Source of the DNA: Mobula hypostoma | Taxonomy: Eukaryota | Reading direction: 5' to 3' | Assembly: GCF_963921235.1 (NCBI RefSeq) | Contig: NC_086108.1 | Location: 35,280,001 to 35,344,000 of the forward strand | Length of the DNA stretch: 64,000 nt | Shown: positions 1 to 64,000 of the stretch, one piece after another | How the letters are laid out: every line of letters starts with the position of its first letter | Numbering within the stretch: the first letter of the stretch is position 1 | Made by a program: the position numbers and the translations under genes | Notes under the pieces: generated by a model | What the model saw: only the letters and a program-made list of their open reading frames with translations | Databases searched by the model: none | Told to the model about the DNA's origin: nothing

Positions 1-39
1 GGCAAACCAAACCTCAGCAGTTTCAGGACTAAGGTTGTG

Positions 40-2864
40 GGTGGTTAGAAACAGAATGTGACCCTCAGCTATGTGGAGTACTTTGCCATGTATTCAACCT
101 GAGCCTGAGGCTCCGGAGGGTTCCTGTACTATGGAAGACATCCTGCCTCGTCCCTGTGCCGAAGACGCCGCACCCCAGTGGCCTCAATGACTACAGACCG
201 GTGGCATTGACCTCTCACATCATGAAGACCTTGGAGAGACTTGTTCTGAAGCTGCTCGGGCCTATGGTCAGGCCACACTTAGATCCCCTCCATTTCGCCT
301 ACCAGCCCCAACTAGGAGTTGAGGATGCCATCGTCTACCTCCTGAACCGATTCTATGCCCACCTGGACAAACCAGCGAGCACTGTGAGGGTCATGTTTTT
401 TGACTTCTCCAGTGCATTCAACACCATCCACCTTGCTCTGCTGGGGGAGAAGCTGACAGCGATGCAGGTGGATGCTTCCCTGGTGTCATGGATTCTTGAT
501 TACCTGACTGGCAGACCACAGCACATGTGCTTGCAACACTGTGTGTCCAACAGAGTGATCAGCAGCACTGGAGCTCCACAGGGGACTGTCTTGTCTCCCT
601 TTCTCTTCACATTTACACCTCGGACTTCAACTACTGCACAGAGTCTTGTCATCTTCAGAAGTTTTCTGATGACTCTGCCATAGTTGGATGCATCAGCAAG
701 GGAGATGAGCCTGAGTACAGGGCGACGGTAGGAAACGTTGTCACATGGTGTGAGCAGAATTATCTGCAGCTTAATGTAAAAAAGACTAAGGAGCTAGTGG
801 TAGACCTGAGGAGAGCTAAGGTACCGGTGACCCCTGTTTCCATCCAGGGGGTCAGTGTGGACATGGTGGAGGATTACAAATACCTGGGGATACGAATTGA
901 CAATGAACTGGACTGGTCAAAGAACACTGAGGCTGTCTACAAGAAGGGTCAGAGCCGTCTCTATTTCCTGAGGAGACTGAGGTCCTTTAACATCTGCCGG
1001 ACGATGCTGAGGATGTTCAATGAGTCTGTGGTGGCCAGTGCTATCATGTTTGCTGTTGTGTGCTGGGGCAGCAGGCTGAGGGTAGCAGACATCAACAGAA
1101 TCAACAAACTCATTCGTAAGGCCAGTGATGTTGTGGGGATGGAACTGGACTCTCTCACGGTGGTGTCTGAAAAGAGGATGCTGTCCAAGTTGCATGCCAT
1201 CTTGGTCAATGTCTCCCATCCACTACATAATGTACTGGGTGGGCACAGAAATACATTCAGCCAGAGACTCATTCCACCGAGATGCAGCACAGAGCGTCAT
1301 AGGAAGTCATTCCTGCCTGTGGCCATCAAACTTTACAACTCCTTTGGACATATGTGCTCTATGAACCACTTTAAATTGAATTAGGGAATGTTTAGCACAA
1401 ATAGAGGAAGTATTAACTAATTGTAAAATCTGCCCCCAATCATCCACAGAAATGGTAAGCCCCAATTCCTGTTCCCAATCTACCCTAATCTTATCAAATG
1501 GAGCTTTCCTAAGTTTCATAATAATATTATAAATCATAGCCGATGCACCTTTCTGACATGGATTAAGGTTAATTATCGAATCTAAAATATATATAGGAGG
1601 AAGCATTGGAAAGGAAGAAAGTATAGTACTTAGGAAATTTCTAACTTGTAAATATCTAAAAAAATGTATTCTTGATAAGTTATATTTATTAGATAATTGT
1701 TCAAAAGACATAAGGGAACCATCTAAAAATAAATCCAAAAACCGTAAAATACCCTTAGTCTTCCAAGTTTGAAAAGCGCGATCCGTAAAAGAGGGAGGAA
1801 AAAATATGTTGCCTAAAATAGGAATCGCTAACCCGAATTGATTAAGATCAAAAAATTTTCTGAATTGAAACCAAAGATAAGTTAGCGCGTTTTTACTCGC
1901 ATATTAATCCTTTCTGTGATAGATGTTCGGGGCAGATAGCCTCTTTAACTCATATGTTTTGGTCTTGCCCTACTTTGGAAACTTTTTGGAGAGATATTTT
2001 CAATATTATTTCTAAGGTATTAAATATAGATATCTCTCCTCACCCTATTACTGCTATCTTTGGACTACCTAAAATTTCTAGTAATCTTTCCCCTTCAGCC
2101 CGTAGAATGATTGCATTTCTTACTTTAATGGCGAAAAGATGTATTTTACAACATTGGAAAGAGCTTAATGCTCCAACTACCTTTTTTTGGTTTTCTCAGA
2201 CGATTTTATGTTTGAATCTGGAGAAAATTAGAAGTAACCTTTATGATTCTTCATTTAAATTTGAACAGATTTGGGGACCTTTTATTCGATATTTTCATTT
2301 AATGTAATATTTACCCTTCTTGTTTTTTTTTCACTGTTTTAATGGAGGTCGGGATTGAGGACGTGATTTTAAGTTTAACTCTGTTTGGTTTCAAGTTAGC
2401 CCATTGCTTTGCTTTGCTTTTAGGTAGTTGCACGGTGGGTTTTTTTTTGGGGGGTTTTTTTTTCTTTTTTTTTTCCATTGATATATATAAAATCTAGTAT
2501 ACTATTATGTTATCTTGGTTTCTTATGCTTAAATTACGTTGTTTGTAGTATTTTCTTTTTGGTATTGTTATCTTTTGGAATTTTATTGTACTTTAACATT
2601 GTATTAATGTTTATATGGCTTACCTTTTTTGTATACTTACTCAATAAAAAGATTTAAAAAGAAAGAAACTTTACAACTCCTCCCTTGGAGGGTCAGACAC
2701 CCAGAGCCAATAGGCTGGTCCTGGACTTATTTCCTGGCATAATTTACATATTATTATTTAATTATTTGTGGTTTTATTACTATTTATTATTTATGGTGCA
2801 ACTATAACGAAAACCAATTTCCCCCGGGATCAATAAAGTATAACTATGACTACGACTATGACTA
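40..2864 (+). mobile_element. Rex1/Babar-type LINE 3' half (RT, frameshifted), interrupted by an L1 at 1344-2665
   Basis: ORFs 156-683 and 527-1384 carry RT motifs NDYRPVALTS, FFDFSSAFNTI, GAPQGTVLSP, KFSDD, YKYLG. The 3'UTR resumes at 2682 and ends in an (ACTATG)n-like tail at ~2842-2864. Confidence 0.9.
1344..2665 (+). mobile_element. L1-clade LINE 3' end, 5'-inverted (1344-~1872 minus; ~1871-2665 plus)
   Basis: The minus ORF ends ...QFKVVHRAHMSK and the plus strand continues KDKLARF..CDRC..HMFWSC (L1 ORF2 CCHC domain). It has a T-rich 3'UTR, AATAAA and an A-rich tail. 16-bp TSD AAACTTTACAACTCCT at 1328-1343 and 2666-2681. Confidence 0.92.
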
Positions 2865-3080
2865 CACTGGCCACTTCTTGTGCTTATCCATCGAAAGAGC
2901 ATAACTTCCAAAGTTGTTGTAAAATAGAGCCCCTGAGGATGACGGGTTGGCTCTCAGAAGCTTTAAGAATATTGACATCAAGTGCCTTATTACAACAGAT
3001 GTGTCTGAACTTTCAAGACTGATGTATGACATAAAATGTGCTCCCTTTGTAAATGTATATCCTGAAGGAACCACAATGGA

Positions 3081-3272
3081 GATACAAGAGACTGCAGGTG
3101 CTGGAATCAGGAGCAACACACAGAATGCAGGACAAGCTCTGTGGGCCAGGCAGCATCTATTGAGGAAACGGACAGTCCAGATGAAGAGCATCAGTATGAA
3201 CTGTCAACTGTCCAATTCCCTCCGTAGATGCTGCCCGACCCATTGAGTTAGTCCAATCCTTTGTCTGTTGCT
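3081..3272. mobile_element. Old fold-back (hairpin) element derived from a Penelope terminal repeat, with a degenerate hammerhead motif in the loop
   Basis: Arms ~3112-3176 and ~3207-3272 are imperfect reverse complements. The loop region reads CAGTC-CAGATGA...GAAC-TGTC-AACTG. Confidence 0.7.
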
Positions 3273-3409
3273 ATCTTTAAGGAACCATTCCTTTTCATTC
3301 AAAGTATTGGAGTGAACTACTCTGCTGCAATGATATAAATTATATTTGATCACTTGACATGAAAATTTAGAAATGTGATGCTACAACTTCATAATGTCTT
3401 CATATCGTA

Positions 3410-3740
3410 TGGGTGACAGAGTAACTCAGCTGGTAGATCTGCTGCCTCTTAGCTCCAGATGCCCAGGTTCAACCATAACTTCCTGTGTGGAGTCCGCACA
3501 CTCTTCTAGTGACTGAATGGGTACTTTCCAGGTGTTGCACTTTCCTCCCACATCAGAAAATGAGCAGGTTGATTGCTTTTCGAGGACATGAGAGGTAAAA
3601 TCTGGGGAATGGTGGAAATGGGTGAGGTTGATTGGTGGGCAGAGACTAAAATGTATAGATTAGGGTATGATTAATATGAAAGGGGACTTTATGGCTAGTG
3701 TGGATTTGATAAGCCAAAGGGCTTGATTCCATGCTGTACT
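3410..3740 (+). mobile_element. HE1-like V-SINE (tRNA-derived head, V-domain, CR1-like tail), degenerate
   Basis: A/B-box-like head (gtaactcagctggtag...ggttcaa), central tgtgtggagt...tttcctcccacatc, tail ccaaagggcttgattccatgctgtac. Confidence 0.65.
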
Positions 3741-3769
3741 GATGATCCTATAACATGGAATTGTAATAA

Positions 3770-4055
3770 CACATGGGAACATTGGAGGAGATTTAAGGTA
3801 ATTGAAGGAAAGTATTAGAGGGATGTCAGAGGTAAGTTTTTAACAGAGTGGTGGGTGTATTGAACACCCTGCCAGGGGTGGTGATAGAAGATACATTAGG
3901 GACATGTAAGAAATTCTTAGATACGTACATGGATGATAGAAAAATGCAGGGCTACCTATATAGGAGGGAATGGTTAGATTGATCTTAGATAAGGTTAAAA
4001 GGTTGGCACAACGTCACTGGCCAAAGGTCCTGTACTGTTCTATGTTCTATGTTTT
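3770..4055 (+). mobile_element. CR1 LINE 3' end
   Basis: Contains ggatgtcagaggtaagttttt...agagtggtggg and a (TTCTA)n tail; same family as 19305-19870. Confidence 0.8.
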
Positions 4056-5294
4056 ATAAAGGAAACAGGAAGTATTGTTAGAGAGGAGGGATTATGAAAA
4101 CAGTCTTACATCAAAGGAAGAGCTCCTGTTTCTATTCTACTATGCAATGGGATTTTATCAGTCAGTTAGTCACTGCAAACTGCTCAGATCACTCCCCAAG
4201 AGAAGTTGGCTTTGGACCACGATGACAGGAACTGTGTTGAGGGGGCCATGCTGAGACAGCAGCTGTAATCAGGGAAGTCAACTGCCAAGACGGGAAGTTG
4301 TTTCTCAGAGTATCACTGGGGCAGACTGATCACTAGAACTGTTGTGAGTGTAACATCCAAGGGTGTTAACAAGGTCAGAAAGGAGAACCTTAATGTCAAC
4401 TGTTATAATCCAACCAGCTGAGGTAAAGGCATGTCACCCCAGAGTAGTGAACTTTGGCTTATTATCATTTTGTAAAAGTTTCAAATCCGGACTCCTAACC
4501 AGCTGGCAGTATTGTAATTACACGTTGCAAGCATTGAAGACAGGGGATGTTCCTGAGCTATTCCAAGCAAAATATATATATACTGTACTACAGTAATTAC
4601 TCCTTCACCCTTAACTCCCATCTCCAGTAGCTGTGGTCCAGAATGATTGCAGTCTGTAAGTAACCCCTTCCTCTGTGCTGCAGTTAATTCAGTCATTTCT
4701 GATTCCCACACTCTTAGCTTGGCAACTCCTTGAAGTGCTGCTGAATTTATGGATTCATCTTGCCAAGAGATGCCTCAGGGCTCTAAATGGACACAACCCA
4801 GAATGATTTCCCAAGGGTAACTAAGAAGTAAGTAAAATTGCAACCCATCCAACCTCTTGTGGAACTCTACTCACTGCTCAATTCCTAAAAGGGCTGAAGC
4901 AATATTTCAAAAAGAGTTGCTACAAAACAGTGACTGAAAGGAAGGTTTTTTTTAAATTTGTTAGATAGTACAGCAAAGTATACACGGGTTATTTAGCAGA
5001 GAAGGAATTGGGGTTTATAATTGTGAACATATACCAGCAGAGGTCCTGATAATAGGTCAGACAATACTGCTTCCAGATAATATTTGAAAACTGGACTGGT
5101 CAATTTGCATTAGCTTTATATGTTGGCTTGGTGAGTGTGGAGCTCAATTAAGGTGGGTGGGTGACTATTTTTTGAAAACATTAATCTTTGCGAGAATAGA
5201 GTGAACAGTAATATGGAAACAGATAGGTCTGGATTAATTGCATGCATGCAAGGAGGTGCTAACAGAGCAATGGAGAGACGATGCAAGTGCAGGG

Positions 5295-6020
5295 TAAAGG
5301 GTCAAAAGTTCATTTTATTATCAAAATGTGTATGCAGAATACAACCCAGAAATTCATCTTCCCCAGCTATCTGTAGAATACAGAAAACCATACAAGTAGT
5401 TGAAAGAACGTTAAACTCACAAACCCCAAAAACCCCAACCCCTCCCTCGCACAAAAAAACTAACAATCACCCAAACCCCCAGCCAGCAAACCACAACAAG
5501 AAGGAATGGGTGAGAACACGAAAAAAATACATAGAACTGAAAGAGGTAAATATGAACTACAATCAGTTGGAACTACAGCTAATGCATAAACCTCAGAATT
5601 TCGGTAACGTTGCCGAGGGCAGTGAATTGACCAGTGGCCCCTCTGAGAGCAGGAACTCGAACTCTGATGGCAGCGACACAAACCAGCGGCCTCTCTGAGA
5701 ACCACTCACTCTCCTCCACGTTTGCCTCGATATTTCAATCTTCCTCGATGATTTAACTGTCAGGAAATGTAGTCAAATATGGCCCCTCGTTTTGTCTGAG
5801 CTTCTCCTCATGGTAGCTCCTGCTGGCATTTCTCTCCTGGTGTTTTCTCGGGATAGCAGAATGCTAGCTCACTCATTCAAACTACGGACTAAGCTATAGG
5901 CTCCAATAGTTTCAAAAATAAAATTAAGATAAAAAGAACGAGTAGAAGGTGTAGAAAAGCTGAAATGATTGAAAAGATGTTGCCTTTGGAATTGTTGTTT
6001 GCTGACACTATCTTGACCAG
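5295..6020 (-). mobile_element. Non-coding, non-autonomous retroelement with a Rex-like 3' tail
   Basis: The 3' part resembles 51585-51850 and the reverse complement of 18500-18735. The 5' end on minus (caagatagtgtcagcaaacaac) resembles the 5' end of the 17954 element. Confidence 0.45.
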
Positions 6021-6439
6021 ATTGAAAATGTGGGTAAGAGAGTGAAATCAAAGTCATAGAGGAGGCCGAAATGAGAAAGACACCTATGGCCATTGGTATT
6101 CAAATACCCACAACACCCCAACTGTTTCAACATAATAGAGGGGTAAGTGAAAACCCCCATTCCCTCTCAGTTGTTTTATCTATTAGGGTTAGTTCAGCGA
6201 AAATCCTTTCTGGCTGAAAAAGGCAATCCAAAAATTGTCATGACATGTCAGTAAACATCTCAAACAACCCACATCATCTGATGCAGACACTTCTCCCTCA
6301 TGAATCTGTCAAGTCCTTGTCAGATGACTCAAGCACAGTCACTGATAATTTGTTGCTAAGGATTAAAATATCTTCCCTCCCACACCACCACATCACTGCA
6401 CCTCTGAGTAAAGGAACTTTTTTCTCCAACTTTTACTTC

Positions 6440-6620
6440 TTGTACTCCTTCCCACCTTCTTAATTTGGCTTCTATCTCCTTCCTTCCCAGTCCTGATGAA
6501 GGTTCTCAGCCCAAAACGTTGACTGTTTATTTCCCTCCATAGATGCTGAGACTAGCTGAGTTCCTCTGTTATTTTGTGTGGGTTGCTCCAGATTTCCAGC
6601 ACCTGCAGAATCTCTTGTGT
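6440..6620 (+). mobile_element. Penelope terminal-repeat fragment with a degenerate hammerhead motif (6488-6525)
   Basis: cagtcCTGATGAaggttctcagcccAAAAcgttgactg followed by the family's agatgctg...ctgagttcctc...ttccagcacctgcaga tail. Confidence 0.8.
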
Positions 6621-6799
6621 TTATGCTTTTTCTGGAATCTGACTTGCATAACCCTCTCTTCCAACAAATATTTGGGTTTGGGATTGCAAGTGCATGCATT
6701 TAAAACAGCAAGGTACCAGAATTAAGAGTAAAGGTTTAAGCTGACAGTCTCCAAACCTGCACTGTGGGAGTGCTAGAGATGCAATATTTTGTTAGACGA

Positions 6800-7025
6800 G
6801 ATTTGTAATGCCAGGACAATATATTAAATAGCAATGGTAGAGTTATCCTGTTCAATTGACTGCCTATCAATATCACTAAAACAGATGGCCTGGTCATCAC
6901 CACACTGCTCTTTGTGGGAGCCTGCCCTTTACAAATTGACTGCTTACAATGCACACATGAAGAATACTTCCTGAATTGACAAGTACTAGCTGATGTCCTG
7001 ATGTCATACAGGTGCAAGTCTTTCA
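6800..7025 (+). mobile_element. Ancient Deu-domain SINE relic (SacSINE1/AmnSINE-like)
   Basis: aaaacagatggcctggtcatcaccacactgctctttgtgggagcctgcc...aaattgactgc...gatgtcctga...gcaagtcttt resembles the Deu-SINE 3' region, from recall. Confidence 0.55.
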
Positions 7026-8099
7026 TTCTCACTTTCTGGCAACGTTGAGTTTTGAGGTACCAGGAGTCCAAGGACCAGAAGGTGAGTAAAACTTTGTCAC
7101 GATGGGCAAATAGGACGAAGTGGAGGAGCAGAGTTTCAAAGCTAAACAGGTCCTTGGTTTGACAGTTAGTGCTGTCTTCTCACGGCAGAGACAGAAGTAC
7201 AAATCTCCACTCTGCTCCCTCTGAGACGGAGAGGAAAGCCTTGCAAAAGTTTACTGCTGCAAGCTCATTGGAGTGAGCATTCTCATCCCTGCGATGAAAT
7301 CATTTCATGGCCTGATCTAAACCCCTCCCTGCTGTAAGTGGGTTGAATGCCAATAGTGGTCGGATCATACTTAATTGAAATTTCTATGCCCCTAAAAGGT
7401 AGAAAGGCCTGCCAAGAATTGCAGTCAGAGCTATTTTAGGTGAGATGAAAGCGGGTGACTAATGCTTTTGGAACTGCTCACAGCAAAGGAATGAAACATT
7501 TTTAGTTTAGTAGGAACTGCAGGAAAATTTGGTGGGAAAAGATAATTTCCTGTGTGTATACATTTAACACAAACTGAACGTGGTTCGAAATGCAAAGTAC
7601 AGATTTGCAACTCAACTCAATTATGCTGATCTCCTTTCACATACTGATTTGCATATGTGCATTGCTCCTGGTAATGCAGAATCTGACACTCCACCATTTT
7701 AATATTATTATATGCAGCAGTAACTGGATTGGCTCAAACTGATCATCACCGGGGGTGGGGGGATTGATGTGACAAGCAGACTCCTCTACTTTTACACTAT
7801 CACTGAGAAAGTTAAGGCTATTCTTTCAAACCTCAAAATCTTCTGTACATAACTTTTGGAATTTATTTAGCATTAGAAAGAGATTGCAATCAGTGTGGGA
7901 TCAGCAGTTTCAAGCAAACTGACTCTCCCACAAAGCCTAGAATTTAATCTCTACATCCAAGCATATCAGATTTAAAATAATTAAATTTGTACTTTATGAG
8001 TTAAAGTATATATATATTACAAAACAGCCTTGATTACATTCATTTGTCATCAAATCATTCTCCTAAAAACACCAATATTATTTTTGATACTTCCTTAAC

Positions 8100-8560
8100 A
8101 ATGCATCATGAAATGTTTTGAGAGCTTGTTCCATGGGCCCAATACCTCAGTGTTCAGTGACAGCCGGATGCCAGACTCAGTGCTTCTTCCCCACAAATGC
8201 CTAAAGATGGTTGCATTGGGATCCAGTGCACCCTTTAGAACGTACTTGTGCACCTTGGAATGCGCAAGGGCCAGCATTCATAAGTTGGCGTCATCTTTGC
8301 ACTGGAAGACCAATAAGTTTTGGGCAGACCAAAGTAAACCCTTTCACCAAGTTGGTGTCCTTACAATAGCAGTCAATGTTAAAATCAGTAAGCATGTGCT
8401 TTTGTGTGGAAGAGTCTAAGCAGGTGGTAAGACACAGGGCAAGCCAATGTGTCTGTATCATCCGTATCAGAATTTTGCACTTTGCGCTCCTCTGGACCAG
8501 GGAAGAGAACAGCAAAGAGGAGTAAGACAGAACGGTTTGCATCTTTATAATACTTCTCTC
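8100..8560 (-). mobile_element. Tx1-like (L1 group) LINE ORF2 C-terminal relic
   Basis: Minus translation LLWSAQNLLVFQCK...LAHSKVHKYVLKGAL...WG, with stops and frameshifts, matches the end of Tx1-type ORF2. Confidence 0.7.
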
Positions 8561-9065
8561 AATCCTGAGACATTTTGAAATGAAGTTTTCATTGTAAAAT
8601 AAGAACTAAACTTCACCCCCCAAAAATAGAAATATTAATTCATCAATAATTATTTTTTAAGTGAGTTAAACAAATCAAAAGTATTGACCAGAGGACAAAG
8701 AAACTTGTTTGTTTTTTTTGAAATAGTGCTTTGGGATCTTGATGCAATCTAACGTAACATAATGTTACATTGGGCAGATCATCACCCCTTCAGTACTGCA
8801 CTGAAGTATCAGTCCCCAGTCGAGTGCTTCATTCTCTGAGGTGAGGCAAGGATACACAAGGTAATGAAACAGTAGTCACAGGTGGCTGATGGGAGATTAG
8901 AGAGGAGGCATTATAGAACATAGAACTGGACAGTACTGGACAGGCCATTCAGCCCACAATGCTGTGCTGACCTCGATGACAATATATATTAAATATCCTC
9001 CTGTGTATTATCTATATCCCTCCAGTCCCTTCATATTAACGTATCTATCTAAAAGCCTCTTAAAC

Positions 9066-9528
9066 TGTCAGCTGGGTAGCCAGTCCAGGAACCTACTGTT
9101 AGGGTGTATTCTGGAGTGAGTGTATATAGCAAATGTTAATTTCACCAGCAACCAATTTTCAGACATGAATGCAGATTGTAGATTGGATTTAAAATGTGTC
9201 CTGAACAATAGTTTTCCTGCAGCTGTAGACTGGAGCTGACTGCAAACCAGAATATGCTGATTAACATTCATTTTGGGTGTTTGGAGTATGGGGCAAAGAA
9301 GGAGGTGTGTGAAAACTATATGTAATTCAAAAGAAGCATTGTAGATACATTGTAAATATAGAATTGTCCTTTGATCTTTAGCATATAGAAATGTTATGTA
9401 GTATTGGATCAAGAGGCCGTTTCCTCCAAGAGTGTCTCAATATGATGCCTGATGCTCGTTTATGTTGAATAAAACACTTCTATATCCACTAGCTTCAGTG
9501 TCTCTCCAGTGAGTTTGTTCAGGTTACA
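9066..9528 (+). mobile_element. Probable solo LTR
   Basis: Begins TGT and ends ACA, with AATAAA near the 3' end. Flanked by 4-bp AAAC on both sides (9062-9065, 9529-9532) and interrupts a CR1. Confidence 0.6.
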
Positions 9529-9873
9529 AAACCTACCACTCTCTGTATAAAAAACTTTGCCACTCACGTTGAATTTAAATTTTCCCCTTTCAAACCTTAA
9601 AGGCATATCCTCTGGTGTTTGATGTATCTATTCTGGGGAACCGATTCTGATTGATAACCCTATTTATGTCCCTCATAATTTTGAAAATTTCTTTCAGGTC
9701 CCCTAATGCTCCAGAGAGAACAGCCTTTACTTCTAGCTCATATCTCATAACCTCTAATCCAGGCAGTATCCTGGTAAACCTACACATTTCCACAGTTTTC
9801 ACATCCTTCCCATAAAGAGGCAACCAGAATTACACGTAATTCTCGTTTGTACTCAGACTGAAGTTTTATGTGG

Positions 9874-10222
9874 AGTACCATGAAAAGTCCTAGGCACATG
9901 TATGTAGCTAGGTTGCCGAAGGCTTTTTCACAGCACTGTAGTAATTTTATGTATTGCACTGTACTGCTGCAAAAAAAAAACTGAATTTCATGACATATGT
10001 GACTGATGATAAACCTGATTCTGATGTGGGTCTCTATTGTGGACTGAGAGGGGGAAGGGGGCAGGGAGAGGTGAATCAGAGATGACCCCGACACTCCTTT
10101 CTTTGATCCTGTCAGATTAACAAACTCGCTCTGCGCTCCACATTGACAAATACTGTGCAAAAGTCTTAGGCGCCCTGGTGCTATATATATACATCTGTGC
10201 CGAAGACTTTGGCACAGTACTG
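9874..10222. mobile_element. Composite of two tiny Tc1-like palindromic MITEs (~9874-9938 and 10151-10222) around a Rex-type 3'UTR tail
   Basis: TACTGTGCAAAAGTCTTAGGCGC...GTGCCGAAGACTTTGGCACAGTA matches 20/23 as an inverted repeat, with a degenerate second copy upstream. The middle contains aatttcatgacatatgtg...taaacctgattctgat. Confidence 0.7.
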
Positions 10223-11244
10223 TAGCTGTAGCATGACTTTCTTACTTTTATACTCAATACCCCTACTAATGAAGGCAAGCATGCCATAAGCCTTCTTTAT
10301 CACCATATCCATTTGCATAGCCACTTCCAGTGAACTATGGATTTAGACCTCTGTACCTCAATGCAATTAATGGGTTTACCATTGACTGTATGCTTTCTCC
10401 TTTCATTTGACCTGCCAAAATGTAACATCTCATACTTGTCCAGATTAAACTCCACCTGCCGCTTCTCTGCTCATTTACGCAACTGATCCATGTCCCACCG
10501 AATTCTTTGATAGTTCTTTACACTGTCCACAACTCCACCATTCTTGATGTCATTCACCTGCTAATGCATCCATTTACATGTTCATTCCAGTAACTGATAT
10601 GTATCACCTAAAACAGAGCTCCCAGCACTGATCCTTGTGGAACACCACTGGTCGCTGACCTCCAGCCAGAATAACAGTCTTCCATGCCTACTCTGTCCTC
10701 TATGAGTAATCCAAATATATAATTCATTCTGGCTGCATCTTTATCTCCTGAATCAACCTACCATGAGTGATCTTATGAAATGCTTTAGTGAAGTCCATGT
10801 AGATAACATCACTGCCTTAACCTCATCATGCTCCTTTGTCATCTCCTCAAAAATCTGTAGTTTGTAAGGCATGAACTGCCTCACACGAAGCCATGCTGAC
10901 TGCCCCTGAGCAGGGCATGCCTTTCCAAATGTGCATAAATCCTACCCCTCAGCTTCCCTACCACTGTCCTGAGGCTCAGTGGTCTATAATTACCTGGATT
11001 TTTCGTCATTTATCCTCTTGAACAAAGGCAAGTGGTGTTGAGCACGTGAGAAAGAATAGATTATGGGGACGTGAGTGGAGGGAGAGAATTGTGGCACAGA
11101 TTTTATCAACTGTAGAGCCTCTTTCTGTGATTAATGAAAGTGAAAGATGAAATACAGCAGAGAAGACATAACGAGGGCCTAAGGCTGCAAAAGGAGAATG
11201 GTTAAGCCAGAGGAAGCAGTCCAGGAGGCAAGAAAAGTAAGATC

Positions 11245-11445
11245 ATAGAACAAGGAACAGCACAACACATTACAGGCCCATCTGGTCCACAATGATATGC
11301 TGATCCTTTGACATACTCCACAATAATTCTAACCCTTCCCTCCTACATAGCCCTCTACTTCTCTTTCATTCATGTGCCTATCTAGAGTCTCTTAAAAGTC
11401 CCCAATGAATCTGATTCAATCACTTCCCCTGCCAGTGCATTCAAC
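11245..11445 (-). mobile_element. CR1 3'UTR fragment
   Basis: catagaaca...cagcacaacacattacaggccc...cccttccctcctacatagccctc. Confidence 0.7.
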
Positions 11446-11449
11446 CGTT

Positions 11450-12400
11450 CAAAGATTTTTAGTGCATGTTTGTTTTTAGGTTCTGGAGTTCAATAAAACC
11501 TGTTACAGGTTTCATTAAACATAAAACACCCGACTTTGTTTTATTTACGAAAACCTACATTGGCGACCCCGATGCTCTTGGACAATTCCAGAGTTATTGA
11601 ACATGTTGGCCAACACAGTCGCCTTGAAACTGCCAGAGTTTGGGGAGCAAAATGCCATCATGTGGTTTGTACAAGCCAAGGCCCAGTTCACTCTGCGAGC
11701 AATCACCGTCGATGACACCAAATTCTACTACGTGGTAGCATCGCTTGGAAACTTCGTGGCTGTGAGAATGGTGAGTCTGTTTGAACAGCCGCCTGAACAT
11801 GATAAATACCGATCACTGAAAGCTCACCTTTTACAGACTTATCGACTATCAGAATCTGAGCACACCACGCATTTTCTCTCCTTACCTGGTCTTGGCAATG
11901 CTAAACCTTCAGAGCTAAAGGACCACTTTCTGTCTCTCCTAGGAAATCACCATTCTTATTTGATTTTTAAAGAACTCTTCATGCAGCAAATGGCTGATTA
12001 AGTTGGCATAACCCTCACTAATGCACCCCTGAAGCACTATAAGGTGCTTGCTAAAATTACTGATTGTCTACTCTCAGCTAGGCAACGGTGCATTATTCTT
12101 CCTCCTTTCTCGACCTCAATAAGCATAGTCAGCAAGATCCCTGACATACTGATTTCCACACCTGTGAAACGGATAATGCTGGGCCTGTGTTTTACCATAA
12201 TTGCTTTGGTATGAACATGAGGAAGTGCCGACCACTTTGCAGCTTCAACAGTGCCAGCATGCCAGCGTATTGGGGCGTCAAAGGTCTGTGAACACTGTGG
12301 ATTCCAGCTGCTGGGTCGTCTACTGTTCATTACGAATAACCTTTCAGGACGACGCTTTCTGTGTACCACAGTTGTGCAAGTGAACATTCTGCTCATCATT
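11450..12400 (+). mobile_element. Gypsy LTR retrotransposon 5' remnant: LTR end, tRNA-Trp-type PBS, gag, start of protease
   Basis: LTR ends ...CTACA at 11559, followed by PBS TGGCGACCCCGATG (11561-11574). Gag reads LKLPEF..WFVQAKAQF..TKFYYVVASL, then a CFYH..FG...KC knuckle and the RRFL protease start. Confidence 0.85.
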
Positions 12401-12569
12401 CCCTTGCCAAAGAATGCAACAGTATCCTGCCTGAATTAGTCTTTGGTTTGTCTTGTTTTTGTTTTTGTGATATCGCTCTGGAGGAACATTGTATCATTTC
12501 TTAATGCATGCCTGCATTTCTAAATGACAATAAAAGAGGACTGAGTGTCCTTATAATCTAAAAAAAATT

Positions 12570-12800
12570 ACTATCATCCAGTACCATTAACATCAACTAT
12601 TATGAAATGATTTGAACAGCTGGTCATGGAGCACATTAAAGCCTTTCTCCTGGCTACAATGGACCTTTTCTAGTTCACTAATCACTCAAAAAGATCCACT
12701 GATGACACAGCAGCCTCTGCCCTCTACTCTGTCCTGTTCCACCCGGAAAATGGGGTCTCATATGCCAGACTGCTGTTATTAGACTTCAGTTCGGCATTCA
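12570..12800 (+). mobile_element. Rex1/Babar RT fragment
   Basis: Translates to PVPLTSTIMK*FEQLV...LLLDFSSAF. It is preceded by a Rex-type 3'UTR tail at ~12400-12560. Confidence 0.7.
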
Positions 12801-13685
12801 GTTACAAAGGGCCTTATCAACATATTAGGCTTATTGTATTTCTGGAGTTGCATCTACACCTGCACTCTGGCAGAAAGCTATAGACTAGGTGCTGCAAGGC
12901 TGCCCATGCACTTGGTGGTTACCTGGATGTTATCATTGTTACTGGTAATGATGACAAGAAACACCTCCAAAACCTCTGTACAGTGTTAAAAAGATTAGAA
13001 GTTTCTGGGCTCAGACGTAACAGATGTGTATTCTTCAAACCACGTTTCAGTTACTGTGGTCACACAATTCACGCACAAGCATTACACAAATGTGCTGAGA
13101 AATTTCAGGTTGACGTGGATGCCCCAGGGCCAAGGGACATATCATAGCTGTGATCCTCTTTAAGGATTTGTCAGTTACTATAACAGGTTCCTGCTCAACC
13201 TGGCTACTGTGCTCCACTCCTTGAACACATTGCTAAAGTTTGGGAAGAAATGGCAATGGGCAAAGCAGTGTGAGGTGGCTTTCCAAGAGACAAAGAAATG
13301 GTGACGTCAGACACTGTATTCCAACAGTATGATCCAGATTGTCCAGAGAAGCTTGCCTACGATGCCTCGCCTTATGGTGTAGGTGACGTCATGTCACATG
13401 TTATGAGTGATGGAAGTGAACACCCCAAAGCCTTTGCATCACATTCCCTTACCACTGCAGAGAAAAATTACGCACAAAAAAGATAAGAGAGGGCTTGAGT
13501 CTGGTTTGAGGTATAAAACATTTCAACCAGTACTTGAGAGTTTACCCTCATTGCTGATCATCAACCACTAGTGTCCATTTTCATTCCACAGAAGGATGTT
13601 CCACTAACAATAGCAGCACAAATACAGAGATGAGCTCTGTTTCTTGGAGGACACAATTACAAGATTGAATTCAAAAGCATGACTA
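12800..13685 (+). mobile_element. Gypsy 'A' pol remnant (RT-RNase H), degenerate
   Basis: GVASTPALWQK, YLDVIIVTG..HLQNL..VLKRL, LAYDASPYGVG, AFASHSLTTAEKNYAQ, ADHQPLV. Confidence 0.85.
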
Positions 13686-16600
13686 TGTTACGACACACAC
13701 CCAACCACGCCAGCTTCTGGGATTTAGATGTTCTAACTCTCCGGAGTATGGGTAGGTGGCACGGCACTTTAAAGATTCCGGCTGCCCTGCTAACTGGCAG
13801 CCATGTTTTGGCACCAGGATTTAATATTTAAAGACCACCTGAACTGAGGTTCACTGCTCAGTTGTCAGCTCAGTTTTGGATTCTTGTCTAGCGTCTAGTT
13901 TAGAACTCTGTCTTCATTTCGGTCCTGTATCATGCTAATCTCGGTACACCAGCATGTGGGGCCTAACCATCCTTGTCTACGCCTGTCATCACAGTATGAT
14001 TGAGCCAACATGGACGCCGCAGGGCATTGGAGTCATTTGTCAGCTGTGGCCAGCCACAGTAAAAAAATTTCAAGTTAGAGCCTGGAGATTCACTACATCA
14101 AGGCTGCCATTGGCCAACTATTGCAAGGAGGAAGTCAGCGTTGCTCGGGTGAAGACGTTGGTTGCTCTGCAGAGCCTGTCCATCTTCTGACCCCGCAGAG
14201 ATTCGGCAGTGACCTGGGCTCTTGCCGTGGCTTCCTTATTCATTATTGATTGGTGTTTGGACTCCAGCCAGCCCGGAGTGCAAAGAGGTGGCCTTCACGA
14301 TCTCTCTCCCGACTGGGAAAGCGCTGGCTTGGGCCGCCGCACATTGGGAGCGAAGGTCAGAGATTTGCTCAGATTCGGAGGAATTCATGGCCGCCATAAA
14401 GAGGATGTTCCATCATCCCATCAGAGCAAACAGAGCACCGGACTGTCTGATGAAGGCGTGTCAGTCGGGGCACTCGGTCAGCAGCCAACTGCGCGACTGA
14501 ATTTTGGACTTTGGCCCAAGAGAGTGGCTGGAACGGAAAGGCCTTGGTCACTCTGTACCACAGATTCTGCGGTGAATTAAAAGATGCCTTTGCCTCGGGG
14601 GAGCCAGTAGAGAACTTAGATGCTCAGGTTGATCAGTCCATCCACCTTAACAATCACCTGGCGGAGCGAGAGTGGGACTACCTCAAGAGGTGGAAGAGGG
14701 CTAGCCTGAGCCCGGCCTCAATGCATCATAGTTCCATGCCCTGACCTTGGACAATAACCAGCCCGTCTCCTGCTCAGGATCCTGTCTAACCCATGCAAAA
14801 TGGCTGCATAAGGATCTCCGCTGATGAGAGTTTCTGGCATCGGAGTCGAGGTTGCTGCTATTACTGTGGGGAAGCAGGTCACTTGCTGGCCGGTTGTCTG
14901 AAGCTGCAGCCGTCGGGAGAAATATTCGGACCGTTCGATGTTGGGAGGATTGTGACGGTAGCAGCCATTACACCCAACCTCATGGATTTAGGTGTCACAC
15001 TGAGGGCGGACATCTCCTGTAGTAAGAACCAATAAGAAGTGAATGCTTTTTGTACTCTGGGGCAGCTTGAAATTTGCCTGACTTGGGGACAGCCTGTCGA
15101 CTCAGCATACCGCTGCAGAAGGTGAACCAGTCCATGTCCGCAATTGTCTTGGATGGCTGTCCGCTTCTTCGGGCAGATCCGGCAGCAGACATTGGTCTTG
15201 TGGATGAGGATGGAGGATCATGTGGAGAACATTGGTTTCTAGATCATTGAGTCTCCTCACATACCCCAGATCCTTGGGCACCCTTGGGTGTCCCAGTGTA
15301 ACCCCTCCGTGAACTGGAAGGAAGGGAGGATCATTGAATGGTCCAGTTGTTGCAAGAAGGCATGCTTTCAGTTTGGTGTTCCGGCCCCAGACTCTCCCAA
15401 GACCATTTGCTCTCTGTTTGGGGTAACTTGAAGCCTTCAGGAAACCAGTCCTACCTTCAAGGGGAGACATACCGGCTCCAGCCAACAGGCTTGTGCAAGT
15501 CCCGACCCTATCCAGTCAGGGGTGCACTGGAACTAGAGAGAGAGAGAGAGGATCTCCAGTTCAGGAGCAAGCCAAGGAGATGCCCAAGCAGTCTGGAGCT
15601 CTAGCAGCTAAGCCAAAGGGCTCCAGTTACCAGGTCTCATCTAAGGGGAAGGCTCCAAAATGGAGACCCTTGGAGCCTAGTCCCAGGAGCACAAGAACCA
15701 TTTGTCATGCCTTGCTGCCAATGTCTGAGGATACGGACGAGGATTTGGACTTCGATTTGGCCTCCGTTTTCACTAAAAACTCTTGTGAACCTACGAAGGA
15801 GACTCCAAGATCTGCGGAATCACCACCACTACCTAAGGGGCTTCAGGAGTCGTCCTTGGAGGAGGGTTCAGGGGTAATTGTAGCTTCCAAGCCAGTAGGA
15901 ATCCCTTCTGTCAACAATGATTTGGAAGAGGTCTTCAGCAAGTGACAGGCCCCGACTGTTCCACCCCACCAACCTTACGACTGTGTAATAGATCTGTTGC
16001 CTGATACTCGTCTTCTGTTGGGTCGATTATAAATGTTCGCAGGTCCAGAGGGAAGCTGCATGGAGGCGTATATAAAGGAGGCTCTTGCCTCATTCGGCTC
16101 TCCACCTCTCCAGCCGGTATTTGCTTCTTCTTTGTACAGGAAAAGGACTGTGGCGTGCATTGTTTATAGAGGGCTGAACTGCATAACGGTCAAGAATCAT
16201 TATCCTCTTCCACTCATGAACACTGCCTTCGAGATTCTCCAAGAGGCACGGGTATTCTTGAAGCTAGACTTGCAGACCGTGTACAACCTGCTTCGCATAA
16301 ATGAGGGTGATGAGTAGAAGATGGCATTCAAAACATTGACAGAGCACTATGAATACCTGGTCATGCCCTTCAACCTTGTGACCACGCCAGCAGTTTTACA
16401 AGCCTGTATAAACAGTGTGCTCCGGGATGCTCTCCATAAGTATGCCTTCATCTACTTGAACAACGTCTTAATTTTCTCGAAGTCCATGAAGGAGCACACT
16501 GCTCACGTTAGAGATATCCTAAAGAAGATTCTTGATCATGGACTTTATGTCAAATTGGAGAAGTCCAAATTTCACCTAACTGCCACTTCATTTTTGGGTT

Positions 16601-17855
16601 TCATCATCTCTAATGGCAACGTCAAGATGGATCTTAGTAAGGCTCAGGCAGTCAGAGATTGGCCATGATCATCCAATGTGAAACAAGTCCAACAATTCCT
16701 GGGATTTGCCAACTTTTACTGCAAGTTCATCAGAAAGCAGCTCAGTGGCGGAATCTGCTGACAGCACTAACCAAGAGATCTACGGGCCCTTTTGTTTGGA
16801 CTACTGAAGCAGAGGCTGCCTTTACAGAGCTCAAGCAGCAGTTCACGACAGCTCCCATTTCGGTTGCACCTAACCTGGACCTTCCCTTCATTGTGGAAGT
16901 GGGTGTCTCGGACATCGGAGTGGGTGCAGTGTTGTTCATGAATCGCAAAAAGTTGGCTTGCAAGTACAGCAGGTTATTAAGAAGGCAAAAGGAATGTTGG
17001 CCTTTTTTGCTAGAAGGATTGAATTCAAGATCAGGGAGGTCATGGTGCAAACATACAGGGTACTGGTGAGGCCGCACCTGGAGTACTGTTTGCAGTTCTG
17101 GTCTCCATACTTGAGGAATGATATTCCTCTTGGCTTTGGAGGCAGTGCAGAGCTGGTTCACCAGGTTGATTCCAGGGATGAAGGGGTTAACCTATGAAGA
17201 GAGATTGAATTGCTTGGGACTATACTCTCTGGAATTCAGAAGAATGAGAGGGGATCTTATAGAAACATACAAAATTTTGAAAGGGATAGATAAGATAGAA
17301 GTAGGAAAGTTGTTTCCATTGGTAGGTGAGACTAGAACTAGGGGACATTGCCTCAAGATTCAGGGAAGAAGAGGAGAAACTTTTTCCCAGAGAGTGGTGA
17401 ATCTGTGGAATTCTCTGCCCAGGGAAACAGTTGAGACTTCCTCACTAACTATATTTAAGAAACAGTTAGATAGGTTTTTACATAGTAAGGGAATTAAGGG
17501 TTATGGGGAAAAGTCAGGTAGATGGAGCTGAGGTTACGGCCAGATCAGCCATGATGTTATTGAATGGTGGGGTAGGCTTGATGGGCCAGATGGCCTACTC
17601 ATGCTCTTATTTCTTATGGTCTTATGTTCTTATGTGTCAACGGACATCTTCAGACAATAAACTGCACCATGTGTGTTCTTCTCCAGGTGGCTATCCCCGG
17701 CAGAGGTGAACTACGACATCAGAAATAAAGAGCTACTCGCGATCAAGTTGGCTCTGGAGGAATGGCGTCACTAGTTTGAGGGGCCAAGAACCCTTTTACC
17801 TTATGGACATTCCACAAGAACCTGGCTTTTATTCAGGAGGCCAAGAGATTGAACA
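13686..17855 (+). mobile_element. Gypsy 'B' (Ty3/sushi-like, PEG10/RTL-type gag): 5' LTR 13686-13993, gag, protease, RT, RNase H; decayed and 3'-truncated
   Basis: TGTTAC...ATCACA LTR. Gag reads VAFTISLPTGKALAWA, ESGWN..AL, CYYCGEAGHLLAGC. RT reads YRGLNCITVKNHYPLP and YLNN (from YLDD). RNase H reads SDIGVGAVL and [21 protein letters not shown]. Confidence 0.9.
16935..17634 (+). mobile_element. CR1 LINE 3' end nested in the Gypsy B RNase H
   Basis: LVRPHLEYCLQFWSP, RRMRGDLIETYK, FSQRVVNLWNSLP; (CTTATGTT)n-like tail. Confidence 0.92.
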
Positions 17856-18914
17856 GGACAACTTAATATTTGCTACAGTAGAAGCAAAAAGCAGGGATGA
17901 ATGTTGTATATTTAATATTTCAGTAATATTTGAATAATGTAGTATTGTAAATTGAGGGGCGGAGCAAAGTGATGATGGCACTAAACGGTGACTCCTTTGT
18001 TTGCATCTTCAGAAACAGCTCTACTTCCATCTTTAATATCTCTATTTTTCCCGTTCAGGGTTCTTTTGAAGACCTGACATGGAGTTACACACAGGCTTTG
18101 GTTCTTTGCGGGAATGGGGCCCGCTCTCGGGGTTTCATAACTGGCCATTGTTTGGCACACCAAGGGCTCGGCCTAAGATTTCAGCTCACCTTTGGAGGCC
18201 TAGGATCTCAGGGCTCTGGAATCGGGCAGCTCGAAGGTCCGGTGTCCCGGACTGGTGTGTTGTGAGAGCTGGAAGATCTTTGGCTGTGTGCCTAGAGACC
18301 CGAGATCTTCGGGCTCAGAGCTCGGAAAAAGCGATGCAATGGACTTTTAACATAGTAAACCGGCGAGTTGTTTGTTATATTCCCCCTCTCGCTGTGAAAA
18401 CAGAGACACCTCTTTCGAATACTGGGTGAACAAGTAGTCTTTGGGGTAACTGCGAGTCTGTGTCTTTGCTGTTGCTTTGTTCCCGCTTAAGTGCTGGGTG
18501 GCAGGTGCTGATGCTTTTTTTTGCCAGTGGGGGAAGGTGGGATTGTTGCTTGCTGCCGCTTACATGCGGGAGGGAGGGGAGTTGTGGGGGGGGGGACTTT
18601 GGGGTTCTAACATTTAACTGTCATTCATTCTTTGGGGCATTCCTCTGTTTTCGTGGATGGTTGTGAAGAAAAAGCATTTCAGGATGTATTTTGTATACAT
18701 TTCTCTGACATTAACTTTACCTTTGAATCCTTTGAAATATATTGTTTGATTAAGCATTCTCTGCTTGTTTAACTAATCCATTATGGATTATATGTAAGAG
18801 TCATTATGCCACCACATCATAAGGGCGCACCTTGCTAAAGTGAAAACAGAGATATTCCCAGCTCTGGGTTTTTATTTCAATTAATTTTATCTTTCGTAGT
18901 TACAAAACCAAACA
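17856..18914 (+). mobile_element. Gypsy 3' end: polypurine tract and 3' LTR (17902-18914), split by an insertion at 17954-18735
   Basis: Purine-rich AGAAGCAAAAAGCAGGGATGAA directly precedes TGTTG, and the LTR ends AAACA. The AT-rich LTR sequence reads continuously across the insertion. Confidence 0.65.
17954..18735 (+). mobile_element. ~780-bp non-coding, non-autonomous retroelement with a (CCTTTGAA)n tail
   Basis: Interrupts an LTR. It has a GC-rich start (gcggagcaaagtgatgatggca) and a short tandem tail. Its 3' half is similar to 51585-52100 on minus. Confidence 0.65.
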
Positions 18915-20065
18915 GTCAACATCAGATGCCATTTCATTGGCTCTTCACTTAACCCTGGAACATCTGGACAGTGAAGATGCATACATCAGGATGCTCTTCA
19001 TTAAATACTGCTCAGTATTTAATACCATCATCCTCTCAAAACTAATCAATAAGCTTTAATACCTCCTTGTGCAACTGGATGCTTGACTTCCTCACTTGCA
19101 GACCCCAGTCAGTTTGGATTGACAACAACATCTCCTCTACAATCTGCATTAGCACAGGTGCACCGCAAGGCTGTGTGCTTAGCTCCCTGCTCTACTTGCT
19201 TTACACTTATGACTGTGAGGCTCAGCACAGCTCCACTGCCATATTTAACTTTGCAGATGACACAATTGTCATTGGCTGAATCAAAGCTGGTGATGAATCA
19301 GCACCTTGAGTTCAAGAGCCGTGAGGTAATGTTACGGCTATACAAGACCTTACTTGGAGGACAGTGTTCAGTTCTGGTCACCTTATTACAAGAAGGATGT
19401 GGATACTATAGAGAGAGTGCAGAGGAGATTTACAAGGATGTTACCTGGATTGGAGAGCATGCCTTATGAGTATACATTGAGTGAACTTGGCCTTTTCTCC
19501 TTGGAGCAACAGAGGATGTGAGGTGACCTGATAGAGGTATAAAAGATAATGAGAGGCATTGATTGTGTGGATAGTCAGAGGCTTTTCCCCAGGGCTGAAA
19601 TGGCTAACACAAGGGGGCATAGTTTTAAGGTGCTTGGAAGTAGGTACAAGGGGGATGTCAGAGGTAAGTTTTTCACACAGAGAGTGGTGGGTGCGTGGAA
19701 TACACTGCTAGCAAAGGTGGTGGAGGCAGATCCAATAGGGTACATGGAACTTAGAAAAATAGAGGGCTATGCGATAGGGAAATGCTAGGCAGCTTCTAGA
19801 GTAGGTTATGTGGTCCGCACAACATTGTGGGCTGAAGGGCCTGTAATGTGCTGTAGATTTCTATGTTTCTATATAACGTAGGAAGGAGATTGAAAACCTG
19901 GCTGAGTGGAGCAACAACAAGAACCTCTCATTCAATGTCAGCAAGACAAAGGAGCTGATTATTGACTTCAAGAGGAAGAAAGTAGAGGTCCATGAGCCAG
20001 TCCTCATTGGGGAATCAGAGGTGGAGAGGTTCTGCAATTTTAAATTCCTCTGTGTTATCATTTCA
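18915..20065 (+). mobile_element. Rex1/Babar RT fragment interrupted by CR1 (19305-19870)
   Basis: [29 protein letters not shown]; resumes with EIENLAEW..NNLSFNVSKTKELIIDF. Confidence 0.85.
19305..19870 (+). mobile_element. CR1 LINE 3' end
   Basis: EFKSREVMLRLYKTL, TRGHSFKV, FFTQRVVGAWN; (TTTCTATG)n tail. Confidence 0.9.
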
Positions 20066-21120
20066 CAGTCCATTCTGATCTTCCTATCCTCCATGCCCTT
20101 CTCCTTGGTAAATACTAATGCAAAGTACTCTTTATGACCATAACCATATCCCACACCTCAAGCAGCATATTCCCTCCTTTATCCTTGAGTAGTCCTATCC
20201 ACTCCTTGGTTATCCTTATGCTCCTGATGTATATATAGAATGCGTACCGATTCTCTTTATTCTTAGTTGCTATAGACTTTTTATGGCCCCTTCTGGCTCT
20301 CCTAATCCTCTTTTTGGGTTCTTTTCTGGCTTCTTTATAATCCTCAAGGGCTCTGTTTAGCTTCCTAAACCTTACATATGCTTCCTTTCTCTGCTTGACC
20401 AAATTCACCACCTCTCTCACCATCCAAAGTTCCCTGAACTTGTCCTTCCTTCTGTCTAGAACACATTGTACGTGTCCTGTACTCTGTATACTTGGTCATT
20501 AATCTCCCTGCTCTTGTCAAATGTTGACTTGCCCAAAAACAACTGTTCCCAAACAACTCTCCAAAGTTCTTGCCTAATACACCTGTAATTTGTTATGCTT
20601 CAATTTAATATTCTCCTGCAAGGTCCATCCTCACCCTTCTCTATAGCTATTTTAAAACTTAAAGTTCTGAACACTACTGTCTGTTCTGCTACTGAAAGGT
20701 CAGACACCTCTCCAAGCTCATTAACCATTATCAGGTCCAGTATGGCCCCTTCTCTTGTTGGACTACCTGCATATTGATTTAAGAAACCCTCCCGGATGCA
20801 GTTAAACAAATCCTGCCACATCTAAGCCTCTTGCACTAAGGAAGTCCCAGTCTGTATTAGGGAAGTTGAAGTAAACTTTTCCTATCTGTGCACCTGTCCG
20901 AGTGTCATTTAAATCTTGTCAATGTACAACCATCAACCACTTCACCTGGCAGCTCATTTCTTATACTGACCACTCTCTGGGTGAAAAAGTTGCCCCTTGA
21001 TTTTTTACTAAATCTCTCTCCCGTCACCTTAAACCTATGCCCCCTAGTTCTTCATTCCCCAACACTGGGAAAAAGACTGCATGCTTTTGCATTCCCCCAA
21101 CCACCCACCCTATTTTATAC
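20066..21120 (-). mobile_element. CR1 fragments: endonuclease/linker region (20066-20875) and 3' region (20880-21120)
   Basis: FLNQYAGSPTREGAILDL, KRIRRARRGHKK, EYFALVFTKE; reverse of TRGHRFKV and FFTQRVV. Confidence 0.8.
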
Positions 21121-21479
21121 ATGTTAGTTTTCTAGTCATATCATAAATGTTTAGAATTCCATTCACCCAGTACTATTTAACTAATCCCCATGACTGCTAA
21201 CAGAAATACACTGTAAGTCTTGGATAATCTCTATTTTATAACTGAGAAGGAGTTAATATCATTGCAGATGAGGAGAAGAGGGAAAAAGTGAGAGATAAAA
21301 AAATAAACATTCTAAATGACAAATTAAAAGTATTTCTAGTCAGCCTCCATTGATTATGTCACTAGCATAGATATTTTTTACTATCACGTAACAAATCAAC
21401 ACTGAAAATTGGAAAGTGTTCATTATTTTGACATGTTGAATAGATCTGGCAGAGGCACAGCAGACCATCTCTTTTCTCC

Positions 21480-22010
21480 ATTCATTTTATGGTGAGGGGC
21501 CATCAGAGGCAGGACCAGCAATTGACTTCTCCAGTTGCCCCTGAGAAGGAAGCTGTGAGCCACCTTATTGAATCCCAGCAAATCCTGAGGTGTAATCTCC
21601 CACGCTGCTATTCGGATCACCTGGCAGCCCCCAGTCCCAGTGAGAGTTCCAGCTCAGCTTGGTCACCTCCTGGAGGTGACCACCCTTTGGGTGATATAAC
21701 CAATTACACAGTGACACATTCCACCCCCCCCCGCCCAAGCGATAGAGAGTGAGTGTTGAAGAAGTCTGGCTGCATTCCTGTAGTGTGCTTTTTAGATGGA
21801 TCACTGTGCCCTCTGACGGAAGATGCCGTTGAATGTGCTATCTATCAATCAGGCTGCAGTGTTCCAGCTAAACAAAGCCTCTCTAGTGTAGTTGGGTCCC
21901 CATCCTCTGATTTTAACGCTGCTCAGGGCTTCAGTGGTACACCTATCCATCTGATGGGGAATAGTTCAGGTTCCTCTAATCCTACCAGTCAACCCAGAAC
22001 GACCATTGCT
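21480..22010 (-). mobile_element. Very old L2/CR1-group LINE 3' end relic
   Basis: ttgcccctgagaaggaagctgtgagccacctt and caatcaggctgc resemble the reverse strand of an L2/Crack-like 3' end, from recall. No intact ORF. Confidence 0.45.
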
Positions 22011-22216
22011 TGAGGTGAGGAAATGTAATGGAAATCACCTTTCACATCTTACCTTCTCCAAGTTCTGAACAGTTCACCTGGATTCCTTTCCCCAATCCCT
22101 AAGCTTTCTCTTTGTCTGTGAGTAACATTCTCTCCCGCAATGGCATTCTTCCACATCTGGTATCTAAATTGGTAAACTGGTGTATTATTGTCACATTTTT
22201 TTTTATTATTTAGAGA

Positions 22217-22460
22217 TACAGCACAGTAACAGGATCTTCTGGCTCAAAGAACACTCATCTCCTAATTACACCCATATGACCAATTAACTTCACTACCCTA
22301 ACCTCCTTGGAATGTGGGAGGAAACTGGAGCACCTGGAGGAAACCCTCCTGGTTTTGGGGAGAACATACAGTACGTAGTTCTTTCAGACAACAGTGGAAT
22401 TGAGTGTAGGTCATTGAAGCATTAATTGCATTACGCTAAGAGCTATGCTACTGTGCTCCC
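22217..22460 (-). mobile_element. HE1-like V-SINE
   Basis: tgtgggaggaaactggagcacctggaggaaaccc is the reverse V-domain; tRNA-like head at the right end. Confidence 0.75.
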
Positions 22461-22499
22461 TCCTAATGAAAATCTTTGCTTCGCATGCCATGCATAAGG

Positions 22500-23065
22500 A
22501 TCGTTTCATCACACCGCACTTGGAGTACTGTGCTCAGTTCTGGTTGCCTCACTATAGGAAGGATGTGGAAACCATAAAAAGGGTGCGGGGGAGATTTACA
22601 AGGATGTTGCCTGGATTGGGGAGCATGCCTTATGAAAACAGGTTGAGTGAACTCGGTCTTTTCTCCTTGGAGTGACGGAGGATGAGAGGTGATCTGATAG
22701 AGGTGTATAAAATGATGACAGGTATTGATCGTGTGGATAGTCAGAGGCTTTTTCCCAAGGCTGAATTGGCTGCCACAAGAGGGCACAGGTTTAAGGTGCT
22801 GGGGAGTAGGTACAGAGGAGATGTCAGGGTAAGTTTTTTATGCAGAGAGTGGTGAGTGCGTGGAGTGGGCTGCCAGCAACGGTGGTGGAGGCGGATACAA
22901 TAGGGTCTTTTAAGAGATTTTTGGATAGGTACATGGAGCTTAGAAAAATAGAGGGCTATGGGTAAGCCTAGTAATTTCTAAGGTAGGGACATGTTCAGCA
23001 CAACTTTGTGGGCCGAAGGGCCTGTATTGTGCTGTAGGTTTTCTATGTTCCTATGTTTCTATGTT
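22500..23065 (+). mobile_element. Young CR1 LINE 3' end
   Basis: PHLEYCAQFWLPHYRKDV, YENRLSELGLFSLE; (TTTCTATG)n tail. Highly similar to 19305-19870. Confidence 0.92.
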
Positions 23066-23079
23066 TCTGTTTCTCCATC

Positions 23080-23380
23080 AGTATGTTGAAGTTGTATAAT
23101 GGAAAGGCAATAACAGAATGCAGAATAAAGTGTTACAGAGAAAGTGCAGTGCACATAGACAATAATGTGCAAGGCCATGATAGGGTACATCGTGAGATCA
23201 GGAGTCTATCTTATCATAGTAGGGGGATCTTTCAATAGACTTATAAAGTGGGATCGAAGCAGTTTGAGCCTATTGGTATACGTTTTCAGGCTTTTGTATC
23301 TTCTGCCCAATGGGAGGGGGCAAGAAGAGAGAATGTCTGAGGTGGGTGGGATTTCTCTTTTGACTGTCTGTTTCCCTTGA
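23080..23380 (-). mobile_element. Rex-type LINE 3' end relic
   Basis: PLPLGRRYKSLKTYTNRLK (Rex C-terminus) plus 3'UTR. Confidence 0.7.
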
Positions 23381-25009
23381 GTAGAGTTCATGAATTCATC
23401 ACTTAAGCCCAGCACAATTCCATTTAATACCCATCATGTATTCATCAGTCATCAATGATTAATCTCCTGCAATGCCAGATCAAGTAAAGTCTGGTTTCAC
23501 CCAAACGGTAATTCCAGCTATCTTCTCCAGAATGCAGAAAGAAATTATTCCACTGAGGCAAAGAGGAAAAAGGATATAAGAATGTTTAACTCTGAGAAGC
23601 TGGATGTTGCCTTTAAGAAGTGAATTAACGAGAGTACTAAGAATATTAATCAACCAAAGAAAACAAACATAATTCATCTTAAAAGAATTTATAAATTTTC
23701 TTCAACAAATGCAGGTAAACTAAGGAGCTATGTGGCATTATCCATTTTGAAGGGGACATTAACAGGTTGGATCGTACCTGCTCTGACATCTGTTCATGCT
23801 CATTCTGCATATTTTTTCACAAACCTTTTGATCTAATAGAGTTCATGCTATTAATAATGATGAACTCAGTGATACTGTTCGAAGTGGTTGTTTCCTTCTC
23901 TTCATCAATACTTGCTGTCATTTTGGCAGTGCAGATGATCGCTGCCATTTGTTACCCGTATTAATTCCTTTCAGCATCTTACAGAGTTCAGCATCTTGGG
24001 CCATGGGCCTCATATTTCCATAAATGGGAAATTTTGTTTGGCAATCCCTGTGGAGATATTGTAAGGTTTTCTCTCTAGACACACTGTCAGTGGAGAAAAG
24101 AACCAGTGTGAAAGGGCGAATCGAATATATCTGGCGACAGATACCAAACTGAGGACATTTCTCTTCTGGAATAAAAAATGAATTGAATCCAGCGGGGAGA
24201 GCAGGCTAACAAGACATGTTGAAGCAGGGAGACAAGGTTAGGATTTTGTCAGTTGAGATGAATTGATTATTAAATGGCTTGCTTGCTTTCTCTGAACAGG
24301 AATTCATGTTTTTTGAAAATGCAATCAAATGCTTCCTTTGTCATTTTGGTTCTGGTGCGCGATAGAGAAAAATTATAACTAATATCATTCAAAGAATAAT
24401 GCTAACAATGAAAACTTACTGTATCTTTTAGTATCCCTATACTCACATCAAGGAATTAATATCAACCTGTTACAGCCTCAGCTGGAAGCGAAGGGTGTTT
24501 CTTTTTCCACAATGGGTTTGACTTCACCCTGTGGGACTCAGTCTCCAATGATACTCAGCTGCACATTTTAGAAACAGGCCTCTCGTGTGTCTTCCATGAT
24601 TACTTTAAGTCATTGCTATTAGACTGACAGCATCTGCTTTACACATAATGACTTGGATCCAAATTATTGATGTCTCACAGGCTAGATGCCCTTGAGAAGC
24701 CTTTATGCCTATGCTATAAATCTTGTAACTTGTTGACTGGTTTGTTTTGATTCCACAGACCAACCTCTTCTTGGGGTATTTTTGTTTCAAAAAAAAGTTT
24801 CTTTCTTTGTTCGGTTAATTCAGCTGAAGGAGATCAAGCACTGAAAGTTAACGTATGGTTAACACTGCATCGGGACAGTAAATCTAAAAACATGGTCAAA
24901 CTTAAGTCGGTACAGTAACACAGCTACATCAACAGCTACCTTACAGCCTCAATGAACTGACATCTGCAGACTGCATCTGTGCTGCTAGCTGTAATCATGA
25001 GGCCATACA

Positions 25010-25370
25010 CAGCAGACAGCACAGTGCTGTTGCTGTCTCACAGCGCCAGTGACCTGGGTTCCATCTCAATCTCCAATGCTGTCTGTGTTGAGTGAGTTTG
25101 CACAATCTCCCTGTAGTCACGTGGGTTTCCACCAGGTGCTCCAGTTAAATCCCAAATACCAAAATTGTGACGGTGTTTGGTAAACTCCTGGCGTGTAGGT
25201 GAGTGGCAGGATCCGGTGGGGCTGTTGGAGTGGAGTGGGGGAGCGAGATTTGATGAGAGTATGGGGAGAGTAAAAAGAGGATTGGGGTGGGATTAGTACT
25301 GGTGAATGATGGATGGTTGGGTATGGTATGAAAAAGCAGACAGCTGCCACAGGGTTGTTTCTGTGTCCTA
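25010..25370 (+). mobile_element. HE1-like V-SINE
   Basis: gctgtctcacagcgccagtgacctgggttcc...gagtttgcac..tctccctgt..cgtgggtttcc..caggtgctccag. Confidence 0.75.
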
Positions 25371-25439
25371 ACTCACTTTGAGCACTCCTTGTACACTTTT
25401 CTATCTCACCAGTCTCTTCTGGGCTGTACGACCTGCTGA

Positions 25440-25610
25440 AATCCCATTGCTCCTCAGATTCACATTGGGTCATCCCTGAAAAAGTGATCACACCATTGTC
25501 AGCCTTGCCTTCGGGCCCCTGGCTGTGGAATTTCCTCTCTTGATCACGTTTGCTCTTTGCTCCTTGGAAACTATCTCTTTGATCAGGGTTTTGAGCGTGC
25601 TCTAAAATCT
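25440..25610 (+). mobile_element. L2 LINE 3' end relic
   Basis: ccattg...tgccttc...tgtggaatttcct...ctccttggaaactatctctttgatcagggtttt. Confidence 0.5.
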
Positions 25611-25674
25611 CCAGGTTTTTAAATTTTGTCTCATAGTTAAACAATGTCCTTTTCAATTGCAGCCCTTGTTTTCC

Positions 25675-25775
25675 TAGTCCTGACAAAGGATCTCGGCCTG
25701 AAACGTCGACTGTACCTCTTCCTAGAGATGCTGCCTGGCCTGCTGCCTTCACCAACAACTTTTTTGTGTGTTCCT
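25675..25775 (+). mobile_element. Short Penelope terminal-repeat fragment starting at the hammerhead motif
   Basis: tagtcCTGACAAaggatctcggcctGAAAcgtcgactg (G8 to A); near-identical to 46450-46545. Confidence 0.85.
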
Positions 25776-26334
25776 TGGTTTCCAATGCTTTTCCAGCTCA
25801 GAAATCTCCTTCATCTCTGTGACTCTCTGACCATCCAGCACCCAGCTCTTACTTTTGTTATTGTTTGCCTTTGTTACTGACAAAAAACGAAATAAAGTGT
25901 GCAAGCTTCACTAAGCATGCTTTCCTTTGCCTTGACTTTTCCTCATTAATGGGTAGGTCACAAATAATTGCAAGCAATATCTCTGGAGTACAAAGGACAT
26001 TAACTTTCATCAAGCCGCACACATGAAGTAAATGATGACATCATGACAATCTTACTTGCGTTGTGCAACTTGCTTGACATTAACTTGACCTTGCCTTTAT
26101 TATTGAGTACAAATAGACTTTGTTATTCTCTCTGACTCAGATCTCTACTCCTTACAAGGCATTGACATCCTGGTCACAAAATTCTTATTTTATCGGCTAC
26201 TTTTCGCAGCAAGATCTAAATGGGATGGTGCAATAGCTTCAAATTTTAACCCATGAGAGACCTAGTAAGGTTGGAGTGGAAGATGTGATTCCAAGCTTTT
26301 CACTTTAACTTCTGTATCAAGGGGAGGGAAAGGG

Positions 26335-26888
26335 TTGGTGTGGTAGTTAGCACAACACATTACAGTATGAGCAGTTGGGTTCAATTCCCACTGCTGCCTG
26401 GAAGGAGTTTTTATGCTCTCCCTGTGATTGCGTGGGTGCTGCGGTTCCCTCTCACTGTAAATTGTCTTGTAATTAGGCTAGAATTAAATTGGGGGATTGC
26501 TGGCTGGCGTGACTTGAAGGGCTGTAAGGGACTATTCCACTCCATAAAGGCATCCGTTAGTCTTGCGAGACCATGGATCTGCGCCTGGAAAGTCTTCACT
26601 CTCCAGGACGCAGGCGTGGGCAAGGTTGTATGGAAGACCAGCAGTTGCCCATGCTGCAAGACTCCCCTCTGCACGACACCAATGTTGTCCAAGGGAAGGA
26701 CATTAGGACCCATACAGCTTGGCACCAGTGTCGTCGCAGAGCAATGTGTGATTAAGTGCCATGCTCAAGGACACAACACATTCCCTCAGCTGGGGCTTGA
26801 ACTCACGACCTTCAGGTCACTAGTCCAATGCCTTAACCACTTGGCCACGTGCCCACACTCCAGAGTTCAATAAATAAATAAATAAATA
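26335..26888 (+). mobile_element. V-SINE-like element with a (TAAA)n tail, interrupted by an RTE-tailed SINE
   Basis: tRNA-like head (gtggtagttagcac...gggttcaattcc), partial V-domain, (taaa)n at 26869-26888. Confidence 0.6.
26545..26855 (-). mobile_element. tRNA-derived SINE with an RTE-LINE 3' tail, full length
   Basis: Head GGGCACGTGGCCAAGTGGTTAAGG...GAGTTCAAGCCCC (A/B boxes). The tail is 46/48 identical to the RTE end at 49840-49887. TSD CACTCCA at 26538-26544 and 26856-26862. Confidence 0.88.
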
Positions 26889-26964
26889 CTTCAGCTCCGA
26901 TATTAATCATTGACTCCTTGACGTCTTCCAGCACTTCTCTGCTGGAGGGGAACATAAAGACAGG

Positions 26965-27115
26965 CCACCATACATTGCCTTTTCCGACCTCAAGACATCA
27001 CAAAGTTTTTTACAAACAGTTAAAGACTGCTGAAGTGTGCAATCATGTGGTAATGTGGGAAATATTGGCAGAGTAAACTCACAGGTCACGATGCTGATTA
27101 GATAACCAGTCTCAT
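26965..27115 (-). mobile_element. Deu-domain SINE relic
   Basis: gacctcaagacatcacaaag...tgaagtgt..catgtggtaatgtgggaaa..ggcag resembles the reverse 3' end of a SacSINE1-like element. Confidence 0.45.
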
Positions 27116-27449
27116 CGGAGCTATTTCTTGAACCAATAAAGTCTAGCTTATGAGTGGGACCGCTTCTGGTTAGTCACTCATCATCTCTTCACACCTTCAT
27201 CCCTCCGACTTCTCTCCACAGACAACCCACACTTCTAATTAATCAACTTGCTGCCTCAGCATTGGTGTTTTGGCAGATCTGCTTCATTCCTGTTGGTTCG
27301 CCCACAACATTTCTTTTCAAAATCCCTGCACTCCCCTTTTATGCAAAGTCCTTTACAGAGGGAGATCATTTGCCTTTTCAGTAACAGTCACAGAAGTAGC
27401 TGGCGCTATGGTAATTAATTTTACTGGAAGGATTGTTCTCATATCTCTG

Positions 27450-27890
27450 CTTTGAGGGGAATGAAGACAAGCTAGAAGGTGATAGGTGAACCAGGTGGGT
27501 GGGGGAGGGGAGATGGAGCAAGAAACTGTGAGGTAGTAGGTAGAAAAGGCAAAGAACTGGAGAAGAAAGAATCAGGTAGGAGAGGAGAGTGCGCCATGGG
27601 AGAAACAGAAAGAGGAGGGGCACCAGGGGGCGGTGATAGGCAGGTCAGGAAGAAGAGGGAAGGGGGAGGGGAAAATTCCAGAATGAGAAATCAATGTTCA
27701 TGCCATCATGTTGGAGAGAGAATATGAGCTGTTTCTCCTCCATCCTGAGAGTGGCTTCATTGCGTCAGAAGTGGAGAGAATGGGCTGACATGTTGGAGTG
27801 GGATTGGGGATAGGAATTAAAATGGCTGGCCACCGGGTAATCCTGCTTTCTGAGAATGAAGCCAGAGTGGTCGACGAAGCCGTCCCTGCA
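27450..27890 (-). mobile_element. Penelope-like 3' fragment (GIY-YIG C-terminus + purine/pyrimidine terminal repeat)
   Basis: Similar to 28800-29330 and to the reverse complement of 61000-61450. Confidence 0.75.
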
Positions 27891-28702
27891 TCCGATTCGT
27901 GCGACTGGGCTAAGTTTAAATATGTGGGTTGTTGGGCCAGAAGAGCCTGTGCCATGCTGTATTTGTAAATGAATAAATAATAGTCTGTGTGTGTGTGTTT
28001 ATTTATTCACAGATACAGCGTACTGTGAACTCCTTACTCTAATGCCCTGAGCTGTAACAGCACGCGTTGCGCTGCCTTGACACTCCGCAGTATTTATATT
28101 TATTGCGTTTTTTTTGTTTTTTACAGTGTTTTTCATGCTTGTTATGTTTTTTATGCTTCATCAGGTATGGAGTAAAAACCATTTCATTCTCCTTTAAACT
28201 CGTGCACCGAAGAATGTCAATAAACAACTTTAAATCTTGAATCTTGGATCTTCAGTCACAGGCTCCATGAAAAGCTTGAGCTGGACTTTGATATTTTATT
28301 TGCATTGGCAGCCGAATGAACCATTGCAATTCTCAGCATTTTGTGCTGCGGCAAGGACCGGCAATGTGCACAAACATGATTCACCCTTGTTAATCTGCAC
28401 AGCACACCTTGTCATTCCTCAGGCTGACACAACAACGATGAGTTTGTTTTTCCTAAAGGCATCAAGCATATTATCATGTGAACTTTAGAACTGTTTTGAG
28501 CTAAATTTCAAGCAATGACTTTTTTTTCCACAAAGTCAAAATCAAATAAAGAGACCAATATTTTGTAAAGTAGCCTAAATGGTTATAGCCATTGTCTTTC
28601 TGTTTGTTTATGTCATAAAGTTGAATACCAGGAAAATATGTACATTTAAGTAACTGATGTTTATTTTATCCATTACAATGGAAAAGAAAATGTTATTTAC
28701 TA

Positions 28703-29525
28703 GTGCAACACACACAAACTACTGGAGAAACTTAACAGGTCTGGCAGCATCTATGGAAATGAATAAACCGTGGGTATTTCAGGATGAGATCCTTCATTAG
28801 GACTGGCATGGAAGGGGGAAGAAGCCAGAATAAGAAGGTGGGAGGGTGGGAGGAAGGCAAGGAGTACAAGGTATGAGATGATAGGTAAAGGTAGGTGGGT
28901 GGAGGAGGAGGGATGAAGTAAGAAGCTGGCAGGTGATAGGTAGAAGAGGTAAAGGGCTGAAGAAGAAGGAATCTAATAGGAGAAGAGAGTGGACCATGGG
29001 TGAAAGGGAAGGAGGAGGGACACCAGGGGGAAGTGATAGGCAGATGAGAAGAAGAGAAGAGGTAAAATGGGGGCCAGAAGAATTGAAGAAGAGGGTAAGG
29101 GGAAAATTACCAGAACCTGGAGAAATCAATGGTCATGCCATCAGGTTAGAGGCTACCCGTATGAAATATGAGCTGCTGCTCCTCCAACCTGAGAGTGGCC
29201 TCATCATAACAGAAGAGGAGGCCGTGGATCAATATGGCGGAATGAGAATAGGGATTGGGATAAAAAAATGGTTGACCAATGGGAAATCCTGCTTTTTGTG
29301 GATGAAACCAAGGTGCTTGACAAAACAATTCCCCCAATTTTTGTCAGGTCTCACCAATGTGGAGGAGACTGCTTTGGGAGCACTGAAGACAATAGACGAC
29401 GTCTACAGGTTTGCAGGTGAAATGCTGCCTCACCTGTAAGAACTGGTTGGGGCCCTGAATGGAAGTGAGGGAGGAGGTGAATGGGCAGGTATAGCACCTC
29501 TTCTGTTTGCAGGGGTAAGTATCAG
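28703..29525 (-). mobile_element. Penelope-like 3' end (GIY-YIG + terminal repeat with a degenerate hammerhead at ~28768-28805)
   Basis: HGLLFCYDEATLRLEEQQLIF; homologous to 60800-61590. Confidence 0.85.
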
Positions 29526-29731
29526 GATTTGCTGGGAGTGTACCAAAAATAAATCCCCTGCCTTACTGCTAACAGGTAACTCTCTCAACAAACCTAATGA
29601 ACAGAGCTATGTTCTATTTCCACTTTCTAACACTACCTGCAGTAGCTTCACTTCAGGACATCTCTGAGATCTATGCCTGGACAGGTAATAAACACCTTGG
29701 ATATGTTATGCCATCGTTCTCATACTACCAG

Positions 29732-30422
29732 TGTAGGCCCGCCCCCCGGTAAGCCTCAGGGTCTCTCAGTTCGCTGTCATCTAGGGAAACAGCCCTTGGC
29801 CCTGCCAAACTTGGTAATTAAGTTCGTGTGGATGCTGTGTGATGTACCCCACCCCGCCAAATAACAGACAATACACCAAATGCGATTAAATGATTACACT
29901 TTATAGATATTACTGGAACTATATAATTAATAGAAATAAAATATAAAAGGAAAATAAAAGGCGCCACACTTATCAAAGTTCAATCTCTTCGTGCACAACA
30001 GTTGGAGCTCTAGTAACGATCCTCTCTTCACCATCTGATCCCCTCTGACCACCTCGACCTGCCGCCTGAGACCAACCACGGTGGTCGACCGGACGCTCCA
30101 CACGAGTCTGTCTCCGTCTCCTCTCCTCGCCGAAGACCCTTGACCTTGGACTCCTGTTCGGGGTCTGACCCTGTCAGCAAACTCACAGCACCTTGTCCAT
30201 TCTCTCTTTCTCCATCGCGCCTTCTGCTCAAGAAGCCGCGCATCACAACAACTTACAGACGCGCAAGGAAGAATAACATCTATCCCAACTGATTCGTTTG
30301 CTCTCTTATCGATAAAATAACCCAAACAAGCTGCTAGTGGGAGAACTTTCTCAGCAGTTAACATAACAAAGAAGCCATTTTAATTAGCTACGCAGTAACA
30401 TAAAAAGCAGAAACCCATTACA
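29732..30422 (-). mobile_element. Probable solo LTR (~690 bp)
   Basis: TGTA...TACA termini and a CpG-richer interior than the flanks, with no coding motifs. Only a 3-bp (CAG) flanking match. Confidence 0.6.
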
Positions 30423-31234
30423 CAGATAAAAAAGCAATCTGAAAGAATAAGAAACCAATGTGTTTTGGTCTTTTCTATTCACCTATATGCAATAACCTCT
30501 ACTTGCCTTTGTGTAAGTCATTAAGAGGTAGCAAAAAATTGGATTAAACTGGAACCCTTGAGCAGCAAGTTTCTTTAAAGGGACATGCCAAGAAATCAGT
30601 TAAATATCACAAACATACTCATATCCCAGGCTATTAGTGACCAGCAGGGAGTTAGGAGTGGGGGGTAAGGGTGGAGCTAATTAATATCTGCAAAATTCTT
30701 TTGAACTCAAATTGCATAACCAGGAAAACAGATGGGGAGACTGCAGGAGTGAATGGAAATGCATTTGAAAGTTCCATTTGTTGCTGACAGTTGGATACCA
30801 GTGGGAGTGTAAGCGAACGACCAGGAACAAAATTGAGGTGGTAGCAGAGCTCTTGTTTGAAACAAATTTCTGTGTGGAAAGGATAGATGACACATCAACT
30901 GCTGCTTGTAAATTAAATTTCAGAACTGAAGAAAAGAAAATTGGGAAAATTGGACTGAAAATTGCATAAAATGCCTGGTCTTGTAACTTCCAGTGAAACA
31001 TATATAATAGCAAGGATTCATCTGCAATTAAGAAATCTTATATTTTTCATATCATGCTCTTGCTTCAGGACCTCAACAGAAAGATTAATGTACCAACCAT
31101 TTTCTTCTTCTTCCTGTCGACTTTAAATTCCACTTCAATGGATTGATGGCCATCATTTTTGAGAAGCTCCAAAATCAATTTTAAAAAACCATTCAATGTT
31201 CCTGTTGCACAAAGTTTTATGATTTTAGAACATT

Positions 31235-31385
31235 CATTATAGAACATTACAGCACATTACAAGCTCTTTGGCCCACGATTTTGTGCCAACCTTATAACCT
31301 ACTCTAAGAATAATCTAATCCTTCCCTGCTACATTTTCCATTTTCCGATACCCATGTGCCTGTCTAGGAGTCTTTTAAAGATTCT
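31235..31385 (-). mobile_element. CR1 3'UTR fragment
   Basis: atagaacattacagcacattacaagctctttggcccac. Confidence 0.7.
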
Positions 31386-32404
31386 ACATCACCCTCTTTC
31401 CTTCTGGATCCTCCATTTACCTGACACATTCATTTATAGAGGCCCCCAGCTGTGCATAGTGGCATCTACTGTAAATTTGAAGGCTGCATCCAGCATTTAC
31501 TGTTGGGAGCCCAGAGTACTCAAATACTTGAACAGAATATGAGCTTCTTTGTGCTTGAGAGGTGTGTTTAGGCCTTGCATAAAGAGAAGTTACGTTATTT
31601 CTCCCAGACTAAGAGGACTACGTTTATGAATTTGTCTACTTTGTCTATCTATTGATGACACTAATCACCCTACCAACTCCCCAACACTTTCAAACAACCT
31701 TTCAGCCCAATTTTTATTCTGAACCCTTGAAACCAATCCCCACCTCCTATGTTTTGGCCTTGGCCCACCTCTGCTTCCTAGGCCATTGACATTAAATCCC
31801 TTCCACCCCAATCCCTAATTTCCTTCTTTACTCTGCCGTCCCAGCTTCTTTACCAATTCCCACCCTGTCACCATACATCACAGCCCCCTGATTGTCTTTG
31901 TACCCTTCACACCGAGGAAACGTACCAAAGCAAGGCCTTTGCGGTGGTGCACCATCACCCTGGGCCTTGGACCTTGATGAATGTAATGCCCATTGGCTCA
32001 GCATACATCGTGTGTTGAAGGCACCCACACAGGCACCATTCATCTCTGGGCAATGGAGATGGACTCAGCACCTGGTGGGTCCTGCTCTGATACAAGGGCC
32101 TGACAAGTTAACTTTACTTCCCTCCCTAACCTCTGACCTGTGTTCTCCAATTTCAGCTTTGCGTTCCATTGCCCTACAGTATTATGCCTCAGGCCCACGT
32201 TCACTGCCATCCACCGAGACAGCCAGCCAGCACTCCATTGCTTATAATCACCAAAGCTTACTCTCACTACTGCAGAAGAGCTGGAATTCTGGCTCTCAAC
32301 TATTCTGAAGTGGATCCGTTTGTCATCGACCCTATGACTTGTGTTGCAGTAAGACGGTACAAATGGAATTTGCTTAAATTGCTTCATCAGAGGCTGATTG
32401 TAAC

Positions 32405-34868
32405 ACAGGTATGCCTTAATTCATGAACAATGGACTCACAACCCATTTACCCACTATGTGCCACCTTTTCTACACTGGGAACCTCTGCTTGCGTGATCAA
32501 TGGGAGGCTCACCTACTACACCACTGCTACCTCGGAAGAGGCGTCGGAGGCGAGGGAAAAGGGCCGGCGTACTGGTGAGGTTGAGATGGTGTGCTAATCA
32601 ACCGCCGCTCCCTAGCATACTCCTGGCTAATGTTCACTCCCTGGACAATACGCTGTGCGAACTGAGAGCCAGAATCTCCTTATAGTAGGAAGTAAAGGAA
32701 TGTGACATTTTGTGCCTCGTTGTAGACCTGGCTGATGGAGGAGGTACCAGATCATGCCATCGAGCCCTCAGAGTTCTCCCTGTGTGAAAACCTCTCTGGG
32801 AAGAGTAAAGGAGGAGTGATATGCTTCATGGTCAGTAATGCCTGGTGTAACCCCCCCCCCCCCCCCCGGAACATGCATACCCTCATATCCTTTTGTTCCC
32901 CAGATCTGGAGTGCCTGGTGCTGTTGTGTAGAGCTCTCTAGCTGCCGAGGGAGTTCACGGCTGTTACCATCACAGCTGTGTATATTCCTCCGCAGACTGA
33001 TCCTGACCTGGCTCTCAAGGAAGTGTACGAGACCATCAGCACCCTGAGACTGCACACCCACAGGCTGCTTTCATTATTGCTGGAAACTTCAATAGAGCGT
33101 CACTGACTAAAGTCTCTCCGAAGTTTTGTCAACACATCCACGAGAGCACACAGGGAGATAGTATACTCGACCACCGCTACTCTCCCTTCTGCAATGCTTA
33201 CAAAGTGCTCCTCCACCCTCCATTTGGAAAATCAGATCATTCCTCCATCTTGCTGCAGCCAACGTACAGGCAGAAACTGAAACAAGAGGTGGCCATATTC
33301 AGAACCGTCCACTGTTGGTCTGACTAATCAGCCTCCATGCTGCAGAACTGCTTCGATGACATCGACTGGAACGTCTTCCATGATGAGGATGTCTCCAAGT
33401 TCACGGATGGGGTCACGAGTTTCATCCAGAAGTGCATCGAGGATGTTGTCCCCCAGTAGTTGGTCAGGGACTATCCAAGAAATGCAGCTACGATCTGTGC
33501 AAAGTCATCGAGGCAGCGAAACACTACAGAGACAAGATTCAGACTCAGCTCTCCACCAACAACACATGCAGCTTATGGCAAGGTCTGCACACCAGCGCAG
33601 ACTTCAAAGCTAAACACAGTGGAGATTCCAACTTTGCTACCTCTCTCCCAGACGAGCTAAACCCTTTTTCCACTCAATTTGATGTTACCAACGCTGAGCC
33701 CCCGAGGAGACCTACACACCGTCCTTACACATCTGGAGAAGAGGGATGCTTATGTGAGAAATCTGTTTTTGGACTACTCAGCATTCAACACCATAATTCT
33801 CTCCAGGCTTGACAAGAAGCTCAGAGACCTCAGCCTTCACCCTGCCTTGTGTAGCTGGATCCTGGATTTCCTGTCAGATCACCGGCAGGTAGTAAGAGTG
33901 GGCTCCCTCACCTCTGCCTCTCTGACCCTCAACATAAGTGCCCCTCAGGGATGTGTCCTAAGCCCCCCCCCCCTTACTTACTGTGTACTCATGACTGTGT
34001 CGCCACCCACAGCTCCAGTCTGCAAATTAAATTTGCCGACGACACTACACTGATTGGCCTAATCTCAAATAATAATGAGGCAGCCTACAGAGAAGAGGTT
34101 ATCATTCTGACACAGTGGTGTCAAGAAAACGACCTCTCTCCCAATGTCGCAAAAACAAAGGAGCTGATTGTGGACTACAGGAAGAATGGAGACAGGCTAG
34201 CCCCAATTGCGATCAATGGATCTGGAGTTGAGAGGGTGAACGGCTTTAAGTTCCTCAGCAAAACATCACCGAGGATCTCTCGTGATCTGTACATACTGGC
34301 TGTGTGGTGAAAGAGGCACAATGGTGCCTCTTTCACCTCAGATGGTTGAAGACGTTTGGTGTGGGCCCTCAAATCCTAAGAAAATTTTAATGGAGCACAA
34401 CTGAGAGCATCCTGACTGGCTGCATCACTGCCTGCTATGGGAACTGCACTTCCCCCAATTGCAGGACTCTGCTGGAGAGTGGTGCAGACAGCCCAGCGCA
34501 TCTGCGAACCTCCCACTATTCAGGACATTTACAAAGACAGGTGTGTAAAAAGGGCCCGATGGTTCATTAGAGACCCGAGTCACCCCAACCGCAAACTGTT
34601 TCAGCTGCTACCATCCGGGAAACAGTACTGCAACATAAAAACCAGAACCAACAGGCTCCGGGACAGCTTCTTCCACCAGGCCATCAGACTGATTAATTCA
34701 TGCTGACACAACTGTATTTCTATGTTATATTGACTATCTGTTGTACATACTATTTATTGTAAATTACTATAAATTGTACATTGCACAATTAGACGGCGAT
34801 GTAACATAAAGATTTTTACTCCTCAAGTATATGAAGGATGTAAGTAATAAAGTCAATTCAATTCAACT
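32405..34868 (+). mobile_element. Rex1/Babar LINE spanning endonuclease to tail, with internal deletions and frameshifts
   Basis: RGKRAGV...[80 protein letters not shown]; (CAATT)n tail. Confidence 0.92.
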
Positions 34869-35039
34869 TAATTCTTCCCTATAATGCCACAGATACATGG
34901 AGTTGTACAGCAGAGAAACAGGCCCCTCAGCCCACAAAGTCATAAACACCCTTTTCCACTCACCCTAAACTAGCCTGTTTCATTCTCCTCACGTTAACAG
35001 CAGCTCCCTTCAGGTTTTACCACACATCTGCTACTGAGA

Positions 35040-35430
35040 GTCATAGAGTCAAACAGCATGGAAACAGGCCGTTTGGGCCAAATGATCTACAAAACCAAGT
35101 TTTCCATCGAAGCTGCTGTCATTGGCCTGCACGTGGCCCATATATCTCTAGACCTTTTCTATCCAAATGTCTTTTAAATGTTAATATACCTGCCTCAATC
35201 ACTCCCTCTGGTAACTCATTCCATACATCTAGCACCTTCTGGGTAAAGACATTGCCTGTCAGATTCATACTAAATCTCTCCATTCCCACCCTAAACCTAT
35301 GTCCTCTAGTTCTTGGTTCGGCAACCATGGGAACTGGAGGCAATTTGGTTAGCCAGCTACTAATCCTCATGTCCTTGTGATGTAGGAGGAACCTGAGGCA
35401 CACGGAGGAAACCCACACCAGCACACACAC
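35040..35430 (-). mobile_element. CR1 3' end plus a V-SINE fragment
   Basis: RTRGHRFRV, FTQKVLDVWNELP; gatgtaggaggaacctgaggcacacggaggaaacccac. Confidence 0.7.
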
Positions 35431-35994
35431 AGCAACAAATCTCTAGATTTGGGGGCAGCAGCTTGACCAAATGTGCTTCTGAACTTCTTCATGACTCTCT
35501 CTCTCCCCCTCTCCTTCATTCCTTCAGTCATCTCAGCAGATACTTATTTCAATCGGACGGTGAAGGGAGACAGCTAATCGGCAGTTTGCCACAATACTGT
35601 TTAAAAAATAACACCCTCATCCATGAAGGTGCATTTGTTACCAACCCCGATTTAATCATCCTTGTGAGGGTGTCCAGGTAGGACATTCCTGCTAAAACCC
35701 TGCGAACCGGTCCCTCCAGCTCAGCTGTTCCAGAATCCCAGCCGTCAGCGCGCTTGTTTAATATTAACACTGAAGCACACTTGTCGCTCTGGTTAACATT
35801 CGGTTGAGTGCCACCCTTGTCATTTGCGAGTGAGACCTCTAATTATACACGATTGTGAGGTCTGATCTAACTTGTAAAAATGTAATTATTTTAAATCATG
35901 TTCAACAACACATAAAATAAGAGCTATTTGCACTAATTTATCTGGAGTTAGATCTGAGTGTTTGCGCTTTAAATGAAATAGGTATCATATAAAG

Positions 35995-36362
35995 TGGGTG
36001 GTGGGTGGAGCTAAAGTATCTACCAAAGGAGGTGTAAAGCGCTCCTTTCCTCTGCTAGCAGCAGGTCACCCTTGGGCAAGGGTAGTATCTGTTAGTGTCC
36101 TTGATCAGGGTCACGTGCAGCAATGGGAGCAGCTGGTGGATGCTTGTAGGAGCAGCTGGTGTATGTCTCAAGTCCTGGTTACGTGACCACTGATGACAGG
36201 CACACAGTCTCTGAAGAGTATTGATAATGGCTGGGGTCACCTGTCTTGTAAAGACGCTGTGCAGAAGAAGGCAATGGAAAACCACTTCTGTAGTAAAATT
36301 TGCCGAGAACAATCATGGTCAAAGGCCATGATTGTCCTCATCATATAATTATAATAATGATG
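35995..36362 (+). mobile_element. Short non-autonomous element with an RTE/BovB-like motif and an (ATN)n tail
   Basis: GAAGAAGGCAATGGAAAACCACTTCTGTAG...TTGCCGAGAA resembles the BovB-derived tails of Sauria SINE and Bov-A. Ends ataataatgatga. Confidence 0.6.
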
Positions 36363-38213
36363 ACCATATACAGTAAGGATATCATTCCTTGCTTCCCATC
36401 TCACCTTCATACCTGATTTGTCATTGCATATCCAGCTGCGACAATTAGTCTGGAAAAGAAAATCACTGTTGTTACTAGACAAATTACCTGAAAACAGAGT
36501 AGAAACGAACAGCTTATTTTTGATTTGGCAGCTTATGACTAGAGGTACAACAGGGATCGGTGCTGAGCTCCTGTCTGTTTGCAACCTGTATCTGTGAATT
36601 GCATGAAGGCATATCATCAATATATCTAGGTTTGGTGATAATATGAAGCTCAATCTCAATGTAAGCGAGAGGAGGGTGCAAAGAGGCTTCAGGGAAATAA
36701 ATGCAAGCAAAATGAAGAGAGAATTAGACTTTGCCCTGGCCTCTAATTCCCCCACATCCCTGTCCCTAAACCTTAAGGCAATCGCCTGTCTGTCCTCAAA
36801 ACCATCCTTACAAACCTGAAAGCAACATTGCTGTGGGTGGCTAGGCCATACAGAAAGCTATGGATATTGCCCACTGGCATTAACCAATGGGTGATCCCAG
36901 TGATGTTACTGAGACCCAATGGGCTTACAATGAAGAAAACTTCTAGACAAGGATTTATGATGAAAAGGGCTGAACAATAACAGGGAAGACAATTCACTTA
37001 GTGTGTGCTGCCAGTGGGATTTTGTTTTAACAAAATATTCCTGGGTGGTATACTCTGGATGCACAGCATCTAATTTGCATATGGCAAGGCCATTCAATAA
37101 TCAGGTAAATTGTAGCTTAATTAGGACACCGATTTTATTTTAACACATCATGGGATTGATTACACCCTCTTGCAGTGCAGAACTCCATAGCTGACACAGT
37201 GTCAACTACCTCCCTAAGAGACAGAGTTACTACAAATTGCTCAAAAAGTTGGCAGAATCTGGTTTAATGACTAATGAGAGGGAACGTTTTTGGCATTATT
37301 TGACTGTGCAGTGGCTAACAGAGATGCAGGCTACATGGGAAACTCAGATTACCACCTCCACTTATCATTAATTAATAAACACGTAATCATATTTTGATTC
37401 AGTACTGTTTTTCAGAGGATTGGTTGATTAAAATACACTCAATGATATATAGATTCCCTTTAAGAATGAAACTGATTTTGACTTTTTCCTAGTCTTTTTG
37501 TCGATTGTTTTAATGAAGGTTGAGCAGTTTGGAGATCTAAATCAACATGAACAAGTGAAATAAGTTAATTATTTCGATCGTTTCAAACTGGCAAATATGA
37601 TGAATTTCTAAAGTACTCATCTGGATTAAGTTGCTTAAAATAAGCTACCTTTATTTCAGAATTCAACAGAGGAAAAGATAAAAAGAGTATTAACATCCAT
37701 CATGGTAATTTATTGTCTGTTGAATATTAACCTTCGATGATTGACTGACAAACTTCCTTGGATTTTGAATGGTAAATGTAACATTGATGGTCAAATGCTC
37801 CACCTGCTGGCCCACCCCAGTGGTGTGAGCACTCAGAGATCAGCAAAGGGCAGGAGCAAAGAAAGCTTAAAGCAATCTTGAACTGTCTCATCTCTCCTGC
37901 TGACAATGGCATCACTATTTCCACCCCCATCACCACCCCGTGCCATTTGTTACAACTTAATCAATCTGAGTGGTATAAAGACACCTCCTAATACTCTCTG
38001 CCTTTAAAAGAAATCAGATATTGAAGTCATCTTCTGTCCCAAGGGATGGCTTAAGAAGCAGACTTCATGAAATATCAGCTTATATCAAATAACAATTTAT
38101 GGACCATTGTAAAATAAATGCCTTGATCCTTACAAGTGCAAATTTAATGTCATTTGCAAGACCTTATGACAAGCTGACATGAGTTCATATGAGATGGCAT
38201 GAGAACTGACTCA

Positions 38214-39810
38214 TCAACCAGTTTCCCTCCACCATCACCCTCCTCCGTCTGGCTTTCAACCAGTTTCCCTCCACCACAACCCTCCTTCACCTGCTACAGC
38301 AGGTCCTCACCGTCAACAATTTTTCCTTTGGCTCCTCCCAATTTCTCTAGACTTGGGGGGGGGTTGCCATGGGCACCCACCTCGGCCCCAGCTATGCCTG
38401 CCTTTTTTTATGGCTATGTAGAGCAGTCCATGTTGCAAGAATTCCGCAGTATTGCTCTTAACTCTTGCTCCACTACCTTGGCGACTGCATTGGTGCTGCT
38501 TCATGCACCCATGCTGAGCTCGTCAATTTCATCAACTTTGCCTCTAACTTCCAACCTGCCCTTAAGTTCACTTGGTCCATTTCTGACACCTTGCTCACCT
38601 TCCTCAATTTCTCTGTCTCTATCTCTGGAGACAAAATGTCAACCGACATATTTATAAACCTACCGATTCCCATGGCTATCTTGACTATACCTCTGCCTTC
38701 CCTGTCTCCTGTAAAAATACTATTCCCTTTTCTCAGTTCCTTTGTCTCCACCGCAGGATGAGGCTTTCCTTTCCAGGACATCAGAGATGTCCTCCTTCTT
38801 CAAAGAATGGTGTTTCCCTACCACCACCATTGATACTGCCATCACCAACATCTCTTCCATTTCCTGAACATCCCTCTCACCCCATCTTCCTGCTGCCTTA
38901 ACAGCAAGAAAGTTCCTCTTGTCCTTACCTACCACCCCATGAACCTCTGCATTCAACACATCATTCTCTGTACTTTTACCATTTCCAAAAGGATCCTACC
39001 ACCAAATACATCTTTAATTACCCCCCTCCTCCACCTTCTGCAGGGATCACCCCCTCCGTGATTCCTTTGTCTATTCGTTCCTCCCCACTAATCTCCCTTG
39101 CTGCTCTGATCCCTGCAAGCAGCCAAAGTGCTACACCAGTTTATACACCTCCTCTCTCACTTCCATTCAGGGTCCCAAACAGTCCTTCCAGGTGAGGCAA
39201 CACTGCTGGGGTCATCCATTGTGTCCAGAGCTCCTGATGTGGCCTCCTCTACATTGGTGGGACCCATCATAAATTGATGGACTGCTACATCAAGCACCTC
39301 CACTCCATCCACCAAAAATGCAACTTCCCGCTAACCAAACTTTTTAATTCCAACTCCCATTCCCATTCCATGGTCTCTTCTTGTCCCACGATGAGGCCGC
39401 CCTCAGGATGAACGCCTCATATTCCATCTGGGTAGCTTCCAACCTGATGGCAGGAATATTGATCTCTCCTGGGAAAATAAATCTTTCCCTCTTCCTCTCC
39501 ACTTCTTCTATTCCCTACTCTAGCCCCTTACCTCCTCTTCCCTGCCTATTACCACCCCCCCTTTTTCCTATGGTCTACTCTCCTCTCCTATCAGATTCCT
39601 TCCTTTCCAGCCCTTTACTTACCTACCCACCTAACTTAAGGTAAGACCTCGAGCTATCCTCCTTCCCCTCCACCAACCTTTTTTTTCTGGCATCTTCTCC
39701 CTTCCTTTCCAGTCCTGAAGAAGGGTCTCGGCCCAAAATGTCGACTATTTATTCATCCCCAGAGATGCTCTCTGACCAGCTGAGTTCCTCCAGCATTCTG
39801 TGTGCCTTGC
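38214..39810 (+). mobile_element. Penelope-like element (RT C-half + GIY-YIG + terminal repeat), decayed
   Basis: AMGT..APAMP, GYVEQS, YLGDCIG (from YIDD), FHPALKFT-like, FLD-like; degenerate hammerhead at 39710-39747. Confidence 0.88.
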
Positions 39811-40489
39811 GTGAGAACCTTGCCTCTCACTTATCCCAGCCCTTAACTTCATCCTTCATTCGAAGCAGTTTGTCTCAGTGAGATGCTCTGGAATGGAGAG
39901 CAGGACCTCTGACTTTGCCCAGTTTGGAATTCTCCACATACATGGGTTAGTTGGCAACCAGGATTTGTTGCAATGTTCACAGCACTTACATGCAGTACTG
40001 ACACTTAGAGGGGAGCTGTCAGTATCAAGGAGGTTGCGGAGGGGGGGGGGATAAAATGTTGGTGAAGAAGAGAATCAGAAAAAGAACAAAACTTCATATA
40101 GTTCATTTCTAATTGGCTATCCCCCTACTGCTTGTAGGTTTACCCTTGGAAAATAGAGACCCAGTTTGTCAACGCCATTGTACCTAGACTTTTGCACTGG
40201 ATGAAGAGGGAACGCGAGAGCGCCAAGAAGCAAAAACCACTTATTGTTCCTTCCACTTGCCCTGTCACTTAACGCCCCACCCACACTGAAACCAACTGTT
40301 TATTTCCATCATCTCCATCCTCGTTATGACTACAAAACTGGTGCAGAACTCACAGCAGTTATGTCTCACCTACTGTAGAAAAATATTATTGTTTAGCAAT
40401 TGAAGGTGACAGGCTGCATCATAATGGAGGGTGACTGTGTTTCCACTTCCCCTCAGTATGACTGTAATATCTCACATTTCCAGTAAATG

Positions 40490-40705
40490 GTGTTGAATGG
40501 GCTATGTTGTTCTCAGCAATGTTTAAAGTGCTGTCCTTTGAGAGAGATGTTACTGTACAACCTCGCTGGAACTTCAATGTACTTAAAACTTAGTAAGTTA
40601 TTATTTCTACATCTCAACACCTACTACATTTAAAAATCACTCAAGTACCTTTGGACTGCTGAAAGTGGTGAACATCACTGTTTAAATCAATGCTTCTTTT
40701 CTTTA
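40490..40705 (+). mobile_element. Deu-domain SINE relic
   Basis: gtgctgtcctttgagagagatgtta...tttctacat..caac...ctttggact.ctga..gtggtgaa..cactgtttaaat. Confidence 0.4.
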
Positions 40706-40734
40706 TTTCATTTAAGGGAGTAAAAAATTCTCTT

Positions 40735-42120
40735 CAGAATCAGAATCAGGACCAGGTTTATTACCACTGACATGTGCCGTGAAATTTGTTAACTCACCAG
40801 CAGCAGTTCAATGCAATACATAATATAGAAGAAGAAGGAAAAAAAATTAAATAATAATAATAATTAAATAAGTAAATCGATTACAGTACACGTATATTGA
40901 ATAGATTAAAAACTGTGCAAAAAACAGAATATATGTTAAAAAAGTGAGGTGGTGTTCATGGGTTCAATGCTCATTTAGGAATCAGGTGGCAGAGGGGAAG
41001 AAGCTGTTCCTGAATCGCTGAGTGTGTGCTTTCAGGTTTCTGTACATCCTGCCTGATGGTAACAGTAAGAAAACGGCATGCCCTGGGTTCTGGAAACCCT
41101 AATAATGGACGCTGCCTTTCTGAGACACCACTCCTTGAAGATGTCCTGAGTACTTTGTAGGCTAGTACCCAAGATGGAGCCGACTAAATTTACAACCCTC
41201 TGCAGTTTCTTTTGGTCCTATGCAGTAGCCCCTCCATACCAGACACTGATGCAGCCTGTCAGAAAGCGCCCCACGGTACATCTATAGAAGTCTTTGAATG
41301 TATTTGTTGACATACCAAATCTTTTCAAACTCCTAATGAAGTATAGTCGCTGTCTTGCCTTCCTTATAGCCGCATCGATATGTTGCAAACAGGTTAGGTC
41401 CTCAGAGATCTTGACACCCAGGAACTTGAACCTGCTCACCCTCTCCTCTTCTGATCTCTCAATGAGGATTGGTATGTGTTCCTTCATCTTACCCTTCCTG
41501 AAGTCCACAATCAGCTCTTTCAGCTTACTGATATTGTGTGCAAGGTTGTTGCTGCGACACCACTCCACTAGTTGGCATATCTACTCCTGTACGCCCTCTT
41601 GTCACCACCTGAGATTCTACCAACAATGGTTGTATCATCAGCAAATTTATAGATGGTGTTTGAGCTGTGCTTAGCCACACAGTCATGTGTATATAGAGAG
41701 TAGAGCAGTGGGCTAAGCACACACCCCTGAGGTGCACCAGTGTTCATCATCAATGAGGAGGAGATGTTATTACCAATCTGCACAGATTGCAGTCTTCCAG
41801 TTAAGAAGTCGAAGACCCAATTGCAGAGGGAGGTACAGAGGCCCAGGTTCTGTAATTTCTCAATCAGGATTGTGGGAATGATGGTATTGAAGGCTGAGCT
41901 ATAGTCGATGAACAGCATCCTGACATAGGTGTTTGTATTGTCCAGGTGGTCTAAAGCCATATGGAGAGCCATTGAGATTGCATCTGCTGTTGACCCATTG
42001 TGGAGATAGGCAAATTACAATGGGTCCTGGTCCTTGCTGAGGCTCAGTCTAGTCATGACCAACCTCTCAAAGCTCTTCATCACTGTCGATGTGAGTGCTA
42101 CCGGGCGATAGCAATTAAGG
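40735..42120 (-). mobile_element. Rex1/Babar LINE 3' half
   Basis: [49 protein letters not shown]; (TCTGAT)n tail at 40735-40750. Confidence 0.93.
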
Positions 42121-42532
42121 TAACTTCCCTCATGGACTTCAGCTTCATGGGCTATTCTTCCCTCACCCTTCACTGTGAATTAACCGAACTGGCATTTGTT
42201 GTTGGTGGGATCTTGCTTTGTGTATTAAAATACCTGCTATACTCCCAAGTAATCTCTTGCAGGTGAATCCAGATGAAAGGCCACTACCACTGTATTTAAG
42301 GCAAGTTTAAGCAACAGGTAAAGGAACAAATTGTTATAGAATGTTGGAAAGAGAACCTACAGAGAAAGATGGTAGAAAGTGAACACCAGCAGAACCATGT
42401 TCTTTCCATTTCTCATTGACAAAATATTAAGATGTACCTTAATAGAGGAATAGTATGCTCTAAAGTTGAACGACATTCTGTAATTTTAAAAAGCCACTGC
42501 ATTGCTAGATCACAATTAACTATCTTCTACAC

Positions 42533-44848
42533 CGGGGTGGCCAACCTTTTACATTCCATGTGTCAATTTTTTCACGCACGAGTTCAGATATGCCATACAA
42601 CTCTTGTTCCCCCATTCAAATCTTGTAAAATATGTTAATATAGACATATTTAACATTTTTACATGATATATTGATTTAATATAAAAACAAAATAAACATT
42701 ACTTACCTTAATAAGACTTCTGAGTCTGTTTTATTTTCGCTAAGATTTTAATGCTTGGAGTTAAATTGGTTACTGAGAGCAGCAGAGAATTCTTCAAATT
42801 TGAATCAGTCAATCGTGACCTCGTTTTGTTTTCATTCAATTTCATGGCTGAAAATGCTTGTTCACATCTGTATGTCGTTCCGAAACGACAGATATAACTC
42901 TGGGCAAATTTTCTTAGTTCTGGAAAATGTTCACAGGGTAATGATCACCAGAAATGAATCATGTCAGAAGCATTTGGGACTGAGGGAAGCTCATCAAATT
43001 TCATGTTCAATAATGAATTTGTTTTCAAGTCAGTAAGCTCCATTTGTATGTTACTAGGCATCTTCATGATTTTTTGTTCACTAAATGAAAATGGGTTTTG
43101 TAAATGCAAGTATGCGGTCTTCTTCTTTAGCAAAATCATGAAAACAACTTTCAAATGACTCTTGCAATAACCTGATTTTTTCAATATATTTTCTAAAATT
43201 GCCATTATCTTCAGCACATTCACTCTGCTCTTTTAAGTACGGAAACTGGCTCAAATCCTCATTTTCTAACTGAGAGTTGAACAGTTTTAACTTCATCTTG
43301 AATACATTGATATCATTTACTAAGCTAGGAAACAATTTGTTCTTGCCCTGGAGTTTCAAATTTAGATCATTAAGATGGCTGGTAACATCAACTAAAAATG
43401 CTAAATCAAATAGCCAGTTGTTATCACATAAAAGGGCCCTTTCCTCAGGCTGCTCATTTTTCTCTTCTAGAAAATTATGAACAGTATTTTTCAGCTTCCA
43501 AAATCTACTCAGAACCTGTCCTCTAGAAAGCCAGCTCACCTCACAGTGAAGGACAAGATCGCCCTATTCCAAATCTAACATTTCACAATAATCTCTGAAT
43601 TCTCATCTGTTTAATCCTCTTGCTCTAATTCTATTCACGCATTTCACAACCAGTAACATAACATGCTGCAAATTTAAAGTTTTTCCACACAGTGACTCTT
43701 GGTGTATAATGCAATGATATTTTAGTAGAGGATGATCTAAAAAGTCTTCAAGCAAAGTTGTAGTCCCAGTGGTTTTACCTATCATTGACGGTGCTCCGTC
43801 AGTACAAACACCAGCGAGTTTACTAGAATCTAGTTGTAGATTTTCTAGGCATGATTTTACTTTGTCAAATATGTCTGATCCTCTTGTTTTTCCATGAAGC
43901 GATTCAAGACAAAGACGCTAAAATTATCATCAATTTCTCTTATAAAAATGCTTAACTGGGCTACGTCACATATGTCAGCAGATTTGTCCAAAGCTAAAGA
44001 AAAGCAAGTACAAGCATGGACGAGGTCTTTCAGTTGCTCAGATACATCATGACAGAATTCTTCGGTGCATCTCGTAACTGTTTGCTTCGACAGAGCAATT
44101 TCTTCTATTTTCCTTTCGATATTTTTATCACCAAAACATCTTGCAAATATTTGAAGATGAGGCTTAACAATTTCTTCTCCATCAGAGAAAGACTTCAGTT
44201 TTTTGGTCAACGCTAAAGCAATTTCGTAGGACGCTTCTGTCTTCACCAAATTTTTACCATCACTTTCTGCTTTTCTTTTGCTCATTTTCTTTTGCACTGT
44301 GCTGGGTAACTGAATGTAAAAACAAGGCTTAACTTTTGAAAAAGTACAAAACTGCAAATGTTCACAAAGGACAAACAAAGGCCAACTCCGTAGCACACAA
44401 GCGTCATTTGTAAACTGACCGGCACAAACCTGCGACGCACCATTGGTGCAGACGCCTGGCGCCTCAGGATCAAACAATTATCAAACGTGTATTGAACAGT
44501 TATGGAATGACTGCAGAACAAAAGTCCTTCTTTCCTAGTTTGACTCATTGAACATTTTTTTAATTGAAAACAGTTTAATGTGAAAGAAGATAACATTTGC
44601 CAAAAGATGTGCATGAAATAATAAAATCGCTAAAAATAATTGCTAACTTTTAGATTTATTCTCAGTAAATCCCATTTCTAGCTCTAAGCTACTTGAATTC
44701 CTGTTATAGATTTTTTTTTCTACAAATCCGTTTTTGGTTAATACTTTTTGCATGAGTAGGCTTACTCTTTTATTATTATCACTGGGGTGCAATACTAGTC
44801 ATCCAATGCTCCACTTTTGATGCAAACACCATAGGTTGTCCATCCCAG
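42533..44848 (-). mobile_element. hAT (Charlie/Buster-type) DNA transposon with a decayed transposase
   Basis: Imperfect TIRs CGGGGTGGCCAACCT / AGGTTGTCCATCCCAG and a perfect 8-bp TSD TTCTACAC (42525-42532, 44849-44856). Motifs include FSLALD, AQLSIFIR, TDGAPSMIG, HCIIHQESLC, WLSRG and DLAFLVD..HLN.LNLKLQG. Confidence 0.95.
42890..44285 (-). pseudogene. hAT transposase pseudogene (GTF2IRD2/SPIN-like fold), split over several frames
   Basis: ORFs 43857-44477, 43603-43785, 43081-43539 and 42945-43223 are successive pieces. Confidence 0.88.
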
Positions 44849-45164
44849 TTCTACACTGTGGTTACAAGGAACTTTATCCATTCATGATGGTTTCCCTATC
44901 CAAGGAGAATTTCAAAATATGACAATTACTATTAAGAACTCATACAGTGCTTGTGCATTCTTCATGACCACAGTGAAAGTTCAACTTTACTGGTTAAGCC
45001 CTTTCTGCTAGTTTGCAATATCACAGTGACAGTATGACACTTAAGATTTGATGAGGAGTTGGAGAGCACATTTTAAAAAAAAATTATTGTGCATTGTTAC
45101 ATCTTGGTGTGAAGTCTGAGCTGCCTGCAGTTAGGTAATCACAGTCAGCTCTCGTGGAGAGAAA

Positions 45165-45255
45165 CACACACAAAGTGCTGGAGGAACTCAGCAGGTCAGG
45201 CAGAATCTATGGAAATGAATAAACAGTCGACAGTTCGGGAAGAGACTCTTCTTCT
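45165..45255 (-). mobile_element. Penelope terminal-repeat fragment, truncated within the hammerhead motif
   Basis: acacacaaagtgctggaggaactcagcaggtcaggcag..ctatggaaatgaataaacagtcgac. Confidence 0.8.
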
Positions 45256-45615
45256 TGTGTAGAGGTGTGAGATTGAGCATGGGCTCTAAGTGTCGGATGA
45301 ATACACCCAATGGTCAAGAGAAAGGTGGTGCTTCCCCCAAAAAACTTAAATCACCTTTAATCATCTCCTAAGCATGGGTGGTGCACACGGGACAGTTTTC
45401 ATATTTTTAAAACATTTATCTGTGCCACTGTTACATCTTGGTGTGAAGTCTGAGCTACATGCCGTGAGGTAATCAAAGCTGCATGGTACATAATCCCTAG
45501 TGTATCACTCTACCAGATGCCCATTGGTATTAACAGACAGGGTTTTATTTCAAGCAACACACATCAAAGTTGCTGGTGAACGCAGCAGGCCAGGCAGCAT
45601 CTCTAGGAAGAGGTG

Positions 45616-45653
45616 CAGTCGACGTTTCAGGCCAAGACCCTTCGTCAGGACTA
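45616..45653 (-). ncRNA. Minimal type I hammerhead ribozyme motif (intact core)
   Basis: Minus strand reads UAGUC-CUGACGA-AGGGUCUUGGCCU-GAAA-CGUC-GACUG. Confidence 0.75.
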
Positions 45654-46014
45654 ACTGAAGGAAGAGTTAGTAAGAGATTTGAAAGTGGGAGGGGGAGGGG
45701 GAGATCCAAAATGATAGGAGAAGACAGGAGGGGGAGGGATGGAGCCAAGAGCTGGACAGGTGATTGGCAAAAGGGATATGAGAGGATCATGGGACAGGAG
45801 GCCCGGGGAGAAAGACAAGGGGGCGGGGAACCCAGACGATGGGCAAGAGGTATATTCAGAGTGACAGAGGGAGAAAAAGGAGAATAAGAGAAAGAATGTG
45901 TGTATAAAAATAAATAACGGATGGGATACAAGGGGGAGGTGGGGCATTAGCGGAAGTCAGAGAAGTCAATGTTCATGCCATCAGGTTGGAGGCTACCCAG
46001 ACGGAATATAAGGT

Positions 46015-46152
46015 GTTTAGATCCTCTCTTCGACGGGAGTTCAGTGAAACCATCTCTCACTGCACCCCATCTGTAATTTCTTCGTTTAGATCCTCTCTTC
46101 AACGGGAGTTCAGTGAAACCATCTCTCACTGCTCCCCATCTGTAATTTCTTC
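46015..46152 (+). repeat. 69-bp tandem duplication (2 copies)
   Basis: GTTTAGATCCTCTC...GTAATTTCTTC at 46015-46083 and 46084-46152, with 2 mismatches. Confidence 0.95.
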
Positions 46153-46449
46153 GGCTCTTCAACTTTTCGACCACATTTTGACTCAGACTCGCTATCACAA
46201 CACATTCTTTCTCTCACTCGCCTTTTTCTCCCTCTGTCCCTCTGACTACACCCCTTTCCCATCCTCTGGGTTCCCCCTCCCAACTTGTCTTTCTCTCTGG
46301 GCCTCCTGTCCAATGATCCTCTCATACCCCCTTTGCCAATCACCTGTCCAGCTCTTGGCTCCATCCCTCCCCCTCCTGTCTTCTCCTATCATTTTGGATC
46401 TCCCCCTCCCCCTCCCACTTTCAAATCTCTTGCTAACTCTTCCTTCAGT

Positions 46450-46487
46450 TAGTCCTGACGAAGGGTCTCGGCCTGAAACGTCGACTG
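46450..46487 (+). ncRNA. Minimal type I hammerhead ribozyme motif (intact core; predicted cleavage after 46482)
   Basis: UAGUC-CUGACGA-AGGGUCUCGGCCU-GAAA-CGUC-GACUG: stem I AGUC/GACU, stem II AGG/CCU, palindromic ACGU stem III. Confidence 0.78.
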
Positions 46488-47224
46488 TACCTCTTCCTAT
46501 AGATGCTGCCTGGCCTGCTGCGTTCACCAGCAACTTTGATGTGTGTTGCTTGAATTTCCAGCATCTGCAGAATTCCTGTTGTTAGGGTTTTATTTCAATC
46601 TGGGTAAGAGGACTGGTTTGGAATCACAGGAAGATGTGAGTTCTGGAGAGGTGGCACCTACTCTGGCCCTCTGTCTCCCTTTTTTTTCAATGAACACTGA
46701 AGCGTATGGTCAGACGGAGTGAGGATTCATTCCTATCAAGGGCCAAGCCAGTGGCAGAAGAGGCTTTGCACTCCAGCAAAGTATAACTAGATCTCCTGCT
46801 GAAATGTCACTGTCTTCAGGCAATTTATGGGTGCCTGCCCCAAGCATCTTGTGAGCTGCGGGCAGGCAGCAAGAGGGGAGTTCAGTTTGACTCGCAGCAC
46901 CTGAGCTGGTGAAGCTTTGGCCTTGCTGGACCATTTCATGGTCCCCAAACTAGCAACCCAAACCCTTTGCTCATTTCTTCACTCCACTCTCAGCAGGTCA
47001 GGTGGTTGTACCTCTGAAGAGAGTGGGACAATGTACAGATCCTGGGGCAAAGTGATCCCCAAACCCTCTGTTAGCATCTGCAGAAAGAAAACATGGAATA
47101 AGTGGGCAGAGGCCCTGTAGCCCACCTCCTTACTGAAAGATAAAAACAGTTACTGCGGCCTTACTATGCATGTTGGGACTAAAGAGCAACATGCCTTGAA
47201 CTGGTGGAGAACAGGAGAGAAGGA

Positions 47225-47460
47225 ACAAAGGCTGGAATAGGCCATTCAGCCTCTGGAGTGCGCTCAGCTGTTCAATAAGTTCCCATTAACTGCTAAGTTC
47301 CACAGAGATAAAAGCTCTCCGTTTCCATAACTTTAAAGGTAAGGAGCTCTGGAGGCTCATGACCCTTTGAGAGAAGAAATTCCTCCTCACATCCTCTCCA
47401 CTTCAATGAGCGAGCCCTTATACTAAAATAAAAGTACTGGTTCTGGACTTTTGCATGAGA
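47225..47460 (-). mobile_element. Old CR1 3' end relic
   Basis: ggaataggccattcagcc...gctgttcaataag; gagaagaaattcctcctcacatc. Confidence 0.55.
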
Positions 47461-48512
47461 GGAGACATTGTCAGATTCAGATGCATTATTTATCTCATGT
47501 ACATCGAAGCATACAGTGCGCTGGGGAAAACCCACGATTGTCACCACACGCTCCTGCGCCAGCATAGCATGTTCACCTTATCCACAGGCAATGACAACAA
47601 GAACAGGTCAACAGTAACAACAATAACAGCAAAACACTCCTCGTACCTCCCTCCCACCCACTAGTCCTCTAGCCCCCAGGACAGGCAAGCTCTGGTCTCC
47701 AGCTTCCAGTGGACTCAGACTCGAGGACGTTGGACCTTCAACTTCTCTAGCAGATTTGCCGAGACTCACAGACCCAGGTCTCGGCATCCCCTTGGCAGTC
47801 CTCTCAGAATACTTTTAACTTCGAGAGGATTGCTTCTACCTACTTCGAACTCCACTGGGTAAGTGCCCTTCGTCACGAGCCAATTCTTGCATTCTAGAAA
47901 TTAAGCAAGAGAGCCTTCTCTGAACTGGTGCAGGAGACTGTGGACAGAAAGGTGTGAGAGCGGATAGGGGAGTAACGCAATGGGTCCAAAGGAATAGTGC
48001 AGGGTAACAGCAGAACTTTCTGTAGCACTTATTGTCTGAAAGGTGACAAACCACTTGCTTTTAAATCAAATCAAATCATTATTCTCACAGTTTGACAAAC
48101 TGAAGCATTCTTCCTCTTTGATAGGTAGTGCTCTCTGTCGGGTCTCCAGCATTCACACTGTTCTGCGATTCGGAAGCTGAGATCATCATGTGCACTTGCA
48201 GTATAACATTGTAAAGGGGTTGATTGGAGAACACACTGCTGTTCCTCAATCAGCTTCATTTGAACGTGAGGATAAATAAAACACAGGTATGAATAGGCAT
48301 CTATTTGGAAACACAGTCCCTTGCTTTGTGTTGAGAAGTGCAGCCACTCAATGCTTGGTTCATAGTTTTCATATTGTCACATCATGCCATTCTGCCCATT
48401 GAGTCTATGGTGGCTCTTCCATCATTCCCAGCAACGCCACACCCCCACTTCATGCCATGCAGGAATGTCCCTCATGCAGTACAAGCCCCATTCTTTTGCT
48501 CTTCCCGTACAT

Positions 48513-48593
48513 CAGGGGGTTCCCAACTTTTTTTATGCCATGGACTAATACCATTAAGCAAAGGGTGTGAGGGCCCCAGGTTGGGAACCCCTG
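48513..48593. mobile_element. Tiny hAT (Charlie-type) MITE inside a V-SINE relic (~48380-48760, minus)
   Basis: TIRs CAGGGGGTTCCCAAC / GTTGGGAACCCCTG; no clean TSD. Confidence 0.8.
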
Positions 48594-48774
48594 ACCTTCG
48601 TGATAGAGGCAATGCAGCAACCAATTAATCTGAAGAATACTGGATCTTTGGGATGAGGAAGGAAACTGGAGCACTGAAGATGGGGCCACAGGAAGAATGT
48701 CTAAATGCTTCGGAGATAACACTGGAGGTCAGAACTGAGTTCTGGCCGCTGCTATGCCACTCGTTGTGTTTGGC

Positions 48775-49085
48775 CTGATGGTAGTGCAGCGACACAGCTA
48801 ACAGAGCGGCTATCAGACGGCTTCAGACACCCAGGCGCGCTCTGCATGGAGTTTGTGTGACCACAAGTATTTCCTTTGAGTGCTCCAGTCTCCCACCTCA
48901 TTCCACAGAAGTGCTAATTGGCCACTGTAACTTACAGCTCAGGTGTGGGAGCAAGTTGTAGGATTGAGGGAAAGTTGGTGAGAGCGTGGGGAGAATAAAA
49001 TGGGATTAATGTAGGATTGATGCAAATGGGTGCTTAATGCCTGGCATGGACTCCATAGGCCAAAGCACCTAGTTCCATGCTGAAT
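48775..49085 (+). mobile_element. HE1-like V-SINE, degenerate
   Basis: tctgcatggagtttg..tgacc...gagtgctccagtctccc, ctaattggccactgtaa, gggccaaag-like tail. Confidence 0.6.
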
Positions 49086-49837
49086 AATTCTGCAACTTTA
49101 TGGCAGAGCAAGTGGCTGACACTAACTGAGAGATGGATAGTTTAACTAGTCCACTGCTCAGCCTGACTGACCCAACTAGAGCATCAGGAGGTTTCAGCCA
49201 GAGTCAGAGTCAGGTTTAGTACCACTGGCATTAAAAACAGGCACATCAAAATTATGAGGTAGCCAGGTCCCAGGACTAAACTCCAGCCTGGGTTAACCTA
49301 GGTGAGCTCAGAGATGGCCCCATGCTGAGCAGCAATCTTATTATTTAACTCCTTTTCTCTTGGTTTTAAAAGCAGAACTGCACAAACACTTTTTTTTTTG
49401 CTGTGAAGAAGGCTGCTGATTGATAACCTTCCTTGCAAAGGATTAGCATTATAAATAGGACCACTGGGGACTGCACATGGACAGAAGTTCTCACAGCCAG
49501 AGTCTGAGAGGCCACGGAGGCAGCAGATTATTTGTGTCTTCCATACAACGTCAGTATTGGGGATGAATGGACTATAAACCTAGAAGTGATCCTATTGATC
49601 CAACGCACACATGGATTACTTGCAGCCAGAGCCGGGAAGTAGTGCAGTCATGTATGGAAACAGGCCATTTGGCCTTCTAAATCCATGCTGACCAACAAGC
49701 ACCCATTCGTATGTATTCCATATTATTCTCCCATATTCCCATCTATTCCCACCCCCACCATCATCCCCTCCGCTAACACCGGCTTGATTGAAGCAGAAGT
49801 TACGGCAGAGTGGATCCCCACAGGACTAAAACATTGG

Positions 49838-50575
49838 GTGGCATCCGTTAGTCTTGCGAGACCATGGATCTGCGCCCAGAAAGTCTTGCTTCAGTCTGTG
49901 TTGGTAGAGAAGTGTCTGTTGTGGCTGTAGAGGCCCACACGGGAGTGACAGTCTCGGCTGCAGCGACTGCACTTGTAGGCGCTGTCCTCTAGTGTTGTCT
50001 TGGTGCTGTTTTTTCAGCGAGTGCGCTTTTCTTCAGCAGCAAGCCCCGGCTTCTATTCTCCTCTTTTTAGACCTCTGCGTAATTCCAGCCTCCAGCGAAA
50101 GCGATTGCTTGATATGTCCTCCCACCTCTCGACGTTCATGTTCAGTGACTTCATGTCTCTCTTGCAGACATCTTTGAAACGAAGATGGGGCCGCCCTTGT
50201 GCTCTCTTGCCGGAGGCCAGTTCCCCATACAGCAGGTCTTTCGGGATCCTCCCGTCTGACATGCGGTGAACGTGGCCCAGCCAGCAGAGATGGCATTGTT
50301 GGAGCAGGGTGACGAGGCTGGGTATCTGGGTACCTGGGCGCGGGCCAGGAACTCATTGTTGGTGACTCGGTCAACCCACTTGATGACCAGGATGAGTCTC
50401 AGGCTGCGAAGGTGGAAGGCGTTGAGATGCCACTCTTGTTTGGAGCAGAGGCTCCAGGTCTCGCTGCTGTAAAGCAGTGTGCTGAGGACGCAGGCCCTGT
50501 AGACTGCAACCTTGGTGTGTGTCATCAGCTTTCTGTTCTCCCAGACTCTCTTTGTCAGCCTGGTGAATGTTGAGC
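49838..50575 (-). mobile_element. RTE (BovB-like) LINE 3' end
   Basis: TKVAVYRACVLSTLLYSSETW, FHLRSLR, DGRIPKDLLYGEL..GKRAQGRPHLRFKD and a terminal C2H2 finger YKCSRCSRDCHSRVGLYSH; ~50-bp 3'UTR. Confidence 0.93.
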
Positions 50576-50734
50576 ACAACATATTCACACATTTAATAAT
50601 CAGAAAAGTTAAAAACTGCGGTGGGGGGAGGTGGTGGATGTAAAGTTTAGGCTTCATTAGCCCCAATCAGTCAGGAGACAAAATTCCTTTTTAAATGTGC
50701 TGATACAGTTGTTTTTAAATCATATCACTGCTCT

Positions 50735-50910
50735 TTACTTCACGCCCTCCCCTGTCCTGATTTCAACTATCACCTGCCACCTTGTACTTCTTCCTCTGCT
50801 ACCCCGCCCCTCCCCTCACCTTCTTCCTGGCCTGGCCTGCTGAGTTCCTCCTGCATTTTCTCTGTGTTGCTTTGGATTTCCAACATCTGCAGACTTTCTC
50901 CTGCTTGTGA
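50735..50910 (+). mobile_element. Penelope terminal-repeat fragment (hammerhead segment deleted)
   Basis: ctatcacctgcc...cctggcctgctgagttcctcc.gcatttt..tgtgttgct..gatttccaacatctgcaga. Confidence 0.75.
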
Positions 50911-51584
50911 TTTACTGCTCGTCTTTCCTCATATATAATAACAGAGAGAGAACAAATCTCTTCCTGGATAATATGAAGTCTGGTGTGGGAGTTGTTTCTC
51001 TTTCAAAGATAAACTTGCTTCCTTGCCCTGTGTTTTGTCAAGAATATTAATGCTTCATGAATCATTCTTCAAAGGGCAGCTAGAATCTTTTCTGATTCTG
51101 TACTTGGCTGGTTACTCAGGCAAACTTTTATAGATGCAGGCAAAAATCTTTATTGTTGGAAGTTAATATTAAATGCAGTTCTTAACACATAAAACACCTG
51201 ACTTTCAGAAAAATGCATGACGGTGGGAAATTACCTTGATGTAATAAAGCTGCACTGACACAGCATGAGCGCTGTATCACTAACACAATTAATTGGAAGT
51301 GATGATCAGCTGGTATTGCCATCTCCAGTAATGAAATGGCTAAAGTAAGCATATCACTACTTGTTTTTCTTCATGTCCAAATATGAAACAAGAACATACC
51401 TTTAATGTAAGTCAAAAACTTTGTCAATGGAGTTGGAAATTCCTTGTCACCAACCCTCATAAGTTTCAAGGCTATCTCTCAGGGAGATCTGTGTTATATG
51501 ACTTGGTTTTATTTGAGCAGCTTTCTCAGAAAAAAAAGAAAATAAAATCCTGTGTCACTGCTGAAAATCTAGAATACAAACATG

Positions 51585-52100
51585 TTTAAATGGCTCTGTT
51601 TATTATCGGAGAATGTATACAACGTACAACCTTGCTTTCACAGACATCCACAAAAAACAGACCCCCAAAAGAATGAATGACTGAAAAACATCAGAACTCC
51701 AAAGCCCCCTCTGCCCCTCCTCCGCGCAAGCAGCAGCAAGCGTCAATGTGTCAACCTCCCCTCCCCCTTACCCACTTCAGCAAAACGCGTCATTGCCCAC
51801 CGCCCACCAAGCAACAGCAAAGTGCCCCAGGGGGACTGTGATCTGCAGCCAGCAAGAACTATTGTTTACCCTTCAGTTCAACGTGCCACAGGCTCTCTCC
51901 CTCACTAACAAGGGACAGTGAGGTATACTGTTTCTATTTTACAGTCTCCTGTCTCACTTTTATTCTGACCCGAGAATCGACAGGAAACTCTCCCACCATC
52001 AGGAGAAAGAGAGAGACTACAGAGAGCTCCGTCCATATATTCGCCACTGTGAAATCCTGATGTTCTGCCTCCCGTGACACGTCACTCGGCAACACCAGCT
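51585..52100 (-). mobile_element. Non-autonomous element of the same family as 17954-18735
   Basis: gagaatgtatacaa...catccac..aaacaga.ccccaaaagaatgaatgac...aagcaacagcaaag aligns to the reverse complement of 18460-18730. Confidence 0.7.
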
Positions 52101-52114
52101 TGGAATTGGTCACC

Positions 52115-52885
52115 TGATGGTTTTGTAGCCAAGTTTGCTGAAAATGCTAAGATAAGTGGAGGGCCAGGTAGTGTTGAGAATGCAGGGAGCCTGCAGAGGG
52201 ACTTTGACAGATTAGGAGAATGGGCAAAGAAGTGGCAAATGGAATACAGTGTCAGGAAGTGCACATTGGTCGAAGGAATAATGGTCTTCTAAACGGAGTA
52301 AATTCAGAAATCGGAGATGCAAAGGGACTTGTGATTCCTTGTCCAGGATTCCCTAAAGTTTAACTCGTTGGTTGAGTCGGTGGTTAGGAAGGCAAATGCA
52401 ATGCTAGCATTCATTTCCAGAGGACTAGAATATAAAAGCAAGGATGTGATACTGAGGCTTTATAAGCCATTGGTTAGACCACACTTAAAGTATTGTGAAC
52501 AGTTTGGGGCCCCTTGTCCAAGAGCAGATGTGTTGGCACTGGTGAGGGTCCTGAGGAGGTTCACCAGAATCATCCCAGGAATTAAAGGGTTAATGCATCA
52601 GGAGTACTTTGTGGCTTTGGGCCTGTACTTGCAGGAGTTTAGGAGACTCAAGAGGATCTCATTGAAACCTATTGAATAGTGAAAGGCTCGAAAGAGTGGG
52701 CATGCTGAGGATGTTTCAGACAATGGGAGGGTCAAGGACCAAAGGACACGGCCTCAGAATAGAAGAATATCCCTTTAGAACAGAGATGAGGAGGAATTTC
52801 TTTAGCCAGGGGACGGTGAATCTGTGGAATTCATTGCCATAGATGGCTGTGGAGGCCAAGGAATTGGGTATATTTAAAGCAGAGC
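52115..52885 (+). mobile_element. CR1 LINE RT C-terminal part
   Basis: LQRDFDRLGEWAKKWQMEY, KANAMLAFISRG, LVRPHLKYC. Confidence 0.9.
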
Positions 52886-52949
52886 TTTAGGACATACTGG
52901 GAGCAGCATGGTCAGATCTAAAAATAAGGTGACAACTTGGCAACACAGG

Positions 52950-53645
52950 ACTTTCATTAAACAGCAGAAGTAATATGCCCACACTATCAAATATAAGTTC
53001 AGTATTTCTGTCTCATCTCTTTCTGAATGATGGTAAATAAGTAGACAGCTACTTGGAGAAGGAGGCTCCAAGGACATCTCCATCTTCAGTTTTGGCCAGC
53101 ATGTTGAATTCTAAAGACTCGACTGAAGCATTCACAACCGTGATCAGCCAGAAATGCTGAGTAGGCGATCCACCTCAACATCCCCCTGAGATTCCACCCA
53201 ATTGAATTAACTTAGTACAGCAAAATCCATGGGGACAAACATAACCCTAACTGTAGTACTGAAAACTTTTACTCCAGAATCAGCTGTCCCTTTGTCCACG
53301 TTGTTCCAGTACAGCTCCACTAATGGTATCTACTCAACATTGTGGAAAGTTGCTCAGAAATGCCCTACTTCACAAAAAGCGGACCAATTCCAAACAGGCA
53401 ATTTTCTACTCAATCAGCCTGCTCTCAAACATCAGCAAAATGGTGGAAGCTGCTGTTGATGTTGCTTTGTTGCTTTCTTAGTTGCCAATACTGATACTGA
53501 GCTTGGTTTTGCCAGAAGCACCCAGCTCCAGACCTCATTGTACCCTTGACTGAAACATGAATTACAGAGGTGAAATGAGAGTGACTGATGTTGACAACAC
53601 AGGAGAAGTTAACTAAGTACCTTGGCAATGCTGAAATCAATGGTG
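52950..53645 (+). mobile_element. Old L2/Crack-like LINE RT N-terminal relic
   Basis: VLKTFTPE.AVPLS.LFQYS...GIY...WKVAQ..P..K. Confidence 0.6.
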
Positions 53646-54568
53646 TCAGTAATTTCATTTTATGTCTGCTTTTCCCTGAGTCTGGTCTGAACCCATGCAG
53701 ATGGATAAAACCAGGTAAGACACACAGAGTAGCACAACTCAGAATTCAATCTATTAAAAACCCTAACAAATGCCACAAATAATATTACACAACATTACCA
53801 AAGATAGGATATACAACGTTACAAACAGTTGTACTTTAACAAGACTTCTGTAAGTTCTACCATATATATTTTAACCCATGGATACAACAGCTGGCCTTTC
53901 TCTCCCAACAGGGGGTCAACCTTGCTTGTAGTTGCCTTGTAAGGTACGCTTTTGTCTCTAATTATTACTTATTCTCTAACTTTAGATAATTTTAGATAGA
54001 ACTCATCATGTCAAGCATCAATATTATTCTACCTAGCACTTCATGCATGGAGTCCATTTATTTGTGCCTTTAACTGCAGCTGTTTTTCTTTCTGTCTCTC
54101 TTTCACACACACACACGCACACACACCTTCCTCTCTCTTAACACTTATAGAATCCCACTCATGATAATTTGATGAACACAACCTTCCCTTTTGATTGCAC
54201 CACCTCCCATCCTGTTTACTCAAAAAAAGGATATTTAACACCCAGTGATAACACAAAAAAAGGTGATTTGATGGGAGGAGGTTTCAGTATAGTTTATCAT
54301 CAGACTCAAATTTGTTTAGCAAGTGTTTCCACCAATATTCACGCCAGTAGATACCTGTTATGGATGGAGCTAAACACATTGATGTATATCTGTTTTTTTG
54401 TGCATAGTTTGGCTGACATGTTACGCAAGTGAAACGTTTGTCCTTGAAGTAAACTTCAGATAAAATGCTTCAGGGCTACCTGCCCAGTTCTGCATGACAG
54501 ATTTAATTCTGCAGTAGGAATTTCAGCCAACCTTTTGGTCAATTTTTGCTTCACTGTCAGTTGCGCTA

Positions 54569-54585
54569 CTATATATATATATATA

Positions 54586-54641
<56 letters not shown>
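54569..54641. repeat. (TA)n(CA)n microsatellite
   Basis: Direct reading of the sequence. Confidence 0.98.
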
Positions 54642-54644
<3 letters not shown>

Positions 54645-54689
54645 TATATTCCCTCAATAAATAAATTAAATAAAAAAATAAAATTTCAG

Positions 54690-55350
54690 CAGAGCAGAAG
54701 AGTTGGTTATTGACTTCAGGAAGGGGATCCTGCTTAGATCAATGGTGCTAAGGTCAAGAGGTTTGAGAACTTTATATTCCTAGGAGTGCATATCAGCAAT
54801 AGCCTGTTTTGGTCCAACTACATTGATGCCGCAGCCAAGAAAGCTCACTAGAACCTCTACTTCCTCCATTCCAATAAATTTGGAATGTCCTCATTGATCC
54901 TGACCAATTTTCATCAGGGCACCATAGAAAGCATCCTTTCTGGATACATCACAGGTTGGTATGGCAACTGTTCTGCTCATGACCACAAGAATGCCCATAC
55001 AGACATTTTCTCCTCTCCTCCTCCCATTGAGTACAAGTTAGAAAGCCTAAGCATACATGCCTCAAATTTCAAGGATAGCTTCTGCCCCACTGTTATAAGG
55101 CTATTGAATGGTTCTCTGGTACAATAAGATAGGTTCTTGACACTACCTTGTTATGAGCCGCACCTTACTGTCGACTTGCTCTGCACTTTCTCTGAAACGG
55201 TAACACTTTATTCTGCACTCTGTTATTATTCCATTTTTTACTACCTTAATGTGCTGTTGTACTGAATTGATCCGTATGAACAGTAAGCAAGGCAAGTTTT
55301 TCTCTCTACCTCAGTTCATGCAACAATAATAAACCAATTTACTAATTTAT
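54690..55350 (+). mobile_element. Rex-type LINE 3' end
   Basis: ELVIDFRK, TIESILSGYITGWYGNC, FKDSFCPTVIRLLN; 3'UTR with aataaaccaatt. Confidence 0.8.
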
Positions 55351-55654
55351 GCCGCATAAAGGAATAAGGTTCTAGTTGTTGGAGGTTAATAATTCCAGGC
55401 CCAGGATGATATCCGTATGAAACCAGCTGCCAATGTGGCAGCTAAGTGACATGAGCTTTGTTTATTGCAGTGGTCACTGGGAACAAAGGAATGGATGGTT
55501 GGTCATAAGAATGAAAGCTGTGGAGAAAGATTAAAGAAAGAAAGATCAGCTTTATTTGAAATATGTACACTGAAGCATACAGTGAAATGGATTGTTTGTG
55601 TCAAATCACATCAGCGGGGACAGCTTACATGTCGTCTGAATCTTTCACTTCTGG

Positions 55655-56010
55655 TGGAGAGAATATTGACTGGTTCATCATGGCCTGGTATGGAAACACC
55701 AATGTCCTTGAATGGAAAAGCCTATAAAAAGTAAGAGTTACAACCCAGTCTATCACGGGTAAAGCTCTCCCCACCACTAAGCTTCACTCAACTTCACTTA
55801 CCCCATCACTGAACTGTTCCTGAAAACTACAGACTCACTTTTAAGGACTGTTCATCTCATGCTCTTGATATTTATTGTTTATTTATTTATTCTTCTTATT
55901 ATTATTGTTTTCCTTTTGTATTTACACAGTTTGTTTCATTTTGCACATTGGTTATTTGTCCTTCCTGATGTGTACAGTCTTTCACTGATTCTACTGTGTT
56001 TCTTTGACTT
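55655..56010 (+). mobile_element. Rex-type LINE 3' relic
   Basis: ERILTG..ITAWYG-like segment plus a T-rich 3'UTR. Confidence 0.55.
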
Positions 56011-56083
56011 GGGTGGGTGAGAAGGAGCCTCCCTATAGCAGATGAAGAGTCCTTGAAAGTGAACCCATAGGAGACGCCTCCTC

Positions 56084-56356
56084 ATGACAGACATATTATA
56101 CCAAAACTCTCTGCCTCAGGTAATTAATCTGTATGCCTCACCTGTGCAGAGTAAGCGGCTGGCCATCCTCGAGCTGTTCCCACCACTGTTGACAATGTTT
56201 CAGATGGTCATTCTAGTCGGTGACTTCAACTGTATCATCAATGTGACTGGACGATCCATTTGTGTCGACAACAGGCTGGACTGCACCTCCATCTTCTTGA
56301 TGGAAACAGTTAACATAGCCAAGCTGCGTGACGCCTTCAGCACCCCTGAAGGGTGA
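56084..56356 (+). mobile_element. Tx1-like APE endonuclease fragment
   Basis: VINLYASP...RLAIL..L..LL...VILVGDFNCII...LRDAF. Confidence 0.8.
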
Positions 56357-56359
56357 GCA

Positions 56360-57165
56360 TTCAATATCAATATCTTGGAAGCTCTTTCCTGAGCACAACA
56401 ATCAATGCAATCTCAAAGAAAGCATGTCAGTAGTCCCTCCTCATTAGGAGTTTGAGACTGGCACCAAAAGTTCCTATAACTCTCTACAGATGTGCAGTGA
56501 AGGGCGTTCTGACGGGTTGCATCAGTGCCTGGTGTTGACCCTCCGATGCACAGGATCACAAGCAGCTGCAGACTCAAGCCAGATATAACATGGACACAAA
56601 CCTCCCCACCATAATGGGTGTCTTCAAGAGGCGGTGCCTCGAGAAGGTGGCAGCTATCACTAAAGCTCCTCACTATTAGGGACATGCCTTCTTCTTGTTA
56701 GTACCAATGGGAAAGAGGTACCAGAGAAGACCCACACTCAATGATTCAGAAACAGCTTCTTCCCCTCCCCTCCATCAGATTTCTAAACTATCAGTGAACC
56801 TATGAACACTACGCTGTTAATCCATTTTTGCTCTATTTATTTATTTTGTAATTTATTGTAATTTTATGCTTTTGCACTGAACTACTACTGCGAAACAGCA
56901 AATTTCACATGACACACACAAAAATTGCTGGTGGACGCAGCAGGCCATGCAGCATCTATAGGAAGAGGTACAGTCGACGAAGGGTCCCGGCCCGAAACGT
57001 CGACTGTACCTCTTCCTATAGGTGCTGCCTGGCCTGCTGCGTTCACCAGCATTTTTTGTGTGTGTGTTGCTTGAATTTCCAGCATCTGCAGATTTCCTCG
57101 TATCTGCGTTTTTAAATTTCACGTGATCTAAGTCAGTGATAATAGAGTTGATTCAGATCCTGAAT
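56360..57165 (+). mobile_element. Rex-type LINE 3' end hosting a hairpin insertion
   Basis: Decayed NFYRCAV..VLTGCISAW and LPMGKRY. The 3'UTR aaatttca(c)..tgataata..gattcagat is split by the insertion. Confidence 0.75.
56900..57126. mobile_element. ~200-bp young hairpin element from a Penelope terminal repeat, with a 13-bp TSD
   Basis: Arms 56913-56979 and 56998-57064 are near-perfect inverted repeats around the loop AAGGGTCCCGGCCCGAAA. TSD AAATTTCACATGA / AAATTTCACGTGA. Confidence 0.92.
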
Positions 57166-58121
57166 TGCAGTGTAAGATGTGAGCAGGGATCACAGCGGAA
57201 TATAGAACTGTCAGAGAAGAGGGAAGCAATAATACCACCAGTGGGTGTGTGGATAGCAGGTTGCTGGAAGGGACAGGAAGAGAAGTTGGGCAATTAGCAG
57301 TTTAGTAGGAACAAAGTCAAGTGGATTTTATAACAAGATGGGTTTGAATCAAACAAGACAGAAAATGGAAGTGGTAATCCAGAGAAAGCTGTGCACCCGA
57401 GGTTATAGAACATGAGAAGATAAGGGAGGGAGAGAAGCCACGGTGACAACTCAAGAGGTGGACACCCACTTTGAGACCGAACAAAGGCCTTTGAGGCTTT
57501 TTGATTTGATGAAGCAAAGGGTAGAGGAAGGGCAGGAAGATAAGTCCAAAGGAGATATTTTGTGGAGGCAGATATCAGGATAAAGCAAAGCACTTCAGCA
57601 GTAAAAACAAACTGATGGATTACCTCTGTTAGATACGTAGGTTATGACCAATGAAAGAAATGGCTGGAATCACTTAGCACTTAAGTGCAGGGGTGTTTAT
57701 TAGGTGTGTCAAAATTCAAATTTACAAAAGTTAGTGAAAATAGTGAAAAGAAAACTGCCACTATTTACAAAAAGGTATCTGCCAGAAAACACCAAATAGC
57801 TCCACACTTATGTATATTCTTGTCCAGTGTAAACTCCTGGCAGCCTTTATCTCTCTCTCTCTCTCCTACTGAGGGTAAAGCATCCCAGTTCTTTAGACAC
57901 AAGGACATACCACCTTTAATGACCCTCAAAGTTAATTTAAGACTACAGGTGAATTAGAATATGATGCACCCCACAATGTAGTTACAATCATATTACAACA
58001 TAAATGGAAGTATCTACCTTAAATATGGGATACAAACAACATATACGCCCTTACACATCCTCATTACTAAAGCAGTGGAATATTCCACCATGTATGGCGG
58101 GAACATACACCATGTATGTTG

Positions 58122-58240
58122 TGGAACGTGGCCAAGTGGTTAAGGCGTTGGACTAGTGATCTGAAGGTCGCATGTTCGAGCCTCATCCGAAGCAGCATGT
58201 TGTGTCCTTGAGCAAGGCACTTAACCTCACATTAACCACA
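58122..58240 (+). mobile_element. 5' part of a tRNA-derived SINE (same family as 26545-26855)
   Basis: GTGGCCAAGTGGTTAAGGCGTTGGACTAGTGATCTGAAGGTCGCATGTTCGAGCC-..GTTGTGTCCTTGAGCAAGGCACTTAAC. Confidence 0.85.
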
Positions 58241-58714
58241 CACTGCACCTGCACGTTTATAGCCCGGCAGCGGACAAGACAAGATAAAGGCACCATAAAG
58301 CCGACTTGAGTGCATCAACATGGTTTATGACTCATTACGAGAATATACTGAGGAGGACATTGAAGTGCCTGCATTCAGCGCAATGACAGCAGAATGACAA
58401 GGCAATGTTTGTGTGTGTGTGAACGCGCCTGTGTAAGGAGTGTGTTTACCGAGTGCTCTCCATCACAGCCTCAATGACTCAATGGAGGGAAATGGACAGT
58501 AGATGTATGCATCTGCAGTATCATTAAGGTTGTATGTTCCAGACAGATCTGGAATTCATTAATCGGTCCACTATATAGACAGTTATATCTGTGTCCACAG
58601 AACTAAAGGGAATGAAAAAGGCTGTTCTATAGGTAATAACAAGGGTAAGAGAAATTAATGCTTCTAATGAGGACAGGTGTTTTAAAGTTGGGACAATGGG
58701 TATTGTCATCTCAC

Positions 58715-58791
58715 TTATCATGTCATTTCTGTAGCTTTTGATCTGCTAAATTGATTTAGCAGATCAAAAGCTACAGAAAAAGACATGATAA
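58715..58791. repeat. 77-bp near-perfect palindrome
   Basis: 26-bp perfect inner arms (58726-58751 / 58754-58779) around a 2-nt loop, plus a further 10-bp outer stem. Confidence 0.95.
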
Positions 58792-59061
58792 ATAGAAAGT
58801 CCAAGGCTGAGCAATTTGAAATTTGAAGCTATAAGACTATGAGATGTGGGAGCAGCTTTACACCACTCGGCCCATTGAGCCTGCTCCTCCATGACTGAGC
58901 CTTTCTTCCCCTCCTCAGCCCCATTCCCCAGCCTTCTCTCTGTAACCTTTGATGCCATGGCCAGTCAAGAACTTATCAAGCTCTGCCTTAAATTCACCCA
59001 AATGACCTGGCCTCCACAGCTGCCTGTAGTAACAAATTTCACAAATTCACCACTGTATACT

Positions 59062-59985
59062 GAGTCCCCACCTTTACTCCCTGTATGCCCATGACTGTGT
59101 CGCTACCCACAGCTCTAATCTACTAATTAAATTTGCGGATGACAGTACACTGATTGGCCTTATCTCAAACAATAATGAGGTGGCCTACAGGGAAGAAGTC
59201 ATCTCTCTGACACAGTGGTGTCAAGTAAACAACCTCTCCCTCAATGTCGCAAAAACAAAGGAGCTGGTTGTGGATGACAGGAGGAATGGAGATGCACTAA
59301 TCCCTATTGACATCAATGGATCTGGGGTTGAGAGGGTAAACATCTTCAAATTCCTTGGCATCCACATCACCGAGGATCTCACGTGGTCTGTGTACACCAG
59401 CTGTGTGGTGAAAAAGGCACAACAGCACCTCTTTCACCTCAAACGGTTGAGGAAGTTTGGTATGGGCCCCCCAATCCTAAGAGCTTTCTACAGGGGCATA
59501 ATTGAGAGCATCTTGACTGGCTGCATCACTGCCTGGTATGGGAACTGTACCCCACTTAATCGCAGGACTCTACAGAGAGTGATGCAGACAGCCCAGTGCA
59601 TCTGCAGTTGTGACCTTCCCATGATTCAGAACATTTGCAGAGACAGGTGTGTAAAAAGGGCCCAAAGGATCATTGGGGAGATGATTCACCCCAACCACAA
59701 TTTATTCCAACTACTACCATCTGGGTAACAGTACTGAGGCCTAAAAGCCAGGACCAACAGGCTCCGGTACAGCTTCTTCCACCAGGCCGTCAGACTGATT
59801 AATTCACGTTGATTTGAGTGTATTTCTATGTTACATTGACTCTTCTATTTACTATAAATTATTATAAATTACTATGTGCATATTGCACATTTAACCAGAC
59901 TTAATGTAAAGATTTTTACTTCTCATGTATGTGAGGGATGTAAGAAATAAAGTCAATTCAATTCAATTCATTTCAATTCATTCAA
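59062..59985 (+). mobile_element. Rex1/Babar LINE 3' part (same family as 32405-34868)
   Basis: FADD.TLIG, NNLSLNVAKTKEL, FKFLGIHI, LFQLLPSG; (CAATT)n tail. Confidence 0.92.
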
Positions 59986-60535
59986 TACCCTCTGGCTAAA
60001 GAAAGGTCTCCACATCTCTGTTTTAAATGGTGCCCCTCTATCCTGAGGCTGTGCCCTCTTGTCCTAGACTCCCCCACCATGGGAAACGTCCTTGCCACAT
60101 CTACTCTGTCTAAGCCTTTCAACATTCAAAAGGTTTCAAAACTCTCCACTTCATGTAATTAATCTGTATGCCTCACCTGTGTGGAGTGAGCGGCTGGCCA
60201 TCCTCGAGCAGTTCACCTAAATTCCAGCCAGTACAGGCCCAAAACCATCAATGTTCTCCATAGGATAACCTTTTTATTCCCGGAATCATTCTTGTGAACC
60301 TCCTCTGAATCCTCCCCATGGCAGCACATCTTTTCTTAGATAAGGAGCCTAAAACTGCTCTCAATACTCAAGGTGAGGCCTCACCAGTGCCTTATAAAGC
60401 CTCAGCAAGATGTCCCTGCTCTTATGTTCTAGACCTCTTGAAATGAAAGCTAACATTGCATTTGCCTTCCTCAGCACTGACTCTACCTGCAAGTTAACCT
60501 TTAGCGTATTCAGCACAAGGACTGCCAAGTCCCTT

Positions 60536-61586
60536 GTGCTTCGGCCTTCTTTGGCCCTCACCCCATCCTCCCGTCACCACAACAGGGACAGAGTTCCCCT
60601 TGTCCTCACCTACCACCACACCAGCCTCTGGATCCAGCACATTATCCTCCGCAACTTCCGCCACCTTCAACAGGACCCCACCACTAAGCACATCTTTCCC
60701 TCTCTACCCCTCTCCACTTTCCATAGGGATTGTTCCCTTCGTGATTCCCTGGTCCACACGTCCCTCCCCACCAATCTCCCACCCGACATTTACCCCTGTA
60801 AGCGTAAGTGCTACACCTGTCCCTACACCTCCTCTCTTGCCACTATTCAGGGCCCCAAACAGTCCTTCCAGGTGAGGCAACACTCCACTTGTGAGTCTGT
60901 TGGGGTCATCTATTGCATCCGGTGCTCCTGGTGCGGCCTCCTCTACATTGGTGATACCCGACACAGATTGGGGGACTGCTTCGTCAAGCACCTCCACTCT
61001 GTCCACCACAACGGACTGGATCTCCTGGTAGCCACCCACTTCAACTCTGCTTCACATTCCCATTCGGATTTGTCCATACATGGCCTCCTCTACTGCCATG
61101 ATGAGGCTAAACTCAGGTTGGAGGGGCAACACCTCATATGCCATCTAGGTAGTCTCCAGCCCCTTGGCATGAACATAGAATTCTCCAACTTCCGGTAATT
61201 CCCTCCCCCTCACTTCCCCCAACCCAGATTCACTCTGGCCCCTCCTCCAGCTGGCTATCACCTCTCTCATGGCTCTGCCTCCTTCTACTACCCATCGTAC
61301 TTTCCTCTATTCCTTCTTCACCTTTCCTGCCTATCCCCTCCCTGCTTCCCCTCCCCCACCCCTTGATCTTTCCCCTTACTGGTTTCTCACCTGGCACCTA
61401 CCAGCCTTTTCCTTCCCACCCTCCCCCCACCTTCTTTATAGGGCCCCTGCCCTCTCCCTCTTCAGTCCTGACGAAGAGTCTCGGCCCTAAACGTTAACTG
61501 TTCATTTCCACGGATGCTGCCCGATCTGCTGAGTTCCTCCAGCGTGTTGCTTTGACCCCAGCGTCTGCAGAGTATTTTGTGTTTAT
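60536..61586 (+). mobile_element. Penelope-like 3' end (uninterrupted GIY-YIG frame + terminal repeat) with a 16-bp TSD
   Basis: RVPLVLTYH, C..C.TC, VIYCIRCSWCGLLYIGDT..RL..F..H, LGSLQPLGMN; degenerate hammerhead at 61463-61500. TSD GACT(G/C)CCAAGTCCCTT at 60520-60535 and 61587-61602. Confidence 0.93.
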
Positions 61587-62429
61587 GACTCCCAAGTCCC
61601 TTTGCACCTCAGATTTTTGGATTTTGTCTCATTTAAAAAAATAATCTGCACATTTATTTCTTCTACCAAAGTCCATGGCAATGCACTTTCCAACATTGAA
61701 TTTCATTTGCCACTTTCTTACCCATTCTCCTAAACTGTCTAAGCCTTCTGCAGCCGACCTGTTTCCTCAACACTACCTGCCCCTCCACCAATCTTTATAT
61801 TATCTGTAAACTGGCAACAAAGCCATCTATTCCATCATCTAACACATTGATATACAGCATAAAAGGAAGTGATTGTAAGTACTGAGAAAGAGAGAGAGAG
61901 AGAAATGTTTCTAGAACTGAATATAGAAAAGTTGGGTTGATGGAGTGATGAAGAATGTTGAGGAGACATGGAAGGAAATGATCAGAGATTTATTTTACAT
62001 AGTCATTGTCAGAGTAACCAGGCCCATGAAGTGCTGATGTTAAAGAAGCGGATGAGATGATGGACCAAAAGATCAGAAAGATTTATCGTAAAAATAATTG
62101 TATTCAGCAGCACAATTTTTTTTTAGTTTTCATGTGTGCTTTTCTCTTGAGAAAATACAAGAAATAATGCATATTACGGGAAATTTACTGTGACTCTGTT
62201 GGCGCAGAGCAGGCTGACAGGGTATTTTTTGAATCGGAAGTTCTGGTCTTTATCAGAGTTTGATTATATCACCACATGAATCTGCCTCATAAGGATTGTT
62301 ACTTCAGGCATTGGCAATAATAAAATCTGTGCGGGCGATTTTCGCCAGCAATTTTGAGCTCAAGTACCAAGCGTGAGATCTTATTTTGCTGTGACTGTGG
62401 GAAACCACAAAACGACAATGGTGGTAAGG

Positions 62430-62600
62430 GAGGCATGATTCAGAGTGATGTCACCACTCCTGATAGGAACAAATTATTGGCACATCACTTTTGTGTTTAT
62501 GGGAGCTTGCTGTGCACATTTTCTTCAAAAGTACAGTTGTGGTTGGTATTCATGACTCCGAGAGGTTACGGAAGGGTCTTCATAAAGGCAAGACCCTCAT
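62430..62600 (+). mobile_element. Deu-domain SINE relic
   Basis: catcac..ttgtgtttatgggagcttgctgtgcaca...cttcaaaagtac...gagaggtta.ggaaggg...ataaaggcaag. Confidence 0.55.
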
Positions 62601-62914
62601 TTTATGTTGCCCTAATATACTTCTTCCCACTGTCGCAGCCTCTGAGGACACGTACTCCAATGCAGTGTTGTGTGTGGACAAAGTACAGACAACAATGACA
62701 CAGATAAAGTTGCCGAGAATCCAAAGCAACTAATGATAGGTAAAAATGTTCAAAAACCTTCACTTTTCATGGCACTTCTAGTGGATTTGATGCGATTAAA
62801 GCCCACATTAAAGCACCTTCAAATATTATGGGTGGTGGAAATGAATTTCGCCACACTTCACTGAACATACTAAAGCTTAGTACAATGACAAATAATGAGA
62901 AACAATAATGTTAA

Positions 62915-64000
62915 GAACATAGAACAGAGAACAGTACAGCACAGGACAGGCCCTTCGGCCCACAATTTGGTGCTAACCAATTACATTAGTTCTCAAATGG
63001 CCAACTAAACTAATCCCTTCCGCCTACACTGTCCATGTCCTTCTATTCATGTGCCTATCTAAAGGTTTCATAAAAATGTATCTGCATCTAACAGCACCCC
63101 AAGCAATCCAGGCACCCACCACTCTGTGTAAAATACTTGCCCCTCACATCCCCTATGAATTTGCGATGAACTTGGACTCCCAGATCCCTCTGCTCAACAA
63201 CAATATTAAGGGTCTTTCCCTTACATATGACTTACCAAGGTGCAACACTTCACATTTGGCTGGGTGAAACTCCATCTGCCAATTTTCCACCCATACCTAC
63301 AACTGATCTATATCCCACTGTATACTTTGCTAGTCTTCTACGATATCCACAGCACCATCAGTGTTCTTATCATCTGCAAAGTTACTAACCAACCTATCTA
63401 AATTTTCATCCATGTAATTTATATGCATTACTAACAGCAGTGGTCCTAATACAGATCCCTGTGGAATACCATTAATCACAGGCCTCCAGCTAGAATAAGT
63501 ATCTTCAACCACTACCATCTGTCTTCTACGGTCAAGCCAATGCTGAATCCAAACGGCCAATTCACAATGGATCCCATGCATCTTAATCTTCTGGCTGAGC
63601 TTCTCATGAAGGATCTTATCAAATGCCTTACTAAAATCTATGTGGATAACATCCACAGCTCTACCTTCACCAATCACCCTTGACACCTTGTCAAAAAATT
63701 CAGTCAAGTTAGAAAGTCACGACTTGCCCCAAACAAAATCATGATGGTTCTTCCTAATTAGGCCATGGTTTTCTAAATGTTCATAAATCCTATCCCTAAA
63801 AATTTTCTCTAGTAACTTCCCAACCACTGATGTGAAACTCACTGGTCTATAAAATCCAGTATTATCTCTTGTTCCATTCTTGGATAATGGAGCAGCATTA
63901 GCTACTCACCAGTTCGCCTGGACCTTGCCAGTGGCTAGAGAGGATGAAAAGATATTGGTCAGGTTCTGAGCAATTTCATTTCTTGTCTCTCTCAGTATCC
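62915..64000 (-). mobile_element. CR1 LINE RT + 3'UTR, running off the window end
   Basis: VDVIHIDFSKAFDKI, GIPQGSVLGP, FADD; catagaacagagaacagtacagcacaggacaggcccttcggcccac tail. Confidence 0.92.

Follow-up and report, generated by a model that had tools for sequence, protein, structure and literature searches.

The question raised by this locus is whether the hammerhead ribozyme motifs scattered through it cut host RNA, or belong only to the business of the element that carries them. A first-pass annotation of the 64,000-nt stretch of Mobula hypostoma NC_086108.1 considered here (the window, to which all positions refer) had listed ten such motifs and assigned them to Penelope terminal repeats. 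All ten are present on the strands given, and the terminal repeats that hold them are those of Neptune-type Penelope-like elements (Table 1). Some details change: the minus-strand motifs entered at 28768, 45225 and 45616 are there, those coordinates being the 3' ends of the motifs; the 56971 copy, at the junction of a fold-back, is defective as described, although what it lacks is CT and not CTGA; and three core-less terminal-repeat pieces (3177-3092, 56979-56901 and 50830-50914) had been overlooked. The copies at 46450 and 45616 are, as claimed, the only ones with a whole core (46451-46486, plus strand, and 45652-45617, minus strand), and the cut proposed after 46482 is correctly placed by sequence, with GUC followed by GACUG.

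Table 1. Hammerhead motifs and associated Penelope-derived features of the window.
Feature	Position	Strand	Detail
Old decayed motif, U4>A, A15.1>C	3174..3209	+	fold-back centre
Fold-back partner arm of 3174 motif	3177-3092	-	starts at cut site
Decayed motif, G12>A	6489..6524	+	terminal-repeat remnant 6417-6628
Motif with G8>A	25676..25711	+	copy 25675-25784 starts at 5' edge of helix I
Decayed motif, G5>A, U16.1>C	28769..28804	-	3' end of endonuclease remnant 29527-28705
Decayed motif, G12>A, helix III broken	39711..39746	+	3' end of RT-endonuclease remnant 38258-39804
Old 5'-truncated motif, A15.1>C	45225..45254	-	truncated before G5; no C3/U4
Inverted Penelope insertion unit	45539..46598		minus arm 45549-46017, plus arm 46200-46586
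Core-intact minimal hammerhead motif, G10.1-U11.1	45617..45652	-	inverted arm of insertion 45539..46598
Element ORF 5' region piece between arms	46015..46199	+	contains 69-bp tandem duplication
Core-intact minimal hammerhead motif	46451..46486	+	predicted cut after 46482; helix I AGUC/GACU, CUGACGA, extra A, helix II G10.1-U11.1, GAAACGUC
Terminal-repeat 3' fragment without hammerhead	50830..50914	+	
Motif without C3, U4	56972..57005	+	junction of fold-back 56901-57111
Partner arm of 56972 fold-back, 3' half only	56979-56901	-	
C-terminal Penelope ORF part	60554..61198	+	CX3CX2C linker and GIY-YIG-type endonuclease with CCHH
Motif with G12>T	61464..61499	+	3' end of element remnant 60554-61585

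A terminal-repeat profile made from 56 seeds from fetched loci, one of them the window's own 61463 copy, marks 13 terminal-repeat segments in the window, of which 10 overlap a hammerhead and nine span C3 to position 17. All 11 core bases and H17 are kept in two of the ten motifs; the other eight are broken or truncated. No host exon was found in the window among the 148 of 197 non-repeat frames of at least 55 aa that were scanned, plus two of the longest among the others, and the domain matches of the scanned frames were to transposon-type or unknown-function domains only. Contigs of four sequencing runs, which we guess to be RNA and which cannot show RNA ends, were piled on repeats across 42000-58000 with no interpretable splice pattern, and are uninformative about expression. 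The window holds no array of short non-coding head-to-tail tandem units of the retrozyme type with one hammerhead each; among the loci fetched from elsewhere, the sole retrozyme-like case is a 385-nt two-motif unit at L304.

The parent element is, as judged from its protein motifs, a Neptune-type, endonuclease-positive Penelope-like retrotransposon, the Neptune assignment resting on the linker motif. Both RVT_1 (E 4.3e-06) and GIY-YIG (E 2.6e-04) are matched by one natural 684-aa frame, each a little short of its Pfam curated cut-off, and in a single ORF the RT comes first, with the GIY-YIG endonuclease at the C-terminus. The frame carries DKG (as ADKGG, ahead of the RT), YIDD, CX3CX2C and CCHH, the last consisting of CIRC inside the GIY-YIG core and then His residues, and its linker, CKRKCYTC, fits the Neptune-clade CX2-5CxxC between RT and endonuclease. 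Definitions of the DKG and CCHH motifs are from 10.1101/2021.04.23.441226, where Nematis elements too are described with a linker motif. No protein with the name Neptune was among the 120 matches listed, Pfam did not recognise the window's endonuclease piece by itself, and no PDB sequence matched the 684-aa frame at E<=0.1.

Elsewhere in the genome the element occurs in tandem. L300-L303 and L305 contain units of 3,513-3,516 nt that have a motif at either end, and L306 one of 3,501 nt; L300 and L301 have three same-strand motifs each, spaced 3,513-3,516 nt, and the natural tandem identity is 99.4-99.8%. A same-strand motif pair flanks ORF sequence in 6 of 7 fetched loci, and open frames of 1043 codons are present in L300 and L303. 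The long open frame starts about 58 nt past the cut, so an RNA running from cut to cut would contain the whole ORF. These near-identical arrays, with same-strand motifs 3.5 kb apart, are likely the working context of the motif. Pseudo-LTR direct repeats from tandem or partial-tandem layout are present, as are inverted 5'-truncated copies with an optional tail of 30-40 bp (the 3' ends of young copies form two groups about 35 nt apart). The two intact motifs of the window are the opposite-strand arms of one such inverted insertion, which has a 15-bp target duplication (45539-45553 and 46584-46598). The arms are 95% complementary over 280 nt, and the piece between them is 99% identical to young full-length copies. 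Nearest-neighbour folding gives sequestration of 0.97 and 1.00 for the two motifs, the prediction being a long hairpin in which each is buried by the other.

The first-pass annotation had named conservation of the core and covariation of the stems among the measures of its reading, and among relatives the core is kept and the stems covary. The relatives were recovered by an alignment-based scan; single-protein scans found none in viral contigs or metagenome contigs. Of 20 eligible foreign loci, 8 have a bare core 95-138 nt past the point where the ORF ends; each of the two controls gave 0. Helix I cells are paired in 20 of 21 cases in foreign loci, where pairing was not required in selection, and pairing is 95.4%, against 16-35% for slid partners, in alignment rows picked with a pairing requirement. 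Helices I and II covary in row sets of which one was chosen with that requirement and one without; the 7 unbiased foreign sequences amount to about three families. Helix I covariation across animal relatives implies that the motif is selected in the element. The core (C3 U4 G5 A6 N7 G8 A9, G12 A13 A14 A15.1, U16.1 H17) is the majority base at each position in young and old copies, and an extra A follows A9 in 13/13 foreign motifs and 47/47 young copies. Loop 3 is absent in 12 of 13 foreign motifs, one having AGCU, and the Mobula hypostoma element has a palindromic ACGU. This sequence anatomy supports the claim of minimal type I hammerheads with a palindromic ACGU helix III in Penelope terminal repeats.

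The annotation had also expected a very large number of motifs genome-wide, and we count 66,422 exact core-intact ones, about 19 per Mb (reversed control 0), with 45,476 exact matches to one 34-nt young-type pattern. Evenly spaced samples totalling 400 kb hold 41 full-span copies, 18 of them with an intact core. The profile gave 113 matches in 664 kb and 0 in the reversed sequence; the descriptor gave 15, with 0 in the reversed sequence and in each of 5 shuffles.

Core bases of the dispersed copies decay at the rate of flanking bases. Non-CpG substitutions in old copies stand at 119/1151 in the core versus 145/1388 downstream; in young copies they are 5/419 versus 16/509 in the downstream block (p=0.07, the core being slightly lower). 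G8>A is seen in 4 of 47 young copies, and changes at other CpG bases in 2-7 of 47. Genome-wide, G8>A copies (2,217) are rarer than those with C7>T, its CpG partner (3,622), a difference that T7 master copies or weak conservation might explain. Copies whose start lies upstream of the core, and which span the cut site, make up 41 of the 59 young ones; 21 of 59 have their 5' start in a 17-nt window at the helix I 5' edge. Copies starting at the cut might have recorded cleavage events, an idea we rejected for the bulk, since the start lies no more than 4 nt from the cut in only 4 of 59 young copies. We also weighed a splice acceptor immediately 3' of the motif but gave it up, as several subfamilies lack the AG.

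What might the motifs be if not working ribozymes of the element? That they are chance matches or fossils without structural constraint might be suggested by the Rfam search, which found no hammerhead in the window at E<=1, and by the broken state of most window motifs. All controls were 0, however, and both the extra A after A9 and G10.1-C11.1 occur in every foreign motif although the search demanded neither; together with the excess of pairing over slid partners, this leaves the reading hardly any probability, and for the family as a whole the relatives' conservation and pairing refute it. A different proposal, made in outline in the first-pass annotation, is that the dispersed intact copies form a large self-cleaving set in host pre-mRNA, cutting introns or releasing small or circular RNAs, through cis dimers between nearby copies or trans dimers with abundant element RNA. 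The sheer number of intact motifs favors this, and the palindrome lets any two copies pair. Dimers in host transcripts are geometrically possible, since a young neighbor on the same strand lies within 5 kb of 12 of the 59 young copies, and in a single 140-kb gene span there are 6 fully intact copies in the sense orientation. Nevertheless, sense-strand depletion of intact copies was not found in 1.0 Mb within nine spectrin-repeat genes (spans inferred from exon matches), where 17 fully intact copies are sense and 9 antisense (sense share 0.65, 95% interval 0.44-0.83), and all terminal-repeat segments divide 116 to 109; with only nine genes and 26 fully intact copies, a mild depletion is still compatible. 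Inactivating lesions are not in excess of other CpG decay, and pairing of two ACGU palindromes contributes no more than -1.7 kcal/mol. A head-to-head partner, by which they would be sequestered, accompanies 34 of the 59 young copies, and published minimal motifs were inactive alone and weak as dimers (PMC4209133). The decay at flanking rate, the young copies spanning the cut site, and the intact pair, on opposite strands and predicted to be sequestered, in a window with no host exon found also count against the proposal. We therefore regard it as improbable, and dispersed copies likely cut host RNA rarely, if at all.

The third possibility is that the motif of the amplifying subfamily no longer cleaves and has been kept for another job, such as transcription start, protein binding or a reverse-transcription stop, with G10.1-U11.1 as tolerated drift. 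U11.1 is found in 38,871 of the 45,476 exact young-type motifs (85%), the other 6,605 having C11.1, and G10.1-U11.1 is in every tandem-array motif read and both intact window copies; all 13 foreign motifs have G10.1-C11.1, and C is the commonest 11.1 base among old copies. The clustering of young copy starts at the helix I edge and not at the cut would fit, as would the finding that ribozyme mutants of the anole element had no effect on in vitro insertion (PMC11167929). Against loss of cleavage, all 11 core bases remain the majority base in young and old copies, old masters kept G8 while CpG at N7 was avoided, and a G-U still pairs; natural hammerheads with a U-U mismatch at 10.1-11.1 have been reported, U-U being said to keep most activity among mispairs (PMC3088659). 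We think this alternative unlikely, if less so than host cutting.

The explanation we prefer, and consider quite probable, is that these are minimal type I hammerheads in the terminal repeats of Neptune-type Penelope elements, that the scattered copies, 5'-truncated or inverted, decay neutrally and likely do no cutting of host RNA that matters, and that, by prediction, it is only within tandem transcripts of the element itself that the motif works. There, two same-strand motifs 3.5 kb apart would pair via their ACGU palindromes. Nearest-neighbour folding, which takes account of neither the tertiary core nor the order of folding during transcription, puts the helix I and II pair probabilities at about 0 for one G-U copy in its native context; cofolding by this method has no means of scoring the active dimer, whose fold crosses helix I. 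From the literature, the dimer would be expected to cleave at a low rate, probably with help from the element's protein, and cleavage would process element RNA into unit-length pieces. To judge by copy ends, most reverse-transcribed RNA would be uncut at the cut site, or re-joined across it.

The closest known relative is the minimal hammerhead (min-HHR) of metazoan Penelope-like pseudo-LTRs described by Cervera and De la Pena 2014 (PMC4209133), reported there in Neptune elements of fishes; the main-text portions of that paper, supplements aside, name no cartilaginous fish. It shares with our motif type I wiring, no loop 3, a palindromic 15.2-16.2, an extra base between 9 and 10.1, the terminal-repeat site, mostly solo copies genome-wide, and opposite-strand pairs 100-700 bp apart. 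It differs in copy number (about 4,000 in coelacanth and 9,000 in Xenopus tropicalis, versus at least 66,422 in Mobula hypostoma, by differing methods), in its highly conserved G-C where the dominant Mobula hypostoma subfamily has G10.1-U11.1, and in being far less uniform than a set with so many matches to one 34-nt pattern. The Poseidon element PAc of Anolis carolinensis (Frangieh et al. 2024, PMC11167929) likewise has RT with a C-terminal GIY-YIG, tandem layout, an optional 3' tail, an AT-rich target and a hammerhead in the terminal repeat. PAc belongs to the Penelope/Poseidon clade and has its cut 26 nt inside the ORF, whereas the Mobula hypostoma element has the CX3CX2C linker and a long frame that begins after the cut; the PAc hammerhead is protein-assisted, dispensable for in vitro insertion, and without RNA-seq ends at the cut. 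Animal non-LTR retrozymes (PMC7229834; bioRxiv 10.64898/2026.07.22.740005) share type I hammerheads, very high copy number (126,247 hammerheads in axolotl), dimer dependence in vertebrates and descent from Penelope terminal repeats, but they are short tandem non-coding units with circular RNA, while the window has pieces, solo or inverted, that derive from an element of the autonomous kind. Canonical type I hammerheads have a stable looped helix III and cleave as monomers, unlike the window motifs, which lack loop 3 and an Rfam match.

Motifs of this kind were already known, and alone they are unsurprising. The small strand test suggests that a vertebrate keeps intact sense-strand minimal hammerheads in essential genes, unpurged, which fits their published low activity. 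It is conceivable, if improbable, that intact hammerheads, some 100,000 in all and with half of those in introns lying sense, form a latent cleavage network tolerated by the host since G10.1-U11.1 and an inactive monomer fold keep the activity of the dominant subfamily low and make it dependent on the element's protein or RNA as partner; on element expression, for example in the germline or under stress, such a network would become active and cut in trans at thousands of host pre-mRNA sites. The most successful subfamily, with its fixed G-U pair, lends itself to a natural comparison of whether strong cleavage helps or hinders retrotransposition, and the near-identical, apparently recent tandem arrays, with tens of thousands of near-identical copies, make the in vivo role of a Penelope hammerhead directly testable.

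Each of the ten hammerhead motifs that the first-pass annotation had read in the window is present, on the strand claimed for it, and the two copies singled out as core-complete (45616 and 46450) do retain every core base, with numbering and core definition taken from PMC4209133 and PMC3088659. Every window motif aligns to the 3' part of an element unit of about 3.5 kb, and therefore the placement of all of them in Penelope terminal repeats also holds. A terminal-repeat profile, built on 56 search-derived copies and run over 664 kb (the window, 200 kb of flanks and 400 kb of evenly spaced samples), found 113 segments versus none in reversed sequence; 13 are in the window, 10 of these overlapping a hammerhead and 2 having all core bases. 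A structure descriptor gave 15 matches in the same 664 kb, with none in the reversed sequence or in any of five shuffles. An Rfam search of the window at E<=1 matched no hammerhead family. Six other mobile-element remnants carry RVT_1 with or without ALKBH8_N, DUF7041, RT_RNaseH_2 or a hAT dimerisation domain, and no host exons were found when non-repeat window frames were compared with domain families. The window also holds a near-perfect AT-rich hairpin, about 77 nt long, whose microRNA-family scores are weak and fall short of gathering thresholds; no second copy occurs in the 1.664 Mb sampled.

Features located in the window and in further loci
Feature	Sequence	Position	Strand
Core-complete hammerhead	window	46451-46486	+
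Core-complete hammerhead	window	45652-45617	-
Element ORF 5'-region piece	window	46015-46199	
Frame with GIY-YIG-type C-terminal end	window	60398-61198	
AT-rich hairpin	window	58715-58791	
Mobile-element remnant (domain match)	window	33-1384	
Mobile-element remnant (domain match)	window	11525-12001	
Mobile-element remnant (domain match)	window	16641-17069	
Mobile-element remnant (domain match)	window	41568-42014	
Mobile-element remnant (domain match)	window	42711-42944	
Mobile-element remnant (domain match)	window	59033-59728	
Closely spaced same-strand motifs	L304 (M. hypostoma element locus)	1171-1590	
Motif with 2-nt loop 3	L184 (metagenome locus)	240-280	
Motif with 2-nt loop 3	L185 (metagenome locus)	1261-1300	

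A genome search with the GIY-YIG-type frame gave 370,881 first-look candidates, and 144 of them were scored. At one of the scored loci, a natural 684-aa frame matches RVT_1 and GIY-YIG, both slightly below the Pfam cut-off, and has DKG and YIDD motifs, a CX3CX2C linker and a CCHH pattern; by the motif criteria in the available text of 10.1101/2021.04.23.441226, these mark a putative Neptune or Nematis element, not Penelope/Poseidon. The nearest named proteins among the matches listed are from rays and sharks (a Hypanus sabinus model, 81%; Chiloscyllium punctatum, 70%), pointing to a cartilaginous fish as the likely host. Two annotated ray gene isoforms with kinase-domain and chitinase-domain names (P0005, P0074) contain long stretches 75-81% identical to the element ORF, to be explained either by exonisation of intronic copies or by errors in the gene models.

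Seven element loci, picked from 41 matches, were fetched. Same-strand motifs about 3.5 kb apart flank ORF sequence in six of the seven, two of these six being three-motif tandems with 99.4-99.8% identity. An open frame of 1043 codons is found in two of the seven, and the long open frame starts about 58 nt 3' of the cut site. At L304, two same-strand motifs are spaced 385 nt apart, the first with G8>A, and the interval lacks any ORF match: a short, internally deleted unit resembling a non-LTR retrozyme.

The motif is already known: it is the minimal hammerhead that PMC4209133 reported for Penelope elements in 2014, together with its genome-wide spread and opposite-strand pairs. No prior report in cartilaginous fish was found in the literature covered, with most subscription journals outside it; a shark or ray family may be listed in the supplements of PMC4209133 and of the preprints. 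The nearest items, in their available text, are a review mentioning "shark" once, a retrozyme preprint with one chondrichthyan sampled, and a shark-ray genome preprint in which Penelope and ribozymes go unmentioned. We compared, in part, PMC4209133, PMC11167929, 10.64898/2026.07.22.740005, PMC6765202, PMC7229834, PMC3088659, PMC2837043, 10.1101/2021.04.23.441226 and 10.1101/2025.06.08.657570, and Lunse et al. via a review summary.

Among 80 metagenome loci encoding relatives, 13 have descriptor matches (reversed, 0; 10 shuffled controls, 0), and all 13 distinct foreign motifs have an extra A and G10.1-C11.1, neither demanded by the descriptor. In a pairing-free test on 20 foreign loci that contain the ORF end plus a further 150 nt, a bare core lies 95-138 nt 3' of the ORF end in 8 and is absent from 12, with none in controls; 20 of 21 helix I cells are paired, by base pairs differing from those of M. 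hypostoma, a result that represents about three independent families. When 4 own and 9 foreign motifs, preselected for pairing, are aligned, 95.4% of cells pair versus 16-35% with slid partners, and two-sided changes are seen at 8 of the 10 pairs. Conservation and covariation of core and stems, whose absence the first-pass annotation had counted against its reading, thus hold at the family level. A foreign locus, L148, has AGCU as helix III instead of ACGU, and two other foreign relatives (L184, L185) have a palindromic loop 3 of 2 nt (GAAACCGGUC).

An exact 34-letter young-type pattern has 45,476 matches genome-wide, and 66,422 when the helix II loop is left free (reversed control 0 for each), bearing out the earlier suggestion of a very large number of motifs. 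A 400 kb sample contains 68 segments; 41 of them span the core, which is intact in 18, and in 11 the helices are intact as well; extrapolation, rough given small counts and wide error, gives about 590,000, 360,000, 160,000 and 96,000 genome-wide. Published counts of minimal motifs are about 4,000 in coelacanth and 9,000 in Xenopus (PMC4209133), while the retrozyme literature gives 126,247 type I motifs for axolotl, with genome size given as 28.21 Gb (PMC7229834, 10.64898/2026.07.22.740005). At about 19 per Mb, the density in M. hypostoma is thus high compared with published genomes, counting methods differing.

C11.1 occurs in 6,605 of the 45,476 exact motifs and U11.1 in 38,871. Since this share far exceeds CpG decay of 5-9%, U11.1 was fixed in the master copy; it is in every motif of the tandems read. 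The 10.1-11.1 pair has been described as the most conserved outside A15.1-U16.1 (PMC3088659, in the part available). Folding predicts helix I and II pair probabilities of about 0 for one G-U copy in native context, and up to 0.25 for helix II of one G-C copy with different flanks.

The 1.664 Mb sampled contains 338 segments. The core is spanned by 198, and 176 of these were classed as young or old by downstream sequence, 22 being too short and dropped. Old copies (n=129) have non-CpG core changes at the same rate as the downstream block (119/1151 and 145/1388); young copies (n=47) have 5/419 versus 16/509 (p=0.07), and G8>A in 4, comparable to other CpG bases. Genome-wide, G8>A is found in 2,217 copies and C7>T in 3,622. 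Within nine spectrin-repeat gene spans (1.0 Mb; exon matches confirmed, sense strand only), 116 segments are sense versus 109 antisense, with 33 versus 19 core-intact and 17 versus 9 fully intact (sense share 95% interval 0.44-0.83). Strong purging of sense-strand intact copies is ruled out in these genes, and mild purging is compatible with the counts. A preprint, in its available text, reports retrozyme sequences under-represented in Xenopus introns, strand not being analysed there; we found no report on intron orientation bias of such ribozymes, most subscription journals being outside our coverage.

What the data show directly is the anatomy of the motifs, their association with the element, the copy numbers, the covariation, the decay, the balance between strands and the tandems; beyond this, we think it quite likely that the hammerhead works by dimer cutting of tandem RNA. 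There, two motifs at a distance of 3.5 kb would pair via ACGU and cut slowly, the element's own protein being the probable helper; cutting would yield unit-length RNA containing the whole ORF, and solo and inverted copies would be by-products. Among 59 young-copy starts, 20 lie over 45 nt upstream of the cut and 21 in the stretch 29-45 nt upstream, where helix I has its 5' edge; 8 fall inside the core, 4 no further than 4 nt from the cut and 6 beyond it. The majority thus begin upstream of the core, and so most templates would have carried the site uncut or re-joined. These ends are consistent with the anole element, for which the available text of PMC11167929 reports insertion unaffected by ribozyme mutants and RNA-seq ends at the cut not found.

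The two intact window motifs make up the opposite arms of a single insertion that has a 15-bp target duplication; lying on opposite strands, they cannot dimerise within one RNA. For read-through RNA of either strand, folding predicts that the motif base-pairs with the antisense copy (0.97 and 1.00). The ORF 5'-region piece, which carries a 69-bp tandem duplication, lies between the inverted 3' arms, within the one target duplication, an arrangement that points to template jumps in the course of one insertion. Among the 59 young copies in the 1.664 Mb sample, 34 have a partner placed head-to-head at no more than 1.5 kb, and 12 have another young copy on the same strand no more than 5 kb away. 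Scaled to the genome, the head-to-head pairs would amount to tens of thousands of inverted repeats, from which read-through transcripts could form long double-stranded RNA, possible substrates for editing.

Follow-up and report, generated by a model that had tools for sequence, protein, structure and literature searches.

A likely old RT-less fold-back insertion of two truncated PLE copies, likely a by-product of element insertion

The segment at 45539-46598 of the window (the whole 64-kb stretch of DNA that was analyzed) is, with good confidence, an RT-less insertion bounded by target duplications (TSDs) and composed of two head-to-head truncated PLE copies, likely formed in one event by an element acting in trans and likely dead on arrival. 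The structure is real, and the unit is likely an old, ordinary PLE by-product in an already described layout rather than a new self-copying element. It shows the features of EN+ PLE insertions: an ORF ending in GIY-YIG is followed by pLTR/3′ UTR sequence, a minimal hammerhead lies within the pLTR, and the layout combines an inverted 5′-truncated copy, a one-sided tail, and a TSD (Table 1). The layout, the endonuclease end, and the hammerheads support the Penelope origin proposed in a first-pass annotation of this DNA, and six-frame translation of the unit agreed with its statement that RT coding sequence is absent.

Table 1. Features of the fold-back insertion (positions in the window)
Feature	Positions	Strand	Description
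Left TSD	45539-45553	.	15 bp, AT-rich
Left arm	45554-45901	-	3′ part of PLE 3′ UTR/pLTR, inverted, without tail
Minimal type I hammerhead core, left	45621-45648	-	Extra A after A9, G10.1-U11.1, palindromic 15.1-16.1
3′ UTR start and stop codon (45947-45949)	45902-45949	-	Left copy only; family loose end before 46200 matches
Last 22 PLE ORF codons, end of GIY-YIG endonuclease region	45950-46017	-	Inverted copy 5′-truncated at 46017
69-bp unit, first copy	46015-46083	+	Likely beginning of PLE ORF, directly 3′ of tail; shares 3 nt (GTT) with inverted copy
69-bp unit, second copy plus 47 bp	46084-46199	+	38 codons resemble shark proteins; likely PLE ORF start
Right arm	46200-46554	+	5′-truncated 3′ UTR/pLTR, direct orientation
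Minimal type I hammerhead core, right	46455-46482	+	Predicted cleavage after 46482
Tail, right arm only	46555-46583	+	29-nt PLE tail; family 3′ ends at 46577-46583
Right TSD	46584-46598	.	15 bp, exact copy of left

The unit proper spans 45554-46583 (1030 bp), and the exact 15-bp direct repeats that bound it on both sides bear out the earlier reading of a single insertion flanked by such a repeat. The best match among 2000 random window pairs was 10 bp, with none of the 2000 above that length. Both element 3′ ends face outward, the tail is present on one side only, and short overlaps occur at the junctions. Because the last five TSD bases are also complementary to 46550-46554, the left element end was placed at 45549-45554. 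The right-arm tail, which the first-pass annotation did not mention, measures 29 nt, or 34 nt if the 5-nt overlap is counted as host. On the right side, a contig of run X4, which may be the source sample, is identical over 46562-47600, and a contig of run X8, from the related organism B, aligns over 46563-47600 but differs at 25 letters and has an 11-nt gap, a flank divergence of 2.4%; the tail overlaps of these two contigs are 22 and 21 nt, below our bar of 31 letters. The right junction is, from this comparison, likely shared with organism B, and hence the insertion is likely old. PLE inverted structures trouble assemblies (Craig et al. 2021, PMC8557442; this and the other papers cited here were available in part, and statements about them concern those parts), and the read support concerns the right junction only. 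Nevertheless, an assembly or chimeric-read fold-back artefact is extremely improbable, as the arms differ at 20 sites and by an indel, the TSD is exact at both ends, and contigs of two organisms run from inside the tail into the flank.

The inverted arms, given as about 350 bp in the first-pass annotation, were aligned over 353 bases (45549-45901 and 46200-46554) and found to be 94% alike, with 20 substitutions and a 2-nt indel. Their differences were clustered, affecting 16 of 132 inner sites against 4 of 223 outer sites, and none of 1000 permutations was as clustered. The outer arm, for which the neutral expectation is 5.4 differences, the 69-bp duplication (2/69), and the TSD (0/15) all fit the 2.4% divergence of the flank, whereas the inner arm does not. 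Post-insertion decay was rejected as the source of the inner-arm differences, as only 3.2 would be expected against the 16 seen (P = 1.7e-7). Gene conversion of the outer arms was also considered, but it is not needed because their divergence fits that of the flank. At five or more of the differing sites (at least 46327, 46331, 46432, 46488, and 46500), the left-arm letter is the alternative allele of the family. The excess of inner-arm differences and these alternative alleles in the left arm therefore suggest that the arms come from two different source sequences, and the two arms were likely derived from two different templates.

In the first-pass annotation, the spacer was read as the C terminus of a GIY-YIG endonuclease on the minus strand together with an in-frame 69-bp tandem duplication. 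The 22 codons of the endonuclease C terminus and the tandem duplication itself (46015-46083 and 46084-46152, 97% alike) stand, but the duplicated sequence is not GIY-YIG. The minus-frame spacer ORF shares 17 of 23 residues with the end of a relic ORF at 60398-61195, a match confined to the last 23 of the 82 spacer-ORF residues; the relic resembles GIY-YIG clusters at 0.96-0.97, and Pfam gave no GIY-YIG match for it. Beyond 46017, the endonuclease sequence of the family diverges, with 745 contigs of run X4 carrying other letters. No stop interrupts the minus frame within the duplication, but it is the plus frame for which homologues were found. An in-frame duplication of GIY-YIG was accordingly rejected, since the family diverges at 46017, the relic match ends there, and it is the plus frame that has homologues; the open minus frame over the duplication is incidental.

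Four of the five proteins matched by the plus frame are predicted shark proteins, which it resembles over their residues 7-44 at 58-68% identity, and this similarity stops at the junction 46199/46200. From these matches, the host is probably a cartilaginous fish. The top protein match to the spacer (P0001) is a tandem-repeat protein and was discarded as spurious. The family tail continues with TGCGTTT, and both 69-bp copies start with GTTT, the second one after a C. The spacer at 46015-46199 is likely the sequence found right after the tail, i.e., the start of the PLE ORF, a placement that rests on the 4-5 nt overlap and the protein similarity, with no contig among those listed bridging tail and spacer. 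Word-based protein searches gave no candidate with a 41-aa spacer piece, kept none of 1045 candidates with the in-window endonuclease relic, and kept 3 of 415 with one shark N terminus, none of which had an RT domain; the ESM Atlas held no usable match for the shark N terminus. These protein searches thus yielded neither a link between the shark N termini and an RT nor, for the three word-based queries, a full-length relative. The N-terminal segment is shared by the shark gene models P0002-P0005 and P0012 (named “mucin-2-like,” “uncharacterized,” and “prostatic acid phosphatase-like”), which probably annotate PLE ORF starts as genes; in one of them the segment is fused to an acid phosphatase domain, either through exonization or through model error. 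The spacer starts at 46015-46020 and 46084-46089 read like a splice acceptor after the pyrimidine-rich tail end, and PLE introns are known near the pLTR.

The same junctions bear on an alternative origin, in which a microhomology deletion removed about 2.5-3 kb of ORF from a PLE that had been full length and carried an inverted 5′ copy, either at the source or later, in the inserted copy. There is a precedent in Adineta (Arkhipova et al. 2013, PMC3846280), a short CA-rich similarity lies at 46199/46200, the order of ORF start and then 3′ UTR is collinear with a deletion, and two unlike pLTRs of one parent could give the arm differences. We nevertheless consider this route unlikely, as the unit has no direct 5′ pLTR and both 69-bp copies start within about 4 nt of the family tail end, which would be rare under random truncation. 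It ends, in any case, in the same dead state as the insertion of two truncated copies that we favor.

As to how the two copies were joined, we tentatively propose that the unit may be the footprint of twin priming, in which a PLE dimer would nick both strands, prime two cDNAs on two element RNAs at two RT starts, and capture the uncopied 3′ remainder of one RNA as the spacer. The endonuclease would nick the strands 15 bp apart at an AT-rich site, and each nick would prime one cDNA at one of the two internal positions where RT begins and which delimit the tail, with the two cDNAs probably made on two different RNA molecules. The right cDNA would then fall off at 46200 and jump to the uncopied RNA just 3′ of its own start site, copying part of this 3′ remainder twice and so giving the 69-bp duplication, and the cDNAs would be joined by the 3-nt microhomology at 46015-46017. 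A unit made in this way, without continuity from tail to ORF start, would presumably be a poor template. The priming order is drawn from this one insertion and the anole element. Self-priming on an antisense template has been favored for PLE inversions (PMC3846280), but it fits less well here, where the arms differ and no palindrome marks the inversion point. Discordant alleles in the arms, together with a spacer whose two starts both fall at the tail end, speak for two templates rather than a hairpin that simply primed itself. Application of twin priming to PLEs was not found in the literature searched, most subscription journals being outside its reach.

How inverted ends and tails arise in PLEs is described as an unsettled question in the available parts of two recent studies (PMC8557442; PMC11167929). 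The locus itself matters little, being one dead copy from a very large family in a known layout, and its remaining value is the two-template signature as a record of the PLE insertion mechanism. If twin priming is true, fold-backs in cartilaginous fish would let the origin of inverted ends be tested against the self-priming model by counts of subfamily alleles in the two arms of each copy.

The family is very abundant, with 165,764 matching contigs in run X4. In a read-contig comparison covering 45902-47600, the summed depth, which is indicative only and is not copy number, was 40,000-97,000 over the spacer (46015-46199), about 0.8-13 million over the arm, and 7.72 over the unique flank. Family contigs depart from the unit sequence at 46017 and 46200, and none among the contigs listed bridges 46017 or 46199/46200. 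In further contigs, the spacer is joined to the 3′ UTR at points that differ from the one in the unit (46156 to 46549, 46167 to 46398, and 46195 to 46349). The joint of 46195 to 46349 reached a summed depth of 135.6 over three contigs against 7.72 for the unique flank, depth again not being copy number, and some deleted derivatives with this joint may have been amplified. A single copy with the junctions of the unit is present within the window. About 10 kb away, at 56900-57126, the same family has left a second fold-back, which carries a 13-bp TSD of its own with a single mismatch. Its 68-bp arms agree in their subfamily alleles and are inverted at a point within the hammerhead core, the junction is unlike that of the unit, and position 11.1 is C.

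These observations bear on whether the unit belongs to a replicating, non-autonomous fold-back PLE family, the whole 1 kb of which would be transcribed and reinserted in trans. Cargo bounded by pLTRs can be mobilized in trans (PMC3846280), the sister joint of 46195 to 46349 has a high summed depth, and the family, including the spacer, was covered in two runs guessed to be RNA. The latter runs had no contig on the unique flank (46643-46984) and give no evidence either way, and because the family is multi-copy, their A-to-G counts cannot be read as editing. The evidence leans against such a unit, which we regard as quite unlikely: the layout equals that of the standard PLE by-product, the junction of the second fold-back in the window is not the same, and, by analogy with the anole element, a required stretch downstream of the tail would be missing from that position. 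Moreover, the divergence of the outer arm, duplication, and TSD fits an old insertion with a right junction apparently common to organism B.

Both hammerheads had been described as complete and intact. Core motifs are indeed present in both arms, each with a 5-bp helix I, a 4-bp helix II, an extra A after A9, and a palindrome in place of helix III; they are, however, of the minimal, dimer-requiring type, with U rather than the conserved C at 11.1, and went unscored by Rfam. A canonical type I hammerhead differs from them in its intramolecular helix III, and both arms have G-U at 10.1/11.1. U at 11.1 is also what most of the family carries, with T the majority letter at 46474 and C accounting for about 31% of summed depth. 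Rfam at its gathering score gave no match in the whole window, and at E up to 10 over 45000-47000 it gave four chance-level matches (E 2-10), none of them a hammerhead. Folded on their own, the 61-nt hammerhead stretches gain no stability over shuffled sequences (z = -0.17 and 0.38).

A transcript of the unit is predicted to form a long hairpin, as the first-pass annotation proposed, with MFEs of -751 and -770 kcal/mol in the two directions and perfect duplex runs of 100, 54, and 36 bp between the arms. With the copies placed head to head, transcription from either side reaches the complement first and the sense motif second. Folding prediction gave all ten core bases as paired with probability 1.0 in the fold-back, where forcing the hammerhead fold costs 72.6-72.7 kcal/mol against 9-13 kcal/mol in a single arm. 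With a predicted cost of about 73 kcal/mol, there is therefore no real competition between hammerhead and hairpin, and the earlier suggestion of such competition, already at odds with a sense motif that sits in the last-made arm, is not supported. Nor can the unit be called retrozyme-like, as had been suggested: a retrozyme has at least two head-to-tail units with same-sense hammerheads, whereas here each strand has one sense motif, so the unit is not a retrozyme. A read-through transcript is predicted to be a 350-bp hairpin that would neither self-cleave nor circularize, as every core base of its one sense hammerhead is paired and a second hammerhead of that sense is missing. Folding-energy models miss help from protein, because the anole hammerhead needs the protein of its element to cleave.

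Such a hairpin could in principle have been exapted by the host as a dsRNA/siRNA source that silences the family. The long perfect duplex runs, the PLE small RNAs described in rotifer and fly (PMC3846280), and the apparent retention of the insertion in two organisms would suit this idea. It is very improbable all the same, as nothing distinguishes the copy at 45554-46583 within a very large family, and the match of the outer-arm differences to the neutral expectation means that there is no sign of constraint.

The surroundings of the unit are rich in other repeats. About ten further fragments of the same or related PLE families lie in the window, and a TSD search at nine other PLE fragments found none that was convincing, with one 8-bp match at chance level. 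Just left of the unit, a 53-bp direct repeat (45092-45144 and 45426-45478, 89% alike, 334 bp apart) encloses a decayed PLE end fragment (45160-45254, minus strand) and is possibly an unusually long target duplication. Longer relics of related PLE subfamilies occur on the plus strand at about 38200-39800 and at 60500-61600, each followed by a decayed hammerhead; the first has what we take to be RT-like and endonuclease-like motifs, and the second has a GIY-YIG-like frame. A broken hAT-type transposase relic lies about 1 kb left of the unit (42711-44477, minus strand; Dimer_Tnp_hAT match at 42711-42944), and a LINE RT relic lies at 41221-42014. Pfam searches of 121 of the 125 stop-free stretches of at least 60 aa in 34-58 kb, which leave out the four inside the unit and miss short exons, returned mobile-element domains only, plus a weak ALKBH8_N match within a LINE relic.

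Among known systems, the hammerheads resemble the minimal hammerheads of metazoan PLEs (Cervera and de la Pena 2014, PMC4209133) in that all have an additional base inserted between 9 and 10.1, a helix I of 5 bp, and palindromic positions 15-16 with helix III lacking. In that work, a single minimal hammerhead went uncleaved in vitro and dimers cleaved little, G10.1-C11.1 was highly conserved, and opposite-strand pairs of minimal hammerheads lay 100-700 bp apart in Schistosoma. Here, by contrast, G-U closes a short helix II of 4 bp, and the cores are about 810 bp apart. Animal non-LTR retrozymes, described as tandem same-sense hammerheads (Cervera and de la Pena 2020, PMC7229834; Li et al. 2026, 10.64898/2026.07.22.740005), are likewise non-coding and PLE-related, with a type I hammerhead and a unit of about 350 bp; they are arranged head to tail with at least two same-sense hammerheads and release monomers and circles, whereas the present arms form an inverted pair.

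Frangieh et al. (2024, PMC11167929) studied the PAc protein of Anolis carolinensis (Poseidon), a predicted dimer that favors AT-rich sites, cleaves the two strands, and extends both. Its RT starts at two internal sites spanning the tail, 111-118 nt into the ORF beginning at hammerhead stem II, and it needs RNA to +172; cleavage by the anole hammerhead depends on protein, and insertion in vitro does not require the hammerhead. The AT-rich target and, on the proposed mechanism, the two RT starts that span the tail are shared with our unit, and the 111-118 nt from stem II to the 3′ end compare with 121 nt here to the tail end, after which host DNA follows, and with 92 nt to the shorter end. PAc belongs to an autonomous tandem element, whereas the unit at 45554-46583 has no RT.

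The closest likeness in layout is to Pen2/Pen2a, with an inverted pLTR, a 31-bp tail, a 9-10 bp TSD, and an internally deleted derivative (PMC3846280), and to the usual PLE form of an inverted 5′-truncated copy with a 30-40 bp tail (PMC8557442). Shared with these are the head-to-head inverted truncated copy, the one-sided tail of about 30 nt, the TSD, the microhomology junctions, and a deleted derivative between inverted pLTRs. Compared with the EN+ PLE insertions described in the available parts of these papers, our unit lacks a direct 5′ pLTR, shows no palindrome where the inversion occurs, has a partly duplicated ORF-start piece, and carries a TSD of 15 bp rather than 8-10 bp.
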